Shown: in pieces, positions 1-64,000 of the stretch
Position numbering within the stretch: the stretch's first letter is position 1
Layout: each line of letters opens with the position of its first letter
DNA from: Chloroflexota bacterium
GTDB lineage: Bacteria; Chloroflexota; Anaerolineae; Anaerolineales; Villigracilaceae
Direction of reading: 5' to 3'
DNA length: 64,000 nucleotides
Assembly: GCA_013152325.1 (NCBI GenBank)
Contig: JAADGN010000045.1
Coordinates: 18,310 to 82,309, forward strand
Made by a program: the position numbers and the translations under genes
Notes under the pieces: model-generated
The model's input: the letters and a program-made list of their open reading frames with translations, nothing else
Database searches by the model: none
Told to the model about the DNA's origin: nothing

Positions 1-427
1 CCTGCGCCAGGAAACCGGGCAGCACCGTCTCGTCCAAATCAGCCCAGAACGACACGTCGCCGCTGTAAGCCAGCAATTCGCCTTCGGGGGAGAAGTACGC
101 CAGCCCCAGTTCGAAATCGGGCAGCAAGAAATCGGATGAATGCAGAATGTCGTCCAGGGGGCGAGCGTCGGTCGCCCGCAAAGCCAACCCGCGAACGGCA
201 GCCAGGCGATGATTCAGTTGTTCGCTCAGGGCGCTGGCCGCGGTACGCGCCGCACGTTCATCCCTCTCCCCCACGAGCGTCCGCATGGCGCGTTGGTGCA
301 ATGACAGGCTGCCAAACGTGACCAGCAGCAGCAGCGCGACCAACGGCAGCACGATCCAGGCGAACAACTGCAAGGTCAGTCCCCGCCAATGGATGCCCGG
401 CAGGGGGATGCGGGCGCGCTTTCTCAA
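1..427 (-). CDS. probable sensor kinase partner of the response regulator, N-terminal part only (gene runs off the window start)
   Basis: Own minus-strand translation from TTG at 427-425: (M)RKRARIPLPGIHWRGLTLQLFAWIVLPLVALLLLVTFGSLSLHQRAMRTLVGERDERAARTAASALSEQLNH... It has one hydrophobic helix, then stays open to position 1. The TTG overlaps the regulator stop (TTGA). Kinase identity is inferred from position only; no catalytic motif lies inside the window. Confidence 0.4.
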   Translation of the reverse strand, partial: MRKRARIPLPGIHWRGLTLQLFAWIVLPLVALLLLVTFGSLSLHQRAMRTLVGERDERAARTAASALSEQLNHRLAAVRGLALRATDARPLDDILHSSDFLLPDFELGLAYFSPEGELLAYSGDVSFWADLDETVLPGFLAQ

Positions 428-1098
428 GCGTCGAATTCTCCCAGATCGGGCGGCAGCCACCCCAGGGAGACGGCGCGCATGACGGCCTCGGTGCGGCTGC
501 CCGCCTGCAGCTTGTTGAAGATGTGGGCCAGGTGTCCCTGCACGGTGCGGTCGCTGATGCCCAACTGTACGCCAATCGCCTTGTTGGTGTAACCCTTGCC
601 GACCAGGGTCAACACTTCCGTCTCGCGCCCGGTCAGCCGCTCGACCAGCGGCGCTTGTTTGGCCGTCGAGATCTGCGACATCATCTTTTGCAGGATGCTG
701 GCATCCAAGGCGGAGTTCCCGGCATGGACATCGCGCACGGCGCGGATGATCTCGCGCGGAGAGGCCGTCTTGAGCACATAGCCGTTGGCCCCGGCCTGGA
801 GCACGGCCATCACGTACGGGGTATCGTCGTAGGCGGTCAGGATGAGCACACCGACATCGCGATGGTGGGCGCGCACCCAGCGGGTGACGTCGATCCCGGT
901 GGCCTTGGGCATCTGGATATCCAGGACGGCCACGTCGGGCTGGTGCTGCTCGATGAGAGCCTGCGCCGCCACGCCGTCGTCGGCCTCGGCGACAACCTGG
1001 ATGTCGTCCGCCTGCTCCAGAAATTGGCGGATACCCGCCCGGACAACGGCGTGATCGTCGGCTAACAAAACGCGGATGGGGGAAGAGGAAGCGGTCAT
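424..1098 (-). CDS. response regulator, NarL/FixJ (LuxR-type HTH) family
   Basis: 224-aa ORF. Receiver motifs are RVLLADDH, VAVLDIQMP and GYVLK. The C-terminal LuxR/GerE HTH reads LTGRETEVLTLVGKGYTNKAIGVQLGISDRTVQGHLAHIFNKL. Confidence 0.95.
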   Translation of the reverse strand: MTASSSPIRVLLADDHAVVRAGIRQFLEQADDIQVVAEADDGVAAQALIEQHQPDVAVLDIQMPKATGIDVTRWVRAHHRDVGVLILTAYDDTPYVMAVLQAGANGYVLKTASPREIIRAVRDVHAGNSALDASILQKMMSQISTAKQAPLVERLTGRETEVLTLVGKGYTNKAIGVQLGISDRTVQGHLAHIFNKLQAGSRTEAVMRAVSLGWLPPDLGEFDA

Positions 1099-1135
1099 GG
1101 ATTGATTTTACTACAGGGCGGCGCAAAGCGGTGTG

Positions 1136-1173
1136 CAACAGAAAATACCCGACAGTTGAACTCCCGGGTATTT
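1136..1173 (-). terminator. rho-independent terminator closing the long minus-strand cop/ccdA/cytochrome c unit
   Basis: Minus-strand hairpin AAATACCCG (1173-1165) / CGGGTATTT (1151-1143) with a 13-nt loop, running into TTTTCTGTT. It lies about 130 nt after the cytochrome c stop. Confidence 0.6.
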
Positions 1174-1303
1174 CAGGTGTAGATTATTGGCCGCCCGACA
1201 TTCAGACCCTGTTGCAGACAGTTCCTGAGCGGAGCGACCAACGGGCGCGCAGTCGAAGGACGGATTGTGAAATCGCCGTTGCGCGAGGGAGACGGCCGAA
1301 AAC

Positions 1304-1798
1304 TCAAGGCTCAAAAAACGCGTTCTGGGTGGAGGTGATCCACCACTGGAACTCGCGCTCTTCCTGTCCCCAGGAGGTTTTTATAAACGCCAAAACGGCA
1401 TGCATCTCGTCCTCGCTGAGGGTTCCGCCAAAAGCGGGCATATTCCCATCTTCCGGCTTGCCCCCCTCGGCGATGATCTTGAGCAGCAGCGCGTCGGGGT
1501 GATGCCAGGTATGCCCGCGGCTGTCGTGCGGCGGCGGGAGCAGGGTGCCGTCGGGCTGGATCCGTTTCCAGTCCGGGACGCCCTCCAACTCCGCGCCGTG
1601 ACAGGACGCGCAAGATCGGGCGTAGACCGCCCTCCCCAGCGCGACCTCGTCCAAGTCCAGCGCGGGGACGGGCGGGGCGGTCACGCCGTTGATGGTCACC
1701 GATGCGTCCGCCGGGGCGGCCTGCCCCCGCCAAACCAGCGTCCCGGCGCTCCCGATGAGCAGCACGATGATCAGGGTCAACCCAAGCCATTTGTTCAT
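1304..1798 (-). CDS. membrane-anchored c-type cytochrome
   Basis: CASCHG heme-binding motif with distal MPAFGG. N-terminal anchor is MNKWLGLTLIIVLLIGSAG. The ATG at 1798 overlaps the upstream stop (ATGA), so the ORF-track start at 1888 is not used. Confidence 0.85.
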   Translation of the reverse strand: MNKWLGLTLIIVLLIGSAGTLVWRGQAAPADASVTINGVTAPPVPALDLDEVALGRAVYARSCASCHGAELEGVPDWKRIQPDGTLLPPPHDSRGHTWHHPDALLLKIIAEGGKPEDGNMPAFGGTLSEDEMHAVLAFIKTSWGQEEREFQWWITSTQNAFFEP

Positions 1799-2553
1799 GC
1801 ACTCTTGTCCCCAGCGCGCTGGAATTTGGCCTTCAGAGCGCGCACCGTATCCGCAGCGGCCTCTTCCAGGTAGGGGAAGCCAAACCAAACCACGCCCAGA
1901 CCGAAGAGGATCCCGCTGATCAAACGCATCCAGGAATTGAAGGAACCCAGCGTATCGCCCGCGTAGAACGTCGGCGCGAAGACGTTATTCGTCAGCGCGG
2001 CCAGCCATTCGTTGGTATAGCGAAAACCCTGCCCGATACCGGCAAAGTCGCTGATGAAGTGGGTCGTCCCGTCCACGGCCATCGGCAGCAAAAAGAGGAT
2101 GAATCCCCAGATCGGCAGCGGCTTAATTTTGCGCCGCAGCGGATACCACATCCAGGCGAAGAACAGGATGCTGGTATACATCGAGACCATGCGGTCAGAC
2201 CAGGCCACCTTCCAGCCCATTTCCGGCGTGCCGATGAAACGACGCAGGAGCAGCATGTCGAAATTGTGCGGCCAGACAGCCTGGATCTCGCTCAGCGAGT
2301 ACATCCCCTTCGAGCCAAACAGGAAGAGCGAACGCTGCGCCATCTGGTGGCAGAGAAACGAGTAGAACAGGTAGATCGGCCGCGCCGCGCCCTCCCAGCC
2401 GATCCGCATGAAAACGGGAGCCAGGAAGGGCAGCCCAACGTACAGGCCATAGACCAGGCTGAACACCAGCATCCAGTGACGGCTGAGGCGATAGATGACC
2501 CGGTCAGCGGCGGTGACTGTCGGGCGCGCGTGCAGGCTGGGTGTGGAAGTCAT
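1795..2553 (-). CDS. DUF2085-like polytopic membrane protein
   Basis: 252-aa ORF with several hydrophobic helices and an FLCHQMAQRSLF motif (CHQ..RS, as I recall for DUF2085). It sits 12 nt after the preceding small ORF. Confidence 0.75.
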   Translation of the reverse strand: MTSTPSLHARPTVTAADRVIYRLSRHWMLVFSLVYGLYVGLPFLAPVFMRIGWEGAARPIYLFYSFLCHQMAQRSLFLFGSKGMYSLSEIQAVWPHNFDMLLLRRFIGTPEMGWKVAWSDRMVSMYTSILFFAWMWYPLRRKIKPLPIWGFILFLLPMAVDGTTHFISDFAGIGQGFRYTNEWLAALTNNVFAPTFYAGDTLGSFNSWMRLISGILFGLGVVWFGFPYLEEAAADTVRALKAKFQRAGDKSA

Positions 2554-2565
2554 ACCATTCCCTCG

Positions 2566-2712
2566 TTACACATGGTGCGCAACCTGGAGATAGAGTATGT
2601 AAAGCACCAGCGCCAGCAGCAGGACAATGATCAGCGTCGTAAACACATCGGCCACAATGGTCATAACGGAGCGCCGTTTTTTCCCGGATCGCTTTGGTGA
2701 AGATTTGGACAT
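2566..2712 (-). CDS. small single-pass membrane protein (48 aa), below the ORF-track cutoff
   Basis: Own translation: MSKSSPKRSGKKRRSVMTIVADVFTTLIIVLLLALVLYILYLQVAHHV*. A GGAGG lies 7 nt upstream of the ATG (TAGGAGGCACAATCATG). The ORF fits exactly between two operon genes. Confidence 0.5.
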   Translation of the reverse strand: MSKSSPKRSGKKRRSVMTIVADVFTTLIIVLLLALVLYILYLQVAHHV

Positions 2713-2723
2713 GATTGTGCCTC

Positions 2724-3317
2724 CTATGGGGCGTTCGGCTCCGGCGCGCGGTTGCGGTTGGCGCTGACGAACTTGCGCGCCTGGCCCTCGTCAAAGACTT
2801 CGAAGCGCTGCATTCGTCCCCAGGAGGTCATCACCACAGGAACGTCCAGCAAGACGCGCGGGAAAGCGACCAACTTCACCCCCCTGAATTTATCCATCAC
2901 GTTCCGGATCTGGGCTTTCAACGTCTCACAACCTGCATCGTCCAGAGAGTCGCAGTTGTACCAGAAGATGACGTAGCCATGCTCCAGGTTGTGCCCCAGG
3001 TATCCTTCCGGGTACGCCACCTGCGCTTGAGGAGAGGTTTCATCGTAAAAGCCGGCCTCCAGCTCCTGACCGTAGTGACTCCCCGAGGTCGGCGGTTCGG
3101 AGTTGAACGGCCCCGGGTCGGTCCCCTCGGCAACATGCTTTCCGGCATTTGCCATAATGGGCACTTCCTCGCCCGCAGCCGGACGCGCCGCGCCCCAGAG
3201 CATAAATCCAATAATTGCCAGCACGCCAACGGCGACGCCGCCCCAGACCAGGTTATTGATCAATTTCTTCCGGCGCTGTTTTGCCCGTTGTGCCTCCCGG
3301 ATTGCACGTTTACCCAT
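2724..3317 (-). CDS. DUF3105-like membrane-anchored exported protein
   Basis: ATG at 3317 is preceded by GGAGGTAAAA; the track start at 3329 is a TTG inside that RBS. It has an N-terminal anchor, then GSHYGQ...LEHGYVIFWYNCD...DAGCETL, typical of DUF3105 as I recall. Confidence 0.75.
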   Translation of the reverse strand: MGKRAIREAQRAKQRRKKLINNLVWGGVAVGVLAIIGFMLWGAARPAAGEEVPIMANAGKHVAEGTDPGPFNSEPPTSGSHYGQELEAGFYDETSPQAQVAYPEGYLGHNLEHGYVIFWYNCDSLDDAGCETLKAQIRNVMDKFRGVKLVAFPRVLLDVPVVMTSWGRMQRFEVFDEGQARKFVSANRNRAPEPNAP

Positions 3318-3349
3318 TTTTACCTCCAAAAGTTACCAATATTTTTCGA

Positions 3350-4138
3350 TCACACAGTATCTTGTGTTGCTATTGCAGAACCGCTAAAGGCGTGTCCGCT
3401 GAGATAGCCAATGTAGGCCGGAACCAGCGGCAGGACGCACGGCGAAAGGAACGAGAGCAGCCCGGCCAGAATAGCGATGAGATAAGTCGGGGTGGCCGCC
3501 GCGCCCGGCGGCAGGTCGAGGAAGAAACCGTTGCGCTGCGCCCAGATCGCGATCAGGGTCAGTTGGTTGGTCAACAGCATGAAGCCGATGACCAGCAGCA
3601 AAATCCCGCTGCCGATCTGCACCTTGCGCAGGTGACGCCGGAAGCGATGGATGAAGCGGGTGGCGCGCTCCATCCCCGCGCCGATAAGCAGGAACGGAAT
3701 TCCCAGCCCCAAAGCATAACCGCTGGCGAGCACCATCGCTTGTCCGCTGGTCTGCTGGCTGAAGCCCAGGGTGAGGATCGCGCCCAGGGTAGTGCCGATG
3801 CAGGGCGTCCAGCCGGCGGCGAAGAAAACGCCCATCAGCGCGGAGGAGAACACGCCGCCTCTGTTCCCTTTCTTCCATTCCGGGCGCGTGTCATAGTTCA
3901 TCCAGGGGATATTCAACACACCAAGCGTGGACAGCCCAAAGGCAATCACCACGGCGCCGCCGATCTGCGCCAGGACGGTTTTGTACGCGCCGAAAGCGTT
4001 CCCCAACAGGGTGGCCGCGCCCCCCCAGCCAACGACAAAGACGACGGAAAAACCGAGCACGAACAAAGCCGCATGAGAGAGAACCAGCAGCTTCTTCTTC
4101 GATGGGGGCGCGTTGTTGTCTGTTGGTTGTTTCATCAT
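3350..4138 (-). CDS. ccdA: CcdA/DsbD-family thiol-disulfide electron transporter, apparently circularly permuted
   Basis: Both CcdA signatures are present but in reversed order. FVLGFSVVF and GWTPCIGTTLGAIL come first. LLSFLSPCVLPLVPAYIGYLSG, normally in TM1 at the N-terminus, lies within the last ~40 residues. The ATG at 4138 lies 1 nt after the upstream TAG (TAGGATGATG). Confidence 0.85.
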   Translation of the reverse strand: MMKQPTDNNAPPSKKKLLVLSHAALFVLGFSVVFVVGWGGAATLLGNAFGAYKTVLAQIGGAVVIAFGLSTLGVLNIPWMNYDTRPEWKKGNRGGVFSSALMGVFFAAGWTPCIGTTLGAILTLGFSQQTSGQAMVLASGYALGLGIPFLLIGAGMERATRFIHRFRRHLRKVQIGSGILLLVIGFMLLTNQLTLIAIWAQRNGFFLDLPPGAAATPTYLIAILAGLLSFLSPCVLPLVPAYIGYLSGHAFSGSAIATQDTV

Positions 4139-4139
4139 C

Positions 4140-5144
4140 CTAAACACCGCAACTGTTGCCGCCGCCAGGCGCTTGTTCCAACAAGCCGTTGTCTGCCAGC
4201 CACTGATGGACGTTTTGGAATCCGGATGCGGAGAAGGACTCCAACTGCACCGCCTGGCGAGAGTCGATCTCCGAGAAATCGAGTCCCTTGCTGGCCTTGA
4301 AGAAAATTGCCATTTCAAGCGTTTGCTGGGGGAACCAAAACGCATTCGCATATTTGGCTGCCGCGAACATCTCGTCCTCGCTCACGTCCTGTGAAGCGAG
4401 TTGGGTAAGCAACCCCAGCATGGCCATCCCATGGTTGCAGTCAGGGAAATACGTGGAGTTGTTGCAGCAGGGGCGATAGACAGCCTGCGCCACTTCTTCC
4501 AGCCGCGCCTGTTGGTCTTCAGTCAAGAGAAGGATCGGCACGCTGGCATAGAGCGCTGTCGAAGTTTTCTTGCCGATCGTCCAGCCGCCCGTCGACGCGA
4601 AACGCCCCACTTGTTCGGCACCGTATTGCATCATTGGCCCCTCGGTCAAAACCGGATTCTGGTTGACCAGACCCAGCGCCCAAAAATAGTTGAGCAAGAA
4701 ATAGGCGTTCTCGCGATCAATGACGATTTGCTCATCGCTTCCCTCGAGCAGGATTGTCCTTTGCGCCTCGGTGAGCGGCTGGTTTGCATTCTGATAGATG
4801 GCTTCAAATTTACCGAAGTCAATAGCGCCGCTGTCAATCAACTGCGGGCCAACATTCCCCCATTGGGTGGGGAAGACATACTTTTCCGGCAGATTGATCT
4901 CTCCGGCGAGAGCAGCAGTATTTTCACCACCCTGCTGCTCCGTTTTCGGCACAGTTGCCAAGGGGGATGGATTCCCCGTGCCGGGATCATTTCCCCAGAG
5001 CAAAAACCCTACGCCTGTGCCCAGGGCAAATATCACGCCAAGTACGGCAAGGTCACGGATAAACAGCTTGCGTTTCTTTTGGCGCGGGGAAAGCTTTTGT
5101 CGGGGATGAGGTAATTCGGGTGAAGTCTGTTGTTCATCAAGCAT
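4140..5144 (-). CDS. membrane-anchored exported Cys-rich protein of unknown function (RPCCNNSTYFPDCNHGMAMLG motif, C-terminal GGGNSCGV)
   Basis: 334-aa ORF with a basic N-terminus plus one TM (LAVLGVIFALGTGVGFLLWG). The Cys cluster is CC-x7-C-x-H, with a further Cys 3 residues from the end. I recognise no named family. Confidence 0.8.
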   Translation of the reverse strand: MLDEQQTSPELPHPRQKLSPRQKKRKLFIRDLAVLGVIFALGTGVGFLLWGNDPGTGNPSPLATVPKTEQQGGENTAALAGEINLPEKYVFPTQWGNVGPQLIDSGAIDFGKFEAIYQNANQPLTEAQRTILLEGSDEQIVIDRENAYFLLNYFWALGLVNQNPVLTEGPMMQYGAEQVGRFASTGGWTIGKKTSTALYASVPILLLTEDQQARLEEVAQAVYRPCCNNSTYFPDCNHGMAMLGLLTQLASQDVSEDEMFAAAKYANAFWFPQQTLEMAIFFKASKGLDFSEIDSRQAVQLESFSASGFQNVHQWLADNGLLEQAPGGGNSCGV

Positions 5145-5163
5145 GATAACGCCTCGCGGAATT

Positions 5164-5191
5164 GGCGAAGGCTCCGGTCGGAGCCTTCGCC
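5164..5191 (-). other. intercistronic GC-rich hairpin between the YHS gene and the Cys-rich protein gene
   Basis: Near-perfect palindrome GGCGAAGGCTCCG-GT-CGGAGCCTTCGCC. No U-tract follows on the minus strand (AATTCC), so this is more likely a processing or stability element than a terminator. Confidence 0.5.
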
Positions 5192-5204
5192 ATCTGGGGG
5201 GGAT

Positions 5205-5387
5205 TTAGTGATGCCCGTGACCGTGATGGTCGTGGCCTTCATGCTGACCCAGATATTGCTCCGGATCTTTGTCGAAGGATGCCTTGCAGTTCGGACAACA
5301 GAAGTAGTAGGTCTGCCCCTTGTATTCCGAGGTCGTGGTGACAGACTTCTCGTCAACCTCCATCTTGCATACAGGATCGATAGCCAT
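5205..5387 (-). CDS. YHS/TRASH-domain metal-binding protein with His-rich tail
   Basis: MAIDPVCKMEVDEKSVTTTSEYKGQTYYFCCPNCKASFDKDPEQYLGQHEGHDHHGHGHH. AAAGGAG lies 8 nt upstream of the ATG at 5387. Confidence 0.85.
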   Translation of the reverse strand: MAIDPVCKMEVDEKSVTTTSEYKGQTYYFCCPNCKASFDKDPEQYLGQHEGHDHHGHGHH

Positions 5388-5462
5388 AAGTCGTACTCCT
5401 TTCATGAGTGGAACTTGAATTTTATATACCTTGCGAAACGTGACGGCGCTTGCAAGGTATTC

Positions 5463-5669
5463 CTAGCCCGGCGCGAAGAGATAGATATAAGCGCCAAGCG
5501 CAATCAGAGCAATGAGGATGAGCGCCACCCATCCAATGGGGGTGCTCATCATTCCGGCCATCATCGCCATGCCCCCCATGGCCATGCCTCCGCCGAGCAG
5601 CGCCAACAAGGCGACCAGCAGGACGACGCCAACGATGATCAGCAATACGGTTCCCGCATCTGGTTTCAC
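5463..5669 (-). CDS. small two-helix membrane protein with Met/Gly-rich loop (GGGMAMGGMAMMAGMM)
   Basis: GTG at 5669 is preceded by AAAGGAGG (AAAGGAGGCTGCGTG). The product is 68 aa; the longer track ORF (to 5846) overlaps copA. Confidence 0.6.
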   Translation of the reverse strand: MKPDAGTVLLIIVGVVLLVALLALLGGGMAMGGMAMMAGMMSTPIGWVALILIALIALGAYIYLFAPG

Positions 5670-5790
5670 GCAGCCTCCTTTCTGTTTGGGATGAACGGAT
5701 GCCGGGTCTCCCTCGGGCGCTCCCGCGTCCCCGGCAGTTCTCTGAACCGCCAGGGACCGAGTTGAGTGGGAGGGATCCCCGGCTTTGGGC

Positions 5791-8262
<2,472 letters not shown>

Positions 8263-8309
8263 GGGAATATCCTTTCGGGGCTTCTGGAACAGAGCCCCTT
8301 GCTCGAAAA

Positions 8310-8621
8310 TCACCTGTGTTTCTGTTCCGAGTTCAGAGGGTAGGAAACCCGGGTAAGTATCTGGTACAACAAAATCAGGCGTTGCAGGGCCTGTCCACGC
8401 TCTTGAGAGCAATCGCTGTATTGGATGACCTTCCGGCTCTCTTGAAGCTGCTCGTCGATCATCAGCCGGGCGGCAGCGTGCAGCGCCGCCTGGACTGCGT
8501 TCAGTTGATGGAGCACTTTTCCACACGGTTCGCCAGCCTCCACCATCGCGACCACGGATTGCAGGTGGCCTTTGGCGGATTGCAGGCGGCGAACGACGGG
8601 GTTGCTGCGCTCAAGGGACAT
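8310..8621 (-). CDS. CsoR/RcnR-family (DUF156) transcriptional repressor with non-canonical ligand fingerprint
   Basis: [62 protein letters not shown]... The first Cys is conserved. The residues 25 and 29 positions after it are Q and S, not the H and C of Cu(I)-sensing CsoR. The start may be 8621 or 8633. Confidence 0.8.
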
Positions 8622-8979
8622 GGGTCCATTCATCCACAGACAGGGGCGACAGAGCCGACCGGATGGTCGCCTCCAGGTCGCGGCCGGGAGGGTGGCCGGG
8701 GGAATGCGCCAGGGCCGCCTCCGTTTGTCCGTTGTGCGAGTGAACGATAATGGAAGCCGGGGAGTCCTCGCCCTGATACGCCAGCAAGACGACCAGTTGA
8801 CAATCGCAGGGAACTGTGCCGTGGTGCGGGCAGGCGAGATCGGGGAACGAGGCGCAGGCAGACCGCAAATCAAAGGAACGCACCACGCGTATCCCTGAAC
8901 GCTCCAGGCGTTGGGTAATTTGCTGAATGGCGGTCTCGCAATCCGCTCTCAGAATTGACAAATGGTTGGTCTGGTTCAT
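8611..8979 (-). CDS. uncharacterised Cys/His-rich small protein, paralog A (VVRSFDL...C-x-CPHHG-x5-CDCQ...VLL.Y)
   Basis: 122 aa from the ATG at 8979. It is the first gene after the predicted minus-strand promoter at 9027-9055, and its end overlaps the csoR-like start. It is clearly alignable to the product of 14157-14501. Confidence 0.75.
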   Translation of the reverse strand: MNQTNHLSILRADCETAIQQITQRLERSGIRVVRSFDLRSACASFPDLACPHHGTVPCDCQLVVLLAYQGEDSPASIIVHSHNGQTEAALAHSPGHPPGRDLEATIRSALSPLSVDEWTHVP

Positions 8980-8991
8980 CGCGTTTCTCGT

Positions 8992-9017
8992 TTGTGGCAC
9001 TTTTTTGTGGCACTTTT
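8992..9017. repeat. perfect tandem direct repeat 2 x 13 bp (TTGTGGCACTTTT) in the 5' UTR of the cop unit
   Basis: Read directly: 8992-9004 and 9005-9017 are identical. Each unit contains the mini-palindrome GTGGCAC. The repeat lies between the predicted -10 (9027-9032) and the start codon (8979). Confidence 0.8.
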
Positions 9018-9026
9018 CGTAGCCCC

Positions 9027-9055
9027 AGTATATGCAGCGCACCCCTGAAACGCCA
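9027..9055 (-). promoter_or_regulatory. predicted promoter P1-minus (TGGCGT-17-TATACT) for the cop/ccdA unit
   Basis: On the minus strand: -35 TGGCGT (9055-9050), 17-nt spacer, -10 TATACT (9032-9027). It begins exactly 23 nt from the 7-2-7 repeat. Confidence 0.6.
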
Positions 9056-9078
9056 GCGCCATTTGCCGCATTGACAGG

Positions 9079-9094
9079 TAAGCAATTTTGCCTA
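9079..9094. promoter_or_regulatory. 7-2-7 inverted repeat, site 1 (TAAGCAA-TT-TTGCCTA), shared by divergent promoters
   Basis: It is part of a longer palindrome, CAGGTAAGCAATTTTGCCTACCTG (9075-9098). It lies 23 nt from a -35 hexamer on both strands. Confidence 0.7.
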
Positions 9095-9117
9095 CCTGGG
9101 AACGCGCTTAGTGGCCG

Positions 9118-9146
9118 ATGACATTCAGGATTCAGAAGAGTATGAT
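9118..9146 (+). promoter_or_regulatory. predicted promoter P1-plus (ATGACA-17-TATGAT)
   Basis: -35 ATGACA 9118-9123, 17-nt spacer, -10 TATGAT 9141-9146. This would leave a ~200-nt leader before the ATG at 9354. Confidence 0.55.
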
Positions 9147-9353
9147 GGTAAACAAGAGAAAGCAACACGGCGCAGCCCGGTCACTCCGCCAATGCGGCGA
9201 CCGGGCGTCGACGAAAAAGTCATTCCGTTCCGACCGTTCTGATTGTCCCCTCCGCCCCGCCGCCACAACTGATATCGATAAAGAAGGGGATCACCGACCC
9301 GGCTCTGCAGCGAAAGTCAGGCAGCTGAGCCATACCCGCGAAACGAGGTTTCC

Positions 9354-10754
9354 ATGCAACAGCACAACGAAGATGTACCCACGCTGGATTTTCTGGGCGC
9401 GACCGGAACCGTGACCGGCTCCCGCTTCCTGCTGCGGGTGAACGGCAAGCGGTACCTGGTGGATTGCGGTTTATTCCAGGGAGGCCGGAAAATCAAGGCC
9501 AAAAACTGGGAACCTTTTCCCGTCCCGCCGGAAGATATCGACGCCATCCTGCTCACCCATGCCCACATCGATCACACCGGCTATCTGCCGCGCCTGGTGC
9601 GCCAGGGCTATCGAGGGCCGGTGTACGCCACCGAGGCCACCTGCGCCCTGCTGGAGATCATGCTGCCCGATGCGGGATACCTGCAGGAACAGGACGCGGC
9701 CTACGCCAACAAGAAGGGCTACAGCCGCCACAAACCCGCGCTGCCGCTCTACACCGTGGCCGACGCGGAACAGGCGCTGGGCCTGCTGAACCCCCTGTCC
9801 TTCGGCCAGCCCCTGGCGCTGGACGACGTCACCGTCACCTGGCGTCCGGCGGGCCACATCCTCGGTTCGGCCATCCTGGAGGTCGAAGCGGGCGGTCAAA
9901 AGCTGGTCTTCTCCGGCGACCTGGGCCGCTACGACGGCGAGGTGATGCAGCCGCCGGCCCGCGTCGAGCAGGCCGATGTGCTGCTGGTCGAATCCACCTA
10001 CGGGAACCGGCTGCACGCCGACGAACCGATCCAGGACGTGCTGGCGGGGGTATTAAAGGAAGTCATCCGGCAGGGCGGCGTGTTGCTCGTCCCCGCTTTT
10101 ACGGTGGGGCGCACGCAGCAACTGCTGTACCACGTCCGCCAGTTGCAGGACCAGGGGCGCGTCCCGGCGGATCTGCCGGTCTTCATCGACAGCCCGATGG
10201 CCGTGGAGGCCAGTCACATCTACTGCCGCTTCGGGGACGACCACAACCTGGACATCAACCTGCTGATGGACGAGCAAACCTGTCCCCTGCGCTGCCGGGA
10301 GACGCATTTCGTGCGCGACGTGGCGGCATCCAAGGAGCTCAATGTCATGCCCGGCCCGGCCATGATCCTTTCCGCCAGCGGGATGTGCACCGGCGGACGC
10401 ATTCTGCACCACCTGAAATGGCGTCTGCCCGACCAACGCAACGTGGTGCTCTTCGTCGGCTACCAGGCGGAAGGGACGCGCGGCCGCCGGCTGTTGGAAG
10501 GCGCGGAACGGGTGCGCATCCACGGCGAGAGCGTCCCGGTACGCGCCCGCATCGTTCAGGCGCACGCGCTCTCCGGTCATGCCGACCGCGATGAGATCCT
10601 GCGCTGGCTCTCCGGCTTCAACCAGCCGCCGCGCCAGACTTTCATCGTGCACGGGGAGCCTTCATCCAGCGCTGCCCTGCAAGGACATATCCGCCGCAAA
10701 TTGGGCTGGGAGGCGGTCGTCCCGGAGCAGGGTGAACGCTTTCCTCTCGAATAA
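9354..10754 (+). CDS. MBL-fold beta-CASP family hydrolase (RNA-metabolising metallo-beta-lactamase)
   Basis: 466 aa with HAHIDHTGYLPRL (HxHxDH), a beta-CASP region, and the late motif ALSGHADRDEILRWL. Confidence 0.85.
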   Translation: MQQHNEDVPTLDFLGATGTVTGSRFLLRVNGKRYLVDCGLFQGGRKIKAKNWEPFPVPPEDIDAILLTHAHIDHTGYLPRLVRQGYRGPVYATEATCALLEIMLPDAGYLQEQDAAYANKKGYSRHKPALPLYTVADAEQALGLLNPLSFGQPLALDDVTVTWRPAGHILGSAILEVEAGGQKLVFSGDLGRYDGEVMQPPARVEQADVLLVESTYGNRLHADEPIQDVLAGVLKEVIRQGGVLLVPAFTVGRTQQLLYHVRQLQDQGRVPADLPVFIDSPMAVEASHIYCRFGDDHNLDINLLMDEQTCPLRCRETHFVRDVAASKELNVMPGPAMILSASGMCTGGRILHHLKWRLPDQRNVVLFVGYQAEGTRGRRLLEGAERVRIHGESVPVRARIVQAHALSGHADRDEILRWLSGFNQPPRQTFIVHGEPSSSAALQGHIRRKLGWEAVVPEQGERFPLE

Positions 10755-10821
10755 ACCCGGCGGCGTTGCCGGGCATCCCCCCACCGAAATTCCAACCACA
10801 TATCGCGAAAGGAGTTTTTCC

Positions 10822-11088
10822 ATGAACACGACCCTCAATTTCCGAGCCACAGTCTACACGCTTTTGATCGCCCTGATAAGCAGTTATGTGCTGTGCATCG
10901 CCGGCGACCTGCTCTTCGGCTGGACGATGTACCAGGCCTGGCTGCCATTGCTGCCGGGCTTCACCTGGCCGCTGACGACGGGCGGCTTCCTGGTCGGCCT
11001 GCTCTGGCTGGTCGGCTACAGCGTGTACGGCGCGGCCCTGCTGGTGCTGCCCTACAACTACTTCGTGCAGCGCCAGGCCGGGAAGTAG
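10822..11088 (+). CDS. small two/three-helix membrane protein, unknown function
   Basis: MNTTLNFRATVYTLLIALISSYVLCIAGDLLFGWTMYQAWLPLLPGFTWPL... AAAGGAG lies upstream of the ATG at 10822; the upstream part of the track ORF overlaps the previous gene. Confidence 0.6.
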   Translation: MNTTLNFRATVYTLLIALISSYVLCIAGDLLFGWTMYQAWLPLLPGFTWPLTTGGFLVGLLWLVGYSVYGAALLVLPYNYFVQRQAGK

Positions 11089-11173
11089 CTTTCTCCCCCT
11101 CCCATTCCCTTCCCGCCCATTTGCATCACGGGCGGGAAGGGAAACCCGCCAATTCGTTCGGCAAGGAGACGTT

Positions 11174-12502
11174 ATGTCCACCACCCCTGCTCACCCCATG
11201 TCAGATCGAGCCGCCACGTTGACGCGCGAGATACTGAGCCAACTCTTCGGACCTCCCGACCAGTGGAATTTCGCCGTGCGTTTCTGGAACGGCGCAACCC
11301 TGCCGGCAGGAAACGGTCCGGCGCCGTTCACCCTGGTGTTCCAGCACCCCGGCACGCTGCGGCGCATGTTCCGTCCGCCGCTCGAACTGGCGTTGGGCGA
11401 GGCCTTCATTTGCGGCGACTTCGACATCGAGGGAAGCGTCCACAGCGCGGTAACCCAGATGGACGCCCTCAGGCAGAACGCGTTTTCCGCCTCCGACCTG
11501 TTCGCGCTGGCGCGTCGCCTGATCGTGCTGCCGAAAGGCACAGGGCCGCGTTACCACGGCCGCGGGCCGGCGCGGCTGGCCGGGTCACGCCACTCCCGTC
11601 AGCGCGATCGCGCTGCCATCCACTACCATTACGACGTGGGCAACGATTTCTACGCCCTCTGGCTCGACCGCAACATGACCTACTCGTGCGCCTACTTCCC
11701 CACCGGTACGGAGAGCCTGGACAGCGCCCAGGAGCAGAAATACGAGCTGATCTGCAAAAAACTGCGCTTGCAGCCCGGCGAACGCCTGCTGGACATCGGC
11801 TGCGGCTGGGGCGGGCTGGTCATGTACGCGGCCCGGCATTACGGCGTGACCGCGCTGGGCGTGACGTTGAGCGAACAACAGGTCGCGTATGCCGCCGAAC
11901 GCATCGCCGCCTCCGGCCTGCAAGACCAGGCGCAAGTCGAACTGCGGGATTACCGCGACCTGCGCGACGCGTCTTTCGACAAAGTGGTCAGCGTGGGCAT
12001 GTTCGAGCACGTCGGAGAGAACCACCTGCCCGAATACTTCGGCCAGGTCTACCGCCTGCTCAAACCGGGCGGGCTGTTCCTCAATCACGGCATCTCGCGG
12101 CGGCCCCAAAAAGCGCCCCGGGGGTGGGCCGCCTTTGTCGAACGGTACATTCTGGGCGCGGGGACGTTCATCCAGCGCTACATTTTCCCGGATGGCGAAT
12201 TGGTGCCGGTCAGCGCGGTCAACCTGGCTGCGGAGTGGGCCGGTTTCGAAGTGCGGGACGTGGAAAACCTGCGCGAGCACTACGCGCTCACGCTGCGACA
12301 TTGGGTCGCTCGCCTGGAAGCCCATCACGACGAGGCGGTGCGCGTTGCCAGCGAAGCGACGTACCGCACCTGGCGGCTGTACATGGCGGCCTCGGCGCGC
12401 GGTTTCGACACGGGGCAGATCAACGTCAACCAGACCCTGCTGGCGAAACTGGCCGACGGACGAAGCGGCCTGCCCTGGTCAAGAGCTGATCTTCGCACGT
12501 AA
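11174..12502 (+). CDS. cfa: cyclopropane-fatty-acyl-phospholipid synthase family SAM methyltransferase
   Basis: HYDVGNDFYALWLDRNMTYSCAYF and LLDIGCGWGGL motifs, with the typical CFA-synthase C-terminus. AAGGAGA lies upstream. Confidence 0.85.
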   Translation: MSTTPAHPMSDRAATLTREILSQLFGPPDQWNFAVRFWNGATLPAGNGPAPFTLVFQHPGTLRRMFRPPLELALGEAFICGDFDIEGSVHSAVTQMDALRQNAFSASDLFALARRLIVLPKGTGPRYHGRGPARLAGSRHSRQRDRAAIHYHYDVGNDFYALWLDRNMTYSCAYFPTGTESLDSAQEQKYELICKKLRLQPGERLLDIGCGWGGLVMYAARHYGVTALGVTLSEQQVAYAAERIAASGLQDQAQVELRDYRDLRDASFDKVVSVGMFEHVGENHLPEYFGQVYRLLKPGGLFLNHGISRRPQKAPRGWAAFVERYILGAGTFIQRYIFPDGELVPVSAVNLAAEWAGFEVRDVENLREHYALTLRHWVARLEAHHDEAVRVASEATYRTWRLYMAASARGFDTGQINVNQTLLAKLADGRSGLPWSRADLRT

Positions 12503-12562
12503 ACACAACCCACTCGGCCCGCCGTCCGCCGCCGGGCCTCATCTCACTCCAGGAAAACTACG

Positions 12563-13633
12563 ATGTACGACGCGATCATTGTGGGCGCGAGTTTCGCCGG
12601 TCTGGCGATTGCCAATCAACTGCGCGGCCGCCGCGTCCTGCTGATCGACCGCAAGCCCATCGGCGCGGGCCAGACTTCGGCCTGCGGGACGATCTGGCAG
12701 GTACTGCGCTATTGGGACCTGGCCGAGGCCGTCCTGCAAGTCCACGACGGGCTGGTGCTGCACACCGCCCGGCGCGCCATCGAGTTCCCCTCGCCCTATC
12801 CCTGGTGCACTTTCGATTACCGCCGCCTGTGCGAAATCCTGTTCCAGCGCAGCGGGGCTGATTTCCTTCAGGCCGCGGTGCAAGGCGCGGACGGGAAGAC
12901 GGTGCACACCAATCGCGGGGATTTCAGCGCCCGCTGCCTGGTGGACGCTTCCGGCTGGCGGGCGGTATTGGCGACATCGCTCCTCCCCGATTTCGCGCCG
13001 GATGACATGAATTTTGGCATCGAGACCATCGTCTCCCCGCCGGAGGACGCGCCGGCCTCCACCATGCTGCATTTCTGGTACGCTCCAACACTCCTGCAGG
13101 ACGGCCTGGGATGGGTCTTCCCACGCGGCGAGACCGTCAGCATCGGCGTGGGGGCTTACGACGGCGCGACGCATTTGAGCGATACGCTGACGCGCTTTGC
13201 CGCGCGCCACGCGGTCTCGCCCGACGGTTTGCACGGCACCTATTTTCCGAAGGCGCTGCGTGCGCCAACCGCCGGGGACGTTTTCGTGGTCGGCGACGCG
13301 GCGGGAATGTGCCTCGCGTTGACCGGCGAGGGCATCCGCCCGGCGCTGTTCTTCGGCGAGGCCTGCGGCCGCATCGTCCGGCGGGTGCTGACCGGCGAGT
13401 TGACGCTGGACGCCGGGCTGAACGAGTACGAGGCGTTCGTCCGGGAGCGCCGCGTCCTCTTCCGTCTCTTCACCGCGCTCCAGTCCCTTCTGCCCCGCCT
13501 GCCCGTGTCCTGGATCAACGCGATAGCGCTCGTCGTGAGACACGACCGCCTGCGCCCGTGGGTGCTGGACAGGTACTGGGACCTGACCCGCACCTGGGAT
13601 GGAAAAACGATGGACCCTGACGGGAAAATGTGA
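12563..13633 (+). CDS. FAD-dependent oxidoreductase (geranylgeranyl-reductase-like)
   Basis: N-terminal dinucleotide fold MYDAIIVGASFAGLAIANQL and a later GDAAG motif (VVGDAAGMC). Confidence 0.75.
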   Translation: MYDAIIVGASFAGLAIANQLRGRRVLLIDRKPIGAGQTSACGTIWQVLRYWDLAEAVLQVHDGLVLHTARRAIEFPSPYPWCTFDYRRLCEILFQRSGADFLQAAVQGADGKTVHTNRGDFSARCLVDASGWRAVLATSLLPDFAPDDMNFGIETIVSPPEDAPASTMLHFWYAPTLLQDGLGWVFPRGETVSIGVGAYDGATHLSDTLTRFAARHAVSPDGLHGTYFPKALRAPTAGDVFVVGDAAGMCLALTGEGIRPALFFGEACGRIVRRVLTGELTLDAGLNEYEAFVRERRVLFRLFTALQSLLPRLPVSWINAIALVVRHDRLRPWVLDRYWDLTRTWDGKTMDPDGKM

Positions 13634-13665
13634 TCTGTGCTTCCCCCTCGACCAAGGCCTGGTGT

Positions 13666-14154
13666 TCAGGCCAACAAGCGCATGATGATGATGCCGTCTT
13701 CGACCTTGTACTCGTAACGATCCAGGGGACGCGGCGGAGGCCCCTTGGTGACGTTGCCCTCGATGTCATAGCGCCCGTCATGGCAGGGACAGATGTACTC
13801 CTGGGCGTCCGTGTGCCAAGCCACCCGGCAACTGAGATGCGTGCAGACATTGGAGAACACGACCAGGTCCGTCTCGGATTTGCGCCACACATAAACACCG
13901 TAGGAATTGGAGGTCTTCTCCCAACCGTTGACCCTCGCCCGCGTAAAGGTGAAGAGCGCGGGCGCGCCGACGGGATAGTCCGTCAACTTGCCCAACGGGA
14001 TCCAATCATCCAATTTCTGGGTTTTCACAGCAGGCCCAATCAGGTAGCCGATGATGGGCAGACCGACGACGGCCCCCATGATCGAACCCAGGAGCAGCGT
14101 GACGAATTTGACAAATTCCCTCCTGCTGAGACGTGAGCCGGATTTCGCCGTCAT
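13666..14154 (-). CDS. Rieske [2Fe-2S] protein with Tat-type signal anchor
   Basis: CTHLSCRV...CPCHDGRY Rieske boxes and N-terminal SRLSRREFVKFVTLLLG. The ATG at 14154 lies 2 nt after the upstream stop. Confidence 0.9.
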   Translation of the reverse strand: MTAKSGSRLSRREFVKFVTLLLGSIMGAVVGLPIIGYLIGPAVKTQKLDDWIPLGKLTDYPVGAPALFTFTRARVNGWEKTSNSYGVYVWRKSETDLVVFSNVCTHLSCRVAWHTDAQEYICPCHDGRYDIEGNVTKGPPPRPLDRYEYKVEDGIIIMRLLA

Positions 14155-14156
14155 TG

Positions 14157-14501
14157 CTAGCTCCTTAAAGTCGGAGAGAACGCGTCCTGGATGGTCTGCG
14201 TCAGCTCTTCGGCTTGTGGACATTCCTCTCCCCAACTCAAGTACGTGGCCCCGTCATGCCCATGCGCGACCAGCGAGACCGGCCGGTCGGCGGTGAGATA
14301 GATGAGCAGCACGATCATCTGGCAGTCGCATTCCGCCATCCCGTGATGGGGGCAGGTGCAGCCTGGGTGTACTGCCCGCGCACGTTGAAAGTCGAACGAG
14401 CGCACCACCTGGAAACCGGAGTCGGCCAAGTGCCGCGTCAAGCGCGCGATGACGGCTTCGCAGTCGTCGGAGACGTTGAACAGGGGAACGGATGGGGTCA
14501 T
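14157..14501 (-). CDS. uncharacterised Cys/His-rich small protein, paralog B (VVRSFDF...CTCPHHG-x5-CDCQMIVLLIY)
   Basis: 114 aa from the ATG at 14501. The predicted promoter at 14524-14552 excludes the longer track start at 14552. It aligns with 8611-8979. Confidence 0.75.
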   Translation of the reverse strand: MTPSVPLFNVSDDCEAVIARLTRHLADSGFQVVRSFDFQRARAVHPGCTCPHHGMAECDCQMIVLLIYLTADRPVSLVAHGHDGATYLSWGEECPQAEELTQTIQDAFSPTLRS

Positions 14502-14523
14502 GAAGGGTGTGCCTCTTGTCACG

Positions 14524-14552
14524 AGTATAAGGAGTCCGCCCGCAATCCCCAA
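14524..14552 (-). promoter_or_regulatory. predicted promoter P2-minus (TTGGGG-17-TATACT)
   Basis: On the minus strand: -35 at 14552-14547, 17-nt spacer, -10 at 14529-14524. It lies 23 nt from repeat site 2. Confidence 0.6.
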
Positions 14553-14575
14553 GCGCTATTTGACGCATCGCCGGG

Positions 14576-14591
14576 TAAGCCATTTTGCCTA
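14576..14591. promoter_or_regulatory. 7-2-7 inverted repeat, site 2 (TAAGCCA-TT-TTGCCTA)
   Basis: Read directly. The same half-sites and central TT occur at the other four sites. Confidence 0.7.
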
Positions 14592-14724
14592 TAACAGGGC
14601 AATGGCATAAGCAAAACCGCCTACAACAAAACAGGCCAAATAACCGGTGTCTCCTCCAGCAGATGCGGTTATCTTTTAAACAGCCCCTGACTGGAGGCCA
14701 AAACAATTAAGGAGAAAATATCTT

Positions 14725-15171
14725 ATGTCCAAAACCATTTCACCCAAATACCTGCTGATTGCAGCAGTCTTTGTCGTTTCCGCGTTGGCGCTGACCGCCT
14801 GTGGAAGCGCCGGCGCGAACACGCCTGATGTTGTGGAAGTCCAGGTCACGTTGACCGAATTCGCCTTCGAATCATCGATCACGACCTTCGAAGTGGGCGT
14901 ACCCTACCGTTTCGTGATCACCAACAAGGGCGCGATACCGCACGAGCTGATGATCATTCCAAAATTGGACAAGTCTGCCTCAGACGCTGACATGGAAGCG
15001 ATAGACGAACTGGCGCTGGCCGTTGTCGAAGAAGACGAGTTGCCTGCCGGAGCGACGGCTACGCTTGATTACACCTTCACCGAACCGGCCGATTCCGGCA
15101 AGTTGGAATTCGCCTGCTACCTGCCCGGGCACTATGAATCCGGCATGTACCTGCCGATCACGGTGCGCTAA
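14725..15171 (+). CDS. lipoprotein with type-1 (blue) copper cupredoxin domain
   Basis: Lipobox ALALTAC. Cupredoxin ligands are H (GAIPHEL) and C-x4-H-x4-M (FACYLPGHYESGM). AAGGAGAA lies upstream. Confidence 0.8.
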   Translation: MSKTISPKYLLIAAVFVVSALALTACGSAGANTPDVVEVQVTLTEFAFESSITTFEVGVPYRFVITNKGAIPHELMIIPKLDKSASDADMEAIDELALAVVEEDELPAGATATLDYTFTEPADSGKLEFACYLPGHYESGMYLPITVR

Positions 15172-15193
15172 CGCGTAAAAGTTGCTGCGCGCC

Positions 15194-15230
15194 AAACCGC
15201 CGGACGCCTGTGTTCAGTGTCCGGCGGTTT
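15194..15230 (+). terminator. rho-independent terminator after the cupredoxin lipoprotein gene
   Basis: AAACCGCCGGAC (15194-15205) / GTCCGGCGGTTT (15219-15230), followed by CATTATT. Confidence 0.65.
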
Positions 15231-15250
15231 CATTATTCGACGCCCCCCTG

Positions 15251-15266
15251 TAAGCCATTTTGCCTG
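15251..15266. promoter_or_regulatory. 7-2-7 inverted repeat, site 3 (TAAGCCA-TT-TTGCCTG)
   Basis: Read directly. It lies 23 nt upstream of ATGTCT. Confidence 0.7.
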
Positions 15267-15289
15267 CCCAAGGACGCGCAAAGTGAGGG

Positions 15290-15318
15290 ATGTCTTGCAG
15301 CCCAAAATTGTGTATGAT
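15290..15318 (+). promoter_or_regulatory. predicted promoter P3 (ATGTCT-17-TATGAT) for the ABC/FtsX operon
   Basis: -35 at 15290-15295, 17-nt spacer, -10 at 15313-15318. The ATG at 15342 follows AAAGGAG. Confidence 0.6.
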
Positions 15319-15341
15319 AGGAATGTGCAAAGGAGTATGCC

Positions 15342-16454
15342 ATGACCGTCCCTCTCGCCCGCCGCAACATCTTTCACGAAAAAGGCAAACTGGCCCTGAG
15401 CGTGGCCGGGGTGGCCGCCTCGCTGGCGCTCATCCTGCTCCTGATGGGCTTCAAGGAGGGCCTCTACGCCACCCTGACCGCCTACGTGGACAACATCGGC
15501 GCGGACCTGATCGTCGCCCAAAGCGGCGTGCAGGGCATGTTCTCCTCGAACTCGGCGCTGGCGCTGGACATCCACGACGCGGCCGCGGCGGCTGGCGGCG
15601 CGGAACAGGCCGGTCACATCATCATCTCGGACATCATCTTCACCCGCGGCGAGACCAAGACCCCCGTCCTGCTGGTCGGCTACGACCCGCAGACCACCTT
15701 CGGCAGCCCCTGGGAGATCGGCGCCGGTCGCGGCGTCGAGAGGGCGGGCGAAATCCTGCTCGATACCTACCTGGCCCAGCGCAGCGACATCGCCCTGGGC
15801 GACCGCGTCGACGTGCTGGGACGGGATTTCACCGTCGTCGGGCTGACGCGCGGCACCTCCTCCTGGATGAGCCCCTATATCTTCCTCTCGCTGGACGACG
15901 CCGAGGCCGCCCTGGGACTCTCCGGCATCGTCAGTTATCACCTGCTGCGCCTGCCGGAGGGCGTGGACCCGCAGGAGGCCGCCAAGGCGGTCGAAGCCGC
16001 CGTCCCCGGCGTGGACGCCATGACGCCGGACGAGATCGCCAGCGCCGACCGCCGCGTGCTCGCCAACATCATGGACACGCCCATCAACGTGATGCTCTTC
16101 ATCGGCGTGATCATCGGCATCGCAGTGATGAGCCTGACCGCCTACACCGCCGTGGCCGACCAGATGCGCGAGTACGGCGTGCTCAAGGCCATTGGCGCCA
16201 GCCGCGCCCGCCTGATGCGTCTGGTCGCAGCGGAGACGCTCATCCGCGCCGGGCTGGGGTACCTTCTGGGGACAGGCCTCTCGCTGCTGACGGCGGCGCT
16301 CATCATGGCCCGCTGGCCGCAGTTCAGCATCCTCATCCGCCCGGAGACCATCCTGCAAGCCGGCGGGCTGACCCTGCTGATGAGCCTGGTCGCCGCCCTG
16401 CTGCCCATCCGGCGGCTGGACCAGATCGACCCGCTGCTGGTGTTTAAAACGTAA
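15342..16454 (+). CDS. ABC transporter permease, FtsX/MacB-like
   Basis: 370 aa with an N-terminal TM, a large extracytoplasmic domain, and C-terminal FtsX-type helices (REYGVLKAIGASRARL). Confidence 0.85.
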   Translation: MTVPLARRNIFHEKGKLALSVAGVAASLALILLLMGFKEGLYATLTAYVDNIGADLIVAQSGVQGMFSSNSALALDIHDAAAAAGGAEQAGHIIISDIIFTRGETKTPVLLVGYDPQTTFGSPWEIGAGRGVERAGEILLDTYLAQRSDIALGDRVDVLGRDFTVVGLTRGTSSWMSPYIFLSLDDAEAALGLSGIVSYHLLRLPEGVDPQEAAKAVEAAVPGVDAMTPDEIASADRRVLANIMDTPINVMLFIGVIIGIAVMSLTAYTAVADQMREYGVLKAIGASRARLMRLVAAETLIRAGLGYLLGTGLSLLTAALIMARWPQFSILIRPETILQAGGLTLLMSLVAALLPIRRLDQIDPLLVFKT

Positions 16455-16460
16455 TTTAAT

Positions 16461-16499
16461 TTGAAGTGACCGGCACTTTGAAAGTGCCGGTCACTTCAA
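16461..16499 (+). other. perfect 39-nt palindrome / long hairpin between the two permease genes
   Basis: TTGAAGTGACCGGCACTTT-G-AAAGTGCCGGTCACTTCAA. No U-tract follows; the next RBS (GGAGAA) comes immediately after. Confidence 0.8.
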
Positions 16500-16511
16500 G
16501 CTGGAGAACTC

Positions 16512-17624
16512 ATGTTCAAACTCGCCTGGCACAATCTCACCCATGAGCGCACCCGCCTCGCCATCAGCGTGGGCGGCGTGGCGCTGGCCGTGCTGCTCAT
16601 CCTGATCATGGCGGGCGTGTTCGCCGGTTCGGAGGAGCACGCCGTCGCCTACATCAAGAACCAGCCCGCCCCGCTGTGGCTGATGCAGGAGGGCGTCGCC
16701 AACATGCACATGTCCTCCTCCATCCTGCCGCCGGATGCGGTCGTGCGGGCGCGCGCCGTCGAAGGCGTCCGGGAGGCCGTCGGGTTGCTGTACGCCAACG
16801 CCGGCGTGGACGTGGGCGGCAGCCTGATCTACAGCTACATCTTTGCGGTGGAGAACGGCGCCCCCTTCGGCGGTCCCTGGAAACTGGCCGAGGGCACCGC
16901 CAACCTGGAACCGGACGAGGCCATCATCGACAAGGAGCTGGCCGCCCGTTACGGCATCGGCCTGGGCGATACCGTCGAGATATTGGGGTATGACCTGACC
17001 CTGGCCGGGCTGAGCGAGGGGACGTTCGGCATCGCCACCAGCATCTCCTTCGTCAACAAGCAGGTGCTGGCCGCCCTGATGGGCGTCCCGCCGGAGGCCG
17101 CCAGTTACATCCTCGTCCAGCCCGAACCGGGCGTGGACCTGGGGGCCCTCGCCGACCGCCTGCGGGAGGCCGTCCCTGAAGCCAACCTGATGACCCAGGA
17201 AGCCTTCGCCGCCAGCGACCAGGAGATGATCCGTCAGATGGGGGCCGACATCCTGCAGGCCATGAATATCGTGGCCTACATCGTCGGGCTGCTGGTCATC
17301 GGGCTGACGATCTACACCGCCACCCTGGAGCGCGCCCGCGAGTACGGTGTGCTGAAAGCCATCGGCGCGAACACCTTCCACCTGATGCAGGTCGTCTTCG
17401 TACAGGCCTTCATCAGCACCGCGCTGGGCTTCGCGGCCGGCGTCGGGTTGTCCTACGCGGTCGCCGCGCTGGTGAGCCGCCTGTACCCCGAAATGCTGGT
17501 GCTGATCGAACCGGAGACCCTGCTGCAACAGATCCCCGTGCTGCTGGTCGTGACCGGCCTGGCCGCCCTGCTCCCGCTGGGACGCATCGCCCGCCTGGAT
17601 CCGGTCTCGGTTTTCAAGGCATGA
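16512..17624 (+). CDS. ABC transporter permease, FtsX/MacB-like (second copy)
   Basis: 370 aa with the same architecture as 15342-16454 (REYGVLKAIGANTFHL). Confidence 0.85.
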   Translation: MFKLAWHNLTHERTRLAISVGGVALAVLLILIMAGVFAGSEEHAVAYIKNQPAPLWLMQEGVANMHMSSSILPPDAVVRARAVEGVREAVGLLYANAGVDVGGSLIYSYIFAVENGAPFGGPWKLAEGTANLEPDEAIIDKELAARYGIGLGDTVEILGYDLTLAGLSEGTFGIATSISFVNKQVLAALMGVPPEAASYILVQPEPGVDLGALADRLREAVPEANLMTQEAFAASDQEMIRQMGADILQAMNIVAYIVGLLVIGLTIYTATLERAREYGVLKAIGANTFHLMQVVFVQAFISTALGFAAGVGLSYAVAALVSRLYPEMLVLIEPETLLQQIPVLLVVTGLAALLPLGRIARLDPVSVFKA

Positions 17625-18349
17625 AAATGGAGAATCCTATGGACAACGTCCTCGAATTGCAAAGCGTGACCAAAACTTACGGCAGCGGACACACCGCCGT
17701 CACCGCCGTACGCGGCGCGGACCTGCGGGTGCGCCCCGGCGAGATCGTGCTCATCATGGGGCCATCAGGCAGCGGCAAGACCACCCTGCTCAGCATGGCC
17801 GGACTGCTGCTGGGCCCCAGCGCGGGACACATCTCGGTCGTCGGGCGGGAGGTCAACGGCCTGAGCCAGCGTCAACTGGCCGCGCTGCGCCTGCGCAAAC
17901 TGGGATTCGTCTTCCAGGCCTACAACCTGCTGGGCGCGCTGACCGCCCGCGAGAACGTGGAACTGGTGATGAACCTGGCCGGGAAGCGCGGCGCTCCCGC
18001 CCGCCAGCGCGCCGGGGAACTGCTCGACATGCTGGGGCTGGGACACCGCCTGAACCACCGCCCCGCCGACCTCTCCGGCGGCGAGAAGCAGCGCGTCGCC
18101 ATCGCCCGCGCCCTCGCCAACGACCCGCCCCTCATCCTGGCCGACGAACCCACCGGCAACCTGGACAGCAAGACCGGGCGCGAGGTGATGGAGCTGCTCT
18201 GCTGCGGCCTGGGGCGCGATCAGGGGCGCGCCATCGTCATCGTCACCCACGACCACCGCCTGAAGGAGATCGCCGACCGCGTGCTGTGGCTGGAGGACGG
18301 ACGCCTGAGCCGCGTCCCTGACGGCGAGGCCGCCTATGCAGCAGCGTGA
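17621..18349 (+). CDS. ABC transporter ATP-binding protein (MacB/LolD-like)
   Basis: Walker [10 protein letters not shown], signature [15 protein letters not shown], Walker B LILADEPT. Its ATG overlaps the permease stop (ATGA). Confidence 0.9.
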
Positions 18350-18818
18350 CGAGCACGTCCGCACCTGGTACGGCCTGGAGGCCGAGATCACCGTCACCGA
18401 GGCCAACCTCCACCGCGTGGCGCTCCCCTCCCTGAGCCTGCCCCATCCGGGGGTGGTCAACTGGTTCGCCCGTCAGGGGCTGGACGTGGACACCCGCCTG
18501 GCGCTGACCGCCCGCCACGAGTTCGGCCATTTGCAGACCCTGCCGGTGCCGCTCCTGCACCTGCTGCTCCTGCTCTGGCCGCGTCGCGGCCGACCGCGCC
18601 TGACCGGCCGGCTCCGCTTCTGGCTGATCCTGCTCACGCACCAGACCCTGTGGGAGGCAGCCGCCGAAACTTACGTCGTCGCCACCGACCGCCGCGCCGT
18701 GACCGCGCCGCGCCCGCGCTGGGCGCGCGGACTCTATGCCCTTTTCTGGGGGTGCATGACGGCCTTTTCAATTTTGGGTACAATACGCCTGCTTCAACGC
18801 GACCAATCCGCCCGGTGA
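18336..18818 (+). CDS. membrane protein with HExxH motif (ARHEFGHLQT), unknown function
   Basis: 160 aa. It overlaps the ATPase gene by 14 nt and has hydrophobic C-terminal helices. No named family recognised. Confidence 0.55.
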   Translation: MQQRDEHVRTWYGLEAEITVTEANLHRVALPSLSLPHPGVVNWFARQGLDVDTRLALTARHEFGHLQTLPVPLLHLLLLLWPRRGRPRLTGRLRFWLILLTHQTLWEAAAETYVVATDRRAVTAPRPRWARGLYALFWGCMTAFSILGTIRLLQRDQSAR

Positions 18819-18864
18819 GCGAACGTTAATCTGCCCACAAATGGGCACTTTTCAGGAGAGTGTC

Positions 18865-20004
18865 ATGCAAATTGAAACCCAAGTCATTCACGCCGGACGA
18901 TCCGCCGACCCCGCGACCGGGGCCGTCATGCCCCCCATCTACCAGACCTCCACCTACAAGCAGGACCGCGTCGGACAGCATCGCGGCTACGAGTACTCGC
19001 GCACCGGCAACCCCACCCGCGCCGCGCTGGAAGCCTGTCTGGCGGCGCTGGAAGGCAGCGAACACGGACTGGCTTTCGCCTCCGGGATGGCCGCGATCGA
19101 CGTCGTCTTGCGCCTGCTGTCGCCGGGCGACCACGTGCTGGCGGGCAACGACGTTTATGGCGGCACATTCCGGCTGTTCGACAGCGAGTTCCGTCGCTAC
19201 GGGCTGGAGTTCACGTATGTGGACACCAGCGACCCGGCCCAGGTGGAATCCGGGCTGCGCCCCAACACGCGCATGGTCTGGCTGGAGACGCCCACCAACC
19301 CTCTGCTCAACGTCAGCGACATCAGCGCCGTAGCCAGGATCGTCCACGGACGCAGTTCGGATACGCTCCTGGTGGTGGATAACACCTTTGCCACGCCCTA
19401 CCTGCAGCGTCCGCTCGAACTGGGGGCGGACATTGTCGTCCACTCCACCACAAAATATCTGGGCGGCCATTCCGACGTGGTGGGGGGCGCGGTCATTTCC
19501 CGCGACGCCGACATCCACACCCGCCTGGCGTTCCTGCAAAACGCGGCCGGAGCCGTGCCGGGGCCGCTGGACTGCTTCCTGGTCCTGCGGGGCGTCCAGA
19601 CGCTGCCGGTGCGCATGGATCGTCATGCCGAGAACGCGGCCGCCATCGCGGACTTCCTGTCCCGTCATCCCAAAGTGGCAGTCACCCTGTACCCGTTCCA
19701 CCCCTCGCATCCCCAGGCAGCGACAGCGCGCCGGCAAATGCGCAACGGCGGCGGCATGGTCTCCTTCGTGCTCAAAAACGGCGCGGAGGCAGCCCGGCAC
19801 GTCGCCGAGAACACGTCACTTTTCACGCTTGCCGAATCGTTGGGCGGGGTCGAATCGTTGATCGAAGTACCCGCCGTCATGACCCATGCCTCCACCGCCG
19901 ATTCTCCCCTGGCCGTGGATCCGGGTCTGGTGCGGCTCTCCGTCGGCCTGGAACACGCAGATGACCTGCTCTCGGATTTGGAGCACGCGTTATCCGGCGT
20001 GTAG
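18865..20004 (+). CDS. cystathionine gamma-lyase/gamma-synthase family PLP enzyme
   Basis: MQIETQVIHAG... with the PLP-lysine region STTKYLGGHSD. GGAGAG lies upstream of the ATG at 18865. Confidence 0.85.
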   Translation: MQIETQVIHAGRSADPATGAVMPPIYQTSTYKQDRVGQHRGYEYSRTGNPTRAALEACLAALEGSEHGLAFASGMAAIDVVLRLLSPGDHVLAGNDVYGGTFRLFDSEFRRYGLEFTYVDTSDPAQVESGLRPNTRMVWLETPTNPLLNVSDISAVARIVHGRSSDTLLVVDNTFATPYLQRPLELGADIVVHSTTKYLGGHSDVVGGAVISRDADIHTRLAFLQNAAGAVPGPLDCFLVLRGVQTLPVRMDRHAENAAAIADFLSRHPKVAVTLYPFHPSHPQAATARRQMRNGGGMVSFVLKNGAEAARHVAENTSLFTLAESLGGVESLIEVPAVMTHASTADSPLAVDPGLVRLSVGLEHADDLLSDLEHALSGV

Positions 20005-20039
20005 GCGGGCGCTCATCACGTCTGCGCTCCGCGCACAGG

Positions 20040-21458
20040 TTAAATTTCCCGGGCAATAAAATCGAGCACGTCTATCTTGGTCAAAATACCGATGGGGCGC
20101 TCTCCTTCGGTCACCAAAGCCACCGGCTCCTCGACGAAGGTCGGCAGCACGTCTTCCAGGGGCGTATAGACCGGAAAGGTGGGCGGAGCGGGTTGGACGA
20201 TGGACGCGACGGTCTCGTCGGACGAATGGGTATGCCCGGCTTCGACGATGTGCTTGAGCAGGTCCACCTCCGTGACCAGCCCGGCCAGCGCGCCATCGGC
20301 GCGCAACACAGGAACCTGGGAGATATCGTGTTCCTTCAGCAGGGCGATCACGTCCGTCATGCAATCGTCCAGGGCGACCGAGATCAATCCCTGGAAGGAT
20401 TTCTCCGCCAGCACGTCGCCGAGGCTGACTTCACCCCACGCAGCTTCCAGGTATCCGTTTTCACGCATCCATTTGTCGTCGAAGATCTTGGAGAGGTAGC
20501 GGGAACCCGAATCGGGCAGGATGACGACGACCAGCCGGTCGGACGGCAGGTTTTGAGCGTAGCGCACGGCGGCAGCTACGGCCGAGCCCGAAGAGCCGCC
20601 GCAAAAAACGGATTCTTCCCTGACCAGCCGCCGAGTCCACAAAAAGGACTCCTTGTCGGTGACTCGAATGACCTCGTCGATCACCGACAGATCCAGCGTC
20701 GAAGGCAAAAAGTCTTCGCCGATGCCTTCCACCTTGTACGAGGTGGCTTCCACGTCATCCGGGACGCCGCCGTGCTGCCAGGTTTCCAGCAGGATGGATC
20801 CGGTTGAATCCACGCCCACGATGCGCACATCCGGGTTCTGCTCCTTGAGATAGCGCCCCACGCCGGTGATGGTCCCGCCAGTGCCCATGCCCACTACCAG
20901 GTCGGTGACTTTGCCCTGGGTCTGCTCCCAGATTTCGGGGCCGGTGGTCGCATAATGGCTGCGGGGGTTCTCAGGGTTGTGATACTGGTTGGCCAGGATG
21001 GCGTTTGGCGTTTCGGCCACGATGCGGTTTGCCACGCTGTAGTAGGAGCGGGGGTCTTCAGGGGCGACAGCCGTCGGCGTGATGACCACCCTTGCGCCAT
21101 AGGCCCGCAGGAGCTGGATTTTTTCCTGGCTCATCTTGTCTGGCATCACGAATACGGATTTGTACCCTTTTATGGCGCAGACAATGGCCAATCCGACGCC
21201 GGTGTTGCCGGACGTGGACTCCACCACGGTGCCGCCGGGTTTAAGCCGTCCGCTCTTCTCGGCTTCGGCGATCATGGTCAACGCGATGCGGTCTTTCACC
21301 GACCCTCCCGGATTGAAGAACTCCACCTTGGCATATAAGGGGCAGGGCAAACCGCGTCCGACGCGATTCAGGCGTACCAACGGCGTTTTGCCGATCGTTT
21401 GCAGGATATTGTCATAAACGTGCAGGGAAGCGGATACTGGAAGTGAGTTTGAAGTCAT
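20040..21458 (-). CDS. cystathionine beta-synthase (PALP domain plus C-terminal CBS pair)
   Basis: GGSVKDRIAL and SGNTG motifs in the N-terminal domain. Two CBS-type repeats occupy the last ~130 aa. Confidence 0.85.
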   Translation of the reverse strand: MTSNSLPVSASLHVYDNILQTIGKTPLVRLNRVGRGLPCPLYAKVEFFNPGGSVKDRIALTMIAEAEKSGRLKPGGTVVESTSGNTGVGLAIVCAIKGYKSVFVMPDKMSQEKIQLLRAYGARVVITPTAVAPEDPRSYYSVANRIVAETPNAILANQYHNPENPRSHYATTGPEIWEQTQGKVTDLVVGMGTGGTITGVGRYLKEQNPDVRIVGVDSTGSILLETWQHGGVPDDVEATSYKVEGIGEDFLPSTLDLSVIDEVIRVTDKESFLWTRRLVREESVFCGGSSGSAVAAAVRYAQNLPSDRLVVVILPDSGSRYLSKIFDDKWMRENGYLEAAWGEVSLGDVLAEKSFQGLISVALDDCMTDVIALLKEHDISQVPVLRADGALAGLVTEVDLLKHIVEAGHTHSSDETVASIVQPAPPTFPVYTPLEDVLPTFVEEPVALVTEGERPIGILTKIDVLDFIAREI

Positions 21459-21515
21459 TGTACGATACTCCTCTATGATTGTTTTGGTTTGGTTTGAGAT
21501 GACTGAATTTCGGTT

Positions 21516-21549
21516 AAACGAAACCGTCCACCGGGATCCCGGTGGACGG
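21516..21549 (-). terminator. terminator-like hairpin inside the 5' leader of the cystathionine beta-synthase gene (possible attenuator/riboswitch expression platform)
   Basis: On the minus strand, CCGTCCACCGGGATCCCGGTGGACGG is followed by TTTCGTTT. It lies about 58 nt upstream of the ATG at 21458, with no upstream same-strand gene to terminate. Confidence 0.5.
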
Positions 21550-21780
21550 AAGAAGGGCAGAAGTCAGAAAGACTAACAACGTTTGCCTGTAAACACCCTG
21601 GCACATTTTCCCAAACCGGAATCACAAACTCCACGCAGGGGGAGCTGCGCACAGGTACAGAAACAGGGCTGGGAAATAGTAATCATTGCAAACAATACTA
21701 CCACCAATTGCCACATCTGGGAATAAGTATTTTTACCTATGGGGGAGGAATTATGGACAAATGTCATGTGACGAACAACA

Positions 21781-21796
21781 TAGGCAATTTGGCCTG
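21781..21796. promoter_or_regulatory. 7-2-7 inverted repeat, site 4 (TAGGCAA-TT-TGGCCTG)
   Basis: Read directly. It lies 23 nt upstream of ATGACA. Confidence 0.7.
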
Positions 21797-21819
21797 TTCG
21801 ACACCCCGCGAGATGGCGC

Positions 21820-21848
21820 ATGACAAGCCCAGGCCTTTCGGCTATGCT
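21820..21848 (+). promoter_or_regulatory. predicted promoter P4 (ATGACA-17-TATGCT) for the PCYCGC/CuA/Fe-S operon
   Basis: -35 at 21820-21825, -10 at 21843-21848. About 45 nt here are nearly identical to promoter P5 (CCCCGCGAGATGGCGCATGACA...TTTCGGCTATGCT). Confidence 0.65.
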
Positions 21849-21882
21849 TTGTTCAGAATTGAACAATCGGAGACTTGGCACC

Positions 21883-22314
21883 ATGCAAAAACCCCTGACT
21901 TTTCCCCTGTTCCTGCTCGCCGTTCTGTTGTCCGGCGTCTTGTTGGCCGGATGCAGCGGCACGCAAGCCTACGCGCTGGCTCCCCTGGACGGGATGCCTT
22001 TGGATGTACAGAACGCCCCCGCGCCAGTTCGGGAGGCTTACCAATTCGCGGTCGCCAACCCGGAAGTGTTGAAAGACATCCCCTGCTACTGCGGCTGCGG
22101 CGGGATGGGCCACACCTCCAACTACTCATGCTACGTGGCCGATGAGAACGCTGACGGCAGCCTGGTCTTCGAGGGGCACGCGCTGGGATGCTCCATCTGC
22201 GTGGACATCACCCAGGACGCCATGCGCATGATCGACCAAGGCAAGACCGTTCCCGAAATCCGCGCCTACGTGGACCAGACCTACAGCCGCTTCGGGCCGT
22301 CGAATATGCCGTGA
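21883..22314 (+). CDS. PCYCGC-motif lipoprotein
   Basis: MQKPLTFPLFLLAVLLSGVLLAGCSG lipobox. DIPCYCGCGGMGHTSNYSCY and HALGCSICVDI motifs. The start is set by the promoter position; the track start 21820 lies inside the -35. Confidence 0.8.
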   Translation: MQKPLTFPLFLLAVLLSGVLLAGCSGTQAYALAPLDGMPLDVQNAPAPVREAYQFAVANPEVLKDIPCYCGCGGMGHTSNYSCYVADENADGSLVFEGHALGCSICVDITQDAMRMIDQGKTVPEIRAYVDQTYSRFGPSNMP

Positions 22315-22320
22315 TCGGGC

Positions 22321-22785
22321 ATGATGAAAAGCTCTCCCGCCCTTCTTCGCAATGCCGTTTTCCTGGCGGCCGCACTGTTGGTCGCTTTCGCTCCGCTGCC
22401 CCTGCCCCAAACACCCCCGGCAGAGCGCACTTTTCGAATAGATGCCACCCAGTTCGCCTTCGCACCCGCCGTGCTGACAGTCAATCCCGGCGACCGCGTG
22501 ACGATTGAATTGACCTCGCTGGATGTCGTCCACGGCCTGTACCTGGACGGCTACGACCTGCAAATCAGCGCCGACCCCGGACAGACTGCCACAATGACCT
22601 TTGTGGCCGACCGCGCCGGAAGTTTCCGCTTTCGCTGCGCGGCGACCTGCGGCGACCTGCATCCCTTCATGATCGGCAAACTGCACGTCGGGCCGAACAC
22701 CCTGTTGTGGCGCAGCATCGGGCTGGCCCTCCTGGCAATGTTCGCCGCGGTCATGCTTGGGATGCCTCGACTGCGCAAGGCATAA
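22321..22785 (+). CDS. cupredoxin-domain protein with complete CuA-type ligand set and C-terminal TM helix
   Basis: VVHG-x34-CAATCGDLHPFM, i.e. H...C-x3-C-x3-H-x2-M as in COX subunit II / NosZ CuA. It has an N-terminal signal and a C-terminal helix WRSIGLALLAMFAAVMLG. Confidence 0.8.
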   Translation: MMKSSPALLRNAVFLAAALLVAFAPLPLPQTPPAERTFRIDATQFAFAPAVLTVNPGDRVTIELTSLDVVHGLYLDGYDLQISADPGQTATMTFVADRAGSFRFRCAATCGDLHPFMIGKLHVGPNTLLWRSIGLALLAMFAAVMLGMPRLRKA

Positions 22786-22794
22786 AACGCCATC

Positions 22795-24156
22795 ATGCCA
22801 AAATACGACCTGCTCCGCATCCCTCTGCTTCGCAAAACGCTTGAAAGCCGCTGGCCGCAACTGATCCTGCGGGCGGCGGCTTTGGGCGGATTCGCGATTG
22901 CCATCCTGGCCGGGCTGCTGGGGACGCGGGTGGGCAACCACAATTTTGCCATTGTGGTCGTCTGGATCGCCTGGTGGGCCGCGCTGATGCTGTTGGCGGT
23001 CCCCCTCCTGGGACGCGGCTGGTGCGCGATCTGCCCCATCCCGATGCCCGGCGAATGGCTGCAAAACGGGGCCGCACTCGGCCCCGTCCAGGACGGGAGC
23101 AGGCACGGACGGAGTCTGAAGCGTTTCCCAAAATCCTTCCGCAATATCTGGATGCAGAACGTCGCCTTCACCCTGCTGGCGCTGTTCAGCGCGGTCATCC
23201 TGACCCGCCCCAGCGTCACCGGCTGGATACTGTTGGGAATGCTGCTGGTCGCCGTCGGCGCCAGTCTGGTTTATGAGCGCCGGACGTTCTGCCGTTACAT
23301 CTGCCCGGTGGGCGGATTTATCGGTCTGTATTCGCAGTTGGCCCCGCTCGAACTGCGCGTGGTGGACACAAAGATCTGCGCCGCGCACAAGGAGAAATCC
23401 TGCTACCGCGGTAATGCGGAAGGCTACGGCTGCCCATGGGACGTTTTCCCCGGCGGGCTGGCGGTGAACACAAACTGCGGCCTGTGCATGGAATGCCTGC
23501 GCACCTGCGAGTACGACAACATCGCCCTCAACCTGCGCGCCCCCGGCGCCGACCTGGATCCGCCGCACGGCCTGAAACTGGACGAAGCCTACAAGGCCTT
23601 TATCATGCTGGGCAGCGCGCTGGTGTACTCGGCAGTCATGCTGGGCCCGTGGGGCGCGCTGAAGACCGCGGCCTACTCGATAGGGTCGCCAGCCTGGTGG
23701 GGCTACGCGCTGGGCTTGCTGGTCCTCATCTGGGGGTTGCTGCCCGGCCTGTTCTACCTGACCACGCGCGCCGCACAGGCGCTCGCTCCCGTCCGCCTGC
23801 CGCCGCGCAAGCTGTTCGCGCGCTACGCCGCGGCGCTGATACCGCTTGGGCTGACCGCCTGGATCGCCTTCAGCATCTCGTTCGTCTTCGCCAACATTTC
23901 GTATCTCTGGCCGGTGCTCTCCGACCCGTTTGGATGGGGCTGGGATCTCTTCGGCACGGCCGGGGCGGGTTGGACGCCTTATCTCTCCCTGGCCGTCCCC
24001 ATGCTGCAAGTCGTTGTGCTGCTGGGCGGGCTGTTTTGGTCGGGGCGCACGGCGGCGAAAATCGCAGCGGAACAAGGCGCTCGCCGCCATGTCTGGCCGG
24101 TGACAGGCTTCAACACTCTCGTGACGATAGGTTTGCTATGGCTACTGGTCGGATGA
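22795..24156 (+). CDS. polytopic 4Fe-4S-binding membrane protein (NapH/NosH/CcoG-like)
   Basis: GWCAICPIP, FCRYICPVGGF and NCGLCMECLRTCEYDNI Cys clusters are interspersed with about 8 hydrophobic helices. Confidence 0.8.
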   Translation: MPKYDLLRIPLLRKTLESRWPQLILRAAALGGFAIAILAGLLGTRVGNHNFAIVVVWIAWWAALMLLAVPLLGRGWCAICPIPMPGEWLQNGAALGPVQDGSRHGRSLKRFPKSFRNIWMQNVAFTLLALFSAVILTRPSVTGWILLGMLLVAVGASLVYERRTFCRYICPVGGFIGLYSQLAPLELRVVDTKICAAHKEKSCYRGNAEGYGCPWDVFPGGLAVNTNCGLCMECLRTCEYDNIALNLRAPGADLDPPHGLKLDEAYKAFIMLGSALVYSAVMLGPWGALKTAAYSIGSPAWWGYALGLLVLIWGLLPGLFYLTTRAAQALAPVRLPPRKLFARYAAALIPLGLTAWIAFSISFVFANISYLWPVLSDPFGWGWDLFGTAGAGWTPYLSLAVPMLQVVVLLGGLFWSGRTAAKIAAEQGARRHVWPVTGFNTLVTIGLLWLLVG

Positions 24157-25175
24157 AAAAGGAATGGCTGGCACGTCTGCTGGTGCTGGCCCTGGTCGTC
24201 GGTTTTTCCGCCGCAGCGCTGTACGCGCGCTGGGCCGACCGAACGCTCGAAGTCCACGCCGCCATGCCCGAAAAAGGCGGCTGGCTGCCCAACACGCTCA
24301 CGGCCCGGGCGGACGAACCGCTGACGCTGCGGCTGATCTCCGACGACGTGGTGCACGGCTTCGCCATCGGGCAAAGCGACCAGCAGCCGTCGGTGGATAT
24401 CCTGCCGGGCAAACCCGTCGAAATCACGCTGCTCTTTGACAAGCCGGGCACCTACACGTACTACTGCACGCGCTGGTGCGGACCCAACCACTGGCGGATG
24501 CGCGGCACGATCGAAGTGGAGGGAGACGATTCCTCGCTGGCGAACGACCCTAGCGGCCCCGTCGCGCCGCCCCTGTACCTGATGCTGGGCATCGACCTGG
24601 ACGCCCCGCACGATGTCCAGGTTGACGTGACCCGACAGCCCTCCGCCCGGCGCGGCGCGGCCCTGGACACAAACCTGCCCGCCGAGATGCTCTCCCGCGA
24701 GTACGTCCGCGCCCACAGTCCCTACGAGGTCTGGCAAACCCTGCGGGAAACGCCCGCCGCCAGCCCATTGAGCGATGCGGATCTCTGGGATCTGGTCGCC
24801 CGGCTCTGGGAACGCAGCACCACGCCGGATGCGCTGCAAACCGGCGCGCAGCTCTACGCCCAGAACTGCGCGACCTGCCACGGCACGACGGGCGCCGGGG
24901 ACGGCGTCTTCGCGGCCGCGCTGGCAGGCGAGACGTCTGCAACGCCAATTTCGCCCGGCCTCGGCCACGAGACTGTCGCGCCGACCGATTTCAGCGACCC
25001 GGCCCACATGCTGGGCGCCAGTCCCGCCCTGCTGCACGGCAAGATCATCCGCGGCGGCATGGGGACGGGCATGCCCTCCTGGGGCCTGATCTTCACCGAC
25101 GAACAAACCTGGGCGCTCACCGATTATCTATGGACTTTCACTTTTCAATTTCAATTCAAGGAGACAACACCATGA
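24153..25175 (+). CDS. membrane-anchored CuA-type cupredoxin fused to a c-type cytochrome domain (COX subunit II-like, orphan)
   Basis: MKKEWLARLLVLALVVGFSAAALY anchor. VVHG-x36-CTRWCGPNHWRM matches the CuA pattern. The C-terminal domain has CATCHG plus MPSWG. The ATG at 24153 overlaps the upstream TGA (ATGA). Confidence 0.8.
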   Translation: MKKEWLARLLVLALVVGFSAAALYARWADRTLEVHAAMPEKGGWLPNTLTARADEPLTLRLISDDVVHGFAIGQSDQQPSVDILPGKPVEITLLFDKPGTYTYYCTRWCGPNHWRMRGTIEVEGDDSSLANDPSGPVAPPLYLMLGIDLDAPHDVQVDVTRQPSARRGAALDTNLPAEMLSREYVRAHSPYEVWQTLRETPAASPLSDADLWDLVARLWERSTTPDALQTGAQLYAQNCATCHGTTGAGDGVFAAALAGETSATPISPGLGHETVAPTDFSDPAHMLGASPALLHGKIIRGGMGTGMPSWGLIFTDEQTWALTDYLWTFTFQFQFKETTP

Positions 25176-25687
25176 GTAAAAGAAAGAGCAAACGCAGACC
25201 AAGCCGGCGCAGGAAAAAGAAAACATTGCCCATGCCACTGATCCTGCTGCTTGGCGGGGTGCTGTTGGCAGCCGCGGGCTTTGCCCTGGCCGCCCAGAAT
25301 TCCAACAGCGGCGTCACCGCCGCCGACCCGTCATTGGTCACCGTTCAGGGCCAGCCCAGCCTGAAAGTGGATCAGGAGTTGATCGACTACGGCGACGTCA
25401 AGCTGAACACCAACCTGACTTTCACCCTGACCCTGACCAACGTCGGCGACAAAACGCTGCGCTTCAGCGAGACGCCCTACATCGAAGTTCGGGAGGGCTG
25501 CTGACCGCCTGCCCTGACCATCGGTTCGATGGTCCTCAAGCCAGGCCAAAGCACCACCCTTGAATCCAGCGTGTTCATGATGCACGAGGGCATGGAGGGG
25601 CCGCACGATTTTCGCGTCCACATCCCCAGCAACGACCCGGATGCGGCGGACAAAACCGTCACAGTGCTCTCCAACTGGGTACGCTGA
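25172..25687 (+). CDS. DUF1573-like exported protein with in-frame TGA at 25502-25504 (candidate selenocysteine; otherwise truncated at 25504)
   Basis: The ATG overlaps the upstream TGA (ATGA). The product reads ...LIDYGDVKLNTNLTFTLTLTNVGDKTLRFSETPYIEVREGC-TGA-PPALTIGSMVLKPGQSTTLESSVFMMHEGMEGPHDFRVHIPSNDPDAADKTVTVLSNWVR-TGATAA. The frame stays open for 61 more codons, and the domain only looks complete with readthrough. Confidence 0.55.
25516..25534 (+). promoter_or_regulatory. SECIS-like hairpin 11 nt downstream of the in-frame TGA
   Basis: GACCATCG-GTT-CGATGGTC is a perfect 8-bp stem. The apical loop contains GU and starts 20 nt after the TGA. Confidence 0.45.
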
Positions 25688-25704
25688 TAACACGCAAACG
25701 GGCA

Positions 25705-25720
25705 TAGGCGGTTTGGCCTA
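25705..25720. promoter_or_regulatory. 7-2-7 inverted repeat, site 5 (TAGGCGG-TT-TGGCCTA)
   Basis: Read directly. It is embedded in GCATAGGC-GGTTTG-GCCTATGC. Confidence 0.7.
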
Positions 25721-25743
25721 TGCCCGTCCCCGCGAGATAGCGC

Positions 25744-25772
25744 ATGACACGCGCCGGTTTTTCGGCTATGCT
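25744..25772 (+). promoter_or_regulatory. predicted promoter P5 (ATGACA-17-TATGCT)
   Basis: -35 at 25744-25749, -10 at 25767-25772, 23 nt from site 5. The ATG at 25796 follows AGGAGA. Confidence 0.65.
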
Positions 25773-25795
25773 CTCCTATCAGGAGACAAAGCCTC

Positions 25796-26892
25796 ATGCA
25801 CCCAAAGGACAATCCTTCCCTTAATCGTCGAGACTTTCTCAAGCTGGGCGCGCTCGGTTTCGGCGCGCTGGCTATGCGCCCCTGGGAGCGTTCACTCCCC
25901 TCGCAAGATTTCCCCCAATCCGAACGCCTGGGACGCGTCGTGGTCGGCAAGCTGGACGTCAAATCCCGCCCCGACGCGGCCAGCCAGACAGTCGGCACCC
26001 TCTACGAGGACGCCGTCGTCGCCTGGCTGCGCGAGACGACCGGCCCCATGCCGTATCGTCCGAACCAGCGCTGGGTCGAAACGCCCGACGGGTTCGTCTG
26101 GTCGCCGTACCTGCAGCCGGTGCGCAACGAGAAAAACGTCCCGTTGAACGCGCTCCCCGAAACGAGCCTCGGCCCGGGCATGTGGGCGGAGGTCACCACC
26201 CCCTACGTCAACCTGACGCTCGCCAATCCGCCCGCCCGCGCGCCCTGGCTGGTCAACCGCCTCCAAAGCACGCTGCCGCCGCGCTTCTTCTACAGTCAGA
26301 TCGCCTGGATCAATCAAGTCCGGGCGGACGATGCGGGGCAAATCTGGTACCAGATCCAGGAACGCTACAGCTACGGCGACGCCTTCTGGGTCCCGGCGGA
26401 AACGATGCGCCCCCTGACCGCCGAAGACGTCAGCCCCATCAGCCCCGAGGTGGAAGACAAGCGCATCCTGGTGGACATCACCTATCAAACCCTGTCCTGC
26501 TACGAGGGCAACACCGAGGTCTACTTCTGCCGCATTTCCAGCGGCGCGCTGTTCGACTACCAGGGCAACCGCGTGGACGCCTGGAGCACGCCGCCCGGCC
26601 GGCACCGCATCTGGCGCAAGGCTGTCTCGCTGCCCCTGAGCGGCGGCTCGGCTGCCGTCGGCTGGGACCTGCCCGCAGTCGGCTGGACGACCCTCTTGGC
26701 GTCGCCATCCACTCGACCTATTGGCACAACAACTACGGCGTGCCGACCTCGCGCGGCTGCGTCAACGCCCGCCCGGATGACGCCAAATGGATCTTCCGCT
26801 GGACCCAGCCAGTCGTCCCCTATGACCCCGGCGACGTCACCGTCTCGATGCCCGGCGGCACACTGATCGAAGTTACGGAGAAACAATTATGA
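25796..26892 (+). pseudogene. Tat-exported L,D-transpeptidase (YkuD domain) interrupted by a -1 nt frameshift near 26697
   Basis: Frame A gives MHPKDNPSLNRRDFLKLGALGFGALAM...VGWDLPAVGWTTL. Frame B continues GVAIHSTYWHNNYGVPTSRGCVNARPDDAKWIFRW (catalytic H...GC motif). One missing base in CTCTT|GGC joins them. This could be a sequencing indel rather than true decay. Confidence 0.7.
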
Positions 26893-27524
26893 CCCGACCT
26901 GACCCGCGCGCCACGGCGCGCACCCGCGCTCGCTACCAACGTATTTCGGGTCTCTACGACCTGATGGAAATCCTGCCGGAAAAACGCTACACGTCCTGGC
27001 GGGAACAACTCTGGGCACAGGTGCACGGCCCCAACGTCCTGGAAATCGGGGTCGGCACCGGCAAAAATATGCCTTTTTACCCCCCGGGACTGCACATCAC
27101 CGCCATTGACCTGACCCCCGGCATGTTGGCCCGCGCCCGCAAGCGCGCCGCCGAACTCACCCTGGACGTGGACTTGCGGCTGGGCGACGCGCAGGCGCTC
27201 GACTTTCCGGACGACTCCTTCGACAGCGTGGTTGCCACCTTCGTGTTCTGCTCCATCCCGGACCCGATCCTGGGCCTGCGCGAAATCCGCCGCGTCCTGA
27301 AACCGGGCGGATGCCTGTACTTGCTGGAACACATGCGCTCCCCCAACCCATCCATCGGCCGCGTGATGGACACCCTCAACCCGCTGGTCGTGCGCATGAT
27401 GGGCGCCAATATCAACCGCCGCACGGTGGAGAACGTCCGCTCGGCTGGTTTCGAGGTGGCCGAAGCGGCAAATTTGGCGGCTGGCGGCATTTTCAAGCGT
27501 GTCGTCGCCTGCAAACAACAATAA
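26889..27524 (+). CDS. class I SAM-dependent methyltransferase
   Basis: VLEIGVGTGKN motif I and LKPGGCLYLLEH. The ATG overlaps the upstream TGA. Confidence 0.8.
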   Translation: MTRPDPRATARTRARYQRISGLYDLMEILPEKRYTSWREQLWAQVHGPNVLEIGVGTGKNMPFYPPGLHITAIDLTPGMLARARKRAAELTLDVDLRLGDAQALDFPDDSFDSVVATFVFCSIPDPILGLREIRRVLKPGGCLYLLEHMRSPNPSIGRVMDTLNPLVVRMMGANINRRTVENVRSAGFEVAEAANLAAGGIFKRVVACKQQ

Positions 27525-27607
27525 GTCTTTATCCTACCTTTAAACTCTCTTTACACAAGCCTGCTATCCTAATCGAAAAGCAATTCATTCAAATTCGGAG
27601 GAATCTA

Positions 27608-27961
27608 ATGAAACGAAATACCATTTGGATCATCATCATTGTACTGGTCGCCATAGTGCTGTTCCTGCTGCCCAGCCTGTTCATGTACGGCCGCAGCGGC
27701 TGGACTGACGGCTACGGTATGATGGGCGGCAGTGGCATGATGGGCGGCTACGGCATGATGGGCGGCTGGATGTTCCTGGGCTGGTTGATCCCGGTCGGAA
27801 TTCTCATCCTGGTCATCGCCGGCGGCGTTTGGCTGGGGAACACCCTCAGCAACCGCGGCAGCGCGCCCCCCGCCGCTCCGGCGCGGACCTGCTCGAACTG
27901 CAGCAAGCCCGTCGCCGCCGACTGGAAGACCTGCCCGTACTGCGGCACCCCGCTGGAATAA
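27608..27961 (+). CDS. membrane protein with (G)YGMMGG repeats and C-terminal zinc ribbon
   Basis: MKRNTIWIIIIVLVAIVLFLL...GYGMMGGSGMMGGYGMMGGWMFLGWLIPVGILILVIAGG...CSNCSKPVAADWKTCPYCGTPLE. GGAGGA lies upstream of the ATG at 27608. Confidence 0.7.
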   Translation: MKRNTIWIIIIVLVAIVLFLLPSLFMYGRSGWTDGYGMMGGSGMMGGYGMMGGWMFLGWLIPVGILILVIAGGVWLGNTLSNRGSAPPAAPARTCSNCSKPVAADWKTCPYCGTPLE

Positions 27962-27971
27962 GGAGCCTATC

Positions 27972-28256
27972 ATGTGCGGCGGCGGCCCTATTCGACAACT
28001 CTTAAATGCTGCGCAGCAGGTCTCCTCCTCGCCGGAGGAGACAATGCCGCGCCCACCCCGAACGGCGGAAATGACCTGCCCAACCTGTCACACGCCGGTA
28101 CAGGCCAGTTTCACCTGGTGTCCAACCTGCGGAGCGGCGCTCAAGCCGCAGCCCTGCGTCTATTGCGGCCAGATTCTCGCCCCGGAAGATAAAAACTGTT
28201 CCGCGTGCGGCGCGCCGCGAGCGCGTTCCCGGGCCGGGTCAGCGAATTCGGTTTGA
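27972..28256 (+). CDS. double zinc-ribbon protein
   Basis: CPTCHTPVQASFTWCPTCGAAL and CVYCGQILAPEDKNCSACGAP. The start is uncertain (27972 or the internal ATG at 28044). Confidence 0.55.
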   Translation: MCGGGPIRQLLNAAQQVSSSPEETMPRPPRTAEMTCPTCHTPVQASFTWCPTCGAALKPQPCVYCGQILAPEDKNCSACGAPRARSRAGSANSV

Positions 28257-28274
28257 TCCCGCAGGAGTGAAAAA

Positions 28275-28802
28275 GTGAAAAGAACATCTCAAGTCATCCT
28301 GATCTTTTTGGTCGGGAACCTGTTACTGGCTGCCTGCATCCCCCTCTGGCGGGGCGCGCCCAACAGCCCCATGAATCCCGGCCGCGGCTGGTGGGGCAGC
28401 GGGAACTTCGCTTCGAACGGCGAGCAGATCTATTTCACGGCCACCAACCAAAACGGTGAGCGGATCGCCTATTCCGGCGGGGCGGGCTACGGCGGCATGA
28501 TGATGAGCAGCGCATCGCTCACCTGCGCTTCCTGCCACGGCGTGGACGGGCGCGGCGGGGAACACGTCATGCACATGGACGTCATGGACGCCCCCGATAT
28601 CCGCTACACGGCTCTCAACAGCGAAGAAGAACACGAGGAAGAGGGCGGCCACGACGGCGAATATGATCTGGAAACCTTCCGCCAGGCCGTAGTCAATGGG
28701 CAGCATCCCGACGGCGCTCTCCTCGACCGCGATATGCCCCGCTGGCAGATGAGCGACCAAGACCTGGCCGACCTGCTTGAATACCTGAAGACGTTACCGT
28801 AG
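28275..28802 (+). CDS. exported c-type cytochrome with acidic/His-rich insert
   Basis: GTG start after AGGAGTGAAAAA. It has a signal anchor, CASCHG, and a Met-rich stretch GGMMMSS. Confidence 0.75.
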   Translation: MKRTSQVILIFLVGNLLLAACIPLWRGAPNSPMNPGRGWWGSGNFASNGEQIYFTATNQNGERIAYSGGAGYGGMMMSSASLTCASCHGVDGRGGEHVMHMDVMDAPDIRYTALNSEEEHEEEGGHDGEYDLETFRQAVVNGQHPDGALLDRDMPRWQMSDQDLADLLEYLKTLP

Positions 28803-28859
28803 CCCGGATCGCGGTCACATCGTGTCGGGCGATATTTGCCCGATGCGCCACACGGAATC

Positions 28860-28898
28860 AAACATGGCCTATCCTGAACAAAAGGATAGGCCATGTTT
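28860..28898. terminator. strong hairpin terminating the 27.6-28.8 kb unit
   Basis: AAACATGGCCTATCCT (28860-28875) / AGGATAGGCCATGTTT (28883-28898) with a 7-nt loop. Confidence 0.65.
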
Positions 28899-28943
28899 CC
28901 TTAACGGCCGCCAAAACTGAACCCGTCCAAAAAACCACACACG

Positions 28944-28973
28944 TTGACAAAGCATATGAAAGACACGTATAAT
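28944..28973 (+). promoter_or_regulatory. near-consensus sigma-70-type promoter for the peptide ABC operon
   Basis: TTGACA (28944-28949), 18-nt spacer, TATAAT (28968-28973). Confidence 0.6.
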
Positions 28974-29150
28974 TCGCCCTACGGATTATTCGACAGTTTA
29001 TGTTCGAAAGGAGGAGTCGCAGAAACAAGTGTCTAACACAACTTACCACAAGTATCCACAAAAGTTGATGCCAACGATATGCACAACAAACTTGCTTGGC
29101 GTCACGCGTACTTCCAACAAGATTCTCCAACTGAGGAGGAGAAGAAGATA

Positions 29151-30788
29151 ATGAAAAACAAAACTCTGTATATTCTGCTCGCGGCGTTCGTCCTTGCCAG
29201 CATGGTATTGACCGCTTGTGGGCCATCCACTACGCCAGAACCGGCCCCGGCCCCTGCCGAGACGGAGGCCCCCGCCCCCGCTCCCGCTGAAACAGAGGCT
29301 CCCGCCCCTGAAGCCGCCGCCCCCCTGGTCATCGGCACGACCGATAGCTGGTCGAGCTTCGAGGTCGCCTGGGTTTACAGTTTCCACGACTGGGAACTTT
29401 TCCACCAGTGCGCCGACGGCCTGCTCAATAACGTCCCCGGCACCGCCGGCGAGGTAACTCCCGCGCTGGCCGAAAGCTATGACGTTAGCGAAGATGGCAA
29501 GACCTATACCTTCCACCTGCGCGAGGGCGTGGTCTTCCCCAATGGTGACCCGCTCAACGCCGACGTGGTTGTCTGGTCGCTGCAGCGCGTTTACACCATC
29601 CAGGATATCGAAGGCGACAACGCCAACTTCCTGGTGACCGCCTACGTGGAAAGCAAGGACGCCATCAAGAAGGTCGACGACATGACCGTCGAAGTAACCT
29701 TCGCGGAGCCGTTCGCTTTCGCGCCGCAACTGATCGCCACCAACCCCTGGAAGATCGTCAACCCCAACCAGTGGACGGACACCGAAGCCAACACCACCAA
29801 TACCGCCTGCGGCATCGGCCCCTACACGATCACCAACTTCACCGAAGGCGAAGAGGCCATCTTCGAGGCCAACCCCACCTACTACGGTGATGCCCCGAAA
29901 ACCGAAAAAGTGATCGTCCGCTACTTCGCTGACTCCCCAACCATGGCCCTGGCCCTGAAGAACGGCGAAATTGACGTCGCCTGGAAGCAATTGGCCCCCG
30001 CCGACATGGACGCGCTGCAGGACGAGGCAGGCATTACGGTTGAAAAATCCGGCGGCACAGAGATCCGCTACATCGTGTGGAACAGCACGACCCCGCCATA
30101 TGACAACCCCAAAGTCCGCCTGGGACTCTCCATGCTGCTCAATCGTGAAGAGTTAGCCGACCTTGGTTGGCAGGGCATCAAAGTGCCGCTCTACTCGATG
30201 GTTCCCCCCGGATTCCTCGGCCACAAACCGACCTTTGAGGGCACCGAGGACGTTGAAGGCGGCAAGGCGCTGCTCGCCGAAGCCGGTTTCGACGAGAACA
30301 ACCCGCTGGTCCTGGATCTGTGGTACAGCCCAACTCACTACGGCGACACCGAAGCCGACGTTGCTGCGGTCATCAAGCAGCAGTGGGAAGCCAGCGGCGT
30401 CGTTCAGGTCAATCTCCAGTTCCTGGAGTGGGCCGCCTACCGTGACGCAGGCCGCGCCGGCGAAATGCCGGTTTCGCTGCTTGGTTGGTATCCTGACTAC
30501 CTCGACCCGGACAACTACACCAACGTCTTCGCTCACTCACCAGCTGCCTGGTCTGGTTCTTTCTACAACAACCCAGACATGGACGCCCTTCTGGACGCCC
30601 AGGCCGCGGAGCGTGACGAAGCCACCCGTATCGCCCTGCTCGAGCAAGTTCAGGATCTGTGGGCGACCGATGTGCCCTTCACACCCCTGGTTCAAGGCGG
30701 ACTGTACGTTGCCTATCGCGATGGCATCTCCAACGTCGTCCTTGATCCGCTCGGGTTGTTCCACTACTTCCTGATCGAGAAGAAGTAG
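29151..30788 (+). CDS. ABC transporter substrate-binding lipoprotein, family 5 (peptide/nickel, DppA/OppA-like)
   Basis: MKNKTLYILLAAFVLASMVLTACG lipobox and a Pro/Ala/Glu-rich repeated linker, followed by an SBP_bac_5-like body. GAGGAGGAG lies upstream of the ATG at 29151. Confidence 0.85.
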   Translation: MKNKTLYILLAAFVLASMVLTACGPSTTPEPAPAPAETEAPAPAPAETEAPAPEAAAPLVIGTTDSWSSFEVAWVYSFHDWELFHQCADGLLNNVPGTAGEVTPALAESYDVSEDGKTYTFHLREGVVFPNGDPLNADVVVWSLQRVYTIQDIEGDNANFLVTAYVESKDAIKKVDDMTVEVTFAEPFAFAPQLIATNPWKIVNPNQWTDTEANTTNTACGIGPYTITNFTEGEEAIFEANPTYYGDAPKTEKVIVRYFADSPTMALALKNGEIDVAWKQLAPADMDALQDEAGITVEKSGGTEIRYIVWNSTTPPYDNPKVRLGLSMLLNREELADLGWQGIKVPLYSMVPPGFLGHKPTFEGTEDVEGGKALLAEAGFDENNPLVLDLWYSPTHYGDTEADVAAVIKQQWEASGVVQVNLQFLEWAAYRDAGRAGEMPVSLLGWYPDYLDPDNYTNVFAHSPAAWSGSFYNNPDMDALLDAQAAERDEATRIALLEQVQDLWATDVPFTPLVQGGLYVAYRDGISNVVLDPLGLFHYFLIEKK

Positions 30789-30945
30789 TTGACACTCTCT
30801 AGAACGTTGGGCTAAGACCCAACAAGGGGCTTGGGCGCTCCAACTTGCGTTCAAGCCCCTTTTCCCGTCTGTAACAATTGCCTCGGCGGCGGAACTTCCA
30901 GTTTCCAATCCTCGTTCTACTGCTGCCCATTTACAAGAGGTATTC

Positions 30946-31962
30946 ATGTCTTCAGCCTTGCGACGCTATATTGTCGTCCGAATATTGCTCACGATCCCCA
31001 TGTTGCTGATCCTCGTCTCGTTGGTATTTGTCGTCTTGCGCGTTCTGCCAGGCGACCCCGCGCTGGCCATTTTGCGAGAAGGCGCGTCCGACGAACAACT
31101 TGCCAGTTTTCGCGCCGCGTTAGGGCTGGATCAGCCGCTGCACATCCAGTATCTAAATTTCATCTCCGGCGTAGTGCGCTTCGACTTCGGGGAATCAATG
31201 ACCCGCTCTATTCCCGTGATAGATGAAATCAAAACCTTTTTCCCCGCCACGATGGAACTTGCAATAGCTGGCATGTTCATAACAACGGTTGTCGGTATTT
31301 TTTCCGGTGCGTTTGCCGCCCAACATCGAAAGAAGGCATCGGACTATATTATTCGGATACTCAGCATTATCTTGTATTCCCTTCCTATTTTCTGGTTGGG
31401 CCTGATGTTACAAATGTCCTTTGGCGCAGGGCTCGGTTGGCTGCCTGTCTCAGGCCGTCTTTCGCCGGGCATGACGCCAGAGCAAACCATTACGGGCATG
31501 TACACGATCGATGCGATCCTGACAGGCAATTGGCCTCTGTTCAAAGACGCCATCACACATCTCATCATGCCCGCCATAACATTGGGATTGGTGTTGGCCG
31601 GTATCTTCACCCGCCTGACGCGAGCCAACATGCTCGACGTTCTCGAACAGGATTTCATCACGGCAGGACGAGCACGAGGATTAAAGGAACGCGTGCTCGT
31701 CTACAAACACGGCTTGCGCAACGCCTTCATCCCCATCGTCACCCTGCTGGGATTGCAGTTCGCGTTGCTCCTGGCGGGCGCCATCCTGACCGAAACAACC
31801 TTCTCGTGGCCGGGCATGGGCCGCCTGGTCATTGACCGCATCTACGACCGCGACTTCACCACCGTCCAGGGCGCAATACTGTTCTTTGCCCTGATGGTGG
31901 CTGGAGCCAGCCTGATCGTAGACATCCTGTACGGTTTCCTTGATCCCCGCATCCGGTACTAG
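30946..31962 (+). CDS. ABC transporter permease (DppB/OppB-like)
   Basis: 338 aa, starting MSSALRRYIVVRILLTIPMLL with a BPD_transp_1-type core. Confidence 0.85.
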   Translation: MSSALRRYIVVRILLTIPMLLILVSLVFVVLRVLPGDPALAILREGASDEQLASFRAALGLDQPLHIQYLNFISGVVRFDFGESMTRSIPVIDEIKTFFPATMELAIAGMFITTVVGIFSGAFAAQHRKKASDYIIRILSIILYSLPIFWLGLMLQMSFGAGLGWLPVSGRLSPGMTPEQTITGMYTIDAILTGNWPLFKDAITHLIMPAITLGLVLAGIFTRLTRANMLDVLEQDFITAGRARGLKERVLVYKHGLRNAFIPIVTLLGLQFALLLAGAILTETTFSWPGMGRLVIDRIYDRDFTTVQGAILFFALMVAGASLIVDILYGFLDPRIRY

Positions 31963-31964
31963 AC

Positions 31965-33146
31965 ATGACAGACACAACCCAAAATCCTATTCAAGCACTA
32001 CCCGCTGACCTGGAAAACATCGGCATCCTGCAGCGATTGTGGCGCGGGCGCATCTGGTACGGTACCGAATGGTATATCACCGTATTCGGCGGGCTAATCC
32101 TGGCAGTCATGATCACCATGACCATCTTTGCTCCGCTGATCGCCCCTTATGACCCCAACGATTTTGTGGGCGCACCGTTTACAGCGCCGGGAAAAGGCCA
32201 ACAGGCTTTGCTGGCGCGCGCAGGTCAAAGCCCCATTACCGATACCGCGGATCTAACTGACGTGGTCATCGGCGTGCAGCGCAACCGAAACGGCGGCAAC
32301 CTGGCGAAAGAACTCGGCGCAAAGGGCAAACGCTATCAGACCGAAGATGAACTGCTGGCCGGGCTGACCAGCGGAGAAGTCGACCTGATCTTCGTCAATC
32401 AAGACCTGGTGCCAGAACTGCTGGCAGCCCACCCCGATTTCGAGATTGTCGCCGAGAAAATGGGCCACCGGTTCGCGCTCGGCACCGACAACCTGGGACG
32501 CGACATCGTCAGCCGCCTGATCTGGGGCGCACGCACCGTCCTCCAGGTGGCATTGTCTTCGGCGCTGTTCTCGTCCGTGATCGGGATCGCGCTCGGCCTG
32601 ATCTCCGGCTTTGTCAGCGGAGCGCTGGACCGCGTTGTCTCGCTGATCATGGACAGCATCTATTCCTTCCCCGGCCTGCTGCTGGCCATCGCCATGGTGA
32701 CCATGCTGGGCCCGGGGTTGTTCAACGTGGCGATTGCCGTCTCGGTGATCTATGTGCCCACCTTCTTCCGCGTGGTGCGTGGACAGGTACTGTCCATCAA
32801 GGAAGAGCTGTACGTCGAGGCCGCGCGGAGTCTGGGTGCCAAGCCCATCACCATCCTGAGCAAGTACATCTTTCCCAACGTAATTCCCTCGGTGGTGGTG
32901 GTCTTTTCGCTCAACGTGGCAGACGCCATTTTAACGGAGGCCGGCTTGAGCTTCGTCGGACTCGGGCTTCCGCCCGACATCCCCGACTGGGGCTACGACC
33001 TGAGCAAGGGACATTCCTTCCTGGTGGCCGGTCACTGGTGGATGATCACTTTCCCCGGCATTATGATCACGCTGGTCGCGGTCGGGTTTAGTTTGTTAGG
33101 CGAAGGCTTGAGCGAAATACTCAACCCGCGCCTGGTAAAGAATTAG
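31965..33146 (+). CDS. ABC transporter permease (DppC/OppC-like) with ~100-aa extra periplasmic insert
   Basis: Conserved APYDPN ... FALGTDNLGRDIVSRLIWGA flank an insert (VVIGVQRNRNGGNLAKELGAKGKRYQTEDELLAGLTSGEVDLIFVNQDL...) that resembles one lobe of a solute-binding protein. Confidence 0.8.
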   Translation: MTDTTQNPIQALPADLENIGILQRLWRGRIWYGTEWYITVFGGLILAVMITMTIFAPLIAPYDPNDFVGAPFTAPGKGQQALLARAGQSPITDTADLTDVVIGVQRNRNGGNLAKELGAKGKRYQTEDELLAGLTSGEVDLIFVNQDLVPELLAAHPDFEIVAEKMGHRFALGTDNLGRDIVSRLIWGARTVLQVALSSALFSSVIGIALGLISGFVSGALDRVVSLIMDSIYSFPGLLLAIAMVTMLGPGLFNVAIAVSVIYVPTFFRVVRGQVLSIKEELYVEAARSLGAKPITILSKYIFPNVIPSVVVVFSLNVADAILTEAGLSFVGLGLPPDIPDWGYDLSKGHSFLVAGHWWMITFPGIMITLVAVGFSLLGEGLSEILNPRLVKN

Positions 33147-33154
33147 GATACGCC

Positions 33155-34153
33155 ATGACGACGAACGATATTCTCTACAGTGTCCGCGAGTTGGTCGTAG
33201 AGTATCACACCCGCGTGGGAGACCTGAACGCAGTTGACCACGTTTCACTGGACATCAAACGGGGCGAGGTGCTCGGACTGGTAGGTGAATCCGGATGCGG
33301 CAAATCCACGCTGGGCAAGGCGCTCATGCGCATGATCCAGGACCCGGGCAGGATCGTCTCCGGAGAGCTGTGGTTCAACGATGTCGAATTGCTTTCCCTG
33401 TCCAACGAAAAGATGCGCCAACTGCGCGGCAGCCGCATCAGCATGATCTTCCAAGACCCAATGACCTCGCTCAATCCGGTGCAGCGGGTCGTCGATCACA
33501 TCACCGAGACCATCCAGGTACACGAGCCAAAAACCAGCGACAAGGCCGCCCGCGCTCGCGCCGCCGAACTGGTGGACAGGCTGGGCATCAACCGTAATCG
33601 ACTGGACGACTATCCGCATCAACTCTCAGGCGGCATGCGCCAACGCGTGATGATCAGCCTGGCACTGGCCCTGCGGGCCGACCTGGTGATCGCCGACGAG
33701 GCCACCACCTCGCTGGACGTGATCGTGGAGGCGCAGTTCCTCGACCTGCTCAAGGAACTGCGTGAGGAATTCGACCTGACCATCCTGCTCATCACGCACA
33801 ACATCGGCCTGGTGGCCGAGTTGGCAGACCGGGTCGCCGTGATGTACGCCGGACGCATGGCCGAAGTGGCGGAAATCAGGCAGCTTTTCAGCGACGCCAA
33901 ACACCCATACGCACAAGGGCTGCTAAAAGCCGTCCCCAACATCCGCCTGGACGATGATGAGTTGTATAAGATGCCCGGCTCGCCGCCCAATCTGATCACA
34001 GCGCCGACGGGTTGCCGCTTCCATCCGCGTTGTCCGCAAGTGATGGAGATCTGCGCCCAACAGGCGCCAAAATTCCAAGAAGTCTCTCCCGGGCAGCTAG
34101 CCAGTTGCTGGCTCTACCAGGAACACCCGGAAAAAGCAGGACAGGCCGCATGA
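33155..34153 (+). CDS. ABC transporter ATP-binding protein (DppD/OppD-like)
   Basis: GESGCGKST, LSGGMRQRV, VIADEATTSLD and a C-terminal oligopeptide-type extension (CRFHPRCP). Confidence 0.9.
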   Translation: MTTNDILYSVRELVVEYHTRVGDLNAVDHVSLDIKRGEVLGLVGESGCGKSTLGKALMRMIQDPGRIVSGELWFNDVELLSLSNEKMRQLRGSRISMIFQDPMTSLNPVQRVVDHITETIQVHEPKTSDKAARARAAELVDRLGINRNRLDDYPHQLSGGMRQRVMISLALALRADLVIADEATTSLDVIVEAQFLDLLKELREEFDLTILLITHNIGLVAELADRVAVMYAGRMAEVAEIRQLFSDAKHPYAQGLLKAVPNIRLDDDELYKMPGSPPNLITAPTGCRFHPRCPQVMEICAQQAPKFQEVSPGQLASCWLYQEHPEKAGQAA

Positions 34154-35178
34154 TGACCAAAAACACCTTCCCACCCACCGACAAAAAGGACGACGCCCTG
34201 CTGCGGATAACAGACCTGAAAAAATGGTTCCCGGTACAACAAGGATTCCTGGACCAGGTCCTGTCGAGAAGCAAAGACTATGTGCGTGCTGTGGATGGCG
34301 TTTCGTTCAACTTGCAGCGCGGCGAAGTGCTTGGCCTGGCAGGAGAAAGCGGCAGCGGAAAAACCACGACCGGACGGTTGGCGCTGCGCCTGCTCGAACC
34401 CACGGACGGGCAGATTCTCTTTGACGGGATAGACATCACCCACATAAAAGGCGAACCGCTGCGCAAACTGCGACGGCGGATGCAGGTCGTCTTCCAAGAC
34501 CCCTTCGCCTCGCTCAACCCGCGCATGAGCGTGGGCGACCAGATTGCCCATCCCCACCAACTTCACATCCCGGCCACGCCCGCAGACCGGCGCACCGCCG
34601 TAGAAGGCATGATGGAGCACGTCGGCCTGACGCCCGCCGGACAAATTTACAACAAGTACCCCCACCAACTCTCCGGCGGGCAACGGCAGCGCGCCGTTTT
34701 GGCGCGTGCGCTGATCACCCACCCCGAGCTGATCATCGCTGACGAACCCATCGCCATGGCCGATGTCTCTGTACGCGCCGTGCTGCTGGAACTGATGAAA
34801 GACTTGCAAAGCGAATTTGGCCTGACCTATCTTTTCATCACGCACGACCTGGCGACGGCCAAATACATCTGCGACCGGATCGCCATCATGTATCTGGGAC
34901 AGATCGTGGAAATCGGCGACCTGAAAAAAGTCTACCGCAACCCAACACATCCCTACACCGAAGCCTTGTTGGCCGCCGTCCCCGTCCCAGACCCGAACGC
35001 GCGTCGCCAATATGCCATGCCGCGCGGTGAGATCCCAAACCCCATCAACCCGCCATCAGGCTGCCGCTTCCATCCACGCTGCCCGATCGCAAAGGAAATC
35101 TGCTCGCAAGAAATGCCTGTGCTGAAACCACTGGCCAGCGATCCGGAACATCAAGTGGCCTGCCACTTGCGCGCCTGA
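34150..35178 (+). CDS. ABC transporter ATP-binding protein (DppF/OppF-like)
   Basis: The ATG at 34150 overlaps the upstream TGA. Motifs: [31 protein letters not shown]. Confidence 0.9.
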   Translation: MMTKNTFPPTDKKDDALLRITDLKKWFPVQQGFLDQVLSRSKDYVRAVDGVSFNLQRGEVLGLAGESGSGKTTTGRLALRLLEPTDGQILFDGIDITHIKGEPLRKLRRRMQVVFQDPFASLNPRMSVGDQIAHPHQLHIPATPADRRTAVEGMMEHVGLTPAGQIYNKYPHQLSGGQRQRAVLARALITHPELIIADEPIAMADVSVRAVLLELMKDLQSEFGLTYLFITHDLATAKYICDRIAIMYLGQIVEIGDLKKVYRNPTHPYTEALLAAVPVPDPNARRQYAMPRGEIPNPINPPSGCRFHPRCPIAKEICSQEMPVLKPLASDPEHQVACHLRA

Positions 35179-35186
35179 CAAACCAC

Positions 35187-35217
35187 AAACTCCCTGCTTG
35201 CAAACAGCAGGGAGTTT
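35187..35217 (+). terminator. rho-independent terminator of the peptide ABC operon
   Basis: AAACTCCCTGCT / AGCAGGGAGTTT stem with a 7-nt loop, starting 9 nt after the stop. Confidence 0.65.
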
Positions 35218-35436
35218 CGCATGTGGCATCTTGTAAAAGCGGCTTTCGCAGACCGGCAAGCAGCTGACAACTGGCGTTGCCGGACTCCGGGAAACAGGTC
35301 ACGCTGTTTGCAGCCCCGGCCGACAACCCTTTTGACTCCATCTTCCTTTTCCTGTAAACTTGAAACATCCATCGACGGAAAGCGTACAAAAACCAAAAAA
35401 TATCTCGCCTCATAAACCCGCAAAAAGGAGAATCCC

Positions 35437-36069
35437 ATGCCCGAATCTACCCGACAGATCCTGGACATCCTGCGCGATGGCAGCCACTTCCAGTGGTACG
35501 TCATTCCATTGTTGTCCTTCATCTTCTATGTTTACACGGTTGAAATCGAAAAACGCAACTGGAATCTGGTGTTGGCCGGGCTGGCCTTCTGGGGCATGGA
35601 CTGGTTCAACGAAATCTGGAACGGCCTCGTTCTGCACTTTACCGGCTACGCGCCCGTCTGGGGCACGCCGGGCAGCAGCGCCTTCGTGATCCTGGCCGGC
35701 CTGAATATCGAGATCATGTTCATGTTCGCCGTGGCGGGCATCATCTGGACGAAGATGCTGCTGCCTGACAAAAAAGCCAAGATACTCGGCATCCCCAACC
35801 GCTGGTTCGTCGCCATCGCCGGCTCCGCCTTCAGCGTCTTCGTCGAATACTTTCTCAACGCGGCCAACGCCCTCACCTGGGAATATCCCTGGTGGAATCG
35901 CGGCGCACCCTGGCTGATCTTCCTGTTCGGCTACCTGACCTTCTTCATCGTTGCCTTCTGGGTCTACGACATGGAGGATTTCAAAAAGAAATTGTGGACG
36001 GTGGGCGCGTTGTGGGGCTTCGACATCCTGTGCCTGGTCCTCTTCGTCGGCATTTTGAAATGGATTTAG
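35437..36069 (+). CDS. polytopic membrane protein, unknown function
   Basis: 210 aa with about 6 hydrophobic helices. AAAGGAGAA lies upstream. Confidence 0.7.
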   Translation: MPESTRQILDILRDGSHFQWYVIPLLSFIFYVYTVEIEKRNWNLVLAGLAFWGMDWFNEIWNGLVLHFTGYAPVWGTPGSSAFVILAGLNIEIMFMFAVAGIIWTKMLLPDKKAKILGIPNRWFVAIAGSAFSVFVEYFLNAANALTWEYPWWNRGAPWLIFLFGYLTFFIVAFWVYDMEDFKKKLWTVGALWGFDILCLVLFVGILKWI

Positions 36070-36082
36070 GACGCGTCGCGCG

Positions 36083-36850
36083 ATGATCGAACAGTTTCTC
36101 GCCAAGAATTACAGCGGTGCGCCCTTCCAAATCTTCGGCGGCACACACCTGGCTGCCTTGGTTGTAGTCGTGCTGCTGAATCTGTACCTGTTGGGATACC
36201 GCAAAAAAGGCGAGCCCGCCCGACGCCGCATCCGCCTCGTCATGGCGGCCATTCTCGTCCTGAATGAAATCGGCTGGCACATCTGGAACTACACCACCGG
36301 CCAGTGGAATATCCAGACCATGCTGCCCCTGCACCTGTGCAGCGCCCTTGTCTGGCTGGGCGCGCTGATGCTGGTCACCAAGAGCCAATTCATCTACGAC
36401 TTCGCCTACCTACTGGGCATCGCCGGCGCGCTGCAAGCGCTGTTGACGCCCGATCTGGGCATCTACGGATATCCCCACTATCGTTTCTTCCAAACCTTCA
36501 TCTCGCACGGGCTGATCGTCACATCAGCGATCTACATGACGGTTGTCGAAGAGTTTCGCCCCACGTGGAGGTCGCTTTTGCGCGTGCTGGTTTGGGGCAA
36601 CATTTACATGGCCGCCGTTTTCGGGATCAACCAACTCATCGGCAGCAACTATCTCTACATCGCCCACAAACCGGAGACAGCCAGCCTGCTCGACGTGCTC
36701 CCGCCCTGGCCCTGGTACATCCTGTGGATCGAGGCGATTGGCATCGTCAGCACGTTGCTGCTCTACTCCCCCTTCGCCATCAAAGACTGGCGCGATAAGC
36801 GCAGAATGAAACGGGCGGGTGCGTCACGTCTTGACGAAATTCTTTCTTAA
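36083..36850 (+). CDS. YwaF/TIGR02206-like membrane protein
   Basis: 255 aa. The LPLHLCSALVWL motif and overall pattern are as I recall for the YwaF family. Confidence 0.65.
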   Translation: MIEQFLAKNYSGAPFQIFGGTHLAALVVVVLLNLYLLGYRKKGEPARRRIRLVMAAILVLNEIGWHIWNYTTGQWNIQTMLPLHLCSALVWLGALMLVTKSQFIYDFAYLLGIAGALQALLTPDLGIYGYPHYRFFQTFISHGLIVTSAIYMTVVEEFRPTWRSLLRVLVWGNIYMAAVFGINQLIGSNYLYIAHKPETASLLDVLPPWPWYILWIEAIGIVSTLLLYSPFAIKDWRDKRRMKRAGASRLDEILS

Positions 36851-36858
36851 GGTAGAAT
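36831..36858 (+). promoter_or_regulatory. promoter of the intron-containing tRNA-Leu gene
   Basis: TTGACG-16-TAGAAT, ending 16 nt before tRNA position 1. It has the same GGTAGAATTAC context as the promoter at 40129. Confidence 0.6.
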
Positions 36859-36909
36859 TACCTCCGCATCGCATGGGGCGATGGCGGAATTGGCAGACGC
36901 AGCGGACTT

Positions 36910-37612
36910 TAACAATTTGAGCGCCAGGACAGGAAACTTCCTGCGTGGATTCAGTCAAATTCGGGGAACCCTCAGCGCGTAATGGCGGTGGCAATCCCGA
37001 GCCAAGTTTTTTGCTGTTGACTTTTTGTCGCGTTCTACGGAATTTGTAAATGCCAAGAAAAAGAAAGTATTCCGACGAACAACTCATCAACGCGGTACAG
37101 AATAGTCAATCAATACGCTCTGTGTTGCAAAAGATTGGGTTAACTCCGGCTGGAGGAAATTACGAATCGATCAAAAAACGCATCCACGAATTAGGGATCG
37201 ATACGTCTCATTTTCTCGGTCAGGCTATTCTAAAAGGCAAAACTCACACATACGGCACTCGCCCGCTAGAAGACATCTTGGTCCACAAGAAACTAGAAAA
37301 TACGTGGAGATTGAAAAAGAGACTTCTTGTAGAACACATCAAAGAGCACCGTTGTGAGAAATGCCGAGGAACAGAATGGCAAGGAGAACCAATCCCCCTC
37401 GAACTCCATCACAAAGACGGAGATCGAACCAACAACACACTGCAAAATATTGAACTCTTGTGTCCTAATTGTCACGCACTCACAGACAATTATAGAGGCG
37501 GCAAAAAAAAGGTGTAGAGACTTGACGGCTGAGACCTAAGGCAGACACCTATGGTCAAGAGAAAGTCCAGACTACAAACTTCTCATAAGGTAGCGAAAGC
37601 TATAGTGGTAAG
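36910..37612 (+). mobile_element. group I intron (cyanobacterial/plastid tRNA-Leu intron type) carrying a homing-endonuclease ORF
   Basis: The 5' exon ends in U and the intron ends in G. Core blocks match the Anabaena tRNA-Leu intron as I remember it: TTGAGC...GTGGAT...GGGGAACC...GGCAATCCCGAGCCAAG, then after the ORF AGAGACTTGACGG...GTAGCGAAAGCT. Confidence 0.75.
37050..37517 (+). CDS. HNH homing endonuclease encoded inside the group I intron
   Basis: 155 aa. HNH core is CEKCRGTEW...ELHHKDGDRTNNTLQNIELLCPNCH. AT-richer codon usage than flanking genes. The stop overlaps the intron 3' core. Confidence 0.8.
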   Translation: MPRKRKYSDEQLINAVQNSQSIRSVLQKIGLTPAGGNYESIKKRIHELGIDTSHFLGQAILKGKTHTYGTRPLEDILVHKKLENTWRLKKRLLVEHIKEHRCEKCRGTEWQGEPIPLELHHKDGDRTNNTLQNIELLCPNCHALTDNYRGGKKKV

Positions 37613-37665
37613 AAAATCCGCCGGTGGCAACACCTTGTGGGTTCGATCCCCACTCGCCCTACCAA

Positions 37666-37700
37666 AAACCCCGCTCCAAATGGAGCGGGGTTTCATTTTT
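37666..37700 (+). terminator. rho-independent terminator after tRNA-Leu
   Basis: AAACCCCGCTCC / GGAGCGGGGTTT stem, AAAT loop, then CATTTTTG. Confidence 0.8.
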
Positions 37701-37706
37701 GCACCG

Positions 37707-38465
37707 CTAATGTACTTCGCCGACCACTTCCCCTTCGCGTCTGTCCTCCCAAGGGTAGGCTTCGAACTCCTTCGCCGCCGCGCGGATGGCGGGGTCGTCA
37801 GAGTACACGCCACGCTTCTCCTGCGGCAGCAGCTCTGCAACCCGGCGCATGATCTCGTGGCCGATCTCATCCAACTGACGGCGGCGCTCACGTCCGCGCC
37901 CGGTCACGCTGAAGGGACCGAACGGTTTCCCAATCCGAAAAGCGATCTTCGCCCGCTTGCCAAGGCGCAGCGGGAAGATATCGTTCAAGCCAACCAGGCC
38001 GACGGGCAGCAAGCGCGCGCCCGTCCGTGCAGCCAGATAGGCCGTGCCAGGGCGCGCCGGACGCAACACCTCGGCCCAACTGCCCCCCTCGGGGAAGATT
38101 CCCAACTTCCCTCCGCGTACGAGCACCTTTTCCGCCGCCTTCAACGCGCCACGCGAGCCTGTCCCGCGATAGAGCGGATAATAGCCCCACAGGGCAGGGA
38201 TGAACTTGACAGCGCCCGGCGCATGGGGCATGTCCGCCCCGCCGACAAACTCCAGCGGCCAGGAAAAAAGCCGCACGAAAGCCACCGGGTCGGCAAAGCT
38301 GAAGTGGTTGCCCACGACCAGGAGCGGCTCCGCTTTCGGGATATTCCCCTGCCCGACGATCTCCAAATCCGCCAGCAAGCCAAAAGCCGCAATGGAAAGT
38401 TTATGCAAAATGGAGCGCAGCACGCGCCGACGGGGGTATTTGAAATCCACGCTGTGAGCAGACAT
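37707..38465 (-). CDS. lysophospholipid (1-acyl-glycerol-3-phosphate) acyltransferase family protein
   Basis: The ATG at 38465 gives MSAHSV... NHFSFAD (HX4D) and FPEGG motifs are present. Confidence 0.8.
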   Translation of the reverse strand: MSAHSVDFKYPRRRVLRSILHKLSIAAFGLLADLEIVGQGNIPKAEPLLVVGNHFSFADPVAFVRLFSWPLEFVGGADMPHAPGAVKFIPALWGYYPLYRGTGSRGALKAAEKVLVRGGKLGIFPEGGSWAEVLRPARPGTAYLAARTGARLLPVGLVGLNDIFPLRLGKRAKIAFRIGKPFGPFSVTGRGRERRRQLDEIGHEIMRRVAELLPQEKRGVYSDDPAIRAAAKEFEAYPWEDRREGEVVGEVH

Positions 38466-38472
38466 GGTTGGT

Positions 38473-39807
38473 TTACGCCCGACTTGCACCAAGTTCCGCG
38501 GCGTACTCTTGTGCGGTCCGCTTTGCGCGCTGTTCGTCAACGGACAGCAGAAGCCCCAGCCCCACAAACAGGAACACCAGGATGGACGCAATGGCTATGC
38601 GCTGCCCCGTCTGTTCAGCCAGCAAAGTCGTCATGCCCCGCCGTTCGAACCAGAAAGCCGCCGAGGCCGCCAGCAGGCCATAGATGGTGGGGCCAATGAA
38701 CGAAGATGTACGCCCGGCCACGGAAAAGAAACCAAAAAATTCGGCGCTTTGCCCGGCAGGGGCAAACATGCCGACCATCGTCCGGCTGACAGACTGGACG
38801 CCGGTCAGCGCAAATCCGGCCAGCGCTCCAATCAGGAAAAAGCCATTCAGGGTTTGGTTAAAGAGCATCCACGTTACCGCACCGGCCATCAACAAGATGG
38901 CCGACACCAACGACCGCTTGTAGCCAATCCGGTCGCCGAGCACGGCAAAGGCGTAGGCTCCCGCCACACTGGTCACCTGAACGATGATCATGAAGATGAT
39001 CAACTGCGTCTGATCCATGCCATACAACACCGCGCCGATAATGGCAGCAAAATCAAGGGCCATGAGAATGCCGTCGTTATAAATCAGGAACGCGACGATA
39101 AACTTGATGAACTCCCGAAAGCGGCGAACCGCCTTGAGGGTCCGGGCGAGACGCTTGAAGCCGATGGTCAGATAATTTTCACCGACAGGGAGTTCCTGAG
39201 AGCGGGCGCGTTCCTTGATCCAGAAAAAGGTCGGAATGGCCGCCGCAGCGAAGAACAGGGCCGTGAACGGCAGGGAAAGCCGTACGGGGAGCGTCGTTCC
39301 CTTGATAAGCACGATGGGCGGCAGGATGATGAGCAGGGCCAGGATCCCGCCCAACGATCCGATCGCCCATCCTTTCCCGGAGACACGCCCCATCTCTTCG
39401 GGAGAAGCGATCTCCGGAAGCAGCGAGTTATAGAAAACCTGCCCGGCGCGATAGCCAATTTCTGCCAAAATGAAGAACAGCATCCCGATGAAAATATCCC
39501 CTTTCCGGACGAAGAAAAGCAGCGCCGTGAACACCCACGTAACAGATGAGAACAGGAAAAGGAATTTCTTTTTCGAGGCCGAGAAATCGGCAATTGACCC
39601 AAGGATGGGAGAGATGACCGCCACGACCAACATGGCGATGCCGACGGAGATGCCCCACAGCCGGGAGCCCTCTGCGCCGCCAACGACCTCGCCTTTAAAA
39701 TAAGCCGAGTAGATGGCGAGCAACACGACCGCCGCGTAAGCCGAGTTCCCAAAATCGTACAGATACCAGGCGCGGTGTTCGCGGTTAGCTGGTTTTTTCT
39801 TTGCCAT
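38473..39807 (-). CDS. MFS transporter (UMF1/Atg22-like)
   Basis: 444 aa with about 12 helices. The N-terminal WYLYDFGNSAY motif is typical of the UMF1 family. Confidence 0.8.
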   Translation of the reverse strand: MAKKKPANREHRAWYLYDFGNSAYAAVVLLAIYSAYFKGEVVGGAEGSRLWGISVGIAMLVVAVISPILGSIADFSASKKKFLFLFSSVTWVFTALLFFVRKGDIFIGMLFFILAEIGYRAGQVFYNSLLPEIASPEEMGRVSGKGWAIGSLGGILALLIILPPIVLIKGTTLPVRLSLPFTALFFAAAAIPTFFWIKERARSQELPVGENYLTIGFKRLARTLKAVRRFREFIKFIVAFLIYNDGILMALDFAAIIGAVLYGMDQTQLIIFMIIVQVTSVAGAYAFAVLGDRIGYKRSLVSAILLMAGAVTWMLFNQTLNGFFLIGALAGFALTGVQSVSRTMVGMFAPAGQSAEFFGFFSVAGRTSSFIGPTIYGLLAASAAFWFERRGMTTLLAEQTGQRIAIASILVFLFVGLGLLLSVDEQRAKRTAQEYAAELGASRA

Positions 39808-40128
39808 AAGTCCGTCCTTTCAGATGGGAGATGTCATATTTTACCAAGATTCCTTCGTTCCTGACTTGCGAAGCAATTGCGGACTTCCACTTCTTTTACA
39901 CCGTGATTAACCCCAATCCCCTGGCAGCAGTTTCGTAGAAACCCGCATTGACAAGGAAGCATCAGGGCTCTCAAAAAAGGCCGACCAAGCGCCTGTTTTT
40001 TTGCCACGGATTTCACGGATTGGACAGATGCTTCTGTTTCTCCCCGGAAGGATTCTCCGTCGTTGCCACCTCCCAAACGTTGATGAGCTGCCACTTTTGG
40101 AAAGCACCGGAGGAAGCGTCTCCCCGCC

Positions 40129-40156
40129 TTGACGGAATCGGTGCTTAGGGTAGAAT
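40129..40156 (+). promoter_or_regulatory. promoter upstream of dgt-greA
   Basis: TTGACG-16-TAGAAT, about 85 nt upstream of the ATG at 40241. Confidence 0.55.
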
Positions 40157-40240
40157 TACGTTCACTCACGTCCATGGCGGGGGCCTCGCGCCCCCGTCCA
40201 ATGTTTGCACCATGCTGCAAAACAGTGAAAGAGAAACAAG

Positions 40241-41392
40241 ATGTACTTCGACCGACAAAAATTGGAAGAAATAGAAGACCGAAGCCTGGCCCCCTACGGG
40301 ATGCGCAGCAAAAACTCGAAAGGCCGCGCCTACCTGGGAAGCGAGCCGGCCTACCGCACCGCCTTTCAACGTGACCGCGACCGCATCCTGCACACCACCG
40401 CCTTCCGCCGCCTGGAATACAAAACCCAGGTTTTCATCAATTACGAAGGCGACTACTTCCGCACCCGCCTGACCCACACCCTCGAAGTCGCCCAAATCGG
40501 ACGCACTATCGCCCGCTCTCTGGGCGGCAACGAAGACCTGATCGAGGCCATCTGCCTGGCGCACGACCTGGGTCATCCCGCCTTTGGGCACTCCGGGGAA
40601 GTGGCGCTCAGCCGCCTGATGAAAGACCACAACGGCTTCGACCACAACAAGCAATCGCTGCGCATCGTCACAAAACTGGAACAACGTTATCCCGAATTTC
40701 CCGGCCTGAACCTGACCTGGGAAGTGCGCGAGGGCATCGTCAAACACGAATCGGAATATGACGTCTCAGACGCGTCGGACTATGACCCCGACCTGCGCGG
40801 CAACCTGGAAACCCAGATCGCCAACGTCGCCGACGAACTGGCCTACACCGCTCACGACCTGGACGACGGCCTGCGTTCCGGCATGATCATCCCTTCGCAG
40901 CTGGAAGGCATCGCACTATGGGAGATCCTGGCCGAGACCTTCAACTGGCGCGGCCCTGTCCTGGACGAAATGGCGCGCCACCGCATGATCCGGCACCTGA
41001 TCGGAACGGAAGTAAGCGACCTGGTAAAAGCCACCGACGCGCGCATCAAGGAAAGCGGCGCCCGCTCACCGGAAGACATCCAGCGTCTGCCGCACAACGT
41101 GATCGGACACAGTGAAGACATGCACCGCCGAAACCGCGAACTAAAGGACTTCCTATACGACAAACTGTATCGCCACCCACGCGTCGTACGCATGGCTGTC
41201 AAGGCGGAACGCATCATCAGCGACCTGTTCCACGCCTACCTGGACGAACCAGCCATTCTACCCAAACACGTTCAAGGCTTCATTGAGCAGCGTGGACTTG
41301 AGCGTACCGTCTGCGATTACATCGCCGGAATGACCGACCGTTACGCCGTAGATGAACACCGCAAACTCTTTGACCCAAGCCGAAAACCGTAA
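40241..41392 (+). CDS. dgt: dGTP triphosphohydrolase-like HD-domain protein
   Basis: FQRDRDRILHTTAFRRLEYKTQVF and HDLGHPAFGH motifs. Confidence 0.9.
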   Translation: MYFDRQKLEEIEDRSLAPYGMRSKNSKGRAYLGSEPAYRTAFQRDRDRILHTTAFRRLEYKTQVFINYEGDYFRTRLTHTLEVAQIGRTIARSLGGNEDLIEAICLAHDLGHPAFGHSGEVALSRLMKDHNGFDHNKQSLRIVTKLEQRYPEFPGLNLTWEVREGIVKHESEYDVSDASDYDPDLRGNLETQIANVADELAYTAHDLDDGLRSGMIIPSQLEGIALWEILAETFNWRGPVLDEMARHRMIRHLIGTEVSDLVKATDARIKESGARSPEDIQRLPHNVIGHSEDMHRRNRELKDFLYDKLYRHPRVVRMAVKAERIISDLFHAYLDEPAILPKHVQGFIEQRGLERTVCDYIAGMTDRYAVDEHRKLFDPSRKP

Positions 41393-41411
41393 CCGCAGAG
41401 GTAACCTTGCT

Positions 41412-41882
41412 ATGCCCGATACTCCTCATTATTTAACGCCCGAAGGTGCAGCCCGCCTGAAAGCCGAACTCGAAGATCTGAAAGGTCCACAGCGTGAAGC
41501 GCTGGCCAAGCGCCTGCGTTCCGCCATTCAAATGGGCGATCTCTCAGAAAACGCCGATTACCACAAAGCCAAGGAAGACCAGGGCTTTCTCGAAGGACGC
41601 ATCCAGGAGCTGCAATACATTCTGGGCAACGCGATCATCATCGAAGACGACGGCAAGCCGCGCGATGTGGTAACCGTCGGCGCGCGCGTGACCATCCAGG
41701 AAGGCGATTACCCTCCCGAGACCTACCACCTGGTCGGCGTGAAGGAGGCCGATCCGCCCAACGGAAAGATTTCCCATGCATCCCCCATCGGGCGCGCGCT
41801 GCTCGATCACCGCGTCGGGGACGAGGTCGAAGCCGACGCTCCCGGCGGGAAGATCAAATTCAAGATACTCAAGATCGAATAA
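41412..41882 (+). CDS. greA: transcription elongation factor GreA
   Basis: MPDTPHYLTPEGAARLKAELEDLKG...GDLSENADYHKAKEDQ...ISHASPIGRALL. Confidence 0.9.
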   Translation: MPDTPHYLTPEGAARLKAELEDLKGPQREALAKRLRSAIQMGDLSENADYHKAKEDQGFLEGRIQELQYILGNAIIIEDDGKPRDVVTVGARVTIQEGDYPPETYHLVGVKEADPPNGKISHASPIGRALLDHRVGDEVEADAPGGKIKFKILKIE

Positions 41883-41920
41883 ACTTGAAACTGTGATCCA
41901 CTGAAATTCAAAACAAAAAA

Positions 41921-41951
41921 GAACCGCTGCCTTGTCCACCAGCAGCGGTTC
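41921..41951. terminator. bidirectional terminator between greA and the convergent membrane-protein gene
   Basis: GAACCGCTGC / GCAGCGGTTC stem flanked by an A-run (41914-41920) and a T-run (41952-41956). Confidence 0.7.
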
Positions 41952-41975
41952 TTTTTCTTTTCTCGTTTTCCCTTT

Positions 41976-42986
41976 TTATCCCTCTTTCGGCCAAACCGCC
42001 AATTCAAGCGTGAGCCTTTCAAGATAACTGCTCGGCGGCAAGGGGCCTGTGCCGTATTCCATATCCGCGATGGTTGCCAATAATTGCAACGTATCCGTTT
42101 CCAAAACAATCTGCTTCTGCGGCTCGACCAGCACCAGTTCCCCTTTGGCTTCCAGTCGCTGCCGGATGGCCGGGTCGTTATAAGCATGTTCCGTCATCAG
42201 CACCTTGGTGGCCGTCTTGATGTCATTCTTGTCAAACAGCCATACTTCAATGGCAGTGACCTTTTTGGGGTCGCCGACGCCAATCGTCTCCGAGATGCCA
42301 ACGCCGTACTCGCCCATAAATTCGCCGGCCTGCGAGTCGATGCTGAACGACTCGTCATACAGGTCGTCTCCCAGAACATAGGTCGTCATTGACTGTGTTA
42401 CGGGCGTGGCAAGGCCCAATGTCTCGAAATTGGTATGCTCGGCCTGCTGGCTGAGTTTTTGCGCCTGCATGGCAGGGGTGGAAGAACCGCCAGGTTTGGA
42501 CAGCGGACGCAACAAACGAAAAGCGAAGAATACAACCGCCAGCACTGCCAACACGCCCACGACGATGATCCCATATTTGAGATACGGAGACCTTGACGCC
42601 GGCGCGTTGTCCGTCGCTCCGGGCGTTGCCGATGGAATCGGCACCGATCCCCCAACCGCATCCATCAGCAGGCTGAACGTATTGATCGCAGCCTGATCCT
42701 GTCCGTTTGGAGATGCTTTGATCTCGTCAAGGCGCAACTGCGCGTTCTCCCCCAGCAACTGCCAGCGCTGAAAGGCCAAGTCGGGGTCGCCATTGACCGA
42801 GAAAGAATCGATCGCCATGCGCAGGTAGTCCTCCTGATAGTCGGAGCGCAAGATATCCGGCGCGGCGTCAACCCATTCAACCGGCTGGATCACCCAGCCC
42901 CACAGCAAACCCAGCGCCAGTCCGGCAATACCGCCTGCCAGCGCGGCGACGATCGGCTTCCTTAACTGCTCAAGAATTGGATTCAT
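41976..42986 (-). CDS. membrane-anchored protein, unknown function
   Basis: MNPILEQLRKPIVAALAGGIAGLALGLLWGW anchor, a second helix mid-protein, and no recognised motif. Confidence 0.6.
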   Translation of the reverse strand: MNPILEQLRKPIVAALAGGIAGLALGLLWGWVIQPVEWVDAAPDILRSDYQEDYLRMAIDSFSVNGDPDLAFQRWQLLGENAQLRLDEIKASPNGQDQAAINTFSLLMDAVGGSVPIPSATPGATDNAPASRSPYLKYGIIVVGVLAVLAVVFFAFRLLRPLSKPGGSSTPAMQAQKLSQQAEHTNFETLGLATPVTQSMTTYVLGDDLYDESFSIDSQAGEFMGEYGVGISETIGVGDPKKVTAIEVWLFDKNDIKTATKVLMTEHAYNDPAIRQRLEAKGELVLVEPQKQIVLETDTLQLLATIADMEYGTGPLPPSSYLERLTLELAVWPKEG

Positions 42987-43069
42987 ACGTTGTCCTTTCA
43001 AAGAACAAATGAGCGGCGATGCTCCCATTATACAAGAATCTTAGCAGATAAGCCAACTTTTTATTGACT

Positions 43070-45385
43070 TTAAGATGTCCCTTCGGCCGCAACTTCATCC
43101 AGCAAAAACGTCTCCTCGCAAGCGATGCACTGTGCCTCACGCTTGTTGGTCACCACCAGCAGCCCGCCGCACTTCGGACAAGGCCGCGGCAGGGGACGTT
43201 TCCACGAGGTAAAATCGCACTCCGGATAGTTGGCGCAGCCGTAGAAAGTGCGCCCTTTGCGCGTCTTGCGCATGACAATGTCGCCGTCATCCTTCGGACA
43301 AGTCACGCCGATCTTCTCCAGCCAGGGCTCCGTATAGCGGCATTCCGGAAAGTTGCTGCAAGAAATGAACTTCCCGTAACGCCCATAGCGGATGACCAAC
43401 TCGTGACCGCATTTCGGGCAGGCACGTCCAATCGGCTCCGGGCCGCGCTTGGTCTGCGGCATCTCGCGCCGGGCGCGCTCAAGTTCTTCGGCAAACGGCC
43501 CGTAAAATTTGCGGATCACTTCCACCCATTCGCCATGACCGGAAGCGATCTGGTCCAGATCAGCCTCCATGCGCGCTGTAAAGCCGACGTCCACGACGTC
43601 GGGAAAATATTTGACCAGCAAATTGTTGACCAGGATGCCCGTCTCGGTCGGAACCAAGCGCTTCTCGACGCGTTCGACATAGCCGCGCGCCTGGATCGTG
43701 GACAACGTCGGCGCATACGTGGACGGACGCCCGATCCCGTTTTCCTCCAGCGCCTGCACCAGGGAGGCCTCGGTGAAGCGCGGCGGCGGCTGGGTAAAAT
43801 GCTGTTCCGGGATCAGGCGTACCAACGCTTGCGCCTGTCCCTCGACCACGCCAGCCGGAATGCGGACATTTTCGTCGCCATTTTTCTTGTTGCCATTGCC
43901 GTTGCCGTTACGCATGTCCCCGTAAACAGCCAGAAAACCGGCAAATTTGACCAGCGAGCCGGAAGCGCGCAGCAGGTATTGATGCGCGTCGCTCCTGCCA
44001 GTCACCTCGACCTGCAGCGTATCGTAGACCGCCGCCGCCATCTGCGAAGCGACAAAACGACGCCAGATCAGGCGATAGAGTTTGAATTGCGATGAATTCA
44101 GGTACGACTTGACCTGTTCCGGCTCGCGCGACACCGAAGTCGGGCGAATGGCTTCGTGCGCCTCCTGTGCGCCGACGGCGCGCGTCTTGTGTTTGGGCGG
44201 CTCGGCAGGCAAATACTCGTCGCCGTAACGCCCGGCAATGTACTGACGGGCTTCCGTTACAGCGGCTTCAGCGACGTGGATCGAGTCAGTACGCATGTAC
44301 GTGATCAAACCAGTGTTGCCGCCATTGCCCACATCTATGCCCTCGTAGAGCGACTGCGCCACAGCCATCGTTCGTTTGGCCGTGAAGCCCAGGCGACGCG
44401 AGGCGTCCTGTTGCAGCGTGGAGGTGATGAACGGCGCAGCCGGTTTGCGGCGGCGCTGTCCACGCTTGACCTTGCTGACCGCGTAGGCCGCGCGCTCCAT
44501 GTCGACCAGGATCGGTTTGACCGTCTCCTCGTCCGGGAGCTGCGGCTCGACGCCGTCGACGCGCGCCAGTTTCACCATAAACGTGGACTTGAGCCCGTCC
44601 GGTTTCAGTTCTGCCGCAATCGTCCAGTACTCGACCGGGGTAAAGTCGTCAATCTCCTGCTCGCGCTCGACGATCAGGCGCAGCGCCACCGACTGGACGC
44701 GTCCAGCCGAAAGGCGTCCGCGCACCTTCTCCCACAAGATCGGGCTGATACCGTAGCCCACCAAGCGGTCGAGAATCCGGCGCGCTTGTTGGGCGTCCAC
44801 CAAATCCATGTTGAGCTGGCGCGGGTGCGCAAAGGCCTCGTCAATGGCCGATTTCGTGATCTCGTGAAAGACCACCCGCCGGGCGATCTCGGGGTCAATT
44901 TCAGCCGATTCCAGCAAGTGCCAGGCTATCGCTTCGCCCTCGCGGTCGAGGTCGGTCGCCAGGTAAACTTCCTCGGCAGTTTTCGCCAATTTCTTCAATT
45001 CCTTGACTATCGGGCGCTTTTCGTTCGGGACACGGTACTTCGGCTTGAAGTCGTTCTCCACGTCCACCGAAAGCTGCGAGCGCAGCAGGTCGCGCACGTG
45101 CCCGACCGAAGCCTTGACGGTATACCCGCGCCCCAAAAAACGGCTCACCGTGCGGGCTTTGGCCGGCGATTCGACGATGACCAGCTTGCCCTTGCGTTTA
45201 CGTTTGCGCTTTACTTTTTCAGGCGGGGTCAGGCCCTCGTGCGCAGGCGTGCGCCCGGTGCGATACATCCTCGTCCCGCAGACCGGGCAAACGCCGCGCG
45301 TCACCGGAGCGGCGACTTTGTTAAAAGTCGCCTCCGGCTCGGCCATCTCTCGCTTGGTTTTGCATTTCATGCAGTAGGCTTCCAA
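43070..45385 (-). CDS. topA: DNA topoisomerase I with extra N-terminal zinc ribbon and C-terminal Zn-finger repeats
   Basis: TOPRIM starts at KLVIVESPAKARTV. The upstream CMKC...CPVCG ribbon forces use of the TTG at 45385 (GGAGGAACTT-TTG). C-terminal C4 repeats are present. Confidence 0.9.
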   Translation of the reverse strand: MEAYCMKCKTKREMAEPEATFNKVAAPVTRGVCPVCGTRMYRTGRTPAHEGLTPPEKVKRKRKRKGKLVIVESPAKARTVSRFLGRGYTVKASVGHVRDLLRSQLSVDVENDFKPKYRVPNEKRPIVKELKKLAKTAEEVYLATDLDREGEAIAWHLLESAEIDPEIARRVVFHEITKSAIDEAFAHPRQLNMDLVDAQQARRILDRLVGYGISPILWEKVRGRLSAGRVQSVALRLIVEREQEIDDFTPVEYWTIAAELKPDGLKSTFMVKLARVDGVEPQLPDEETVKPILVDMERAAYAVSKVKRGQRRRKPAAPFITSTLQQDASRRLGFTAKRTMAVAQSLYEGIDVGNGGNTGLITYMRTDSIHVAEAAVTEARQYIAGRYGDEYLPAEPPKHKTRAVGAQEAHEAIRPTSVSREPEQVKSYLNSSQFKLYRLIWRRFVASQMAAAVYDTLQVEVTGRSDAHQYLLRASGSLVKFAGFLAVYGDMRNGNGNGNKKNGDENVRIPAGVVEGQAQALVRLIPEQHFTQPPPRFTEASLVQALEENGIGRPSTYAPTLSTIQARGYVERVEKRLVPTETGILVNNLLVKYFPDVVDVGFTARMEADLDQIASGHGEWVEVIRKFYGPFAEELERARREMPQTKRGPEPIGRACPKCGHELVIRYGRYGKFISCSNFPECRYTEPWLEKIGVTCPKDDGDIVMRKTRKGRTFYGCANYPECDFTSWKRPLPRPCPKCGGLLVVTNKREAQCIACEETFLLDEVAAEGTS

Positions 45386-45394
45386 AAGTTCCTC

Positions 45395-46486
45395 CTACGT
45401 ATATTTTTCGCGTTCAGAATTCTTCAGACTGTCGACGATCCGGCGCACATGCTGCGCCTGGTCACGCCGACATACCAGTAAGACATCGCCGCTATCCACA
45501 ATGACAAGATCGTCCACGCCAATCGTCACCACCAAACGCTCATCGCGATTGCCGTAGACCAGCGAGTTGTGTGTATCCAGCGAAATGTGATGTCCGCCAA
45601 AAACGATATTGCCGTCCTCGTCGGGCAGCAGCACGTCAAAGAGCGAATCCCACGAGCCGACGTCACTCCAGTTCAGGCCGCCCGCGGGCAGGACAGCCAC
45701 CTTTTCGGCATCTTCCATGATGCCGTAATCAACCGTCTCGTTCTTCAACCCGGGCCACAGACGCTGAATAACGGGATCCTGTTCCGGCGTCCCGAACGAC
45801 GCGCTGATCTCATCGAGGGCGGATTTCAAGTCGGGCATCTGCCGCTCGATCTCAGACAGGATGGCCTGCGTCCGCCAAATGAACATTCCCGAGTTCCAGG
45901 AGTGATCGCCCGCCTGAACCATCGCATGCGCCTGCTCCTTGGTCGGCTTTTCCTTGAAACGGCGCACGCGATACACGGGATAGGCAAAATCTTCGGGCAG
46001 CGCTTCGCCGCGCTGGATGTAGCCGTAGCCGGTGGCCGGATAGGTTGGCGTGATGCCCAGCGTGACAAGGTAGTCGTTTTGGGCGACGTCCACCGCCAGC
46101 CGCAGCAGAAGGTGGAACAAATCGCGGTTGCGGATGAAATGATCCGAGGGCAAGACGGCCATCACGGCCTGCGGATCGCGTTTTTGCAAAACAGAAGCCG
46201 CCAAGCCTACAACCGAAGCCGTGCCGCGCGGAGCCGGCTCGAGCAGGAAATTTTCCGCGAGCAAATCAGGGGCCTGCGCCCGCAGGGTCTCCGCCTGCTC
46301 GGCGACAGTCACCACCAGGATGCGCTCCGGCGGGAACAGCCCGGCCAGCCGTTCGACGGTGGCCTGGAAGAGCGTCCGCGCCTCGATCAGCGGGAGCGTC
46401 TGTTTCGGGTGGCTGCGCCGCGAGACAGGCCACAAGCGGGTCCCGCCGCCGCCAGCCATGATCACTGCATATGTGTGCTCTAACAT
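45395..46486 (-). CDS. mannose-1-phosphate guanylyltransferase family nucleotidyltransferase
   Basis: MLEHTYAVIMAGGGGTRLWPVSR; no PMI/cupin C-terminal domain is evident. The start may be 46486 (ATG) or 46501 (TTG). Confidence 0.8.
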   Translation of the reverse strand: MLEHTYAVIMAGGGGTRLWPVSRRSHPKQTLPLIEARTLFQATVERLAGLFPPERILVVTVAEQAETLRAQAPDLLAENFLLEPAPRGTASVVGLAASVLQKRDPQAVMAVLPSDHFIRNRDLFHLLLRLAVDVAQNDYLVTLGITPTYPATGYGYIQRGEALPEDFAYPVYRVRRFKEKPTKEQAHAMVQAGDHSWNSGMFIWRTQAILSEIERQMPDLKSALDEISASFGTPEQDPVIQRLWPGLKNETVDYGIMEDAEKVAVLPAGGLNWSDVGSWDSLFDVLLPDEDGNIVFGGHHISLDTHNSLVYGNRDERLVVTIGVDDLVIVDSGDVLLVCRRDQAQHVRRIVDSLKNSEREKYT

Positions 46487-46531
46487 AGAAGTTCCTGACA
46501 AGTTCGTTCCTTACGTTTGTATGTTGCGCAA

Positions 46532-47638
46532 TTACGCATCGTACTCCGCCTGCGCCTCGTGCACAGCGACGTAGTTCATGCCGCCAACGTGACGCACCAT
46601 GCCTTTCAGCTCCATCATCGTCAGCGCAGCGGAGACTTTTTCAACAGGCAGGCCGGTTTGGTTGCGAATTTCATCCACGTGCAGCGGCTCGTGACCAAGC
46701 GCGTCCAACACCTGCGCTTCGGTCGCATCAGCAGGCAGCACGGTGCGAGCTGCACGATGCTCGGTCACGCGGGTCAGGTCGAGCACGTCCAGCACGTCAC
46801 GCACCTTCAAAAGCGGATGTGCGCCTTGCTGGATCAGGCGGTTGGCGCCCTTGCTCTGCGGCGCAAAAATATTGCCGGGCACAGCGAAGACTTCCCGTCC
46901 CTGCTCGACGGCAAACTCAGCCGTGATGAGCGCGCCGCTGGTCTCGCCCGCCTCGACCACAATCGTAGCCATCGAGAGGCCGGAGATAATGCGGTTGCGC
47001 GGCGGGAAGTTGGAACTCTCCGGCGGTGTGCCAGGCGGATAGTCGCTGATCAGCGCGCCATTGGCGATAATCTTCCCGGCCAGCGTGCGGTGCTCGGGCG
47101 GATAGACCCGGTCTACGCCAGAGCCGAGAACGGCCAACGTGCGTCCGCCAGCCTTGAGCGCGGCCTGATGTGCGATCGCGTCCACGCCGCGCGCCAGCCC
47201 GCTGACCACGGTCACACCGTTTTGCGCCAAAAAGGTCGCCAACTCCTCGGCAACCTGCCGTCCGTAAGACGTCGCCCGCCGTGTGCCGACAATGGCAACT
47301 GCCCACATGTCGTCCGCAGTGACTTCGCCGCGCAGATACAACACGGGCGGCGACTGGGCGATCTCCCTCAGGCGTTCCGGGTAGGCTTCGTCGGTTCTGG
47401 TCAGCACCCGGATGCCCTGCGCCGAGAACTGTTCCCACAGGCGGTCCAGGTCTATATCCTCGCGCACCTGCAGGAAACGTTCGACCAGTTTTTGGCTGAG
47501 ACCCGCCGCGCGCAGTTCGTCGGGCGTCCCTTGCCAGGCAGAGGCCGCGTCGCCGAAGTGGTCAAGCAGCGCCTTCAAACGGACAGCGCCGATGCCCTTG
47601 ACGAGATTGAAGCCAACCCAGTACCGTTTGTCATCCAT
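46532..47638 (-). CDS. dprA: DNA-processing protein DprA
   Basis: GIGAVRLKALLDHFG (SAM-like N-domain), a Rossmann core (VSGLARGVDAIAHQAAL), and a C-terminal winged helix. Confidence 0.9.
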   Translation of the reverse strand: MDDKRYWVGFNLVKGIGAVRLKALLDHFGDAASAWQGTPDELRAAGLSQKLVERFLQVREDIDLDRLWEQFSAQGIRVLTRTDEAYPERLREIAQSPPVLYLRGEVTADDMWAVAIVGTRRATSYGRQVAEELATFLAQNGVTVVSGLARGVDAIAHQAALKAGGRTLAVLGSGVDRVYPPEHRTLAGKIIANGALISDYPPGTPPESSNFPPRNRIISGLSMATIVVEAGETSGALITAEFAVEQGREVFAVPGNIFAPQSKGANRLIQQGAHPLLKVRDVLDVLDLTRVTEHRAARTVLPADATEAQVLDALGHEPLHVDEIRNQTGLPVEKVSAALTMMELKGMVRHVGGMNYVAVHEAQAEYDA

Positions 47639-47672
47639 TGACCCACCCAAAGCCTGAAAATCTTGGAAGCCT

Positions 47673-48245
47673 TCAGCCCTCTGCGCCCTCATCAAGCAGG
47701 CCGGGGAGCAGGTGAACGCGCATTTGACCGCGCCCCAGATCGACGTCCAGAACGACCGCGGGAATGGCTGGGAGCAGGATTTCGCGGCCGGATTCGGATT
47801 TCACCACGTAAACGTCATTGGCGCCCGTCTCCAGGATCGTCGTCAGCTCTCCCAGCAGACGGTCGTCCTCGCTCACAACTTGCAGCCCGATCAACTGATG
47901 GTGATAGTACTCACCCTCCGGCAGGGGCGGACGGTCAGCGGTCAGGACGTACACGTATTGGTTGCGAAAATTCCCCACCGCCTCGCGGCTTTCAATGCCC
48001 TCGAAGGTGATCAGCAGCCCTTTCGCATGGCCGCGACGAGCAACGAGAGTCATCGGCGCGTGCTCTTCCCCCACATAAACCTGCATGCCGGGCTGCAACC
48101 GCTCAGGGAAATCGGTGAGCACGTCCATCAAAATTTCGCCGCGCACGCCATGCGGACGGCGCAAAAATCCAACCGCCAAATGCACAGGCTCGCCGCGTGA
48201 AGGCGAGCCTGGTCCAGCCGCGGCTGGGCTTTTGGATACAGTCAT
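47673..48245 (-). CDS. rimM: 16S rRNA processing protein RimM
   Basis: VGFLRRPHGVRGEI and PRC-barrel C-terminus. The ATG shares one base with the upstream TGA. Confidence 0.85.
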   Translation of the reverse strand: MTVSKSPAAAGPGSPSRGEPVHLAVGFLRRPHGVRGEILMDVLTDFPERLQPGMQVYVGEEHAPMTLVARRGHAKGLLITFEGIESREAVGNFRNQYVYVLTADRPPLPEGEYYHHQLIGLQVVSEDDRLLGELTTILETGANDVYVVKSESGREILLPAIPAVVLDVDLGRGQMRVHLLPGLLDEGAEG

Positions 48246-48478
48246 CAGGGTTCGATCACATCCAGCGTGACCTGCTGACCTTCGCGCTCGGCAGCCACCC
48301 GCAGCAACGCGCGAATGGAATTCGCCACTCGTCCGCGCTTGCCGATGACGCGCCCCATGTCATCCTTGTCCACGCTCAGTTCCAATTTGACGTGTCGGCC
48401 CGACCGAAATTCACGGACGACAACCTCTTCCGGGTGATCGACCAACGAGCGAGCAATATACTCGGCCAATTCTTTCAT
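48245..48478 (-). CDS. KH-domain RNA-binding protein (UPF0109/YlqC-like)
   Basis: 77 aa with GRVIGKRGRVANSIRALL. Confidence 0.85.
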   Translation of the reverse strand: MKELAEYIARSLVDHPEEVVVREFRSGRHVKLELSVDKDDMGRVIGKRGRVANSIRALLRVAAEREGQQVTLDVIEP

Positions 48479-48510
48479 CAGGCACCCCTTTCTGTGTTCC
48501 GCAACAGCGA

Positions 48511-48855
48511 TCAGTCGCGGCGGGTCTTGGGATTAATGTTGCGCTCGGCCATCATCTTTTCAGATTCGGCCAACAGGGTTTCCAGCGCTTCGCCAGCCTT
48601 GAAGCGGGCGTAGCGATCCAGTACACCGGCGGTCGTGAAAATCTGCTTCACAGAATCGCTCGGCTGTGCGCCGTTGCTCATCCAGTGGTAAATGCGGTCT
48701 TCCTTGACCTGGATAGTGGCCGGCTCTGTGCGCGGGTTGTAGAATCCCAAAATTTCGAGAAAACGACCATCACGCGGGCTTTCCTTGTCGGCAGCCACAA
48801 TACGGTAGGAGGGCTGTCCTTTCATGCCAACGCGGCGTAAACGAATACGAACCAT
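48511..48855 (-). CDS. rpsP: 30S ribosomal protein S16
   Basis: MVRIRLRRVGMKGQPSYRIVAADKESPRDGRFLEILGFYNP. Confidence 0.95.
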   Translation of the reverse strand: MVRIRLRRVGMKGQPSYRIVAADKESPRDGRFLEILGFYNPRTEPATIQVKEDRIYHWMSNGAQPSDSVKQIFTTAGVLDRYARFKAGEALETLLAESEKMMAERNINPKTRRD

Positions 48856-48984
48856 CGAATCGATCTCCTTGTTATTAGTTGGTCAGTCTGTTAATTAGTT
48901 TATCGGTAAACTGGCAATTGGGCGACGCTCAGATTTGCGAGGGAGGGGGCACGAAAGGATGTGCGCCTTGCATCTCATCTGCGC

Positions 48985-50307
48985 CTAACCAAACAGACGC
49001 GGCAGACCGCGTCCGCCAGTTTTTTGCAATTGTTTGAACAGGCGCCGGGTCTCGCGGAATTGCTTGACCAGACGATTGACGTCCTGCACCTGTGTGCCAG
49101 AGCCGCGGGCGATACGCCGACGACGACTGGCATTTAGTATATCCGGATTCCGCCGTTCTTGCACGGTCATCGAACTGATAATGGCTTCGGTCCGCTTTAG
49201 CTGCCGCTCCATGTCCTGGGGCGGGACGTTGCGAGCCGCCTGCCCAAGTTGACCGGGCAGCATGTCCATGATCTGCCCCAGCGGGCCCATCTGGCGCACC
49301 TGACGCATCTGCTCCATCCAGTCTTCGAGCGTGAACTGGCCCTTGAGCATGCGTTCGGCCTGTTTCCCTGCCGATTTTGCGTCAAAGGCGGCTTCGGCTT
49401 TTTCGATCAGGCCGATCACGTCGCCCATGCCCAGGATGCGGGACGCCAGACGCCCCGGGTCATACGTCTCCAGCGCGTCCAGTTTCTCGCCCGTGCCCAG
49501 GAATTTGACCGGCACGCCGGTTACCGAGCGGATCGAGATGGCCGCGCCGCCACGCGCATCGCCGTCCATCTTGGAAAGGATCAGGCCGCTCAACGAGACG
49601 GCATCCCGGAAACCCTCGGCGATGGGCAGCGCCTCCTGGCCAATCATGGCGTCCACGACCAGCAACGTCTCCACCGGTGAGATTTTCGCCGTGATCGCGC
49701 GCAGTTCGTCCATCAACGCGTCGTCCAGTTGCGAACGACCGGCAGTATCCACGATCATGACCGAGTAGCCGCCCTTTTGGGCCTTGCTTAAGGCTTTGGC
49801 CGCCAGCTTCGGCGGCGGGACACCCTCTTGGGCGAACACCGGCACGTCGAGCCGCTCACCCAGCGATTGCAACTGCTGGACGGCGGCCGGGCGGTACGGG
49901 TCTCCGGCGACCAGCATCACGCGTTCGCCGCGCGAGCGCAGCAAACGGGCCAACTTGCCAGCCGCGGTGGTCTTGCCAGAGCCTTGCAGGCCAACCAGCA
50001 GGATAACGCGCGGCTTCGGGCCGCTCAACTGGAGCGGAGCGGGGTCGCCCAGCGTAGCGATCAGCTCTTCGTGGACAATTTTAACGACCTGCTGGCCAGG
50101 GTTGAGCGCCTTGTTGACCTCCGCGCCAACGGCGCGCTCGCGCAGGCGGGCGACGAAATCCTTGACCACGCTGTAATGAACGTCGGCCTCCAGCAGCGCC
50201 AGTCGAACCTCGCGTACGGCCGCATCAACGTCAGCGGCGGAGAGTTTTCCTCGCCGCCGCAACTGGTCAAAGACCTGATTTAATCGTCCGGTTAGTGTTT
50301 CGAACAA
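48985..50307 (-). CDS. ffh: signal recognition particle protein Ffh
   Basis: (TTG)MFETLTGRLNQVF, GLQGSGKTT, DTAGR, and a Met-rich M-domain. Confidence 0.95.
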   Translation of the reverse strand: MFETLTGRLNQVFDQLRRRGKLSAADVDAAVREVRLALLEADVHYSVVKDFVARLRERAVGAEVNKALNPGQQVVKIVHEELIATLGDPAPLQLSGPKPRVILLVGLQGSGKTTAAGKLARLLRSRGERVMLVAGDPYRPAAVQQLQSLGERLDVPVFAQEGVPPPKLAAKALSKAQKGGYSVMIVDTAGRSQLDDALMDELRAITAKISPVETLLVVDAMIGQEALPIAEGFRDAVSLSGLILSKMDGDARGGAAISIRSVTGVPVKFLGTGEKLDALETYDPGRLASRILGMGDVIGLIEKAEAAFDAKSAGKQAERMLKGQFTLEDWMEQMRQVRQMGPLGQIMDMLPGQLGQAARNVPPQDMERQLKRTEAIISSMTVQERRNPDILNASRRRRIARGSGTQVQDVNRLVKQFRETRRLFKQLQKTGGRGLPRLFG

Positions 50308-50510
50308 GGCGACCCCTGTCAGTTATCAGCAATAAAAGCCGACAGATTTTAGCGTGGAAACGGCGGATGGTCAAGGGAAAAATGAGTTCCTTCATTAACA
50401 GCGTAAAATCAGGAACGCGGCGCACGGGGCAATAAAGGCCTCCCGCCAGCACATCAGCCGAAAATCCGCCCTGCCAGAATCACCCTTTCGCTGAATTCAC
50501 AGGAGGCTGC

Positions 50511-50539
50511 TTGACAATCTCCCCAACAACGGGTAAAAT
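50511..50539 (+). promoter_or_regulatory. consensus-like promoter of the tRNA-Phe/Gly/Cys cluster
   Basis: TTGACA-17-TAAAAT, ending 28 nt before tRNA-Phe. Confidence 0.65.
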
Positions 50540-50567
50540 CCCACTCGCTTAACAATCGAATATGCAG

Positions 50568-50640
50568 GCCGAGATAGCTCAGTTGGTAGAGCACGCGACT
50601 GAAAATCGCGGTGTCGTCAGTTCGATTCTGACTCTCGGCA
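50568..50640 (+). tRNA. tRNA-Phe(GAA)
   Basis: Hand-folded cloverleaf: GCCGAGA/TCTCGGC acceptor, anticodon loop CTGAAAA, T-loop TTCGATT. No encoded CCA. Confidence 0.9.
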
Positions 50641-50670
50641 CTCCCGGCCGCAACATACAAGGTCGACATC

Positions 50671-50742
<72 letters not shown>

Positions 50743-50754
50743 CTTTTTATTCCC

Positions 50755-50826
50755 GGCGACGTGGCCAAGTTGGTAAGGCAAGGGTCTGCAAAACCCTGAT
50801 CACGGGTTCGAGTCCCGTCGTCGCCT
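50755..50826 (+). tRNA. tRNA-Cys(GCA)
   Basis: GGCGACG/CGTCGCC acceptor, anticodon loop CTGCAAA, T-loop TTCGAGT. Confidence 0.9.
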
Positions 50827-50832
50827 CTAGAT

Positions 50833-50855
50833 GAGCCCAATTGGGCTCTTTTTTT
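50833..50855 (+). terminator. rho-independent terminator of the tRNA cluster
   Basis: GAGCCCAATTGGGCTC followed by TTTTTTT. Confidence 0.85.
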
Positions 50856-50989
50856 GTTCATCCCGCAATCCCCCCATCCTTTTCGGGAAAACTGACAAAG
50901 CGGTTGTCTTTTTTAAGGATACAACGGCCAAATTCCTCTATAATAATAGTGCTTGGCATCACGATGGTGCCAGGACCGGAGGAACAGCC

Positions 50990-53989
50990 GTGCGGTCCGC
51001 TCGTCACTTGATACGCTTTGCTATCCTGGCACTATTTCTGCTGGCAGGAGGTCAAACACCGCCACCTTTGCAGGTAGTGCGCGTGGGCATCTACCAGAAC
51101 CCGCCGCTCGAATACATTGACGATGCAGGCAACGCCCAAGGCTTCGTGGTGGACTTGTTGCAAGCCATTGCGCAGGAGGAAGGCTGGCAACTGGAATACG
51201 TACCCTGCAAATGGGCTGATTGTCTGCAGCAACTGGAAGAGGGCCAAATTGACCTGATGGGGGCCATCGCCTACTCGGACGAACGCGCCCAGCGCTTTGA
51301 CTTCAACGCCGAAACTTACTTCGTGAACTGGGGCGCCATCTATGCCCGGCCCGGCCACCCCATCCAATCCCTGCTCGATCTGGACGGGACAACCCTGGTC
51401 GTCTTGCAAAAAGACATTTACGTCAACGCCATCAGAGATTTGCTAAGCCAGTTCGACATCCACCCCACTTACATTGAAGTTCGAGACTATCATGCCGTCT
51501 TCGAGGCAGTGGAGAGCGGCGAAGCGGACGCGGGCGTGGTCAACCATCTGTTCGGAGACCTGCACGCTTACGAGTATCAGGTCGAGCAGACGCCGATTGT
51601 CTTCCACCCCATCGAAGTCCGCTTTGCCGCCCCAAAAGGGACGCACCAGGATTTGCTGACCGCGCTAGATATTCATTTGGCAAGCTGGAAACATACGCCC
51701 GACTCGCCCTATTATCAGTTCCTCGACCACTGGTTCAGTGGTTCGCAACCTTCTCCTGCGCTCCCTGCCTGGGCGCTGTGGGTCTTGGGCATTCTCGCGT
51801 TCGCCGCCATCCTTTTCATTGGCGTGAGCAGCCTGCTGCGCGCACAGGTTCGGGTTCGCACCGCCGAGTTGCAGGAAAGCAAAAACCGCTACCACAGTCT
51901 GTTCGAGAACTCCCCCATTTCCCTGTGGGAGGAGGATCTTTCCGAAGTCAAAAAATACATCGATGCGCTCCGCGCACAGGGCACAAGCGACTTTCGGGCT
52001 TATTTCAAAAGCCACCCCGAATCTGTAAAACACTGCGCCAGTCTGGTCAAGATCCTTGACGTCAACCAAGCCACGCTGGATATGTACCACGCCAGCGACA
52101 AAACGGAACTGTTGGCGGGGCTGCCGAAGATATTCACCCCACAATCTTTCCAAGTTTTCCGGGAAGGACTGGTTGCGCTTACGGAAGGCAAACTCAACCA
52201 AACGCACGAAGCCACAACAAAAACGCTGACGGGTAAAGAAATCTTTCACAGCATACACTGGAGCGTCCCGGCAGGCTACGAAGAGACCTGGGAACGCGTT
52301 GCCGTTTCACTGGTCGACTTGAGCAAACGGAAACAAGCTGAAGAACGCGTTCGCAATATTGTTGAGAATGCGGTCGAAGGCATCTTCCAGTCTACGCTGC
52401 AAGGGCAATTCATCAGTATCAACCCAACCATGGCGCGCATTTATGGGTATGAATCGCCGGAAGAAATGATCGCCGCCGTCACAAATATCCGGGACCAGCT
52501 ATATGTCAACCCCCAGGATCGCGACCGTTTCATACGCCAACTCCAGAAACACGACATCGTCAAGGGGTTCGAGGAGAAAAATTACCGCAAAGACGGCAGC
52601 ATCATCTGGACAACCACAAACGCACGTCTCGTCCGCGATGCTGATGGCAACGTGCTCTACATCGAAGGCTTTGTCGAAGATATCACCACCCGCAAGCAAA
52701 CCGAAATCGAGATCCATGCCCGCACCGAAGAACTGACAGCCCTTAATACGCTGAGCAGGAATGTCAACCGCTCACTCTCCCTGGACGAGGTCGTATCATC
52801 CGCTGTGGACGGGATGCTGGATGCCGCCCACCCCGACCTGGCTTTTTTCTTCCTGCGCGACGGCGACAGGTTACTCTTGAAGGGCATTGCCCCACAACAT
52901 GCTGAGCAGCGCTTTGGAGAAGTCCCGGAACATCGCGTGGGCGAATGCATGTGCGGACTGGCCGTCAGCACGAAAAAGAAACTCTATTCACTCGACATCT
53001 TCACCGATACACGCTGCTCGTGGGAAGAATGCAAGCGGGCCGGCCTGCGGTCTTTCGCGGCCCTGCCTTTGGTCAGCGGCGAGGAAGTCATCGGCGTGAT
53101 TGGTCTGGCGTCCGAAACAGAACGCGACTTCAGACAGCAATCCGAATTCCTGGAGACGCTTACCAGTCAAGTCGCCATCAGCCTGCAAAATGCGCTTTTG
53201 CATGATCGAATCCAGAATTACGCCGCCGAACTCGAAAAGCGCGTCGCCGAACGGACGGCGGAACTCGTCACGAAAAACAGCGAACTGGAGACCTTCGCCT
53301 ACACGGTCTCACATGACCTGAAAGCGCCCCTGCGCAGCATTGACGGTTACAGCCACTTACTGCTTGAAGACCATAGCGACAAACTGGACGGTGAAGGACG
53401 CCTATTCCTGTACAATGTGCGCAACGCTGCCAACCATATGGCGCAGTTGATCGACGACTTGCTGGCCTATTCCCGCTTTGAGCGCCGTACGCTGACGCCG
53501 GAAAACGTGGATATTCGCACCATCATCGAGACCCTGCTGTTCGAGCACGCCAGCGAGATAAAACAGCGCGGCATCAAACTGACCCTTGACGTACCACCAA
53601 TCACGCTCACGGCCGATCCAGACAGCTTGTCACAAGCCTTGCGCAATCTGATCGACAATGCCATCAAATTCACCGCCAACACCTCTCACCCTGCAATCCA
53701 CATTGGGGGGCGCAAAACAAAAAAAGCGTGTGTCATCGAAGTGCGCGATAACGGAATCGGCTTCGACATGAAGGACCATGCTCGCATCTTCAAAATATTC
53801 CAGCGCCTGCAAAACGCCAAAGAATACCCGGGCACCGGCATCGGATTGGCCCTCGTCCACAAAGCCATGCAGCGGATCGACGGGCGCGTCTGGGCTGAGA
53901 GCAAACCAGGAGAAGGCGCGGCGTTTTATCTGGAAATACCGGCAAGGAAAACGGGCAAAGAAAGGACAAGCACCACAAAGTCCGCATAA
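50990..53989 (+). CDS. multidomain sensor histidine kinase (periplasmic SBP-like domain, TM, PAS x2, GAF, HisKA, HATPase)
   Basis: GTG at 50990 follows GGAGGAA. H-box is FAYTVSHDLKAPLRSI; G-boxes are DNGIGF and GTGIGLALV. The N-terminal domain resembles family-3 solute-binding proteins. Confidence 0.85.
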   Translation: MRSARHLIRFAILALFLLAGGQTPPPLQVVRVGIYQNPPLEYIDDAGNAQGFVVDLLQAIAQEEGWQLEYVPCKWADCLQQLEEGQIDLMGAIAYSDERAQRFDFNAETYFVNWGAIYARPGHPIQSLLDLDGTTLVVLQKDIYVNAIRDLLSQFDIHPTYIEVRDYHAVFEAVESGEADAGVVNHLFGDLHAYEYQVEQTPIVFHPIEVRFAAPKGTHQDLLTALDIHLASWKHTPDSPYYQFLDHWFSGSQPSPALPAWALWVLGILAFAAILFIGVSSLLRAQVRVRTAELQESKNRYHSLFENSPISLWEEDLSEVKKYIDALRAQGTSDFRAYFKSHPESVKHCASLVKILDVNQATLDMYHASDKTELLAGLPKIFTPQSFQVFREGLVALTEGKLNQTHEATTKTLTGKEIFHSIHWSVPAGYEETWERVAVSLVDLSKRKQAEERVRNIVENAVEGIFQSTLQGQFISINPTMARIYGYESPEEMIAAVTNIRDQLYVNPQDRDRFIRQLQKHDIVKGFEEKNYRKDGSIIWTTTNARLVRDADGNVLYIEGFVEDITTRKQTEIEIHARTEELTALNTLSRNVNRSLSLDEVVSSAVDGMLDAAHPDLAFFFLRDGDRLLLKGIAPQHAEQRFGEVPEHRVGECMCGLAVSTKKKLYSLDIFTDTRCSWEECKRAGLRSFAALPLVSGEEVIGVIGLASETERDFRQQSEFLETLTSQVAISLQNALLHDRIQNYAAELEKRVAERTAELVTKNSELETFAYTVSHDLKAPLRSIDGYSHLLLEDHSDKLDGEGRLFLYNVRNAANHMAQLIDDLLAYSRFERRTLTPENVDIRTIIETLLFEHASEIKQRGIKLTLDVPPITLTADPDSLSQALRNLIDNAIKFTANTSHPAIHIGGRKTKKACVIEVRDNGIGFDMKDHARIFKIFQRLQNAKEYPGTGIGLALVHKAMQRIDGRVWAESKPGEGAAFYLEIPARKTGKERTSTTKSA

Positions 53990-54243
53990 AAGCTCGACAA
54001 CCTTTATAATTACGTCCCGGGGCGACTTCGCTCCGTTCAGATATAAATATCAAGCAGCAAGAACAGCACCCCTGCTTCGAACGGTATTGTTTCGGGTAGC
54101 GTCTAAATGGCAAGTGACAATCTGTCATTGTGAGCGAAGCGATTTTCACGCCAGAGAGGAAGGCTGCCGCGTCAGGCTGCCGCCCTCTTCGCAGTGGTAT
54201 AAAGTTACAGCCGGTCACTGCCATTTTTTAGGAAATTTGCAAA

Positions 54244-57200
54244 ATGAAGATACTTTATGTGGAAGACAGTATCACCGATGCCGACCTGACATGCCGCGCA
54301 CTGGCCAAGACCGCGCCCAACCTGAACGTTGAAGTCGTCGACACCTATCAAGCCGCAGTTTCGCGTCTGGAACAAGTAACGGACTACGATCTGGTACTAA
54401 CGGACCTCAACCTGCCGGACGGGGACGGGTTATCTTTGCTGGCTCACATCCGCAAACATTACCCCGCGCTGGCCATTATCCTGATCACCGGCGGCGGCGA
54501 CGAAGAGACCGCTGTCGCCGCCTTGCGCGCCGGGGCGGACGACTACATCATCAAAGGCGAAGACTACCTTGCCAACCTGCCGATCCTGCTGGAGGACACA
54601 CTTGACCGGCACCGCGCCGAGAAAGCCAGGCATGCTCGTCCGCTGCACATCCTATATGCCGAGCACACCCCGGAAGACGTCGACCTGACGCGCCGACATC
54701 TGGCGAAACATGCCCCACACATCACACTCGAAGCCGTTCCAACTGCCCAAGAACTCCACCGCCGCATCTCGGCGAAAGAACAATCGCGGCCAGATGCCCT
54801 TCTGCTTGATTATTATTTGCCAGACCGGAACGCCCTGGAATTACTGAAGGAACTGCGGCATACGCCGTGGGCGAATATCCCCGTGGTGATCGTCACCGGT
54901 CATGGCAACGAAGAAATTGCCACCCAGACAATCAAGCTTGGCGCCGCCAACTACTTGGTCAAAACCAATGGTTACCTTTATAGACTGCCAATCGTCCTGG
55001 AAAACGCCATACACCAAACCCAACTGGCTCACGAACAATCTGCCCTGCGCGAGAGCGAGGAACGCTTCTCAAAAGCCTTTCATGCCAGTCCAATTCCCGT
55101 TTGCATCACCACACTAGCCGAAGGCCGTTTTATCGATGCGAACGAAAGCTACTTGCACATATCTGAATTTCGGCGTGAAGACATCATCGGCCACACGGCC
55201 GAAGAACTTAATCTGTGGATAACACCAGATAAACGCCGTGAGCTGGTCCAACAACTCCAGGCGAAGAAATCGTTGCACGGGATCGAACACAAATTCCTGA
55301 CATCAACGGGGAAAACGCGCGACACCCTCGCGGCATACGAGTTGATCAACCTGGGCGGCGAAGCTTGCATTCTATCGATCTTCTATGACATCACCGAACG
55401 CAAACGGATAGAAGCCGCCCTGCGCGAGAGCGAAGAACGTTATCGGTCGCTGGTCGAACTTTCACCCTATGCCATCATCACACACAGCGAAGGAAAAATC
55501 ACCTTTGCCAATGCCGCCGCGGCAAAACTGTTGAAGGCGGCTGCACCCGAGGAACTGATCGGGATGCCAATACTTGACTTTGTCCATCCCGATTATCGTG
55601 ACCTGGTCGCAGAGCGCGTCGCACAAGCAAAGCAGGGCAAGACCGCCCCCAAAGTCGAAGAAAAATTCGTCCGACTCGATGGCACAACCATTGATGTAGA
55701 GGTCGTAGCAATGCCCTTTTCCCATCAGGGCAAATCGGGCTCACTGGTTATCGCCCGCAACATCACCGAGCGCAAACAGGCGGAAGAAGCCATACGCGCG
55801 AGTGAAACCAGTTATCGTGGTCTGTTCAACAGTGTTCTGGAAGCCATCTACATCCAGGATCACCAGGGACGCTTTCTGGACGTAAACGAAGGCGCAGTCA
55901 AGATGTATGGCTACCCACACAAATTTTTCATCGGCAAAACTCCGGCCGATCTCAGCGCGCCTGGGCTGAACGACATGCAGAAAATCCAGAGGGCATTTGA
56001 AAGAGCCTTCAACGGGGAACCGCAGCAATTTGAATTTTGGGGCTTGCGCAAAAACGGCGAAATCTTTCCCAAAGACGTACGCATCTACAAAGGAACGTAC
56101 TTCGGCGAAGAGGTTGTAATCGCCCTGGCGCAGGACATCACCGAACGCAAAAAGAACGAAGATGCTTTGCAGCGACAACTAAAAGAGTTGAGCATTCTGC
56201 ACGCCGTTGCCGTCGCAGGAACGCAGGCCGCCAACGAAGACGAACTGATCACATACATCACCCAAATCATCGGCGATACGCTCTACCCGGATCATTTCGG
56301 CGTCTTATTGCTCGACGAGGCGCGGGAAATTCTTTCCCCGCACGCATCCTACCACGGCATTAACGTCGAAGAAGCGCCCTCCATTTCCCTGCAAACAGGC
56401 ATCAGCGGAAAAGTCGTCCGCGACAAACGCCCTATCCGCATTGGCGATACCCGCAAAGAAAAGAACTATCTTGAGGTGACGCCTGAAACCCGCTCTGAGC
56501 TATGCGTCCCGCTAAAAGTGGGCAAAAAAATCATTGGCGTCATCAACACCGAGAGCAAGCAGGTGGATTTCTTTACAGAAGCCGATGAGCGCTTGTTGAA
56601 CACCATCGCCGGACAAGTAGCCACCGCCATCGAGCAGTTGCGCCTGTTCGAAGCAGAGAAACAGCGCCGCCTGGTGGCCGAGACCCTGCGCGAAACCGCC
56701 CTGGCAGTTACGTCATCACTAAACCTGGAACAGGCCATCCAGCAAATTTTGGAACAATTGTCCCTTGTCCTGCCTTACGACAGCGCTTGTGTTCAGATTC
56801 TGGGCGATGGCTATCTCGAGAACATTGGCGGGCGCGGTTGGCCGCATCCTGAACAGGCGCTGGGCGTGCGTTATCCAATCCCGGGAGACAATCCCAACAC
56901 GACCGTCATTCAAGAGCGCCGGGAAGTCATTTTGGACCACGCACCCGACCAACACGCACCCTTCCGTTCACCGCCAAACGATTACATTCAATCGTGGCTT
57001 GGGGTTCCGCTAATCATCCACGACAAGGTCATCGGCATGCTGGCCGTAGACAGCATGCAGCCAAAATATTTTACGGAAGAGAGCGCCAAACTGGCCAACG
57101 CTTTTGCCACCCAGGCCGCCATTGCCATCGAAAACGCCCAGTTATTCGATGCCGAGCAGCGCCGCCGTCGAGAAGCCGAAACGCTGAGACAGGTCGCACG

Positions 57201-60200
57201 GGCCGTTTCATCGTCCCTCGAACTCGACCAGGTGCTGGATGCCATCCTGACGTCGCTCAAACAAGTCGTACCTTACGACAGTTCCAGCATCTTCCTGCTG
57301 GAAGGAGACCAGTTACGCCTGACGACGCTGCGGGGCTTTGCACACCCGGAGAAATATCTGGATGCCACATTCTCCGCCGACGACACATTATTCAAAGCGG
57401 TTCGTGAAAGCAAGACGCCTTTAATTCTGCCTGACGCGCAAATGGACGCCCGCTTCAAAAAATGGGGGGACGTAAATAATGCGCGCGGCTGGATGGGCAT
57501 CCCCTTGATCGCGCGCGGCACCGTCATCGGCTGCATCACACTGGACAGCCTGCAAGAGAACGCTTATGACGAACACGATGCCGCCTTGGCGCAGGCATTT
57601 GTCCACCAAGCGGCTGCGGCCATCGAGAATGCACACCTCTACCAGGATGCTCTGCGCGCCGCCGAACGCCGGGCCATACTCCACCGTGTCAGCCAAGACA
57701 TCGTACGCGCCAGCCAAGACCCCGAACAAACCTATACAGCCATCCACGAGGCTGCCAGCCAGTTGATGCCCTGTAACGCCTTTGTCATCTCTTTGCGGGA
57801 CGAGACACGCGGCGACGATGAAGCTGTTTACCTGGTCGAGGACGGGAAGCGTTTCCCTGCCCAGCGCATCCCCAGAGAACACAGCTTGGCCAGTCCGGTT
57901 ATACGCAGCAAGAAAACACTGATAATTGATGATGTAGAAACTGTGGATCAGTCCAAGTTCACACAATTTGGCGAACAACACAAGGTGCGCGCATTGCTCG
58001 CTGCGCCAATGCGCATTGGCGATAAAATTACCGGTATCATCTCTACGCAATGTTACCAACCGCACGTTTACGGAGACGAAGAGCGCATCCTGCTGGAAAT
58101 GCTGGCGTCTCATGCTGCCGTCGCCATCGAGAACGCCCGACTGTTCGCGGAAACCCAGCGTCGCGCCAGGGAATTCACCGAACTATACGAAGTTACCCAA
58201 GACCTGAGCGGCCCCCAAGACTTGGGCGCACTCCTGGAGACCATTGTCCAGCGTGCTGTCGCCCTGCTCGGTACAGCATTTGGCAGCATCTATCTCTACG
58301 ATGAAACGGTTGACGAACTGGAACTGGTCGTCTCCTATGGGTTCCCGTCGGAGTATACACATCCGCTGGGAATACGCCTGAAAAGAGGCGAAGGCATGGC
58401 CGGGCGCGTAGCGGAGACCCGACAACCATTAAGCGTGGAAGACTATCAAGAATGGGAGGGGCGTTCACCACAATACGACAAGGTCCCGTTTTCCTCCGTT
58501 TTGGAAGTGCCCATGCTTTATGCGGGCAAATTGGTCGGTGTTCTGACAGTCAACGAACATATCCCCAAAATTCGTCAGTTCACGGACGCCGACATACACC
58601 TCCTGACACTCTTTGCGACGCAAGCCGCGGGCGCCGTCCATAGCGCCAGGTTGCACAAACAAACCCGTCGCCGCCTGTCAGACCTGGAAGCCATCAACAG
58701 AGTTTCGACCGCCCTGCGAACAGCCCAGACGCCGGAAGAAATGTTCACCATCCTGTTGGACGAAACCCTCAACGTACTGGGGACAGATGTCGGCGGCATC
58801 TGGCTTTACGACCCGGCAAGCAACGAAGTGGTTCGCACCATCGCGCGCGGCTGGGTCACCGAGTTCCCAGAAAAACGTCACAAACCCGGGGAAGGACTTT
58901 CCGGTTATGTATTTGAAACCGACGAGATCTACATTACCCCAGATTACACATTGGAAGAGCACATCTCAAGCAACCGCGAACTGATTCCCCCCGGATGGGG
59001 CGGGGTCGGTATTCCCATCCGCACCACACACACAACCATCGGCGTATTCATAATTTCCATACCGCACCCTCGTCAATTCACAAACGAAGAGATCGACCTG
59101 CTGGTCACGCTGGCCGAAATGGCCGGCAATGCCATCCAGCGCGCCACCCTGCACGAGCGCACTGAACTACAAGTAAAACGGCTGATCGCCTTACGCAACA
59201 TAGATATCGCCATCAGTTCCAGTTTCGACTTACGCGTGACACTTAACCTGCTGGTGGACCATACCATCACCCAGCTAGGTGCCGATGCCGCAGACGTACT
59301 GCTCTTCTCTCCCCCCACACAAACATTGACCTACGCGGCCGGATACGGCTTTCGGACAACATCCTTCTCCCAAACACGGCTGCGCGCCGGGGAAGGGCTG
59401 GCCGGCAAAGCCATTCTGGAGCGAAAGTTGGTTCACGTTGCAAACATGAGCGAAGATCCACAGTGCGTACGGAAACACTGGTTCATCGATGAGGGCTTTG
59501 TCTCTTATTTCTGCGTGCCGCTAAGCGCCAAAGGTCAGATCGTGGGCGCGCTGGAAGTCTATAACCGCTCCCCACTGGCCCCATCATCGCAATGGCTGGA
59601 TTTTCTGCAAACGCTGGGGGGACAGGCCGCCATCGCGATCAACAACGACCAGCTCTTCGAAGATTTGCAGCGTTCCCACCAGGACTTGGCGCTCGCCTAC
59701 GACACAACGCTGGAAGGCTGGGCCAAAGCATTGGAGTTGCGCGACAAAGAAATAAAAGGTCACGCACAACGCGTCGCAAAGAAGACCATCCGGTTGGCGC
59801 ATGAAATGGAAATAGAGGGCGAGGCGCTCACCCACATCCGCCGCGGCACATTGTTGCACGATATTGGCAAAATGGGCATACCCGACAATATCCTGCACAA
59901 ACCCGGCCCGCTCACCGATGAAGAAAAGGAGATCATGCACCAGCACCCCCAATACGCGTACGATCTTCTCTATCCCATCCCCTATCTACGCCCCGCACTG
60001 GATATCCCGTATTGCCATCACGAAAAGTGGGATGGCAGCGGCTACCCGCGTGGATTAAAGGGGGAGGAAATCCCCCTGGCAGCCCGCATCTTTGCCATCA
60101 TAGACGTGTGGGACGCTCTGCTCTCAAACCGCTCCTACCGAAAAGCGTGGTCACGGAAGAAAACCCTGGACTACATCAAGAAGGAAAGCGGCAGGCGCTT

Positions 60201-60249
60201 TGACCCGAAAGTTGTCGAGGCCTTCTTGAGAATAATCAAGGAGATGTAA
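54244..60249 (+). CDS. 2001-aa signalling protein: two receiver domains, PAS repeats, a long array of GAF-like domains, C-terminal HD-GYP phosphodiesterase domain
   Basis: REC1 is KILYVEDS...VLTDLNLPDGDG and REC2 is ILYAEHT...LLLDYYLPD. Repeated ...ESEERF/YRSL PAS starts and repeated ...AIENA(R/H/Q)L(F/Y) GAF ends are visible. The C-terminus has HDIGKMGIP ... HHEKWDGSGYPRGL. Confidence 0.85.
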   Translation: MKILYVEDSITDADLTCRALAKTAPNLNVEVVDTYQAAVSRLEQVTDYDLVLTDLNLPDGDGLSLLAHIRKHYPALAIILITGGGDEETAVAALRAGADDYIIKGEDYLANLPILLEDTLDRHRAEKARHARPLHILYAEHTPEDVDLTRRHLAKHAPHITLEAVPTAQELHRRISAKEQSRPDALLLDYYLPDRNALELLKELRHTPWANIPVVIVTGHGNEEIATQTIKLGAANYLVKTNGYLYRLPIVLENAIHQTQLAHEQSALRESEERFSKAFHASPIPVCITTLAEGRFIDANESYLHISEFRREDIIGHTAEELNLWITPDKRRELVQQLQAKKSLHGIEHKFLTSTGKTRDTLAAYELINLGGEACILSIFYDITERKRIEAALRESEERYRSLVELSPYAIITHSEGKITFANAAAAKLLKAAAPEELIGMPILDFVHPDYRDLVAERVAQAKQGKTAPKVEEKFVRLDGTTIDVEVVAMPFSHQGKSGSLVIARNITERKQAEEAIRASETSYRGLFNSVLEAIYIQDHQGRFLDVNEGAVKMYGYPHKFFIGKTPADLSAPGLNDMQKIQRAFERAFNGEPQQFEFWGLRKNGEIFPKDVRIYKGTYFGEEVVIALAQDITERKKNEDALQRQLKELSILHAVAVAGTQAANEDELITYITQIIGDTLYPDHFGVLLLDEAREILSPHASYHGINVEEAPSISLQTGISGKVVRDKRPIRIGDTRKEKNYLEVTPETRSELCVPLKVGKKIIGVINTESKQVDFFTEADERLLNTIAGQVATAIEQLRLFEAEKQRRLVAETLRETALAVTSSLNLEQAIQQILEQLSLVLPYDSACVQILGDGYLENIGGRGWPHPEQALGVRYPIPGDNPNTTVIQERREVILDHAPDQHAPFRSPPNDYIQSWLGVPLIIHDKVIGMLAVDSMQPKYFTEESAKLANAFATQAAIAIENAQLFDAEQRRRREAETLRQVARAVSSSLELDQVLDAILTSLKQVVPYDSSSIFLLEGDQLRLTTLRGFAHPEKYLDATFSADDTLFKAVRESKTPLILPDAQMDARFKKWGDVNNARGWMGIPLIARGTVIGCITLDSLQENAYDEHDAALAQAFVHQAAAAIENAHLYQDALRAAERRAILHRVSQDIVRASQDPEQTYTAIHEAASQLMPCNAFVISLRDETRGDDEAVYLVEDGKRFPAQRIPREHSLASPVIRSKKTLIIDDVETVDQSKFTQFGEQHKVRALLAAPMRIGDKITGIISTQCYQPHVYGDEERILLEMLASHAAVAIENARLFAETQRRAREFTELYEVTQDLSGPQDLGALLETIVQRAVALLGTAFGSIYLYDETVDELELVVSYGFPSEYTHPLGIRLKRGEGMAGRVAETRQPLSVEDYQEWEGRSPQYDKVPFSSVLEVPMLYAGKLVGVLTVNEHIPKIRQFTDADIHLLTLFATQAAGAVHSARLHKQTRRRLSDLEAINRVSTALRTAQTPEEMFTILLDETLNVLGTDVGGIWLYDPASNEVVRTIARGWVTEFPEKRHKPGEGLSGYVFETDEIYITPDYTLEEHISSNRELIPPGWGGVGIPIRTTHTTIGVFIISIPHPRQFTNEEIDLLVTLAEMAGNAIQRATLHERTELQVKRLIALRNIDIAISSSFDLRVTLNLLVDHTITQLGADAADVLLFSPPTQTLTYAAGYGFRTTSFSQTRLRAGEGLAGKAILERKLVHVANMSEDPQCVRKHWFIDEGFVSYFCVPLSAKGQIVGALEVYNRSPLAPSSQWLDFLQTLGGQAAIAINNDQLFEDLQRSHQDLALAYDTTLEGWAKALELRDKEIKGHAQRVAKKTIRLAHEMEIEGEALTHIRRGTLLHDIGKMGIPDNILHKPGPLTDEEKEIMHQHPQYAYDLLYPIPYLRPALDIPYCHHEKWDGSGYPRGLKGEEIPLAARIFAIIDVWDALLSNRSYRKAWSRKKTLDYIKKESGRRFDPKVVEAFLRIIKEM

Positions 60250-60281
60250 GGCCTGCAATATTCCCCCACCCATACAGCAGA

Positions 60282-60310
60282 GGAGCCAGGTTTTTCAGAA
60301 ACCTGGCTCC
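60282..60310. terminator. terminator between the 2001-aa gene and convergent tyrS
   Basis: GGAGCCAGGTTT / AAACCTGGCTCC stem. CGTTTTTA follows on the plus strand. Confidence 0.7.
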
Positions 60311-60315
60311 CGTTT

Positions 60316-61527
60316 TTATTTCACGCGCACAAAACGCCGCTTGCCAACCCGCAGCACGCCGGGGTGCGGAAAGGTATCCCGGCCATCCTCCAGCGTCTCC
60401 CCATCCAGACGAACGGCCTTCTGGTCAAGCATACGTCGCCCTTCGGACTTGCTCGGAACCAGGCCCGCCGCGATGAGCACATCCAACACAGTTTGTCCCT
60501 CCTCCAGCGCGTATTCCGGCATGTCGTCTGGTATATCCTTCTTCTGGAAAAGACTCACGAACGCCTGCTCAGCAGACCGGGCAGCCTCGTCGTCATAAAA
60601 AATGCTGACAATCTCTCGCGCCAGTTTCATCTTGGCGTCACGCGGATGCAGCTTCCCGGAGGCGATATCGGCTTCAATCGTCTCAATCTCTTTCGGAGCC
60701 CAACGCGTCACCAGCCGGAAATATTTGCCCATGGCGAAGTCCGGCAAGCTCATCACTTTGCCATACATGTCTTCGGCGTCCGTGTTGATCGGGATAACAT
60801 TCCCTGTGGATTTGGACATACGCTGCACGCCGTCCGTGCCAGGCAAGATGCCGCAGATGACGCCCACCAGCGGCTTCTGACCCAGCGCTTCCTGTAGTTT
60901 GCGTCCGGCCACAATGATGTTGAACAACTGGTCTGTGCCGCCAATTTGCACATCGGTTTCCTGCGCGACCGCGTCGTAACCCTGCATCAACGCGTAGAAC
61001 GTCTCGTGCAGGTAAATCGGCTCGCCGGATTTCATCCGCTTGGCAAAATTATCACGCGCCAAAAACTGCTGTACGGTGAAATTCTGCCCCAGCCGGATCA
61101 AATCCACCAGCGTCAGCTTGGAAAGCCACTCGCCGTTGTAACGGATCTTGGTCTTCTCGCGGTCGAGCACGCGGAAAGCCTGTTCGGCGTAGGTCTTCGC
61201 GTTTTCAGCAACCTGCTCCTGGGTCAGGACCGGACGCGCCTTGTTCTTGTCGGAGGGATCGCCCACCAGCGCGGTGTAACTTCCGATCAGAAAGGTGACT
61301 TCATGCCCCAATTCCTGGAACTGACGCAGTTTGCGCATCGTGATGGTATGTCCCAAATGCAGGTCGGTGGAGGTTGGGTCGTAACCGCAATAAACGCGCA
61401 GCGGGCGTCCTTCCTTCTCGGCCTCGATCAGCCGCTGGCGCAGTTCGTCCGCCATTGCCTTTTTCAGGTCTTCGTCGCCATACTCCGTGCCCTGCATAAG
61501 CAAAGCAACTTGTTCATCAATCTTCAT
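60316..61527 (-). CDS. tyrS: tyrosine--tRNA ligase (with C-terminal S4-like domain)
   Basis: HLGH (DLHLGHTI) and KMSKS (RMSKSTGN) class I motifs with a TyrRS-type N-terminus. ATG at 61527. Confidence 0.9.
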   Translation of the reverse strand: MKIDEQVALLMQGTEYGDEDLKKAMADELRQRLIEAEKEGRPLRVYCGYDPTSTDLHLGHTITMRKLRQFQELGHEVTFLIGSYTALVGDPSDKNKARPVLTQEQVAENAKTYAEQAFRVLDREKTKIRYNGEWLSKLTLVDLIRLGQNFTVQQFLARDNFAKRMKSGEPIYLHETFYALMQGYDAVAQETDVQIGGTDQLFNIIVAGRKLQEALGQKPLVGVICGILPGTDGVQRMSKSTGNVIPINTDAEDMYGKVMSLPDFAMGKYFRLVTRWAPKEIETIEADIASGKLHPRDAKMKLAREIVSIFYDDEAARSAEQAFVSLFQKKDIPDDMPEYALEEGQTVLDVLIAAGLVPSKSEGRRMLDQKAVRLDGETLEDGRDTFPHPGVLRVGKRRFVRVK

Positions 61528-61543
61528 CGCACACCTTCCCGAC

Positions 61544-61579
61544 AAAAAAATTCGCACCACGCTTTACGGGCGTGATGCG
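61544..61579 (-). terminator. rho-independent terminator directly upstream of the tyrS RBS
   Basis: On the minus strand, CGCATCACG / CGTGGTGCG (one G-U pair), 9-nt loop, then AATTTTTTT. A second overlapping hairpin (CGCTTTACG 61592-61584 / CGTAAAGCG 61568-61560) competes with it. Confidence 0.55.
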
Positions 61580-61599
61580 TGAGCGTAAAGCGGAAGCAA

Positions 61600-62112
61600 T
61601 TAACTCCGCGCATAATAGCGAGCCTGCTCCGCTTTTTTTACCAATTCCAAACCACTGGTTTTCAGGATATGCTCCAGCATCTCTTGCCCTGCGGCAAATC
61701 CCACACGCCCGCGCACTTCACCCTGAAATTCGACTTTGCCCAGCGTACGGAACTCAAAGTGGGACGCGTCACCGATCACCTGAACAGACTGTCCCCAACG
61801 GGCAGGCAGGACGTTCACTTTCCGGATTTCAGGCCAGCCCAGCCGCACACGGCGCAGTCCATTCTCGAAGGCGATCCCGTCCGGATCGATTCGGATGACA
61901 GTCCGTCGATCCATCCAGTTGCCCAGCGAGATGCTCAACGCAGCGAAGAGCAGGAAGCCCCAGAAAACCCAAGCCACCGCCGGGATCGTGCCCAACACCC
62001 AATGCAAGGCAAACAAACTCAGGCTGACAACCAGCGCCAAGGCCCAGGCAGTCGTCTCACCGCGGCGGGAAATTAATTCAGGGCGAAATTCGCGAGTCTC
62101 GTTCTCAAACAT
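61600..62112 (-). CDS. two-TM membrane protein with cytoplasmic PH-like domain, unknown function
   Basis: MFENETREF... The ATG at 62112 lies 8 nt after an extended -10 (TGTATAAT, 62128-62121), which suggests a leaderless or very short-leader mRNA. Confidence 0.6.
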   Translation of the reverse strand: MFENETREFRPELISRRGETTAWALALVVSLSLFALHWVLGTIPAVAWVFWGFLLFAALSISLGNWMDRRTVIRIDPDGIAFENGLRRVRLGWPEIRKVNVLPARWGQSVQVIGDASHFEFRTLGKVEFQGEVRGRVGFAAGQEMLEHILKTSGLELVKKAEQARYYARS

Positions 62113-62231
62113 GCGCCTATTATACAGCAAAAGTGGGGGCCCTCTGGCGAGTTATCCCGCGAATTGGTCGTGATTGGCCCGATTTCCATAAAAGGCTATT
62201 GTGCTATAATTTACCCCATTGTGGAGGCTCC

Positions 62232-62735
62232 ATGAATGCGCCAGTGCTTGTTCTGAACGCCAATTTCGAGCCAATCAACGTATGCAATACCCGGCGAGCC
62301 ATTGGGTTAATCCTTACCGGAAAAGCCGCCATGGTGATGAACGGACGCGGCTGGATTCACACCGTTTCACAAGAATTTCCCCGCCCGTCCATCATCCGTT
62401 TGGAGTACATGATCCGCCGCCCGCGTCCGCAGGTCAGGTTGACGCGCCGCGAAGTCTTCCGGCGAGACCAATACACCTGTCAGTATTGTGGACGCCGCGT
62501 CCCCAACCTGACTGTTGACCACGTCATCCCCAAACGATTGGGCGGCCAGCACACCTGGACCAACGTCGTCGCGGCCTGTTCGACCTGTAATCACCGCAAG
62601 GGCGGACGCCGTCTGAGCGAAGTACACATGAAATTGCTCCGCCAGCCAAAAGAGCCGCCGGCCAGCGCTGCCTACATTTTTGGAAGGCACCTGAATGAAA
62701 ACGACGAGTGGGAACCTTATATCAACGGCTGGTAA
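62232..62735 (+). CDS. HNH endonuclease family protein
   Basis: GGAGG lies upstream of the ATG at 62232. Motif: CQYCGRRVPNLTVDHVIPKRLGGQHTWTNVVAACSTCNHRKG. Confidence 0.8.
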   Translation: MNAPVLVLNANFEPINVCNTRRAIGLILTGKAAMVMNGRGWIHTVSQEFPRPSIIRLEYMIRRPRPQVRLTRREVFRRDQYTCQYCGRRVPNLTVDHVIPKRLGGQHTWTNVVAACSTCNHRKGGRRLSEVHMKLLRQPKEPPASAAYIFGRHLNENDEWEPYINGW

Positions 62736-62743
62736 GCGAATCA

Positions 62744-62779
62744 AAAGCCTGGTTTCATGATGAAACCAGGCTTTTTTTA
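62744..62779. terminator. bidirectional terminator between convergent genes
   Basis: AAAGCCTGGTTTCAT-G-ATGAAACCAGGCTTT palindrome followed by TTTT. Confidence 0.75.
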
Positions 62780-62794
62780 CAGAGATCCGGAAGC

Positions 62795-63550
62795 CTAGAA
62801 TTCTAACGTCATAAAGTCCTCGGCCAGCGCGACATCTCCCCCATAACTCTGACGAGCCTCGGCAATCAGATCGCCACGCTGATACTGCCCGGTCGGGTAA
62901 TGGATCAGGTACAGCGCGCCGACTTCGGCCTGCCGAGCGATATCGGCAGCCTGGGCAGCGGATGAATGTCCCTGGAACGCGCCGGAGGCCTCATGGATCA
63001 ACACGTCCGCCCCATCAGCCAAACGCACGACCTGCTCGCAAGGCGCGGTATCGCATGAATAAGCCATCACCTTCTGCGTGGCATTGAATTCAACCCGCAG
63101 ACCAATCGTGGGGATCAAGTGACAGACCGGCGAGGCATAAAAATGGAAATCCGGGCAATCGAGCACAGTGGTCATTTCGTTGGCGGGCAAACGGTAAAAA
63201 GCCACGGGAAAGAAATTCGGCCAATCTGACCAGGAATAGAATTCCATCAAATCTTCAACACGATCCAGCGTGTAATGCAGTCCGTACACGTTGAGCGGAC
63301 GACGTCGCCCCATCAGCCACATGTTCATCAACAGGAGCGGCACACCGGAAACGTGATCGGGGTGAAAATGGGTCAGGATCAAATCAGTCAGGCTGTTGAA
63401 ATCCACTCCCGCCCGCTGCAAGCGCAGGATTGGATTGCTGACACAATCGATCAACACCGTGCGCTCCTGCCCCACAACGATCATGTGCGTATTCTCGTGG
63501 TCTTTGTCAGGAATAGCGTTTGACGATCCCAAAATAATGACTTTAGCCAT
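62795..63550 (-). CDS. MBL-fold metallo-hydrolase (RNase Z/ElaC-like small form)
   Basis: ILTHFHPDHVSG (HxHxDH) and a later HEASG motif. Confidence 0.8.
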   Translation of the reverse strand: MAKVIILGSSNAIPDKDHENTHMIVVGQERTVLIDCVSNPILRLQRAGVDFNSLTDLILTHFHPDHVSGVPLLLMNMWLMGRRRPLNVYGLHYTLDRVEDLMEFYSWSDWPNFFPVAFYRLPANEMTTVLDCPDFHFYASPVCHLIPTIGLRVEFNATQKVMAYSCDTAPCEQVVRLADGADVLIHEASGAFQGHSSAAQAADIARQAEVGALYLIHYPTGQYQRGDLIAEARQSYGGDVALAEDFMTLEF

Positions 63551-63578
63551 ATTTCTCCATTGACAAAATTTTGTGCGT

Positions 63579-64000
63579 TTACCCCATCACCTTCAAGAGC
63601 AAATTAGGGGTAATATACGTTTCAATGGCAGCGGCGATTGCCAACATTGGCAGCACCAGTCCCACGCAAATCTTGAACCAGTTGGCTAACGCCTGGATGA
63701 ACACCTCCCCCATCGTCCTGGTCGGATCCGGCGTGACCAGCATTGCGCCAAGATACAAAACGGCCGCACTGGCAAACATCACCGCCGGGAACTCAAAGAT
63801 GCCATGCGGAAGCAGGCCAGCCCAAAAGATCGTCCACGGGGAAAAACCAAACAGTTGGAAGAATGCCAGCGCCGCGCCGACAACGCTCATATTCGCCACG
63901 AACACCAATGCGCCCAGCACCCCAAAAGAGAACATCCCCAAGAACAGCATGATCATAACCGCTTGCATGTTATGCCCGAAAATCGTCAGGAAGGAAAACT
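63579..64000 (-). CDS. SpoIIM/DUF95-like membrane protein, C-terminal part (gene continues past the window end)
   Basis: The frame stays open upstream of the listed Met (my translation of 64000-63969 gives ...FSFLTIFGHN before MQAVMIM). GLLPHGIFEFPA motif is present. Confidence 0.65.
   Translation of the reverse strand, partial: FSFLTIFGHNMQAVMIMLFLGMFSFGVLGALVFVANMSVVGAALAFFQLFGFSPWTIFWAGLLPHGIFEFPAVMFASAAVLYLGAMLVTPDPTRTMGEVFIQALANWFKICVGLVLPMLAIAAAIETYITPNLLLKVMG

Follow-up and report, generated by a model that had tools for sequence, protein, structure and literature searches.

A Cys/His-rich protein family at the head of copper operons in uncultured Chloroflexota: a putative copper-binding helper

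What is the small Cys/His-rich protein that twice occupies the first position of an operon in a copper island of a Chloroflexota genome, and what could such a protein do there? The island lies in the 64,000-nucleotide stretch of DNA that was analysed as a whole and that we call the window; all coordinates refer to it. Since members of the family head copper operons both here and across uncultured Chloroflexota, the protein probably represents a new kind of copper-binding helper. The genes on which the argument turns are the following.

8611-8979, (-) strand: copy A of the family (P0001), 122 aa, motif SAC42AS...C50PHHGTVPC58DC60Q...H80SH82; opens the cop unit.
8310-8621, (-) strand: CsoR-family gene (PF02583, E 3.6e-14), translationally coupled to copy A.
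5791-8259, (-) strand: CopA-type P1B ATPase with two N-terminal HMA domains, 3' of the CsoR-like gene.
14157-14501, (-) strand: copy B of the family (P0002), 114 aa, motif C48TC50PHHGMAEC58DC60Q...H80GH82; opens a two-gene unit with a Rieske gene.
13666-14154, (-) strand: Rieske [2Fe-2S] protein, 2 nt past copy B, with the twin-arginine-like N-terminus SRLSRREFVKF.

The upstream neighbours are divergent, a beta-CASP nuclease gene for copy A and a cupredoxin-like lipoprotein gene (14725-15171) for copy B, so that each copy is the first gene of its own unit. An earlier note on this DNA had placed copy A at the head of the cop unit with its stop overlapping the start of the CsoR-like gene, and the open reading frames agree with this: the stop codon (8611-8613) falls inside the start region of the CsoR-like gene, which begins at 8621, or at 8633 if an earlier ATG is used. 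The cop unit goes on with YHS, CcdA, DUF3105, DUF2085, regulator and kinase genes. Copy B stops at 14157-14159 and the Rieske ATG follows 2 nt on, at 14154, as had also been described. The description of the Rieske protein as Tat-exported is matched by its twin-arginine-like N-terminus, although this scored 13.9 bits against the TAT model, under the 16.7-bit cut-off.

The two copies were thought to be about 40% identical over some 85 residues. BLASTP gave a higher value, 45 identities in 100 positions (E 3e-29), and establishes the pair as paralogues. A profile search of the whole genome (2.9 Mb in 154 contigs, 92% complete) found copies A and B as its sole family members, and two close relatives (L128 and L129) carry both the copy A and the copy B unit in the same synteny. 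The dN/dS ratios, 0.04-0.15 for copy B and 0.30 for copy A, indicate protein-coding genes under constraint, copy A less so than copy B. Along with its higher ratio, the copy A lineage has acquired substitutions at residues that are otherwise invariant (P51L in L128, G54E in L129). Neither copy has a hydrophobic N-terminus, and structure models put a beta strand there, in keeping with the reported lack of a signal peptide; the proteins of the family are cytoplasmic.

Both copies had been described as lying directly downstream of a promoter with a 7-2-7 palindrome and a TATACT box. The sites are present at the following positions, and the same module was found at most related loci.

9078-9094, (-) strand: 7-2-7 palindrome TAGGCAAAATTGCTTAC, upstream of copy A.
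9055-9064, (-) strand: second conserved box AAATGGCGCT of the copy A promoter, its register kept at most related loci.
9027-9032, (-) strand: -10-like TATACT box of copy A; the palindrome lies 46 nt upstream.
14575-14591, (-) strand: 7-2-7 palindrome TAGGCAAAATGGCTTAC, upstream of copy B, in the intergenic region shared with the divergent cupredoxin-like gene.
14552-14561, (-) strand: second conserved box AAATAGCGCT of the copy B promoter.
14524-14529, (-) strand: -10-like TATACT box of copy B; here, too, the palindrome is 46 nt away.

The palindrome TAGGCAAAATKGCTTAC has three matches in the window where 0.09 are expected; the third site is at 15250-15266. The conserved module reads palindrome, about 11 nt, AAATGGCGCT, about 22 nt, TATACT and then 20-45 nt to the ATG, and these promoters have no -35 consensus. 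Allowing up to four mismatches, TAGGCAAAATTGCCTA was matched 80-140 nt ahead of the family start codon at 48 of 81 loci (usually 85-100 nt), compared to 16 of 400 random 250-nt stretches used as control. A 13-bp tandem repeat in the copy A leader was also considered as a general operator for CsoR-like proteins and was discarded, being absent from other CsoR-linked leaders.

The family had been called uncharacterised, and it is indeed unnamed: profile searches with Pfam and NCBIfam gave no match for copies A and B at E<=1, and a Pfam scan of 81 family members gave no consistent match at E<=5. PDB sequences searched with the family profile gave nothing above noise (E>0.5), and a literature search for 'CPHHG' had no match. 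In a collection of 5.8 billion proteins we found 120 relatives, all unnamed or annotated as 'hypothetical', the few labelled ones coming from Anaerolineales or Chloroflexi; an exhaustive phmmer search yielded 455 clusters at 50% identity (E<=1e-3). With one genome per species, 142 stretches encoded a relative. The best 80 of these 142 are nearly all from Chloroflexota MAGs (Anaerolineae, Chloroflexia, Caldilineaceae, Promineifilaceae), and the few others among them are short, possibly mis-binned contigs. The family is thus almost confined to Chloroflexota. Within the order to which the window belongs it was present in 32 of the 121 genomes searched. Domain fusions were not found, as the ten longest homologues lack a Pfam domain and look like products of mis-called starts.

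Conservation among the homologues is concentrated in a short segment. Across 78 unique sequences F36, P51, H53, G54, C58, C60, Q61 and Y68 are fully conserved, followed by C50 (99%), H80 and D37 (both 97%), T55 (95%) and H52 (94%), while C48 (86%), C14 (65%) and H82 (28%) are less so. The core motif is C-x-C-P-H-H-G-T-x2-C-(D)-C-Q plus His80, and the same conservation appeared in two independent alignments. The core Cys and His positions, 97-100% conserved in the 78 sequences, thus hold up in homologues, as the earlier note would have them do. The pattern that was first proposed for the pair stands in part: four Cys (14, 50, 58 and 60) and four His (52, 53, 80 and 82) are common to both copies, but the C-x-C before PHHG is found only in copy B, which reads C48-T-C50-PHHG. 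Copy A reads D-L-A-C-PHHG, lacks Cys48 and has Cys42 instead. This fourth Cys varies in position throughout the family, being residue 48 in 66 sequences, 42 in 4 (copy A among them) and 52 in 3, where the motif becomes C-P-C-H-G. At least four Cys within residues 38-61 were present in 73 of the 78 sequences. A constant number of Cys with a shifting place is the pattern expected of selection on a ligand set, and judged by its sequences the family has a conserved Cys4/His site.

To place this site in a structure, we used AlphaFold2 models, which were confident for both copies (pLDDT 81 for A and 86 for B). Both have the order beta1-alpha1-beta2-alpha2-loop-beta3-beta4-beta5-alpha3, and it is the loop, residues 45-60, that contains the Cys/His motif. 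For both, the top PDB matches in Foldseek were structures of DUF302 (PF03625), namely 1J3M (TT1751 of Thermus thermophilus) and 1Q9U (Geobacillus stearothermophilus), with TM scores of 0.46-0.53; a TM score of only about 0.5 makes the structural match a distant one. The copy A model matched 1j3m with a probability of 0.99 and a TM score of 0.52, and the copy B model matched 1q9u (E 2e-3, probability 1.00) and 1j3m (probability 1.00). DUF302 has the same order, beta-alpha-beta-alpha followed by beta-beta-beta-alpha, the same N-terminal stretch 'xxEAVxxxTxxLxxxGFxVxxxxD' and the same Pro opening strand 4. It differs in carrying a GACNP...LPCN hairpin and in lacking the Cys/His loop.

The distance is also apparent from the profiles. 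A canonical DUF302 alignment was built from the window's genome and its relatives for comparison with the family profile, and hhalign joined the two over 77 columns with a probability of 38% (E 3.3e-4), with only the Pro of LPC kept. Relative to DUF302, the family has in this alignment a deletion, which removes the GACNP...LPCN helical hairpin, and an insertion, which is the Cys/His loop. The family does not reach the gathering score of PF03625: copies A and B had no match at E<=1 and none of the 81 members matched at E<=5; the only match in the whole genome was a canonical DUF302 on another contig (C10). On the models, the family has a trimmed and only distantly DUF302-like fold, and it lies outside PF03625 by the Pfam criterion. 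A known enzyme fold with an unrelated function, which would have spoken against a metal-binding role, was not found, the nearest fold being this one, and the DUF302 papers give no function.

To see with which genes the family travels, neighbours were identified by tblastn at 80 loci (the best 80 of the 142), with the proteins of the window and of related islands as queries. The most frequent were YHS (41 loci), DUF2085 (35, of which 33 downstream within 3 kb), a GerE-type response regulator (35), HisKA_3 kinase (32), CopA (27), CcdA-type DsbD_TM (22) and CsoR (17), followed by redoxin (16), rhodanese (15) and Rieske (14, divergent from or near the family gene). Because many contigs are short these counts are minima, and because related genomes are not independent they are descriptive only. 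The neighbours lie mostly 3' on the same strand, and the family gene is the first of the run at nearly every one of the 80 loci. Writing X for the family gene, the arrangements seen repeatedly are X>CsoR>CopA>74-aa protein, X>DUF2085>regulator>kinase, X>CopA, X>YHS, X>cupredoxin, and X>multicopper oxidase (two-domain)>YtkA>DUF3105>DUF2085>regulator>kinase. An independent Anaerolineales genome (L003) has both arrangements of the window side by side. The expected co-occurrence with csoR and copA is thereby borne out, with ties to other copper genes as well: within a conserved copper regulon the family gene is the one nearest the promoter, and it is associated with genes for copper efflux, oxidase and sensing functions. 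Co-occurrence of DUF2085 with the family across the order is uninformative, as DUF2085 is present in 120 of the 121 genomes, and no literature linking DUF2085 to copper was found.

In a maximum-likelihood tree the two copies of the window fall well apart. CsoR linkage prevails in one clade and two-component linkage characterises its sister, but CsoR neighbours also turn up in further clades, and the L003 paralogues (one CsoR-linked, the other Rieske-linked) are sisters. This rules out clean orthologous subfamilies of an A type and a B type. Gene context is therefore labile, which fits a general role that is not specific to one partner.

The CsoR-like protein encoded next to copy A is unusual. 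CsoR binds Cu(I) by two Cys and one His (PMC7558416). In a gap-free alignment to 2hh7, the window protein has C33, Q58 and S62 opposite C36, H61 and C65 of the M. tuberculosis CsoR and therefore lacks two of the three Cu(I) ligands. Such losses are common in this position: among 18 complete CsoR-like genes that adjoin a family gene, the His and/or the second Cys is missing from 14, including three without the first Cys as well. The rule that an adjacent CsoR is always ligand-deficient does not hold, since four of the 18 keep C-H-C (L028 and L108-L110). Non-adjacent CsoR proteins are canonical, except for one W-H-C variant and one W-Q-A variant (context unknown). The adjacent proteins also have the lowest PF02583 scores in the order, 43-68 bits as compared to 75-103 bits.

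The earlier note had further pointed out that no CopZ-type chaperone is encoded in the island. The observation is right for the window, which has no stand-alone HMA gene, but not beyond it: a canonical csoR-copZ-copA cluster with a 95-aa HMA frame between csoR and copA is present on contig C109 of the same genome, and in some related islands the family gene has a small HMA gene for a neighbour. At the genome level the family is therefore not a replacement for a missing CopZ, and the protein is not simply a CopZ substitute.

With these results, the reading that we favour, tentatively and with a little less than even confidence, is that the family is a cytoplasmic buffer or chaperone that binds Cu(I) by thiolates and serves the products of its own operon. 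Most likely the loop between helix 2 and strand 3, C-x-C-P-H-H-G-T-x2-C-x-C-Q, would form a thiolate-rich site with His80 of the next hairpin, possibly as a cluster across a dimer; the paired CxC is reminiscent of the motif that binds a Cu(I) cluster in CopY-type proteins. Expression would be driven by an activator-dependent promoter of the local copper regulon, of which the 7-2-7 palindrome is probably bound by the NarL-type response regulator of the island. As the gene stands directly behind such a promoter, we propose that the protein is made first and in quantity when the regulon fires. It would then capture cytoplasmic Cu(I) and pass or report it to the products of its own operon, which for copy A may be CopA and the CsoR-like repressor that is stripped of its own Cu(I) ligands. 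We infer the identity of the metal, the stoichiometry, dimerisation, copper transfer and contact with CopA or the CsoR-like protein. Cu(I) is favoured because of the copper gene context and because a doubled CxC is typical of Cu(I)-cluster ligands, but the Cys4 site could equally be one for structural Zn.

Several known systems offer partial parallels for such a function. CopZ/Atx1-type HMA chaperones (PF00403) are likewise small, cytoplasmic and encoded before csoR and copA, an order copZ-csoR-copA known from Thermus, and the presumed task of handling Cu(I) for CopA or the repressor would be the same. Unlike these, the family has no HMA fold and coexists with a real CopZ in the genome; neither copy matched PF00403 or contains MxCxxC. 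CXC is a Cu(I)-binding motif in CopY and CopR, and the Zn of Enterococcus hirae CopY is displaced by two Cu(I) (PMC5646241). The CxC-x4-CxC at the C-terminus of these repressors resembles the two near CxC pairs of the family, in which the spacing is CxC-x7-CxC, PHHG stands between the pairs, the motif is in an internal loop of an alpha/beta domain, and there is no winged-helix domain; in agreement, no Penicillinase_R/BlaI-type Pfam match was obtained. Chaperones need not share a fold, as CupA of Streptococcus pneumoniae is a copper chaperone of the cupredoxin fold that is unrelated to CopZ and is encoded between the repressor and copA (PMC5646241). The family would be another putative non-HMA chaperone, although CupA is membrane-anchored and has Cys/Met sites. 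MymT of Mycobacterium tuberculosis is also a small, Cys-rich and copper-induced Cu(I)-binding protein (PMC7558416), but it is a 4.9-kDa metallothionein that folds around its metal, as opposed to a folded domain of 12-14 kDa with four or five Cys. The regulatory layout can be compared as well. The RicR regulon, which includes MymT, consists of several short operons with one shared palindromic operator; it is under a CsoR-type repressor, whereas here a two-component activator is probably in charge.

The main rival to a buffer or chaperone is that the protein is a regulatory partner, a Cu(I)-loaded sensing or feedback subunit that binds the ligand-deficient CsoR-like repressor or the DUF2085/HisKA_3 kinase module. 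By lending a metal response to proteins without a site of their own, it would by analogy resemble the small feedback proteins encoded first in the operons of envelope-stress systems. We regard this as rather unlikely. Its support includes the 48 loci that extend 4 kb or more past the family gene: within that distance 36 of them encode a regulator in the same run (CsoR-like in 13, a two-component system in 23), which suits signalling no less than a buffer or chaperone. Coupled translation with the CsoR-like gene occurs in the window, L128 and L129, and sister clades are divided mainly between CsoR and two-component linkage. The loss of the Cu(I) triad from 14 of the 18 adjacent CsoR-like proteins, with the triad kept in distant ones, and the low PF02583 scores of the former point the same way. 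On the other hand, the operon is without a regulator for copy B and at a quarter of the long loci, four adjacent CsoR proteins retain C-H-C, and specificity for a partner is not evident, because the CsoR-linked and the Rieske-linked paralogue of L003 are each other's closest relatives. A sharper form of the idea we consider unlikely: the family would be a detachable Cu(I)-sensing module that, as the product made first from each operon, loads Cu(I) on a CxC/HH/CxC cluster site and confers copper response on partners whose metal site was lost or never existed, namely the C-Q-S type CsoR-like repressors and the DUF2085/HisKA_3 kinase. If true, it would be a two-protein version of what is otherwise a one-protein metal sensor and the first functional assignment in the DUF302 fold superfamily.

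Two further explanations concern what the conserved Cys do. The Cys4/His site might hold a [2Fe-2S] cluster or Zn and have a redox or cofactor-assembly role, either protecting, repairing or supplying the cofactors of the exported Rieske protein, cytochromes and multicopper oxidase while copper poisons Fe-S assembly, or supplying electrons to the CcdA/redoxin branch. The pairing of copy B with the Rieske gene at a distance of 2 nt, repeated in L003/L004, L128 and L129, is consistent with this, as are the Rieske genes divergent from or near the family gene at 14 of the 80 loci and the CcdA-type (22/80) and redoxin (16/80) neighbours. The motif is also loosely similar to CPCHG (Rieske box II) and to the CxC-x8-CDGxH of CDGSH proteins, and one clade of the family does read CPCHG. 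The CDGSH motif is C-x-C-x2-(S/T)-x3-P-x-C-D-G-(S/A/T)-H, while the family has CxC-x7-CDC-Q with no G-x-H after CD, and a CDGSH match was absent from Pfam scans of the 81 members at E<=5. No Pfam Fe-S family is matched by these members at all, the partners of the gene at most loci are CopA, CsoR or a two-component system rather than Fe-S proteins, and a doubled CxC is more typical of Cu(I) or metallothionein-type clusters, all of which makes an Fe-S or Zn protein improbable. Finally, the Cys might form structural disulfides or provide a catalytic thiol for sulfur or persulfide chemistry. DUF302 is found in sox clusters (PMC5037610). Canonical DUF302 genes adjoin rhodanese genes in the window's genome and its relatives and occur inside three family islands, and rhodanese genes lie near the family gene in L008 and L012 (15 of the 80 loci overall). 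Stable disulfides are unlikely in a cytoplasmic protein, the invariant His53, His80 and Gln61 beside the Cys point to metal ligation, and the Cys conserved in canonical DUF302 (GACNP, LPCN) differ from those of the family, so a role that involves no metal appears highly doubtful.

Chloroflexota are abundant in wastewater, subsurface and hot-spring communities, and to our knowledge copper handling in this phylum is essentially unstudied. In a conserved copper regulon of Chloroflexota, most operons begin with a gene of the Cys/His family. Where it adjoins CsoR-like proteins without the Cu(I) triad, the family provides a concrete case of a degenerate metal sensor that persists in a copper operon. 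If the protein binds Cu(I), the few known kinds of cytoplasmic copper chaperone and buffer (HMA/CopZ, CupA, Csp3 and MymT) would be joined by a further structural class, and there would be a first clue to what the DUF302 fold does.

Most CsoR-like proteins encoded adjacent to the family gene (for an unnamed small Cys/His-rich protein, usually first in copper operons) lack the Cu(I) ligands C-H-C of M. tuberculosis CsoR (C36/H61/C65) and read C-Q-S, C-N-R or similar. The first-position Cys is absent in three of them, and helix 1 contains an additional Cys (RRLRCAxGHL) in many of these adjacent proteins. The other CsoR genes of those genomes, away from the family gene, encode the canonical C-H-C, apart from one W-H-C and one W-Q-A (context unknown).

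Window 8310-8621, minus strand: CsoR-like gene without canonical Cu(I) ligands, adjoining the family gene
Related loci L025, L027, L033, L034, L038, L045, L056, L069, L071, L079, L083, L111, L112: further ligand-deficient CsoR-like neighbours

The family protein itself varies. A clade of three (L028, L035, L052) has lost Cys48, and His52 is replaced by Cys, so that the Cys count is still four; the resulting V-C-P-C-H-G resembles Rieske box II in reading. The closest orthologues of copy A, the first of the two window copies, carry substitutions at otherwise invariant residues, and dN/dS is higher for copy A than for copy B. Together, these could reflect relaxed constraint in the copy A lineage, or MAG assembly errors.

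L128:6001-6369: copy A orthologue with P51L
L129:4338-4727: copy A orthologue with G54E

The copy A leader contains a 13-bp tandem repeat with no visible counterpart in leaders of other CsoR-linked loci. The regulon palindrome recurs before a MacB/FtsX-type ABC transporter operon (15342-18349), whose head lacks the family gene.

Window 8992-9017, minus-strand reading: tandem repeat, GTGCCACAAAAAA GTGCCACAAA
Window 15250-15266: third palindrome copy, CAGGCAAAATGGCTTAC

Several neighbours recur across genomes. In several of these, the gene directly downstream of the family gene encodes a multicopper oxidase with two domains; a YtkA/FixH-like protein comes next, ahead of DUF3105, DUF2085 and the two-component system. 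In 11 of 80 loci a membrane protein of about 70 residues immediately follows copA, and in three Chloroflexia genomes the copper island with the family gene also contains a canonical DUF302/rhodanese pair.

L074:8458-9958, L089:8368-9998, L054:1852-3042: family gene, then multicopper oxidase and YtkA/FixH-like protein
L003:7558-7782, window about 5463-5669, and 10 loci besides L003: small membrane protein gene directly after copA
L060:12790-13164, L072:14206-14598, L087:13491-13865: DUF302 and rhodanese pair inside the copper island
Own genome, contig C10:180-927, also L098: canonical DUF302 gene directly adjoining a rhodanese gene

Outside the window, a single run in the same genome combines canonical csoR, a 95-aa HMA frame (copZ) and copA.

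Contig C109:2058-3313, minus strand: csoR (95 bits)-copZ-copA

Besides the island, this organism therefore carries a standard operon for copper efflux.

Follow-up and report, generated by a model that had tools for sequence, protein, structure and literature searches.

Six palindromes, all intergenic, serve seven promoters in the 64,000-nucleotide stretch of Chloroflexota DNA that we analysed (the window), and at each of these promoters the palindrome is followed, at a distance of exactly 46 nt, by a TANNNT sequence. In dozens of uncultured Chloroflexota, the operator-promoter layout is found again next to the gene for a single two-component regulator. On the basis of these sequence comparisons, we consider that the sites are probably operators of that regulator, a NarL/FixJ-family (LuxR-type HTH) response regulator encoded at 424-1098, which would activate the promoters. 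The regulon would be one that is undescribed so far; its mode of working, activation by a response regulator, is familiar.

Palindromes and promoters in the window

An initial annotation of this DNA had described five inverted-repeat sites and six promoters. All five of the 16-mers that it quoted were found at their coordinates and all six promoters were borne out; the true counts are, however, six and seven, the additions being a palindrome at 14608-14623 (TAAGCAAAACCGCCTA), which matches the looser pattern TARGC-N6-GCYTA, and its promoter P2b+. This sixth site lies 32 bp from site 2 and has the same geometry, for the plus-strand cupredoxin gene at 14725-15171. The sites and promoters are listed here, with scores from the position weight matrix (PWM) described below.

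9079..9094, no strand: site 1, distal palindrome TAAGCAATTTTGCCTA, common to the divergent P1+ and P1-; conserved in loci L001 and L002
9027..9069, minus strand: P1-; proximal site GCGGCAAATGGCGC (9056-9069), -35-like TGGCGT (9050-9055), -10 TATACT (9027-9032); target, the paralog A / CsoR-like / CopA operon; score 56.8; blocks invariant against L001
9104..9146, plus strand: P1+; proximal site GCGCTTAGTGGCCG (9104-9117), -35-like ATGACA (9118-9123), -10 TATGAT (9141-9146); target, beta-CASP / CMAS / FAD oxidoreductase; score 47.1
14576..14591, no strand: site 2, distal palindrome TAAGCCATTTTGCCTA
14524..14566, minus strand: P2-; proximal site GCGTCAAATAGCGC (14553-14566), -35-like TTGGGG (14547-14552), -10 TATACT (14524-14529); target, paralog B / Rieske; score 59.0
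14608..14623, no strand: site 2b, the added distal palindrome
14633..14675, plus strand: P2b+; proximal site AGGCCAAATAACCG (14633-14646), -35-like GTGTCT (14647-14652), -10 TATCTT (14670-14675); target, the cupredoxin gene; score 41.2
15251..15318, plus strand: site 3 (15251-15266) and P3+; proximal site GCGCAAAGTGAGGG (15276-15289), ATGTCT, -10 TATGAT (15313-15318); target, the FtsX-FtsX-ABC operon (Pfam); score 39.1
21781..21848, plus strand: site 4 (21781-21796) and P4+; proximal site CCGCGAGATGGCGC (21806-21819), ATGACA, -10 TATGCT (21843-21848); target, PCYCGC / cupredoxin / Fer4 membrane protein / cupredoxin-cytochrome c; score 48.5
25705..25772, plus strand: site 5 (25705-25720) and P5+; proximal site CCGCGAGATAGCGC (25730-25743), ATGACA, -10 TATGCT (25767-25772); target, YkuD-like / methyltransferase; score 43.2

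The exact pattern of the five original sites occurs five times against 0.02 expected from shuffles, but it was defined after the fact and separate independent tests were hence applied. A PWM trained without the window, on 73 promoters from other genomes, recovered exactly the seven promoters, which ranked top with scores of 39-59; the next match scored 20 and the maximum in shuffled windows was 0 or less. The spacing that had been proposed, a 23-nt gap, a hexamer and a 17-nt spacer, is exact at 7/7 promoters. Likewise, the claim that the motif is intergenic rather than coding held, since all six sites fall inside the non-coding share of 424-27524, which is only ~11%. A generic sigma-70 scan found P1+, P4 and P5 only, in keeping with poor -35 elements. 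At P2-, P3 and P5 the distance from the -10 to the ATG is 22-23 nt, Shine-Dalgarno sequence included, so that these leaders have no space for another promoter. The data support the view that the sites are cis-regulatory elements, placed at a fixed distance from what look like real sigma-A -10 boxes.

Conservation of the layout in other Chloroflexota

A consensus was built from 80 non-redundant promoters of ~100 Chloroflexota loci, all of the comparison loci being metagenome-assembled. It can be seen that the distal palindrome, aTAGGCAAAATTGCCTAt, is accompanied 24 bp downstream by a proximal site, cGCcAaATgGCGC, which has the same GC-N6-GC core without the TA arms and abuts the -35 position. 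The GCG block, with GCGC abutting the -35, that had been noticed in the window is thus confirmed and generalises to this second site, which the initial annotation had seen merely as a 'partly conserved gap'. In the 80-promoter logo the -35 is reduced to T 0.62, T 0.54 and G 0.59, so that only TTG survives, at ~54-62%, which agrees with the proposal that a weak -35 fits activator dependence. The -10 is strong (TAtaaT, the T at 0.79), its T-A...T being imposed by the selection of the sample.

The NarL heptamer is TACYYMT. The suggestion that the repeat has the 7-2-7 geometry of NarL stood as regards the layout, inverted 7-bp arms with 2 bp between them, but not as regards the half-site: TAGGCAA does not match the heptamer, and the arm TA(G/A)GCAA fits it at 4/7 positions. 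A palindrome of 16-18 bp around a GC-N6-GC core describes the element better than NarL-like heptamers do.

When 136 exact palindromes, taken from the window and the other loci, were oriented, TANNNT stood at offset 46 in 60 (at most 8 at any other offset) and GCGC at offset 19 in 40 (at most 6 elsewhere); the spacing is therefore conserved in other loci. The composite architecture gave 22 matches in 267 kb, against ~0.3 expected. When the window was compared with a genome at 74% protein identity (L001), exactly the palindrome and promoter blocks were invariant and the spacers divergent, and the proximal site, -35 and -10 of P2- were identical. Across genomes, conservation of the palindrome is limited to 18 bp.

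Genes served by the promoters

The gene content that had been assigned to the units was confirmed by Pfam. P1- and P2- each begin with a member of the same small Cys/His protein family, and the remainder of P1- is a presumed operon (all features below are on the minus strand).

8611..8979: paralog A, a Cys/His protein of DUF302-like type in which CPHH and CDCQ are invariant; opens the P1- operon
14157..14501: paralog B, same DUF302-like family; opens the P2- operon
1311..8621: remaining genes of the presumed P1- operon; no internal motif site by PWM; genes syntenic in L001; also contains small proteins
8310-8621: CsoR-like (Pfam PF02583)
5791-8262: CopA
4140-5144: 334-aa protein
3350-4351: DsbD_TM
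2724-3329: DUF3105
1795-2553: DUF2085
1311-1802: cytochrome c

The gene that most often comes first after the motif is the paralog (19/78 promoters). At promoters of other loci the first gene is a cupredoxin homologue in eight cases, and the motif precedes the PCYCGC operon in nine. Window genes include CopA, cupredoxins, the PCYCGC / Fer4 / cupredoxin-cytochrome c operon, DsbD-like, DUF3105 and DUF2085 proteins and a MacB-type ABC transporter, and the motif-linked genes of relatives include CopZ-like proteins, multicopper oxidases and DUF411-like proteins. These annotations point to a regulon for handling copper and for connected envelope or thiol functions, and copper is the presumed inducing signal. 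The beta-CASP nuclease, the cyclopropane-fatty-acid synthase, the L,D-transpeptidase and the MacB-type ABC transporter have no obvious copper link, so that the signal could be envelope or thiol stress.

Candidate regulator and proposed mode of action

The most likely binder of the palindrome, judged from gene linkage, is the NarL/VraR-type regulator together with its HisKA_3 kinase.

424..1098, minus strand: response regulator, candidate binder; REC and GerE (LuxR-type HTH) domains by Pfam; recognition helix TVQGHL
1..427, minus strand: partner histidine kinase, N-terminal part; its start overlaps the regulator stop codon and it continues beyond the window edge

The closest solved structures to the regulator are VraR, ChrA, DevR and NarL. 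A full-length kinase orthologue (L010:4735-6507) has HisKA_3 and HATPase_c domains; in an alignment of 30 orthologues the extracytoplasmic domain of ~250 aa showed neither a conserved Cys nor any recognisable metal site. Regulator orthologues (68-80% identity) are in the same gene cluster in six loci that were selected via the paralog. Conversely, 80 loci chosen only by orthology to the regulator (71-85% identity) contain 50 exact palindromes against ~0.8 expected, ~60-fold above chance, and this orthologue linkage supports the initial annotation's choice of 424-1098 as likely binder. The palindrome, within one mismatch, is present in 17/19 of these loci of at least 8 kb. In most longer loci a motif promoter lies upstream of the regulator on the same strand, commonly driving an operon in the order DUF302-like Cys/His protein, DUF2085, regulator, kinase; at two promoters the motif immediately precedes the regulator gene. 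A cluster gene is directly upstream of the regulator in 42/47 loci, the kinase is next after it in 44/60, and the helix TVQGHL is kept in 79/80 orthologues. The window's own regulator gene is separated from the P1- operon by a 212-nt gap.

In the mechanism that we propose, a phosphorylated dimer of the regulator would occupy the high-affinity 16-18 bp distal palindrome, the centre of which is near -66.5 on the assumption of a start site ~7 nt beyond the -10. The weaker proximal site, centred near -42.5, would be taken by another dimer or by the remaining half of a tetramer. From this class-II-like position the protein would recruit sigma-A RNA polymerase to promoters with a good -10 and a poor -35. 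As the distal site is palindromic, site 1 can serve two divergent promoters, and the 14576/14608 pair may represent two sites doing the same divergent job. Since regulator and kinase lie inside a motif-driven operon in most relatives, positive autoregulation would be expected. The distal-proximal distance of 24 bp is ~2.3 helical turns, which places the sites on different DNA faces, so that simple cooperative dimer-dimer binding fits less well unless the DNA bends.

It is unlikely that the sites, as real operators, are bound by another transcription factor whose gene lies beyond the sequenced loci, with the NarL-type regulator as no more than a regulon member or neighbour. Synteny is the one link between regulator and motif, the PWM scan found no motif upstream of the window's regulator gene, and four paralog-selected loci with the motif or a variant (L003, L004, L006 and L009) have no regulator orthologue within 10 kb, all of which would suit such a factor. 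However, ORF clustering of the ~100 loci gave no other conserved transcription-factor family except the CsoR-like one (8 loci), no protein of the cluster is more strongly conserved than the regulator (68-85% identity), whose gene is usually part of a motif-driven operon, and GerE-type HTH dimers or tetramers typically have an even-length palindrome with a secondary site as their target (PMC4482077). Somewhat less probable still is that the same regulator represses, or acts via looping, with both sites occluding or trapping RNA polymerase until the signal releases the protein. Repressors, too, bind at the -35 position, which the proximal site adjoins or overlaps, and the -35-like hexamers are kept in close relatives (ATGACA, and TGGCGT/TGGCAC in L001) and may work unaided; yet a barely conserved -35 with a strong -10, as seen across the 80 promoters, is characteristic of activator dependence, the high-affinity site is upstream near -66, away from the core promoter, and LiaR and VraR, the closest characterised relatives, are activators with the same consensus and secondary-site layout (PMC4482077). 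We therefore infer activation rather than repression.

We think it improbable that the palindrome is bound by the CsoR-like protein or by the small Cys/His paralog. The former belongs to a metal-sensing repressor family and is encoded within the P1- operon, but it is present in only ~8 of ~100 motif-carrying loci and, by eye, its Cu(I)-site His and Cys are missing. The prevalence of the paralog as first gene would be expected of an autoregulated regulator, but its model (pLDDT 86.7) is a DUF302-like alpha/beta fold with no HTH, RHH or other DNA-binding fold, and neither protein accounts for operators centred near -66. Lastly, the palindromes could be RNA hairpins or terminators, or a small repeated or mobile element present in several copies. 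Site 5 does form part of a perfect hairpin with an 11-bp stem (-22.7 kcal/mol, z = -5.4), site 1 folds well (-11.8 kcal/mol) and P4 and P5 are near-identical over ~45 nt; nevertheless, 3/6 sites fold no better than shuffled sequence (-1.9 to -5.3 kcal/mol), no U tracts follow the sites, Rfam has no match at them, conservation across genomes is confined to those 18 bp of the palindrome, and in unrelated loci the sites precede promoters with a constant distance to the -10. This reading is disfavoured, and we give it very little credence.

The proposed activation by the 424-1098 regulator has its nearest parallel in LiaR and VraR, Firmicutes cell-envelope-stress regulators. VraR is the regulator's closest solved relative (E = 1.7e-36), and the REC and GerE domains, the HisKA_3 kinase, the 16-bp dyad consensus with an adjoining, weakly similar secondary site and an often autoregulated operon are all shared. 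For LiaR, a 16-bp consensus with an adjoining secondary site, a tetramer as the activated form and a 42-46 nt footprint are reported, as is contact of VraR with sigma (PMC4482077); the span here, -75 to -36 on the assumed transcription start, is 40 nt and would be compatible with the tetramer model. The systems differ in that the dyad is T-N3-C-N6-G-N3-A (TAGGC-N6-GCCTA) in the Chloroflexota and T-N4-C-N4-G-N4-A for LiaR, and the base-contacting Lys (LiaR K177, NarL K188) is Gln in 79/80 orthologues. Furthermore, the kinase, with its extracytoplasmic domain, is hence no intramembrane sensor, there is no LiaF, and the regulon appears to concern copper rather than lipid II or the envelope. The likeness to NarL is one of superfamily; against the NCBIfam NarL equivalog, with its cut-off of 250, the regulator reaches 151 bits, and its regulon is unrelated to nitrate respiration.

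CsoR, CueR and CopY act on genes like those found here (copA, copZ), and the window contains a CsoR-family gene. The operators of those three proteins overlap the core promoter, CsoR and CopY repressing and CueR binding within the spacer, whereas the main site here is near -66 and the CsoR-like gene rarely co-occurs with the motif. A NarL-type copper system was not found in a literature search. CusRS, CopRS, PcoRS and DsbRS are similar in that a membrane kinase and response regulator, often encoded beside their targets and autoregulated, activate copper-efflux, multicopper-oxidase and Dsb-type genes. Their regulators are, however, OmpR/PhoB winged-helix proteins that bind direct repeats, TTAA-N7-TTAA in the case of DsbR (10.1101/2020.08.17.255257), in contrast to the GerE-type HTH and inverted repeat described here.

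Predicted operator sites and promoters in the window

All five of the 7-2-7 inverted repeats described in the initial annotation, at 9079-9094 (site 1), 14576-14591 (site 2), 15251-15266 (site 3), 21781-21796 (site 4) and 25705-25720 (site 5), were found as 16-mers at those positions. As the pattern describing them had been fixed after the sites were seen, we sought evidence that was independent of that pattern. With a looser pattern (TARGC-N6-GCYTA) a sixth site, TAAGCAAAACCGCCTA, was identified at 14608-14623 (site 2b), 32 bp from site 2, and it can be seen that six out of six sites are intergenic, within a stretch that is approximately 89% coding. When both strands of every site were laid out as 16-mer, 23 nt, hexamer, 17 nt and hexamer, the sequence TAT[GAC][ACT]T lay exactly 46 nt past the palindrome at seven promoters, listed below, and nothing comparable to this promoter layout was seen in the opposite orientations of sites 2, 2b, 3, 4 and 5. 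The fixed layout of 23 and 17 nt claimed previously was thus upheld, but the count of five sites and six promoters becomes six sites and seven promoters. Pfam agreed with the gene identities that had been assigned.

Promoters of the window and their first genes
P1+, plus strand: beta-CASP
P1-, minus strand: paralog A / CsoR-like / CopA and further genes
P2-, minus strand: paralog B / Rieske
P2b+ (new), plus strand: cupredoxin, 14725-15171
P3+, plus strand: FtsX-type ABC transporter
P4+, plus strand: PCYCGC operon
P5+, plus strand: YkuD-like

The leaders of P2-, P3 and P5 leave 22-23 nt from the -10 to the ATG, Shine-Dalgarno sequence included, and these -10 boxes are therefore the only plausible promoters for the genes concerned. 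A position weight matrix (PWM) built from 73 promoters, all of them from other genomes, placed the window promoters at ranks 1-7 with scores of 39-59, whereas shuffled windows never scored above 0.

Some further features of these regions were noted. A degenerate eighth site, TAGGTAAAAATACTTA, is present at 21724-21739 on the minus strand, 57 bp from site 4 and oriented towards a cystathionine-beta-synthase-like gene (20040-21458); its PWM score is 20.1, against 0 or below in shuffles. Since a -10 is not present at the canonical offset, this copy may be weak or no more than a relic. Between P1+ and the beta-CASP gene the leader (9147-9353) is approximately 207 nt long, compared with approximately 42 nt in the syntenic contig L001 (74% protein identity), and no Rfam family matched the leader with its extra 165 nt. 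The P1- leader (8985-9015, minus strand) contains a 14-bp tandem duplication, two copies of AAAAGTGCCACAAA. We rejected this direct repeat as an operator because it is missing both from L002, a contig of the same species, and from L001, and from this comparison it looks like a strain-level event. Finally, site 5 lies inside a perfect palindrome with an 11-bp stem (25699-25726; -22.7 kcal/mol, z = -5.4), just 3' of the final gene of the P4 operon and with no U tract after it, which might have an additional role as a transcript-end hairpin.

Conservation and anatomy of the predicted operator

Related loci were located via paralogs A (8611-8979, minus strand) and B (14157-14501, minus strand), small DUF302-like Cys/His proteins that share invariant DCE, SFD, CPHH and CDCQ motifs. 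In L001 both palindromes were kept, along with their bidirectional use and spacing. When three sequences of the P1 intergenic region were aligned, the invariant blocks were the palindrome, the proximal block on either flank together with its -35-like hexamer and, on the paralog A side, the -10; the spacers vary, as does the -10 on the beta-CASP side (TATGAT in the window versus TAGCAT in L001). A scan with one genome per species gave 15 further loci, nearly all from Anaerolineales or Chloroflexota MAGs, and in most of these the palindrome is directly 5' of the paralog homologue, with a -10 approximately 46 nt downstream. Loci without a strict match have degenerate left arms and retain the right arm, the GCGC block and the spacing.

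We also scanned for the composite architecture, defined as a palindrome (up to three mismatches, GC cores fixed), 19 nt, GCGC (up to one mismatch), 6 nt, 17 nt and TANNNT, and obtained 22 matches in 267 kb as against approximately 0.3 in Markov shuffles. Likewise, when all exact palindromes on both strands of all collected sequences were taken with the downstream sequence left unconstrained, 60 of the 136 oriented palindromes had TANNNT at offset 46 (at most 8 at any other offset), and GCGC began at offset 19 in 40 of the 136 (at most 6 elsewhere). Motif and spacing are therefore conserved in related loci. With the PWM result we conclude that the observation is confirmed and is no artefact of the choice of pattern.

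A logo was derived from 80 non-redundant promoters, its positions being numbered for an assumed start 7 nt past the -10.

Elements of the promoter logo
Distal site, -75 to -58: aTAGGCAAAATTGCCTAt; A/T-rich centre, GC invariant at 16-mer positions 4-5 and 12-13
Proximal site, about -49 to -36: cGCcAaATgGCGC
-35 element, -35 to -33: only T (0.62), T (0.54), G (0.59)
-10 element, -12 to -7: TAtaaT, of which T-A...T is imposed by promoter selection

The inner ten positions of the distal logo, GC(A/C)AAAT(T/G)GC, recur 24 bp further on in the proximal site, which has C and GCT in place of the distal TAG and CTA. Because of this shared core, the 23-nt gap is not a spacer; it holds a second, weaker site that abuts the -35. 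The block A[TG][AG]GCGC noticed in the initial annotation is accounted for by this proximal site. Together the two sites span 40 nt, conserved in the 80 promoters, and the 24 bp between their centres (2.3 helical turns) implies bending or a flexible tetramer.

The candidate binder

The regulator encoded at 424-1098 on the minus strand, which had been put forward as the protein binding the repeat, has a REC domain (PF00072, 3.3e-30) and a GerE/LuxR HTH (PF00196, 7.5e-18), and it aligns over its full length with the structures of VraR, DevR and NarL; its closest solved relatives are VraR, ChrA, DevR and NarL. The start of the kinase gene overlaps the regulator stop codon in the window, and a full-length orthologue of the kinase contains HisKA_3 (PF07730) and HATPase_c (PF02518). 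The pair is thus a NarL/FixJ response regulator with an adjacent HisKA_3-type kinase. Both proteins scored below the cut-off of every named NCBIfam equivalog. The window regulator gene is without an upstream motif by the PWM. Between it and the cytochrome c gene upstream there is a gap of 212 nt (1099-1310), and its ATG is preceded at 6 nt by an A/T-rich TAAAAT; judged from sequence, the regulator gene may be transcribed from a promoter of its own, which could be leaderless. In many relatives, by contrast, the regulator belongs to a motif-driven operon.

Among the loci selected by paralog, the cluster contains a regulator orthologue in six, with 68-80% identity, above that of its neighbours, and a CsoR-like gene in three. 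As an independent test, 80 metagenomic loci were chosen only by regulator orthology (71-85% identity). These contained 50 exact palindromes in 455 kb, where approximately 0.8 were expected, and, among the 19 loci of at least 8 kb, a palindrome with at most one mismatch was present in 17 and the complete composite architecture in 15. The recurring gene order is [motif] PCYCGC, cupredoxin, Fer4 membrane protein, cupredoxin/cytochrome c and a small protein, followed by [motif] paralog, (CsoR-like, DUF3105 or a 334-aa protein), DUF2085, (cytochrome c), regulator and kinase. A cluster gene is directly 5' of the regulator in 42 of 47 loci, the kinase follows it in 44 of 60, and at two promoters the regulator is itself the first gene after the motif. 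Clustering of all ORFs from all loci gave a conserved core of regulator (86 loci), kinase (63), DUF2085 (47) and paralog (42), and no other conserved transcription-factor family except the CsoR-like one, at 8 of approximately 100 loci. Given the linkage of motif to regulator across loci and the lack of a rival conserved factor, the regulator encoded at 424-1098 is the best-supported candidate for the protein that binds these operators.

Other readings of the repeat were considered. A LysR-type operator has a similar layout (approximately -65 plus approximately -35), but a T-N11-A box does not fit into a palindrome of even length, and LysR-type genes are absent from the window and not conserved across the loci. 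Neither a sigma-54 nor an ECF promoter fits, given the wrong GG/GC spacing and a -10 of the classical TAtaaT form. An RNA hairpin or terminator is also rejected, as folding was inconsistent from site to site and Rfam found nothing. The CsoR-like protein is too rare across the loci to be the binder; the main site, 46 nt 5' of the -10, does not overlap the core promoter as a CsoR/RcnR operator would. The CsoR-family protein of the window (8310-8621, minus strand) has the first Cys (C33) and, by eye, Gln and Ser at the positions where Cu(I)-sensing CsoR has His and Cys, and therefore is probably no canonical copper sensor.

The paralog was rejected as binder because its AlphaFold model (pLDDT 86.7) has no DNA-binding fold and resembles DUF302 structures most; the best Foldseek matches, 1q9u and 1j3m, reach only TM ~0.5 (E = 3e-3). 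A profile search of PDB sequences gave no match, and the family matches nothing in Pfam (PF03625 included) or NCBIfam. A single-sequence search with paralog B found only four relatives; a profile search of public data brought the family to more than 1,159 members, all unnamed and mostly of approximately 125 aa. Invariant residues are F36, D37, A41, C50, H52, H53, C58, C60, Q61, L66 and Y68 (paralog B numbering).

Relation to known systems and the predicted regulon

The NarL heptamer is TACYYMT. The 7-2-7 geometry that had been attributed to NarL-type regulators holds as a layout but not in the arms, whose consensus TAGGCAA differs from this heptamer at positions 3, 4 and 7. The likeness to NarL is therefore one of operator layout only, and the regulator scores 151 bits against the NarL equivalog, for which the cut-off is 250. 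CusRS and CopRS are of the OmpR type, with a winged helix (Trans_reg_C) and direct repeats, whereas here a GerE HTH goes with an inverted repeat; DsbR, for example, has the direct repeat TTAA-N7-TTAA (10.1101/2020.08.17.255257).

LiaR, the VraR homologue, has a 16-bp consensus, T-N4-C-N4-G-N4-A, and an adjoining secondary site with little sequence similarity, and the four HTH motifs of its activated tetramer would span approximately 42 nt, with DNA bending (PMC4482077). Our operators likewise pair a consensus with an adjoining secondary site, over 40 nt compared with 42-46 nt, but the LiaR/VraR consensus itself is not matched, C and G being at 16-mer positions 5 and 12 (T-N3-C-N6-G-N3-A). In the recognition helix, which reads TVQGHL in 79 of 80 regulator orthologues, Gln takes the place of the DNA-contacting Lys found in VraR, LiaR and other solved relatives; the Lys at this base-contacting position of LiaR is shared by NarL and DosR (PMC4482077). 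The substitution of Gln for Lys fits a distinct specificity, as far as can be read from the protein sequences. The LiaR/VraR kinase is intramembrane-sensing and works with LiaF, whereas the kinase here has an extracytoplasmic domain of approximately 250 aa between its two transmembrane segments and the conserved membrane protein upstream is DUF2085; no LiaF-type accessory protein is present in the loci. By analogy, this system probably works like LiaR/VraR but is outside that family, from which it differs in consensus, recognition residue, kinase type and accessory protein.

Since the layout matches the LiaR model (a strong distal and a weak proximal dyad over 40 nt, ending at the -35), we propose that the phosphorylated regulator would fill the distal palindrome first and then, as a dimer of dimers, extend to the proximal site. 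Where a good -35 is lacking, it would recruit sigma-A polymerase to the promoter from about -42.5; contact with sigma has been described for VraR (PMC4482077). One palindromic distal site could serve divergent promoters, as at site 1. By this analogy the mechanism is a conventional one, with a dimer or tetramer acting on a strong distal and a weak promoter-proximal site. We conclude that the finding is real and that its interpretation in the initial annotation was good; comparison of sequences adds the second operator half, wide conservation in Chloroflexota and comparative support for the candidate binder.

Targets in the window include CopA with two HMA domains, three cupredoxin-type proteins, the PCYCGC protein, a NapH/CcoG-like Fer4 membrane protein, DsbD_TM, DUF3105 and DUF2085. 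In relatives, the genes standing first after the motif also include those for a CopZ-like HMA protein, a His-rich P-type ATPase, multicopper oxidases, DUF411-like proteins, a CCAHH-motif membrane protein, a rhodanese and a thioredoxin-like protein. From these targets copper is the most economical theme. However, the regulon also includes a MacB-type ABC transporter, an L,D-transpeptidase-like protein, a cyclopropane-fatty-acid synthase and a beta-CASP nuclease, and the kinase sensor domain has no conserved Cys, so that what is sensed could be envelope or thiol stress induced by copper and not the metal itself. Conserved in the sensor are His46, Gln47, Met50 and Arg51, just past the first transmembrane segment.

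It is conceivable, though we think it improbable, that the conserved four-gene core is an undescribed Chloroflexota copper-sensing pathway with the DUF302-like Cys/His protein as Cu(I)-binding co-sensor or feedback modulator. The core would comprise this protein, the DUF2085 membrane protein, the NarL-type regulator with Gln for Lys and the kinase with a large extracytoplasmic domain, and the cytoplasmic CPHH...CDCQ protein would modulate the two-component system as LiaF acts on LiaSR, rather than being a mere chaperone.

Anaerolineae-type Chloroflexota are abundant in sludge, sediments and soils. Their uncultured members gain a regulatory code here, made up of a defined operator together with its promoter architecture and candidate regulator, and approximately a dozen functionally uncharacterised families, among them PCYCGC, DUF2085, DUF3105, the DUF302-like Cys/His proteins and the CCAHH membrane protein, are tied to copper handling. 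The motif, a copper regulon of Anaerolineae or Chloroflexi, a NarL-class copper system and a role of these gene families in copper regulation are undescribed in the literature searched, in which coverage of subscription journals was incomplete, so that an earlier description is possible. Should the regulator bind as predicted, this would be the first two-component system of the NarL/LuxR class to be associated with copper in that literature, those known being of the OmpR class. The PWM is directly usable for annotating the regulon in metagenomes.

Two minor observations concern gene content. In one relative (locus L010, 8003-9547 and 9603-10364) a multicopper oxidase and an OmpR-type response regulator are encoded just 3' of the regulator-kinase pair, and thus a second, classical copper two-component system may coexist there. 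In the window, three tandem tRNA genes (50568-50826) are followed by ORFs at 50831-53989 and 54244-60249, of 1,052 and 2,001 aa.

Follow-up and report, generated by a model that had tools for sequence, protein, structure and literature searches.

A conserved five-gene operon joins two orphan CuA-type cupredoxins to an FtrD-like polyferredoxin and may act in outward electron transfer to copper

Five closely packed genes, all on the + strand at positions 21883-25687 of the window (the whole 64,000-nucleotide stretch that was analysed), encode a PCYCGC lipoprotein, a CuA-type cupredoxin (Cup1), a membrane Fe-S protein, a second CuA-type cupredoxin fused to a cytochrome c domain (Cup2::cyt c), and a selenoprotein. 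The reading that we tentatively prefer, derived from sequence comparison, is that they pass electrons outward as one module, by which copper is reduced or handled outside the membrane. The first-pass annotation had described an operon of these five genes with their characteristic motifs, and all genes and motifs are present by Pfam and coordinates. It had made its interpretation depend on conservation of the operon, and the order PCYCGC–Cup1–FeS–Cup2::cyt c is maintained in 64 of the 65 related loci with room for all four genes, so the gene order is not due to chance. The coordinates give a 6-nt gap between the PCYCGC and Cup1 genes and agree with the earlier description of the last three junctions as a 9-nt gap (Cup1/FeS) and two ATGA overlaps (FeS/Cup2 and Cup2/selenoprotein). 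The complete genome of one relative, G119, carries two copies of the operon. A literature search found no paper on an orphan CuA–polyferredoxin five-gene module.

The operon lies behind a 7-2-7 inverted-repeat operator, TAGGCAATTTGGCCTG (21781-21796, unstranded; consensus TAGGCAA-NN-TTGCCTA), which has 9 matches in the window against 1.2 expected; of 66 related loci, 27 have a site no more than 320 nt upstream of their PCYCGC gene, compared with 0.03 expected per 320 nt. A putative sigma-70-like promoter, ATGACA-17-TATGCT (21820-21848, + strand), was located by consensus scan 23 nt after the operator, and a second copy with identical hexamers and spacing lies at 25744-25772, behind an operator at 25705; both promoters are pattern matches only. 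The proposal that the operon uses a regulon promoter, P4, is consistent with this position behind a shared operator and promoter, the latter as a pattern match.

Cup1 (22321-22785, + strand; PF00116 COX2, 29.9 bits) is an exported cupredoxin with a C-terminal membrane helix, and Cup2::cyt c (24153-25175, + strand; PF00116, 24.5 bits; PF00034 Cytochrom_C, 51.6 bits) consists of an N-terminal TM helix, a CuA cupredoxin, a linker, and a mono-haem c domain. Both carry the full CuA ligand pattern, as the first-pass annotation had claimed: in Cup1, H71 is followed after 34 residues by C106-x3-C110-x3-H114-x2-M117, retained in 61/61 sequences, and in Cup2, H68 is followed after 36 residues by C105-x3-C109-x3-H113-x2-M116, retained in 69-70 of 70. 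The haem motif of Cup2, C239ATC242H, was read as a full CxxCH from the window sequence, and C242 is retained in 69/70. The best solved relative of Cup1 is the Thermus thermophilus ba3 CuA domain (E 2e-14), which also matches Cup2 (E 6e-10). The parallel drawn earlier between Cup2::cyt c and caa3 subunit II holds for the domain order but not beyond it, and the single TM helix, correctly noted in place of two, is the usual state in subunit II of the B family (ba3 type). B-family COX2 genes of the same class encode only 156-204 residues. A phylogeny of the kind suggested in the first-pass annotation places Cup1 (support 99/95) and Cup2 (95/97) in clades of their own, outside COX2-A, COX2-B, and NosZ. 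Between the two CuA cysteines, 30/30 COX2-A, 8/10 COX2-B, and 7/7 NosZ sequences have a Glu; Cup1 has Val or Ala there, and Cup2 has Arg.

The public annotation label for the family is “cytochrome c oxidase subunit 2,” and Cup2::cyt c might genuinely belong to a haem-copper oxidase as its subunit II, or supply the CuA part of an N2O or NO reductase, with the rest of the enzyme encoded elsewhere or missed by the assembly. Besides the label, this has in its favor that ba3 and caa3 subunit II are the best relatives of solved structure, that the host assembly (2.95 Mb) is only 92% complete, and that COX1 is present in all five same-family genomes; we nevertheless consider it very improbable. The cut-off for CoxB (TIGR02866) is 147.7 bits and the scores obtained are 46-47 bits, and the separate clades and the loss of the inter-Cys Glu point the same way, as does the constancy of the polyferredoxin as partner, even fused to Cup1. 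A search of the whole assembly with PF00115, which also covers NorB, gave only one 19.7-bit hit (two small 4-TM proteins), and PF00116, which detected NosZ in relatives, matched only Cup1 and Cup2, so that the lack of a catalytic partner reported for the 64 kb extends to COX1, NorB, and NosZ matches throughout the assembly. Relatives that have an oxidase, including G119 with its two operon copies, possess a separate COX2 adjoining COX1, in keeping with the earlier view of the operon cupredoxins as orphans. COX1 was found in 27/35 of the sampled genomes that hold orthologues, compared with 123/201 in the whole sample, and was not seen in the other 8/35, which are 75-96% complete and include G021 (96%), G120 (95%), G121 and G161 (93%), and the host genome (92%). 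The module is most likely separate from any oxygen-respiring enzyme, despite the database labels.

The Fe-S protein (22795-24156, + strand) is an FtrD-like polytopic polyferredoxin whose only Pfam match is Fer4_5. Alignment with hhalign to the Azospirillum FtrD covers residues 48-429 (probability 98.8%, E 9e-17), and both proteins have 453 residues. Its motifs are C77xxC80P, C166xxxC170P, C195/C203/C213P, and C228xxC231xxC234xxxC238, with eleven cysteines invariant among 42 sequences; the CxxCP-type and CxxCxxCxxxC clusters described previously are therefore both present, but the second membrane motif is CxxxCP. An earlier likeness to NapH/NosH and CcoG stands at the level of the superfamily, through the Fer4_5 motif, but the protein reaches 21.8 bits with the NapH family (cut-off 213), no CcoG (TIGR02745) match was obtained at E <= 0.01, FixG_C and Fer4_18 domains were also not found, and the full-length relative is FtrD. 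The protein has about nine TM helices, an Fe-S domain on the cytoplasmic side, and an SDPFGWGWD loop facing outward; its AlphaFold model (pLDDT 87.9, pTM 0.88) gave no match in a PDB fold search. As read from the sequence, Lys and Arg are concentrated in the N terminus and in loops 73-118, 160-261, and 331-347, between the model helices; this distribution fits an Fe-S domain in the cytoplasm, and N-terminal fusions in which an exported domain and one helix precede the Fe-S protein agree. No conserved haem-binding His was found in the helices, and no membrane-bridging cofactor is evident.

Gene fusions bear on the partners of this protein. Cup1 and the Fe-S protein form a single reading frame in four genomes of three families (G012, G059, G125, and G065), and among 150 clusters representing the Fe-S family, 20 have an N-terminal CuA-motif domain, which favors coupling of the two proteins. 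In other members the fused domain is NosL (PF05573), YHS (PF04945), a degenerate cupredoxin, or a TlpA-like redoxin, and more rarely a cytochrome c or multihaem c554-like domain. Copper-binding domains are the commonest fusion partners, and the NosL, YHS, and degenerate cupredoxin fusions suggest that the partners at the outer face are copper proteins. In five representative clusters (1103, 1248, 920, 937, and 975 residues) the cytoplasmic Fe-S domain contains a large insertion with a Rossmann motif, which in the three that were Pfam-scanned (P0143, P0149, and P0165) is a GltD-like Fer4_20 plus Pyr_redox_2 NAD(P)H flavoprotein. P0143 is 42% identical to the window's Fe-S protein on either side of the insertion, which falls exactly between residues 198 and 202. 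The position of this flavoprotein suggests that electrons enter from the cytoplasm; the quinol-driven route proposed in the first-pass annotation is not upheld, as there is no evidence of a quinol site and the flavoprotein-fused relatives have NAD(P)H input. Fe-S clusters are low-potential centers, whereas CuA and cytochrome c lie near +0.25 V, so outward electron flow would be downhill. The operon's own Fe-S protein has no flavoprotein module, an observation that, with the missing bridging cofactor, stands against the outward reading.

The remaining two proteins are predicted to bind metal outside the membrane. The PCYCGC (CYCXC) lipoprotein (21883-22314, + strand; PF13798, 99.6 bits; NF041379, 78.1 bits, under the cut-off of 90) has its lipobox Cys at Cys24 and invariant residues C68, C70, C72, H77, C83, H99, and C106 in 72 sequences, the window's member being of the all-Cys form. 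The last gene (25172-25687, + strand) encodes a membrane-anchored Ig-like (DUF1573/PapD-like) protein with an in-frame TGA at 25502-25504, within the motif G109-C110-U111-P112-P113, and a second motif, M137-H138-x2-M141-x3-H145; the C-U pair and the M, H, M, and H are among the columns invariant in 33 sequences. At the Sec position, 38 related loci have TGA and 6 have TGT or TGC, an alternation that bears out its earlier listing as a candidate selenoprotein. A SECIS-like hairpin with an 8-bp stem (25516-25534, + strand) begins 12 nt after the UGA, the RNA fold of 25499-25560 has −22.7 kcal/mol (z = −3.8), and SelA and SelB were found in the host genome. The gene is a genuine selenoprotein gene with a GC[U/C]PP and a Met/His motif. 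From the strand order of the model (pLDDT 85.8), the C-U and M/H/M/H loops are expected together at one end of the sandwich. A fold search retrieved PapD/ASH-like domains, including the DUF1573 structure 2qsv, but no known copper chaperone, a result that weighs against the copper reading.

The genomic context is one of copper. A two-HMA P1B ATPase of the CopA exporter type lies inside the window, explicit copper markers are found within 6 kb in 15/32 long loci, and TlpA-like and CcdA genes are frequent neighbors. In G119 the series is CopA, TlpA, Lgt, cupredoxin, DoxX, YtkA, Fe-S paralogue, HMA, HMA, operon, and Met-rich histidine kinase. Fe-S paralogues, about 30% identical, are situated with a YtkA-like protein beside COX1/COX2. 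The copper reduction/insertion machine that the first-pass annotation offered as one option fits this copper island and the fusions to copper-binding domains. CcoG, another Fer4_5 protein, is reportedly a cupric reductase, to go by a title of Marckmann et al. in the references of PMC7558416.

The five proteins may thus constitute one membrane-bound redox module acting on copper outside the cytoplasmic membrane. The polyferredoxin would hold its Fe-S clusters in the cytoplasm and present its conserved loop on the outer face, where Cup1 would dock with its C-terminal helix next to the first polyferredoxin helix; the second CuA center and the c-type haem of Cup2 would lengthen the chain, and metal would be bound by the PCYCGC lipoprotein and the Cys-Sec/Met/His Ig-like selenoprotein. 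Electrons would most likely pass outward from a cytoplasmic reductant through the Fe-S clusters to the CuA of Cup1 and on to the CuA and haem c of Cup2, with the net effect of reducing Cu(II) to Cu(I) or of keeping bound copper and its thiol/selenol ligands reduced, the copper then being passed on or sequestered within the copper-island regulon. Complex formation, membrane crossing by electrons, their direction, and copper as substrate are what we infer here. Making Cu(I), the more toxic form, from Cu(II) would be odd beside a CopA exporter unless the Cu(I) were captured at once, and only about half of the long loci show explicit copper markers.

The same chain could run inward, as has been proposed for FtrABCD, with Cu(I) or Fe(II) on the PCYCGC and Sec proteins oxidised at CuA/haem c and the electrons passed to the polyferredoxin as an internal sink. 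Such a metal oxidase would detoxify copper in place of a multicopper oxidase, without oxygen, or would help in iron uptake. In caa3 oxidases electrons pass from haem c to CuA, towards the membrane partner, which is consistent with this direction, as are the full-length homology to FtrD and the fit of a neighboring CopA-type exporter with detoxification. Published accounts treat FtrB as a putative Cu-oxidase of the periplasm and FtrD as a polyferredoxin in the membrane (PMC7415376; PMC11966278), and the published FtrB/FtrD model runs opposite to our reading, from metal to cupredoxin to polyferredoxin. We regard inward flow as unlikely: transfer from CuA or cytochrome c to [4Fe-4S], against the membrane potential, would be uphill, the flavoprotein on the cytoplasmic side in relatives is an electron-input module, Cup1 is not similar to FtrB, and the host genome already has a multicopper oxidase. 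An FTR1 permease adjoins the operon in 3/80 loci, but the operon itself has neither FTR1 nor P19, and the host's FTR1 gene is unlinked.

A branch of respiratory or extracellular electron transfer without a copper substrate is a further, rather doubtful, explanation. The polyferredoxin would export electrons (or oxidise quinol), the CuA centers and haem would be wires only, leading to a terminal oxidase, to some other enzyme of the periplasm, or to an external acceptor, and the Cys/Sec proteins would serve only in CuA site assembly. CuA and haem c are classic electron-transfer centers, the regulon holds further cytochrome c genes, and COX1 is more frequent among orthologue holders than in the whole sample; moreover, the cytochrome-fused family members fit general electron export rather than a copper-specific role. 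Against this, eight orthologue holders show no COX1, the neighborhood is one of copper and thiol-redox genes rather than respiratory genes, the commonest fusion partners bind copper, and no quinol-binding module was identified.

We return to the copper module in comparison with known systems. DUF1573 (UGC form) and CYCXC/OS_HP4 (UxxC form) have been listed as selenoprotein families, DUF1573 and CYCXC beside the Sec-containing metal-handling families MerT, E1-E2 cation-transporting ATPase, and putative mercuric reductase (PMC9312934, PMC13188914). The fold of the operon selenoprotein resembles that of DUF1573, but its Sec is in G-C-U-P-P, not U-G-C, and its Pfam score is under threshold (14.7 versus 26.1); the operon PCYCGC protein is all-Cys and not UxxC. 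PCuAC, YtkA/CtaK, Sco, and TlpA are likewise membrane-tethered extracytoplasmic β-sandwich or thiol proteins with Met/His or Cys ligands whose genes adjoin those of CuA proteins, and TlpA-like and CcdA genes are often near the operon, but they have no sequence or fold match to the operon proteins, whose ligands are a vicinal Cys-Sec plus M-H-x2-M-x3-H and a seven-Cys PCYCGC domain. The cupredoxins share with ba3/caa3 subunit II and NosZ the fold family, the H...C-x3-C-x3-H-x2-M pattern, and a His-to-Cys spacing of 34 to 36 residues, with ba3 the single TM helix, and with caa3 the C-terminal cytochrome c fusion, but they differ in clade, in the missing Glu, in scores far under the equivalog cut-offs, and in an operon without subunit I or a catalytic domain. 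NapH, NosH, NosR, and MauN have CxxCP-type motifs after membrane helices and a 2x[4Fe-4S]-like cytoplasmic domain, and NosH and NosR serve a CuA-bearing enzyme; they have 4 to 6 helices as opposed to about nine, whereas the operon lacks a NapG/NosG partner and an FMN domain, and operon-bearing genomes without NosZ are common. CcoG/RdxA/FixG, cupric reductases that serve the assembly of cbb3 oxidase, are Fer4_5 membrane proteins with cytoplasmic [4Fe-4S] motifs, an Ig-like extracytoplasmic domain, and a link to copper supply that recalls the operon's Fe-S paralogues beside COX genes, but the operon protein has a different C-terminal five-helix domain and its Ig-like partner is the separate selenoprotein. 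FtrABCD, a ferrous-iron system of Bordetella, Brucella, Burkholderia, and Rubrivivax (example cluster, Azospirillum brasilense plasmid NZ_CP012918), comprises the FtrB cupredoxin and the FtrD polyferredoxin. The operon differs in having two CuA-type cupredoxins, one with haem c, in adding two Cys/Sec proteins, and in its copper rather than Fur/iron context, but its Fe-S protein is homologous to FtrD over nearly the full length, and both systems pair an exported cupredoxin with a polyferredoxin.

The five genes of the operon lie on the plus strand and span 21883-25687 of the window, with those for the PCYCGC lipoprotein (21883-22314), the cupredoxin Cup1 (22321-22785, 154 residues), the polytopic Fe-S protein (22795-24156, 453 residues), the cupredoxin-cytochrome c fusion Cup2 (24153-25175, 340 residues), and a DUF1573-like protein (25172-25687, with an in-frame TGA at 25502-25504) following one another across a 6-nt gap, a 9-nt gap, and two ATGA overlaps. 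All the operon motifs quoted in the first-pass annotation are found in the window sequence, including the membrane Cys motifs of the Fe-S protein, the sole correction being that the second of these reads C166-x3-C170-P. Of the 80 closest loci, 65 could accommodate the genes for the PCYCGC lipoprotein, Cup1, the Fe-S protein, and Cup2, and all but one of these (64) have them in that order; the fifth gene has no fixed position (24 loci have it downstream, 14 upstream, and 6 between the Cup1 and Fe-S genes).

Both cupredoxins have the CuA ligand set His, Cys, Cys, His, and Met in a cupredoxin fold and exceed the cut-off for PF00116 (COX2; 29.9 bits for Cup1 and 24.5 bits for Cup2, which also matches the cytochrome c family PF00034 with 51.6 bits). 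The ligands of Cup1 (His71, Cys106, Cys110, His114, and Met117) are each retained in 61 of 61 sequences and those of Cup2 (His68, Cys105, Cys109, His113, and Met116) in 69-70 of 70; in the heme domain of Cup2, Cys242 is retained in 69 of 70 and the likely axial Met in 68 of 70, where it should be noted that the full CxxCH motif is taken from the window sequence and the conservation counts cover Cys242. The closest solved structures are the CuA domain of Thermus ba3 oxidase (E values of 2e-14 and 6e-10) and NosZ. Neither protein, however, reaches the CoxB equivalog TIGR02866 (47.2 and 45.9 bits against a cut-off of 147.7) or the NosZ equivalogs TIGR04246 and TIGR04244 (at most 54 bits against 625), and the NosZ-type β-propeller CuZ domain is absent from both. 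The first-pass annotation had proposed a phylogeny against COX2 and NosZ CuA domains, and in a tree with references from the same class (30 A-family COX2, 10 B-family COX2, and 7 NosZ), Cup1 and Cup2 each form a well supported clade of their own outside the COX2 clades (support 99/95 and 95/97). The Cup2 sequences of three loci assigned to other taxa, L070 (Clostridiales bacterium PH28_bin88) and L036 and L044 (a Pseudomonadota metagenome-assembled genome), fall inside Anaerolineae clades in this tree, and the layout and coordinates of L070 are identical to those of Bellilinea/Levilinea loci; these assignments are likely to be binning errors in the source genomes.

In the oxidases, a Glu located between the two Cys ligands of the CuA domain faces subunit I, and genuine COX2 and NosZ sequences have this residue (CAELC, CHEYC, or CTEFC). 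In Cup1 it is replaced by Val or Ala (mostly CSVTC or CNVTC in the family, CAATC in the window), and Cup2 has Arg followed by Trp at this position (CTRWC); because the oxidase Glu faces subunit I, its loss fits a different partner. More than 3,300 public protein clusters were scored as relatives of Cup2, and the names on those listed, where given, are mostly "cytochrome c oxidase subunit 2," "plastocyanin," or "c-type cytochrome."

The absence of a catalytic partner from the window, which the first-pass annotation had pointed out, extends to the assembled genome (2.95 Mb, 92% complete). There is no COX1 (PF00115) in the window, no PF00115 oxidase was found in the genome, and Cup1 and Cup2 are its only PF00116 matches. 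The single COX1 match is a sub-threshold one of 19.7 bits on contig C10, and was rejected as an oxidase since it falls on two small four-helix membrane proteins (144 and 172 residues) encoded in tandem at 1058-1890 of locus L001. A search for the NosZ propeller (PF18764) gave no match, with a positive control that was equally silent, but PF00116 detected NosZ in relatives, and a NosZ in the assembled part of the genome would therefore have been seen. In a survey of 201 genomes of the class, of which 35 have an orthologue of the Fe-S protein, COX1 is present in 27 of the 35 and absent from 8 (these being 75-96% complete), against a background of 123 of 201. The description of the cupredoxins as orphans was to be abandoned if Cup2 proved to be the sole genuine subunit II of an oxidase encoded elsewhere, and this does not apply: in a complete relative (G119), COX1 is adjoined by its own, different COX2 and the operon is present besides in two copies, and in two genomes without COX1 (G021 and G161) the operon pair are the only COX2-like genes. 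Cup1 and Cup2 are thus predicted to be CuA-type cupredoxins and not oxidase subunits. That either is a true subunit of an oxidase is highly improbable, despite the PF00116 matches, given the CoxB scores below cut-off, the separate clades, the lost Glu, and the occurrence of the operon in genomes without COX1.

A total of 503 relatives of the Fe-S protein were found among GTDB species representatives, mostly in Anaerolineae and other Chloroflexota with some in Gemmatimonadota and Actinomycetota. The 42 orthologues have 11 invariant Cys (residues 77, 80, 166, 170, 195, 203, 213, 228, 231, 234, and 238) and an invariant loop, S376-D-P-x3-G-W383, in common. The confident AlphaFold model (pLDDT 87.9, pTM 0.88) has about nine long helices; neither sequence nor fold comparison identified a PDB counterpart of the protein (nothing at E ≤ 0.001 in the fold search). 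Lys and Arg residues cluster at the N terminus, in the loops 73-118, 160-261, and 331-347, and at about 427-432; from this clustering and the helices of the model, it can be inferred that both CxxCP-type motifs and the ferredoxin-like domain are cytoplasmic and that the SDPFGWGWD loop is outside.

Similarity to NapH/MauN is marginal (TIGR02163, 21.8 bits against a cut-off of 213), and the families also differ in that NapH/MauN is characterized by four helices and a NapG-type partner, whereas about nine helices are modeled here and the operon contains no NapG-like gene. The Fe-S protein gave no match to CcoG/RdxA/FixG (TIGR02745) at E ≤ 0.01 and does not have the Ig-like FixG_C domain, Fer4_5 being its only Pfam family over cut-off. 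A weak tblastn match led to a "4Fe-4S binding protein" of Azospirillum brasilense, whose gene cluster can be identified as ftrABCD because P19, a small protein, FTR1, and a polyferredoxin are encoded together. In an hhalign comparison, the Fe-S protein and FtrD, both of 453 residues, align over 327 columns (residues 48-429 with 58-424; probability 98.8%, E value 9e-17), and by this profile comparison the two are homologous over nearly their whole length. A published account (PMC7415376) has FtrD, a membrane polyferredoxin, working together with FtrB, a putative copper oxidase. The main rival to the reading favored below follows from this relationship: electrons would run in the opposite direction, from a Cu(I) or Fe(II) oxidase that needs no oxygen, such as has been proposed for FtrB/FtrD. 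The FtrD-type polyferredoxin is shared, but Cup1 gives no BLASTP alignment with FtrB and the operon lacks both the FTR1 permease (FtrC) and P19 (FtrA); such an oxidase is considered unlikely. FTR1 is near the operon in only 3 of 80 loci, and the FTR1 gene of this genome is on another contig, unlinked to the operon; a role in iron uptake was ranked low because FTR1 is so rarely adjacent.

Natural fusions of the Fe-S family are informative about its partners and its electron source. Cup1 and the Fe-S protein form a single reading frame in four genomes from three families (G012, G059, G125, and G065), with the CuA domain and C-terminal helix of Cup1 joined by a short linker to the Fe-S N terminus; such fusions are absent from the 80 closest loci and occur in more distant families. 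An exhaustive search of 1.84 billion representative proteins gave 315 relatives at E ≤ 1e-30. Among the best 150 of these, 20 have an N-terminal domain with the full CuA motif; another 36 have other N-terminal extensions, including degenerate cupredoxins, a NosL domain (cluster P0192), a YHS domain (P0202), and TlpA-like redoxins (P0133 and P0149), and 4 have cytochrome c or c554-like domains. A further feature, seen in 5 of the 150, is an insertion of more than 250 residues with a Rossmann motif, which in the three clusters scanned against Pfam (P0143, P0149, and P0165) is a flavoprotein of the Fer4_20 plus Pyr_redox_2 type. P0143 and the window protein share 42% identity on either side of the insertion, which is placed between residues 198 and 202, within the predicted cytoplasmic Fe-S domain; a related-locus search with P0143 found only generic stand-alone GltD-like genes. 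Modules of the GltD type take electrons from NAD(P)H and relay them via FAD and Fe-S clusters to a partner. From the fusions and the insertion we conclude that the Fe-S domain is probably cytoplasmic and that the outer face would work with a copper-binding or, less often, a heme domain; the flavoprotein insertion leads us to conclude that NAD(P)H is the probable source of electrons in at least some members of the family.

The PCYCGC lipoprotein has the motif domain of PF13798 (99.6 bits against a cut-off of 25) but does not reach the NCBIfam equivalog NF041379 (78.1 against 90); seven Cys and two His are retained. In the DUF1573-like protein, the position of the window TGA is occupied by TGA in 38 loci and by TGT or TGC in 6, giving the motif G-C-[U/C]-P-P, and an 8-bp SECIS-like hairpin (z = −3.8) starts 12 nt past the UGA. 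SelB (340.9 bits) and SelA (539.1 bits) are both found over their cut-offs in this genome. With the UGA/Cys alignment, the hairpin, and SelA/SelB, the reading frame has the features by which bacterial selenoproteins are recognized, and it is a predicted selenoprotein. Met137, Met141, Gly143, and His145 are invariant, and His138 is nearly so. The model consists of a membrane helix followed by a PapD/ASH-like sandwich, and the strand order suggests that the Cys-Sec loop and the M-H-x2-M-x3-H loop would lie at the same end of this sandwich; Cu(I) is typically coordinated by Cys, Sec, Met, and His. The fold search with the model returned generic Ig domains of the PapD/ASH/HYDIN type and one DUF1573 structure (2qsv, ranked 8th), with no copper chaperone among the matches. 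The protein does not reach the DUF1573 cut-off (PF07610, 14.7 against 26.1 bits), and although the fold is of the same PapD/ASH/DUF1573 kind, its motif is GCUPP, as opposed to UGC/CGC in the known DUF1573 selenoproteins. DUF1573 and CYCXC are listed among prokaryotic selenoprotein families, together with Sec-containing MerT, an E1-E2 cation-transporting ATPase, and a putative mercuric reductase (PMC9312934, PMC13188914). GCUPP would be a new Sec motif, occurring in a probable metal-binding protein and not in a classical redox enzyme.

A canonical DUF1573 protein with the all-Cys motif TCGCT is a frequent neighbor of the operon, being present in 15 loci, among them L009 (5305-5901). In the same locus, the FTR1 gene beside the operon (6530-7344) was matched as two same-frame pieces exactly one codon apart (6880/6883), and the codon between them may be another in-frame stop or Sec codon.

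Upstream of the operon, a 7-2-7 inverted repeat, TAGGCAA-NN-TTGCCTA, is present at 21781-21796, and 23 nt beyond it is a promoter-like pattern match, ATGACA-17-TATGCT; the pair is repeated before the next operon, at 25705 and 25744. Of 66 loci, 27 have the palindrome in the 320 nt upstream of the first operon gene, where 0.03 would be expected in that length, and the window has 9 matches against 1.2 expected, including copies at 9079-9094, 14576-14591, 14608-14623, 15251-15266, and 25705-25720. These copies define a predicted local regulon. For its regulator, the obvious candidate is a NarL-type two-component system, which is found beside the operon elsewhere more often than any other neighbor (21 of 32 long loci); the 7-2-7 arrangement agrees with that of NarL-family sites. 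An Rfam scan of the window found three tRNAs as the only known RNA families, so a 70-nt repeat upstream of the operon does not belong to such a family; it resolves into operator and promoter.

Two paralogous Cys/His-rich proteins of about 130 residues (…HPGCTCPHHGMAECDCQM…), encoded on the minus strand at 14157-14552 and 8611-9168, each adjoin a copy of the operator; they have no Pfam family, are seen in 9 related loci, and may bind metal. Under the second operator, the region 26889-28802 encodes a UbiE-like methyltransferase, a Met/Gly-rich membrane protein with a zinc ribbon (MGGSGMMGGYGMMGG), a double zinc-ribbon protein, and a 175-residue cytochrome c; the methyltransferase and this cytochrome reappear near the operon in L004, L009, L020, and L053. 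The YkuD (L,D-transpeptidase) gene downstream of the operon (25796-26892) has an apparent frameshift, with the N-terminal part in one frame and the catalytic part (SRGCVNA) in that of the reading frame 26182-26892; tblastn matches of relatives to its translation split into two frames, the pattern that intact genes in those relatives would produce.

Other genes of the window encode CcdA, DUF2085, cytochromes c, a NarL-type response regulator and, on the minus strand at 5791-8526, a P1B ATPase that carries two HMA domains. In the complete genome G119, the operon is preceded by a series encoding CopA, a DUF2703-like protein, TlpA, Lgt, a methyltransferase, Cupredoxin_1, DoxX, a YtkA-like protein, an Fe-S paralogue, HMA and, after other genes, a second HMA, and is followed by a Met-rich histidine kinase, a response regulator, and a Met-rich protein. 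Over the 80 loci, the neighbors include the NarL-type response regulator (34 loci by clustering), its histidine kinase (25), TlpA (15), DUF2085 and the methyltransferase (14 each), CopA (11, or 8 by tblastn), CcdA (10), DoxX and Lgt (9 each), and HMA (7-9). Explicit copper markers are found within 6 kb of the operon in 15 of 32 long loci and a two-component system in 21. The next rival, a branch for electron export or respiration that is independent of copper, is also judged improbable beside these markers and the copper-binding fusion partners, the heme-domain fusions being the less frequent kind. Paralogues of the Fe-S protein (∼30% identical) are located with a YtkA-like protein between COX2/COX1 and alternative-complex-III genes in G042 (L086, contig C22) and G125 (L087, contig C119); the corresponding pair in G119, also ∼30% identical in its Fe-S member, is 3 kb upstream of the operon (L084, 4524-6676). 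YtkA/CtaK is a reported CuA assembly factor in Bacillus (PMC9145763, PMC13344008), and the paralogue and CtaK-like protein may be a reductase plus chaperone for copper loading of the oxidase.

CuA proteins are constantly coupled, and sometimes fused, to an FtrD-like protein, other fusion partners are copper-binding domains, relatives have an NAD(P)H input, the ligand sets are of the Cu(I) type, and the operon is set in a copper island; taken together, this suggests that the membrane module links cytoplasmic reducing power to copper outside the membrane. Electrons would pass from a cytoplasmic reductant to the FtrD-like polyferredoxin, through the outward CuA chain, and to copper outside the membrane. 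Outward flow of this kind, with Cu(II) reduction or copper handling, is the favored reading, held tentatively.

CuA centers are textbook components of cytochrome oxidase, N2O reductase, and a few NO reductases, and to our knowledge CuA proteins have so far been known only within such enzymes. The conservation of two CuA centers as independent proteins, even where no such enzyme was found, would represent a new biological context for this metal site. Metabolic reconstructions of Anaerolineae and other metagenome-assembled genomes will be misled where they take coxB to indicate aerobic respiration. Literature searches on the families of the operon and on FtrABCD/FtrD found no description of it; its parts are of known kinds, and it is their combination, above all the free-standing CuA proteins, that is new. 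The fusions in the Fe-S family suggest that the Fer4_5 polyferredoxins NapH, NosR, CcoG, and FtrD share one role, that of connecting a cytoplasmic reductant to an outward copper, and sometimes heme, site; if true, this makes the long-open function of FtrD and the electron path of CcoG testable. A broader and rather doubtful possibility is that the FtrD-like family comprises widespread, unrecognized transmembrane electron exporters that would carry electrons from NAD(P)H or ferredoxin to outer copper centers, with the free-standing CuA proteins as the wire and the Cys-Sec protein as the copper-handling end, and would be the prokaryotic counterpart of the eukaryotic metalloreductases Fre and STEAP.
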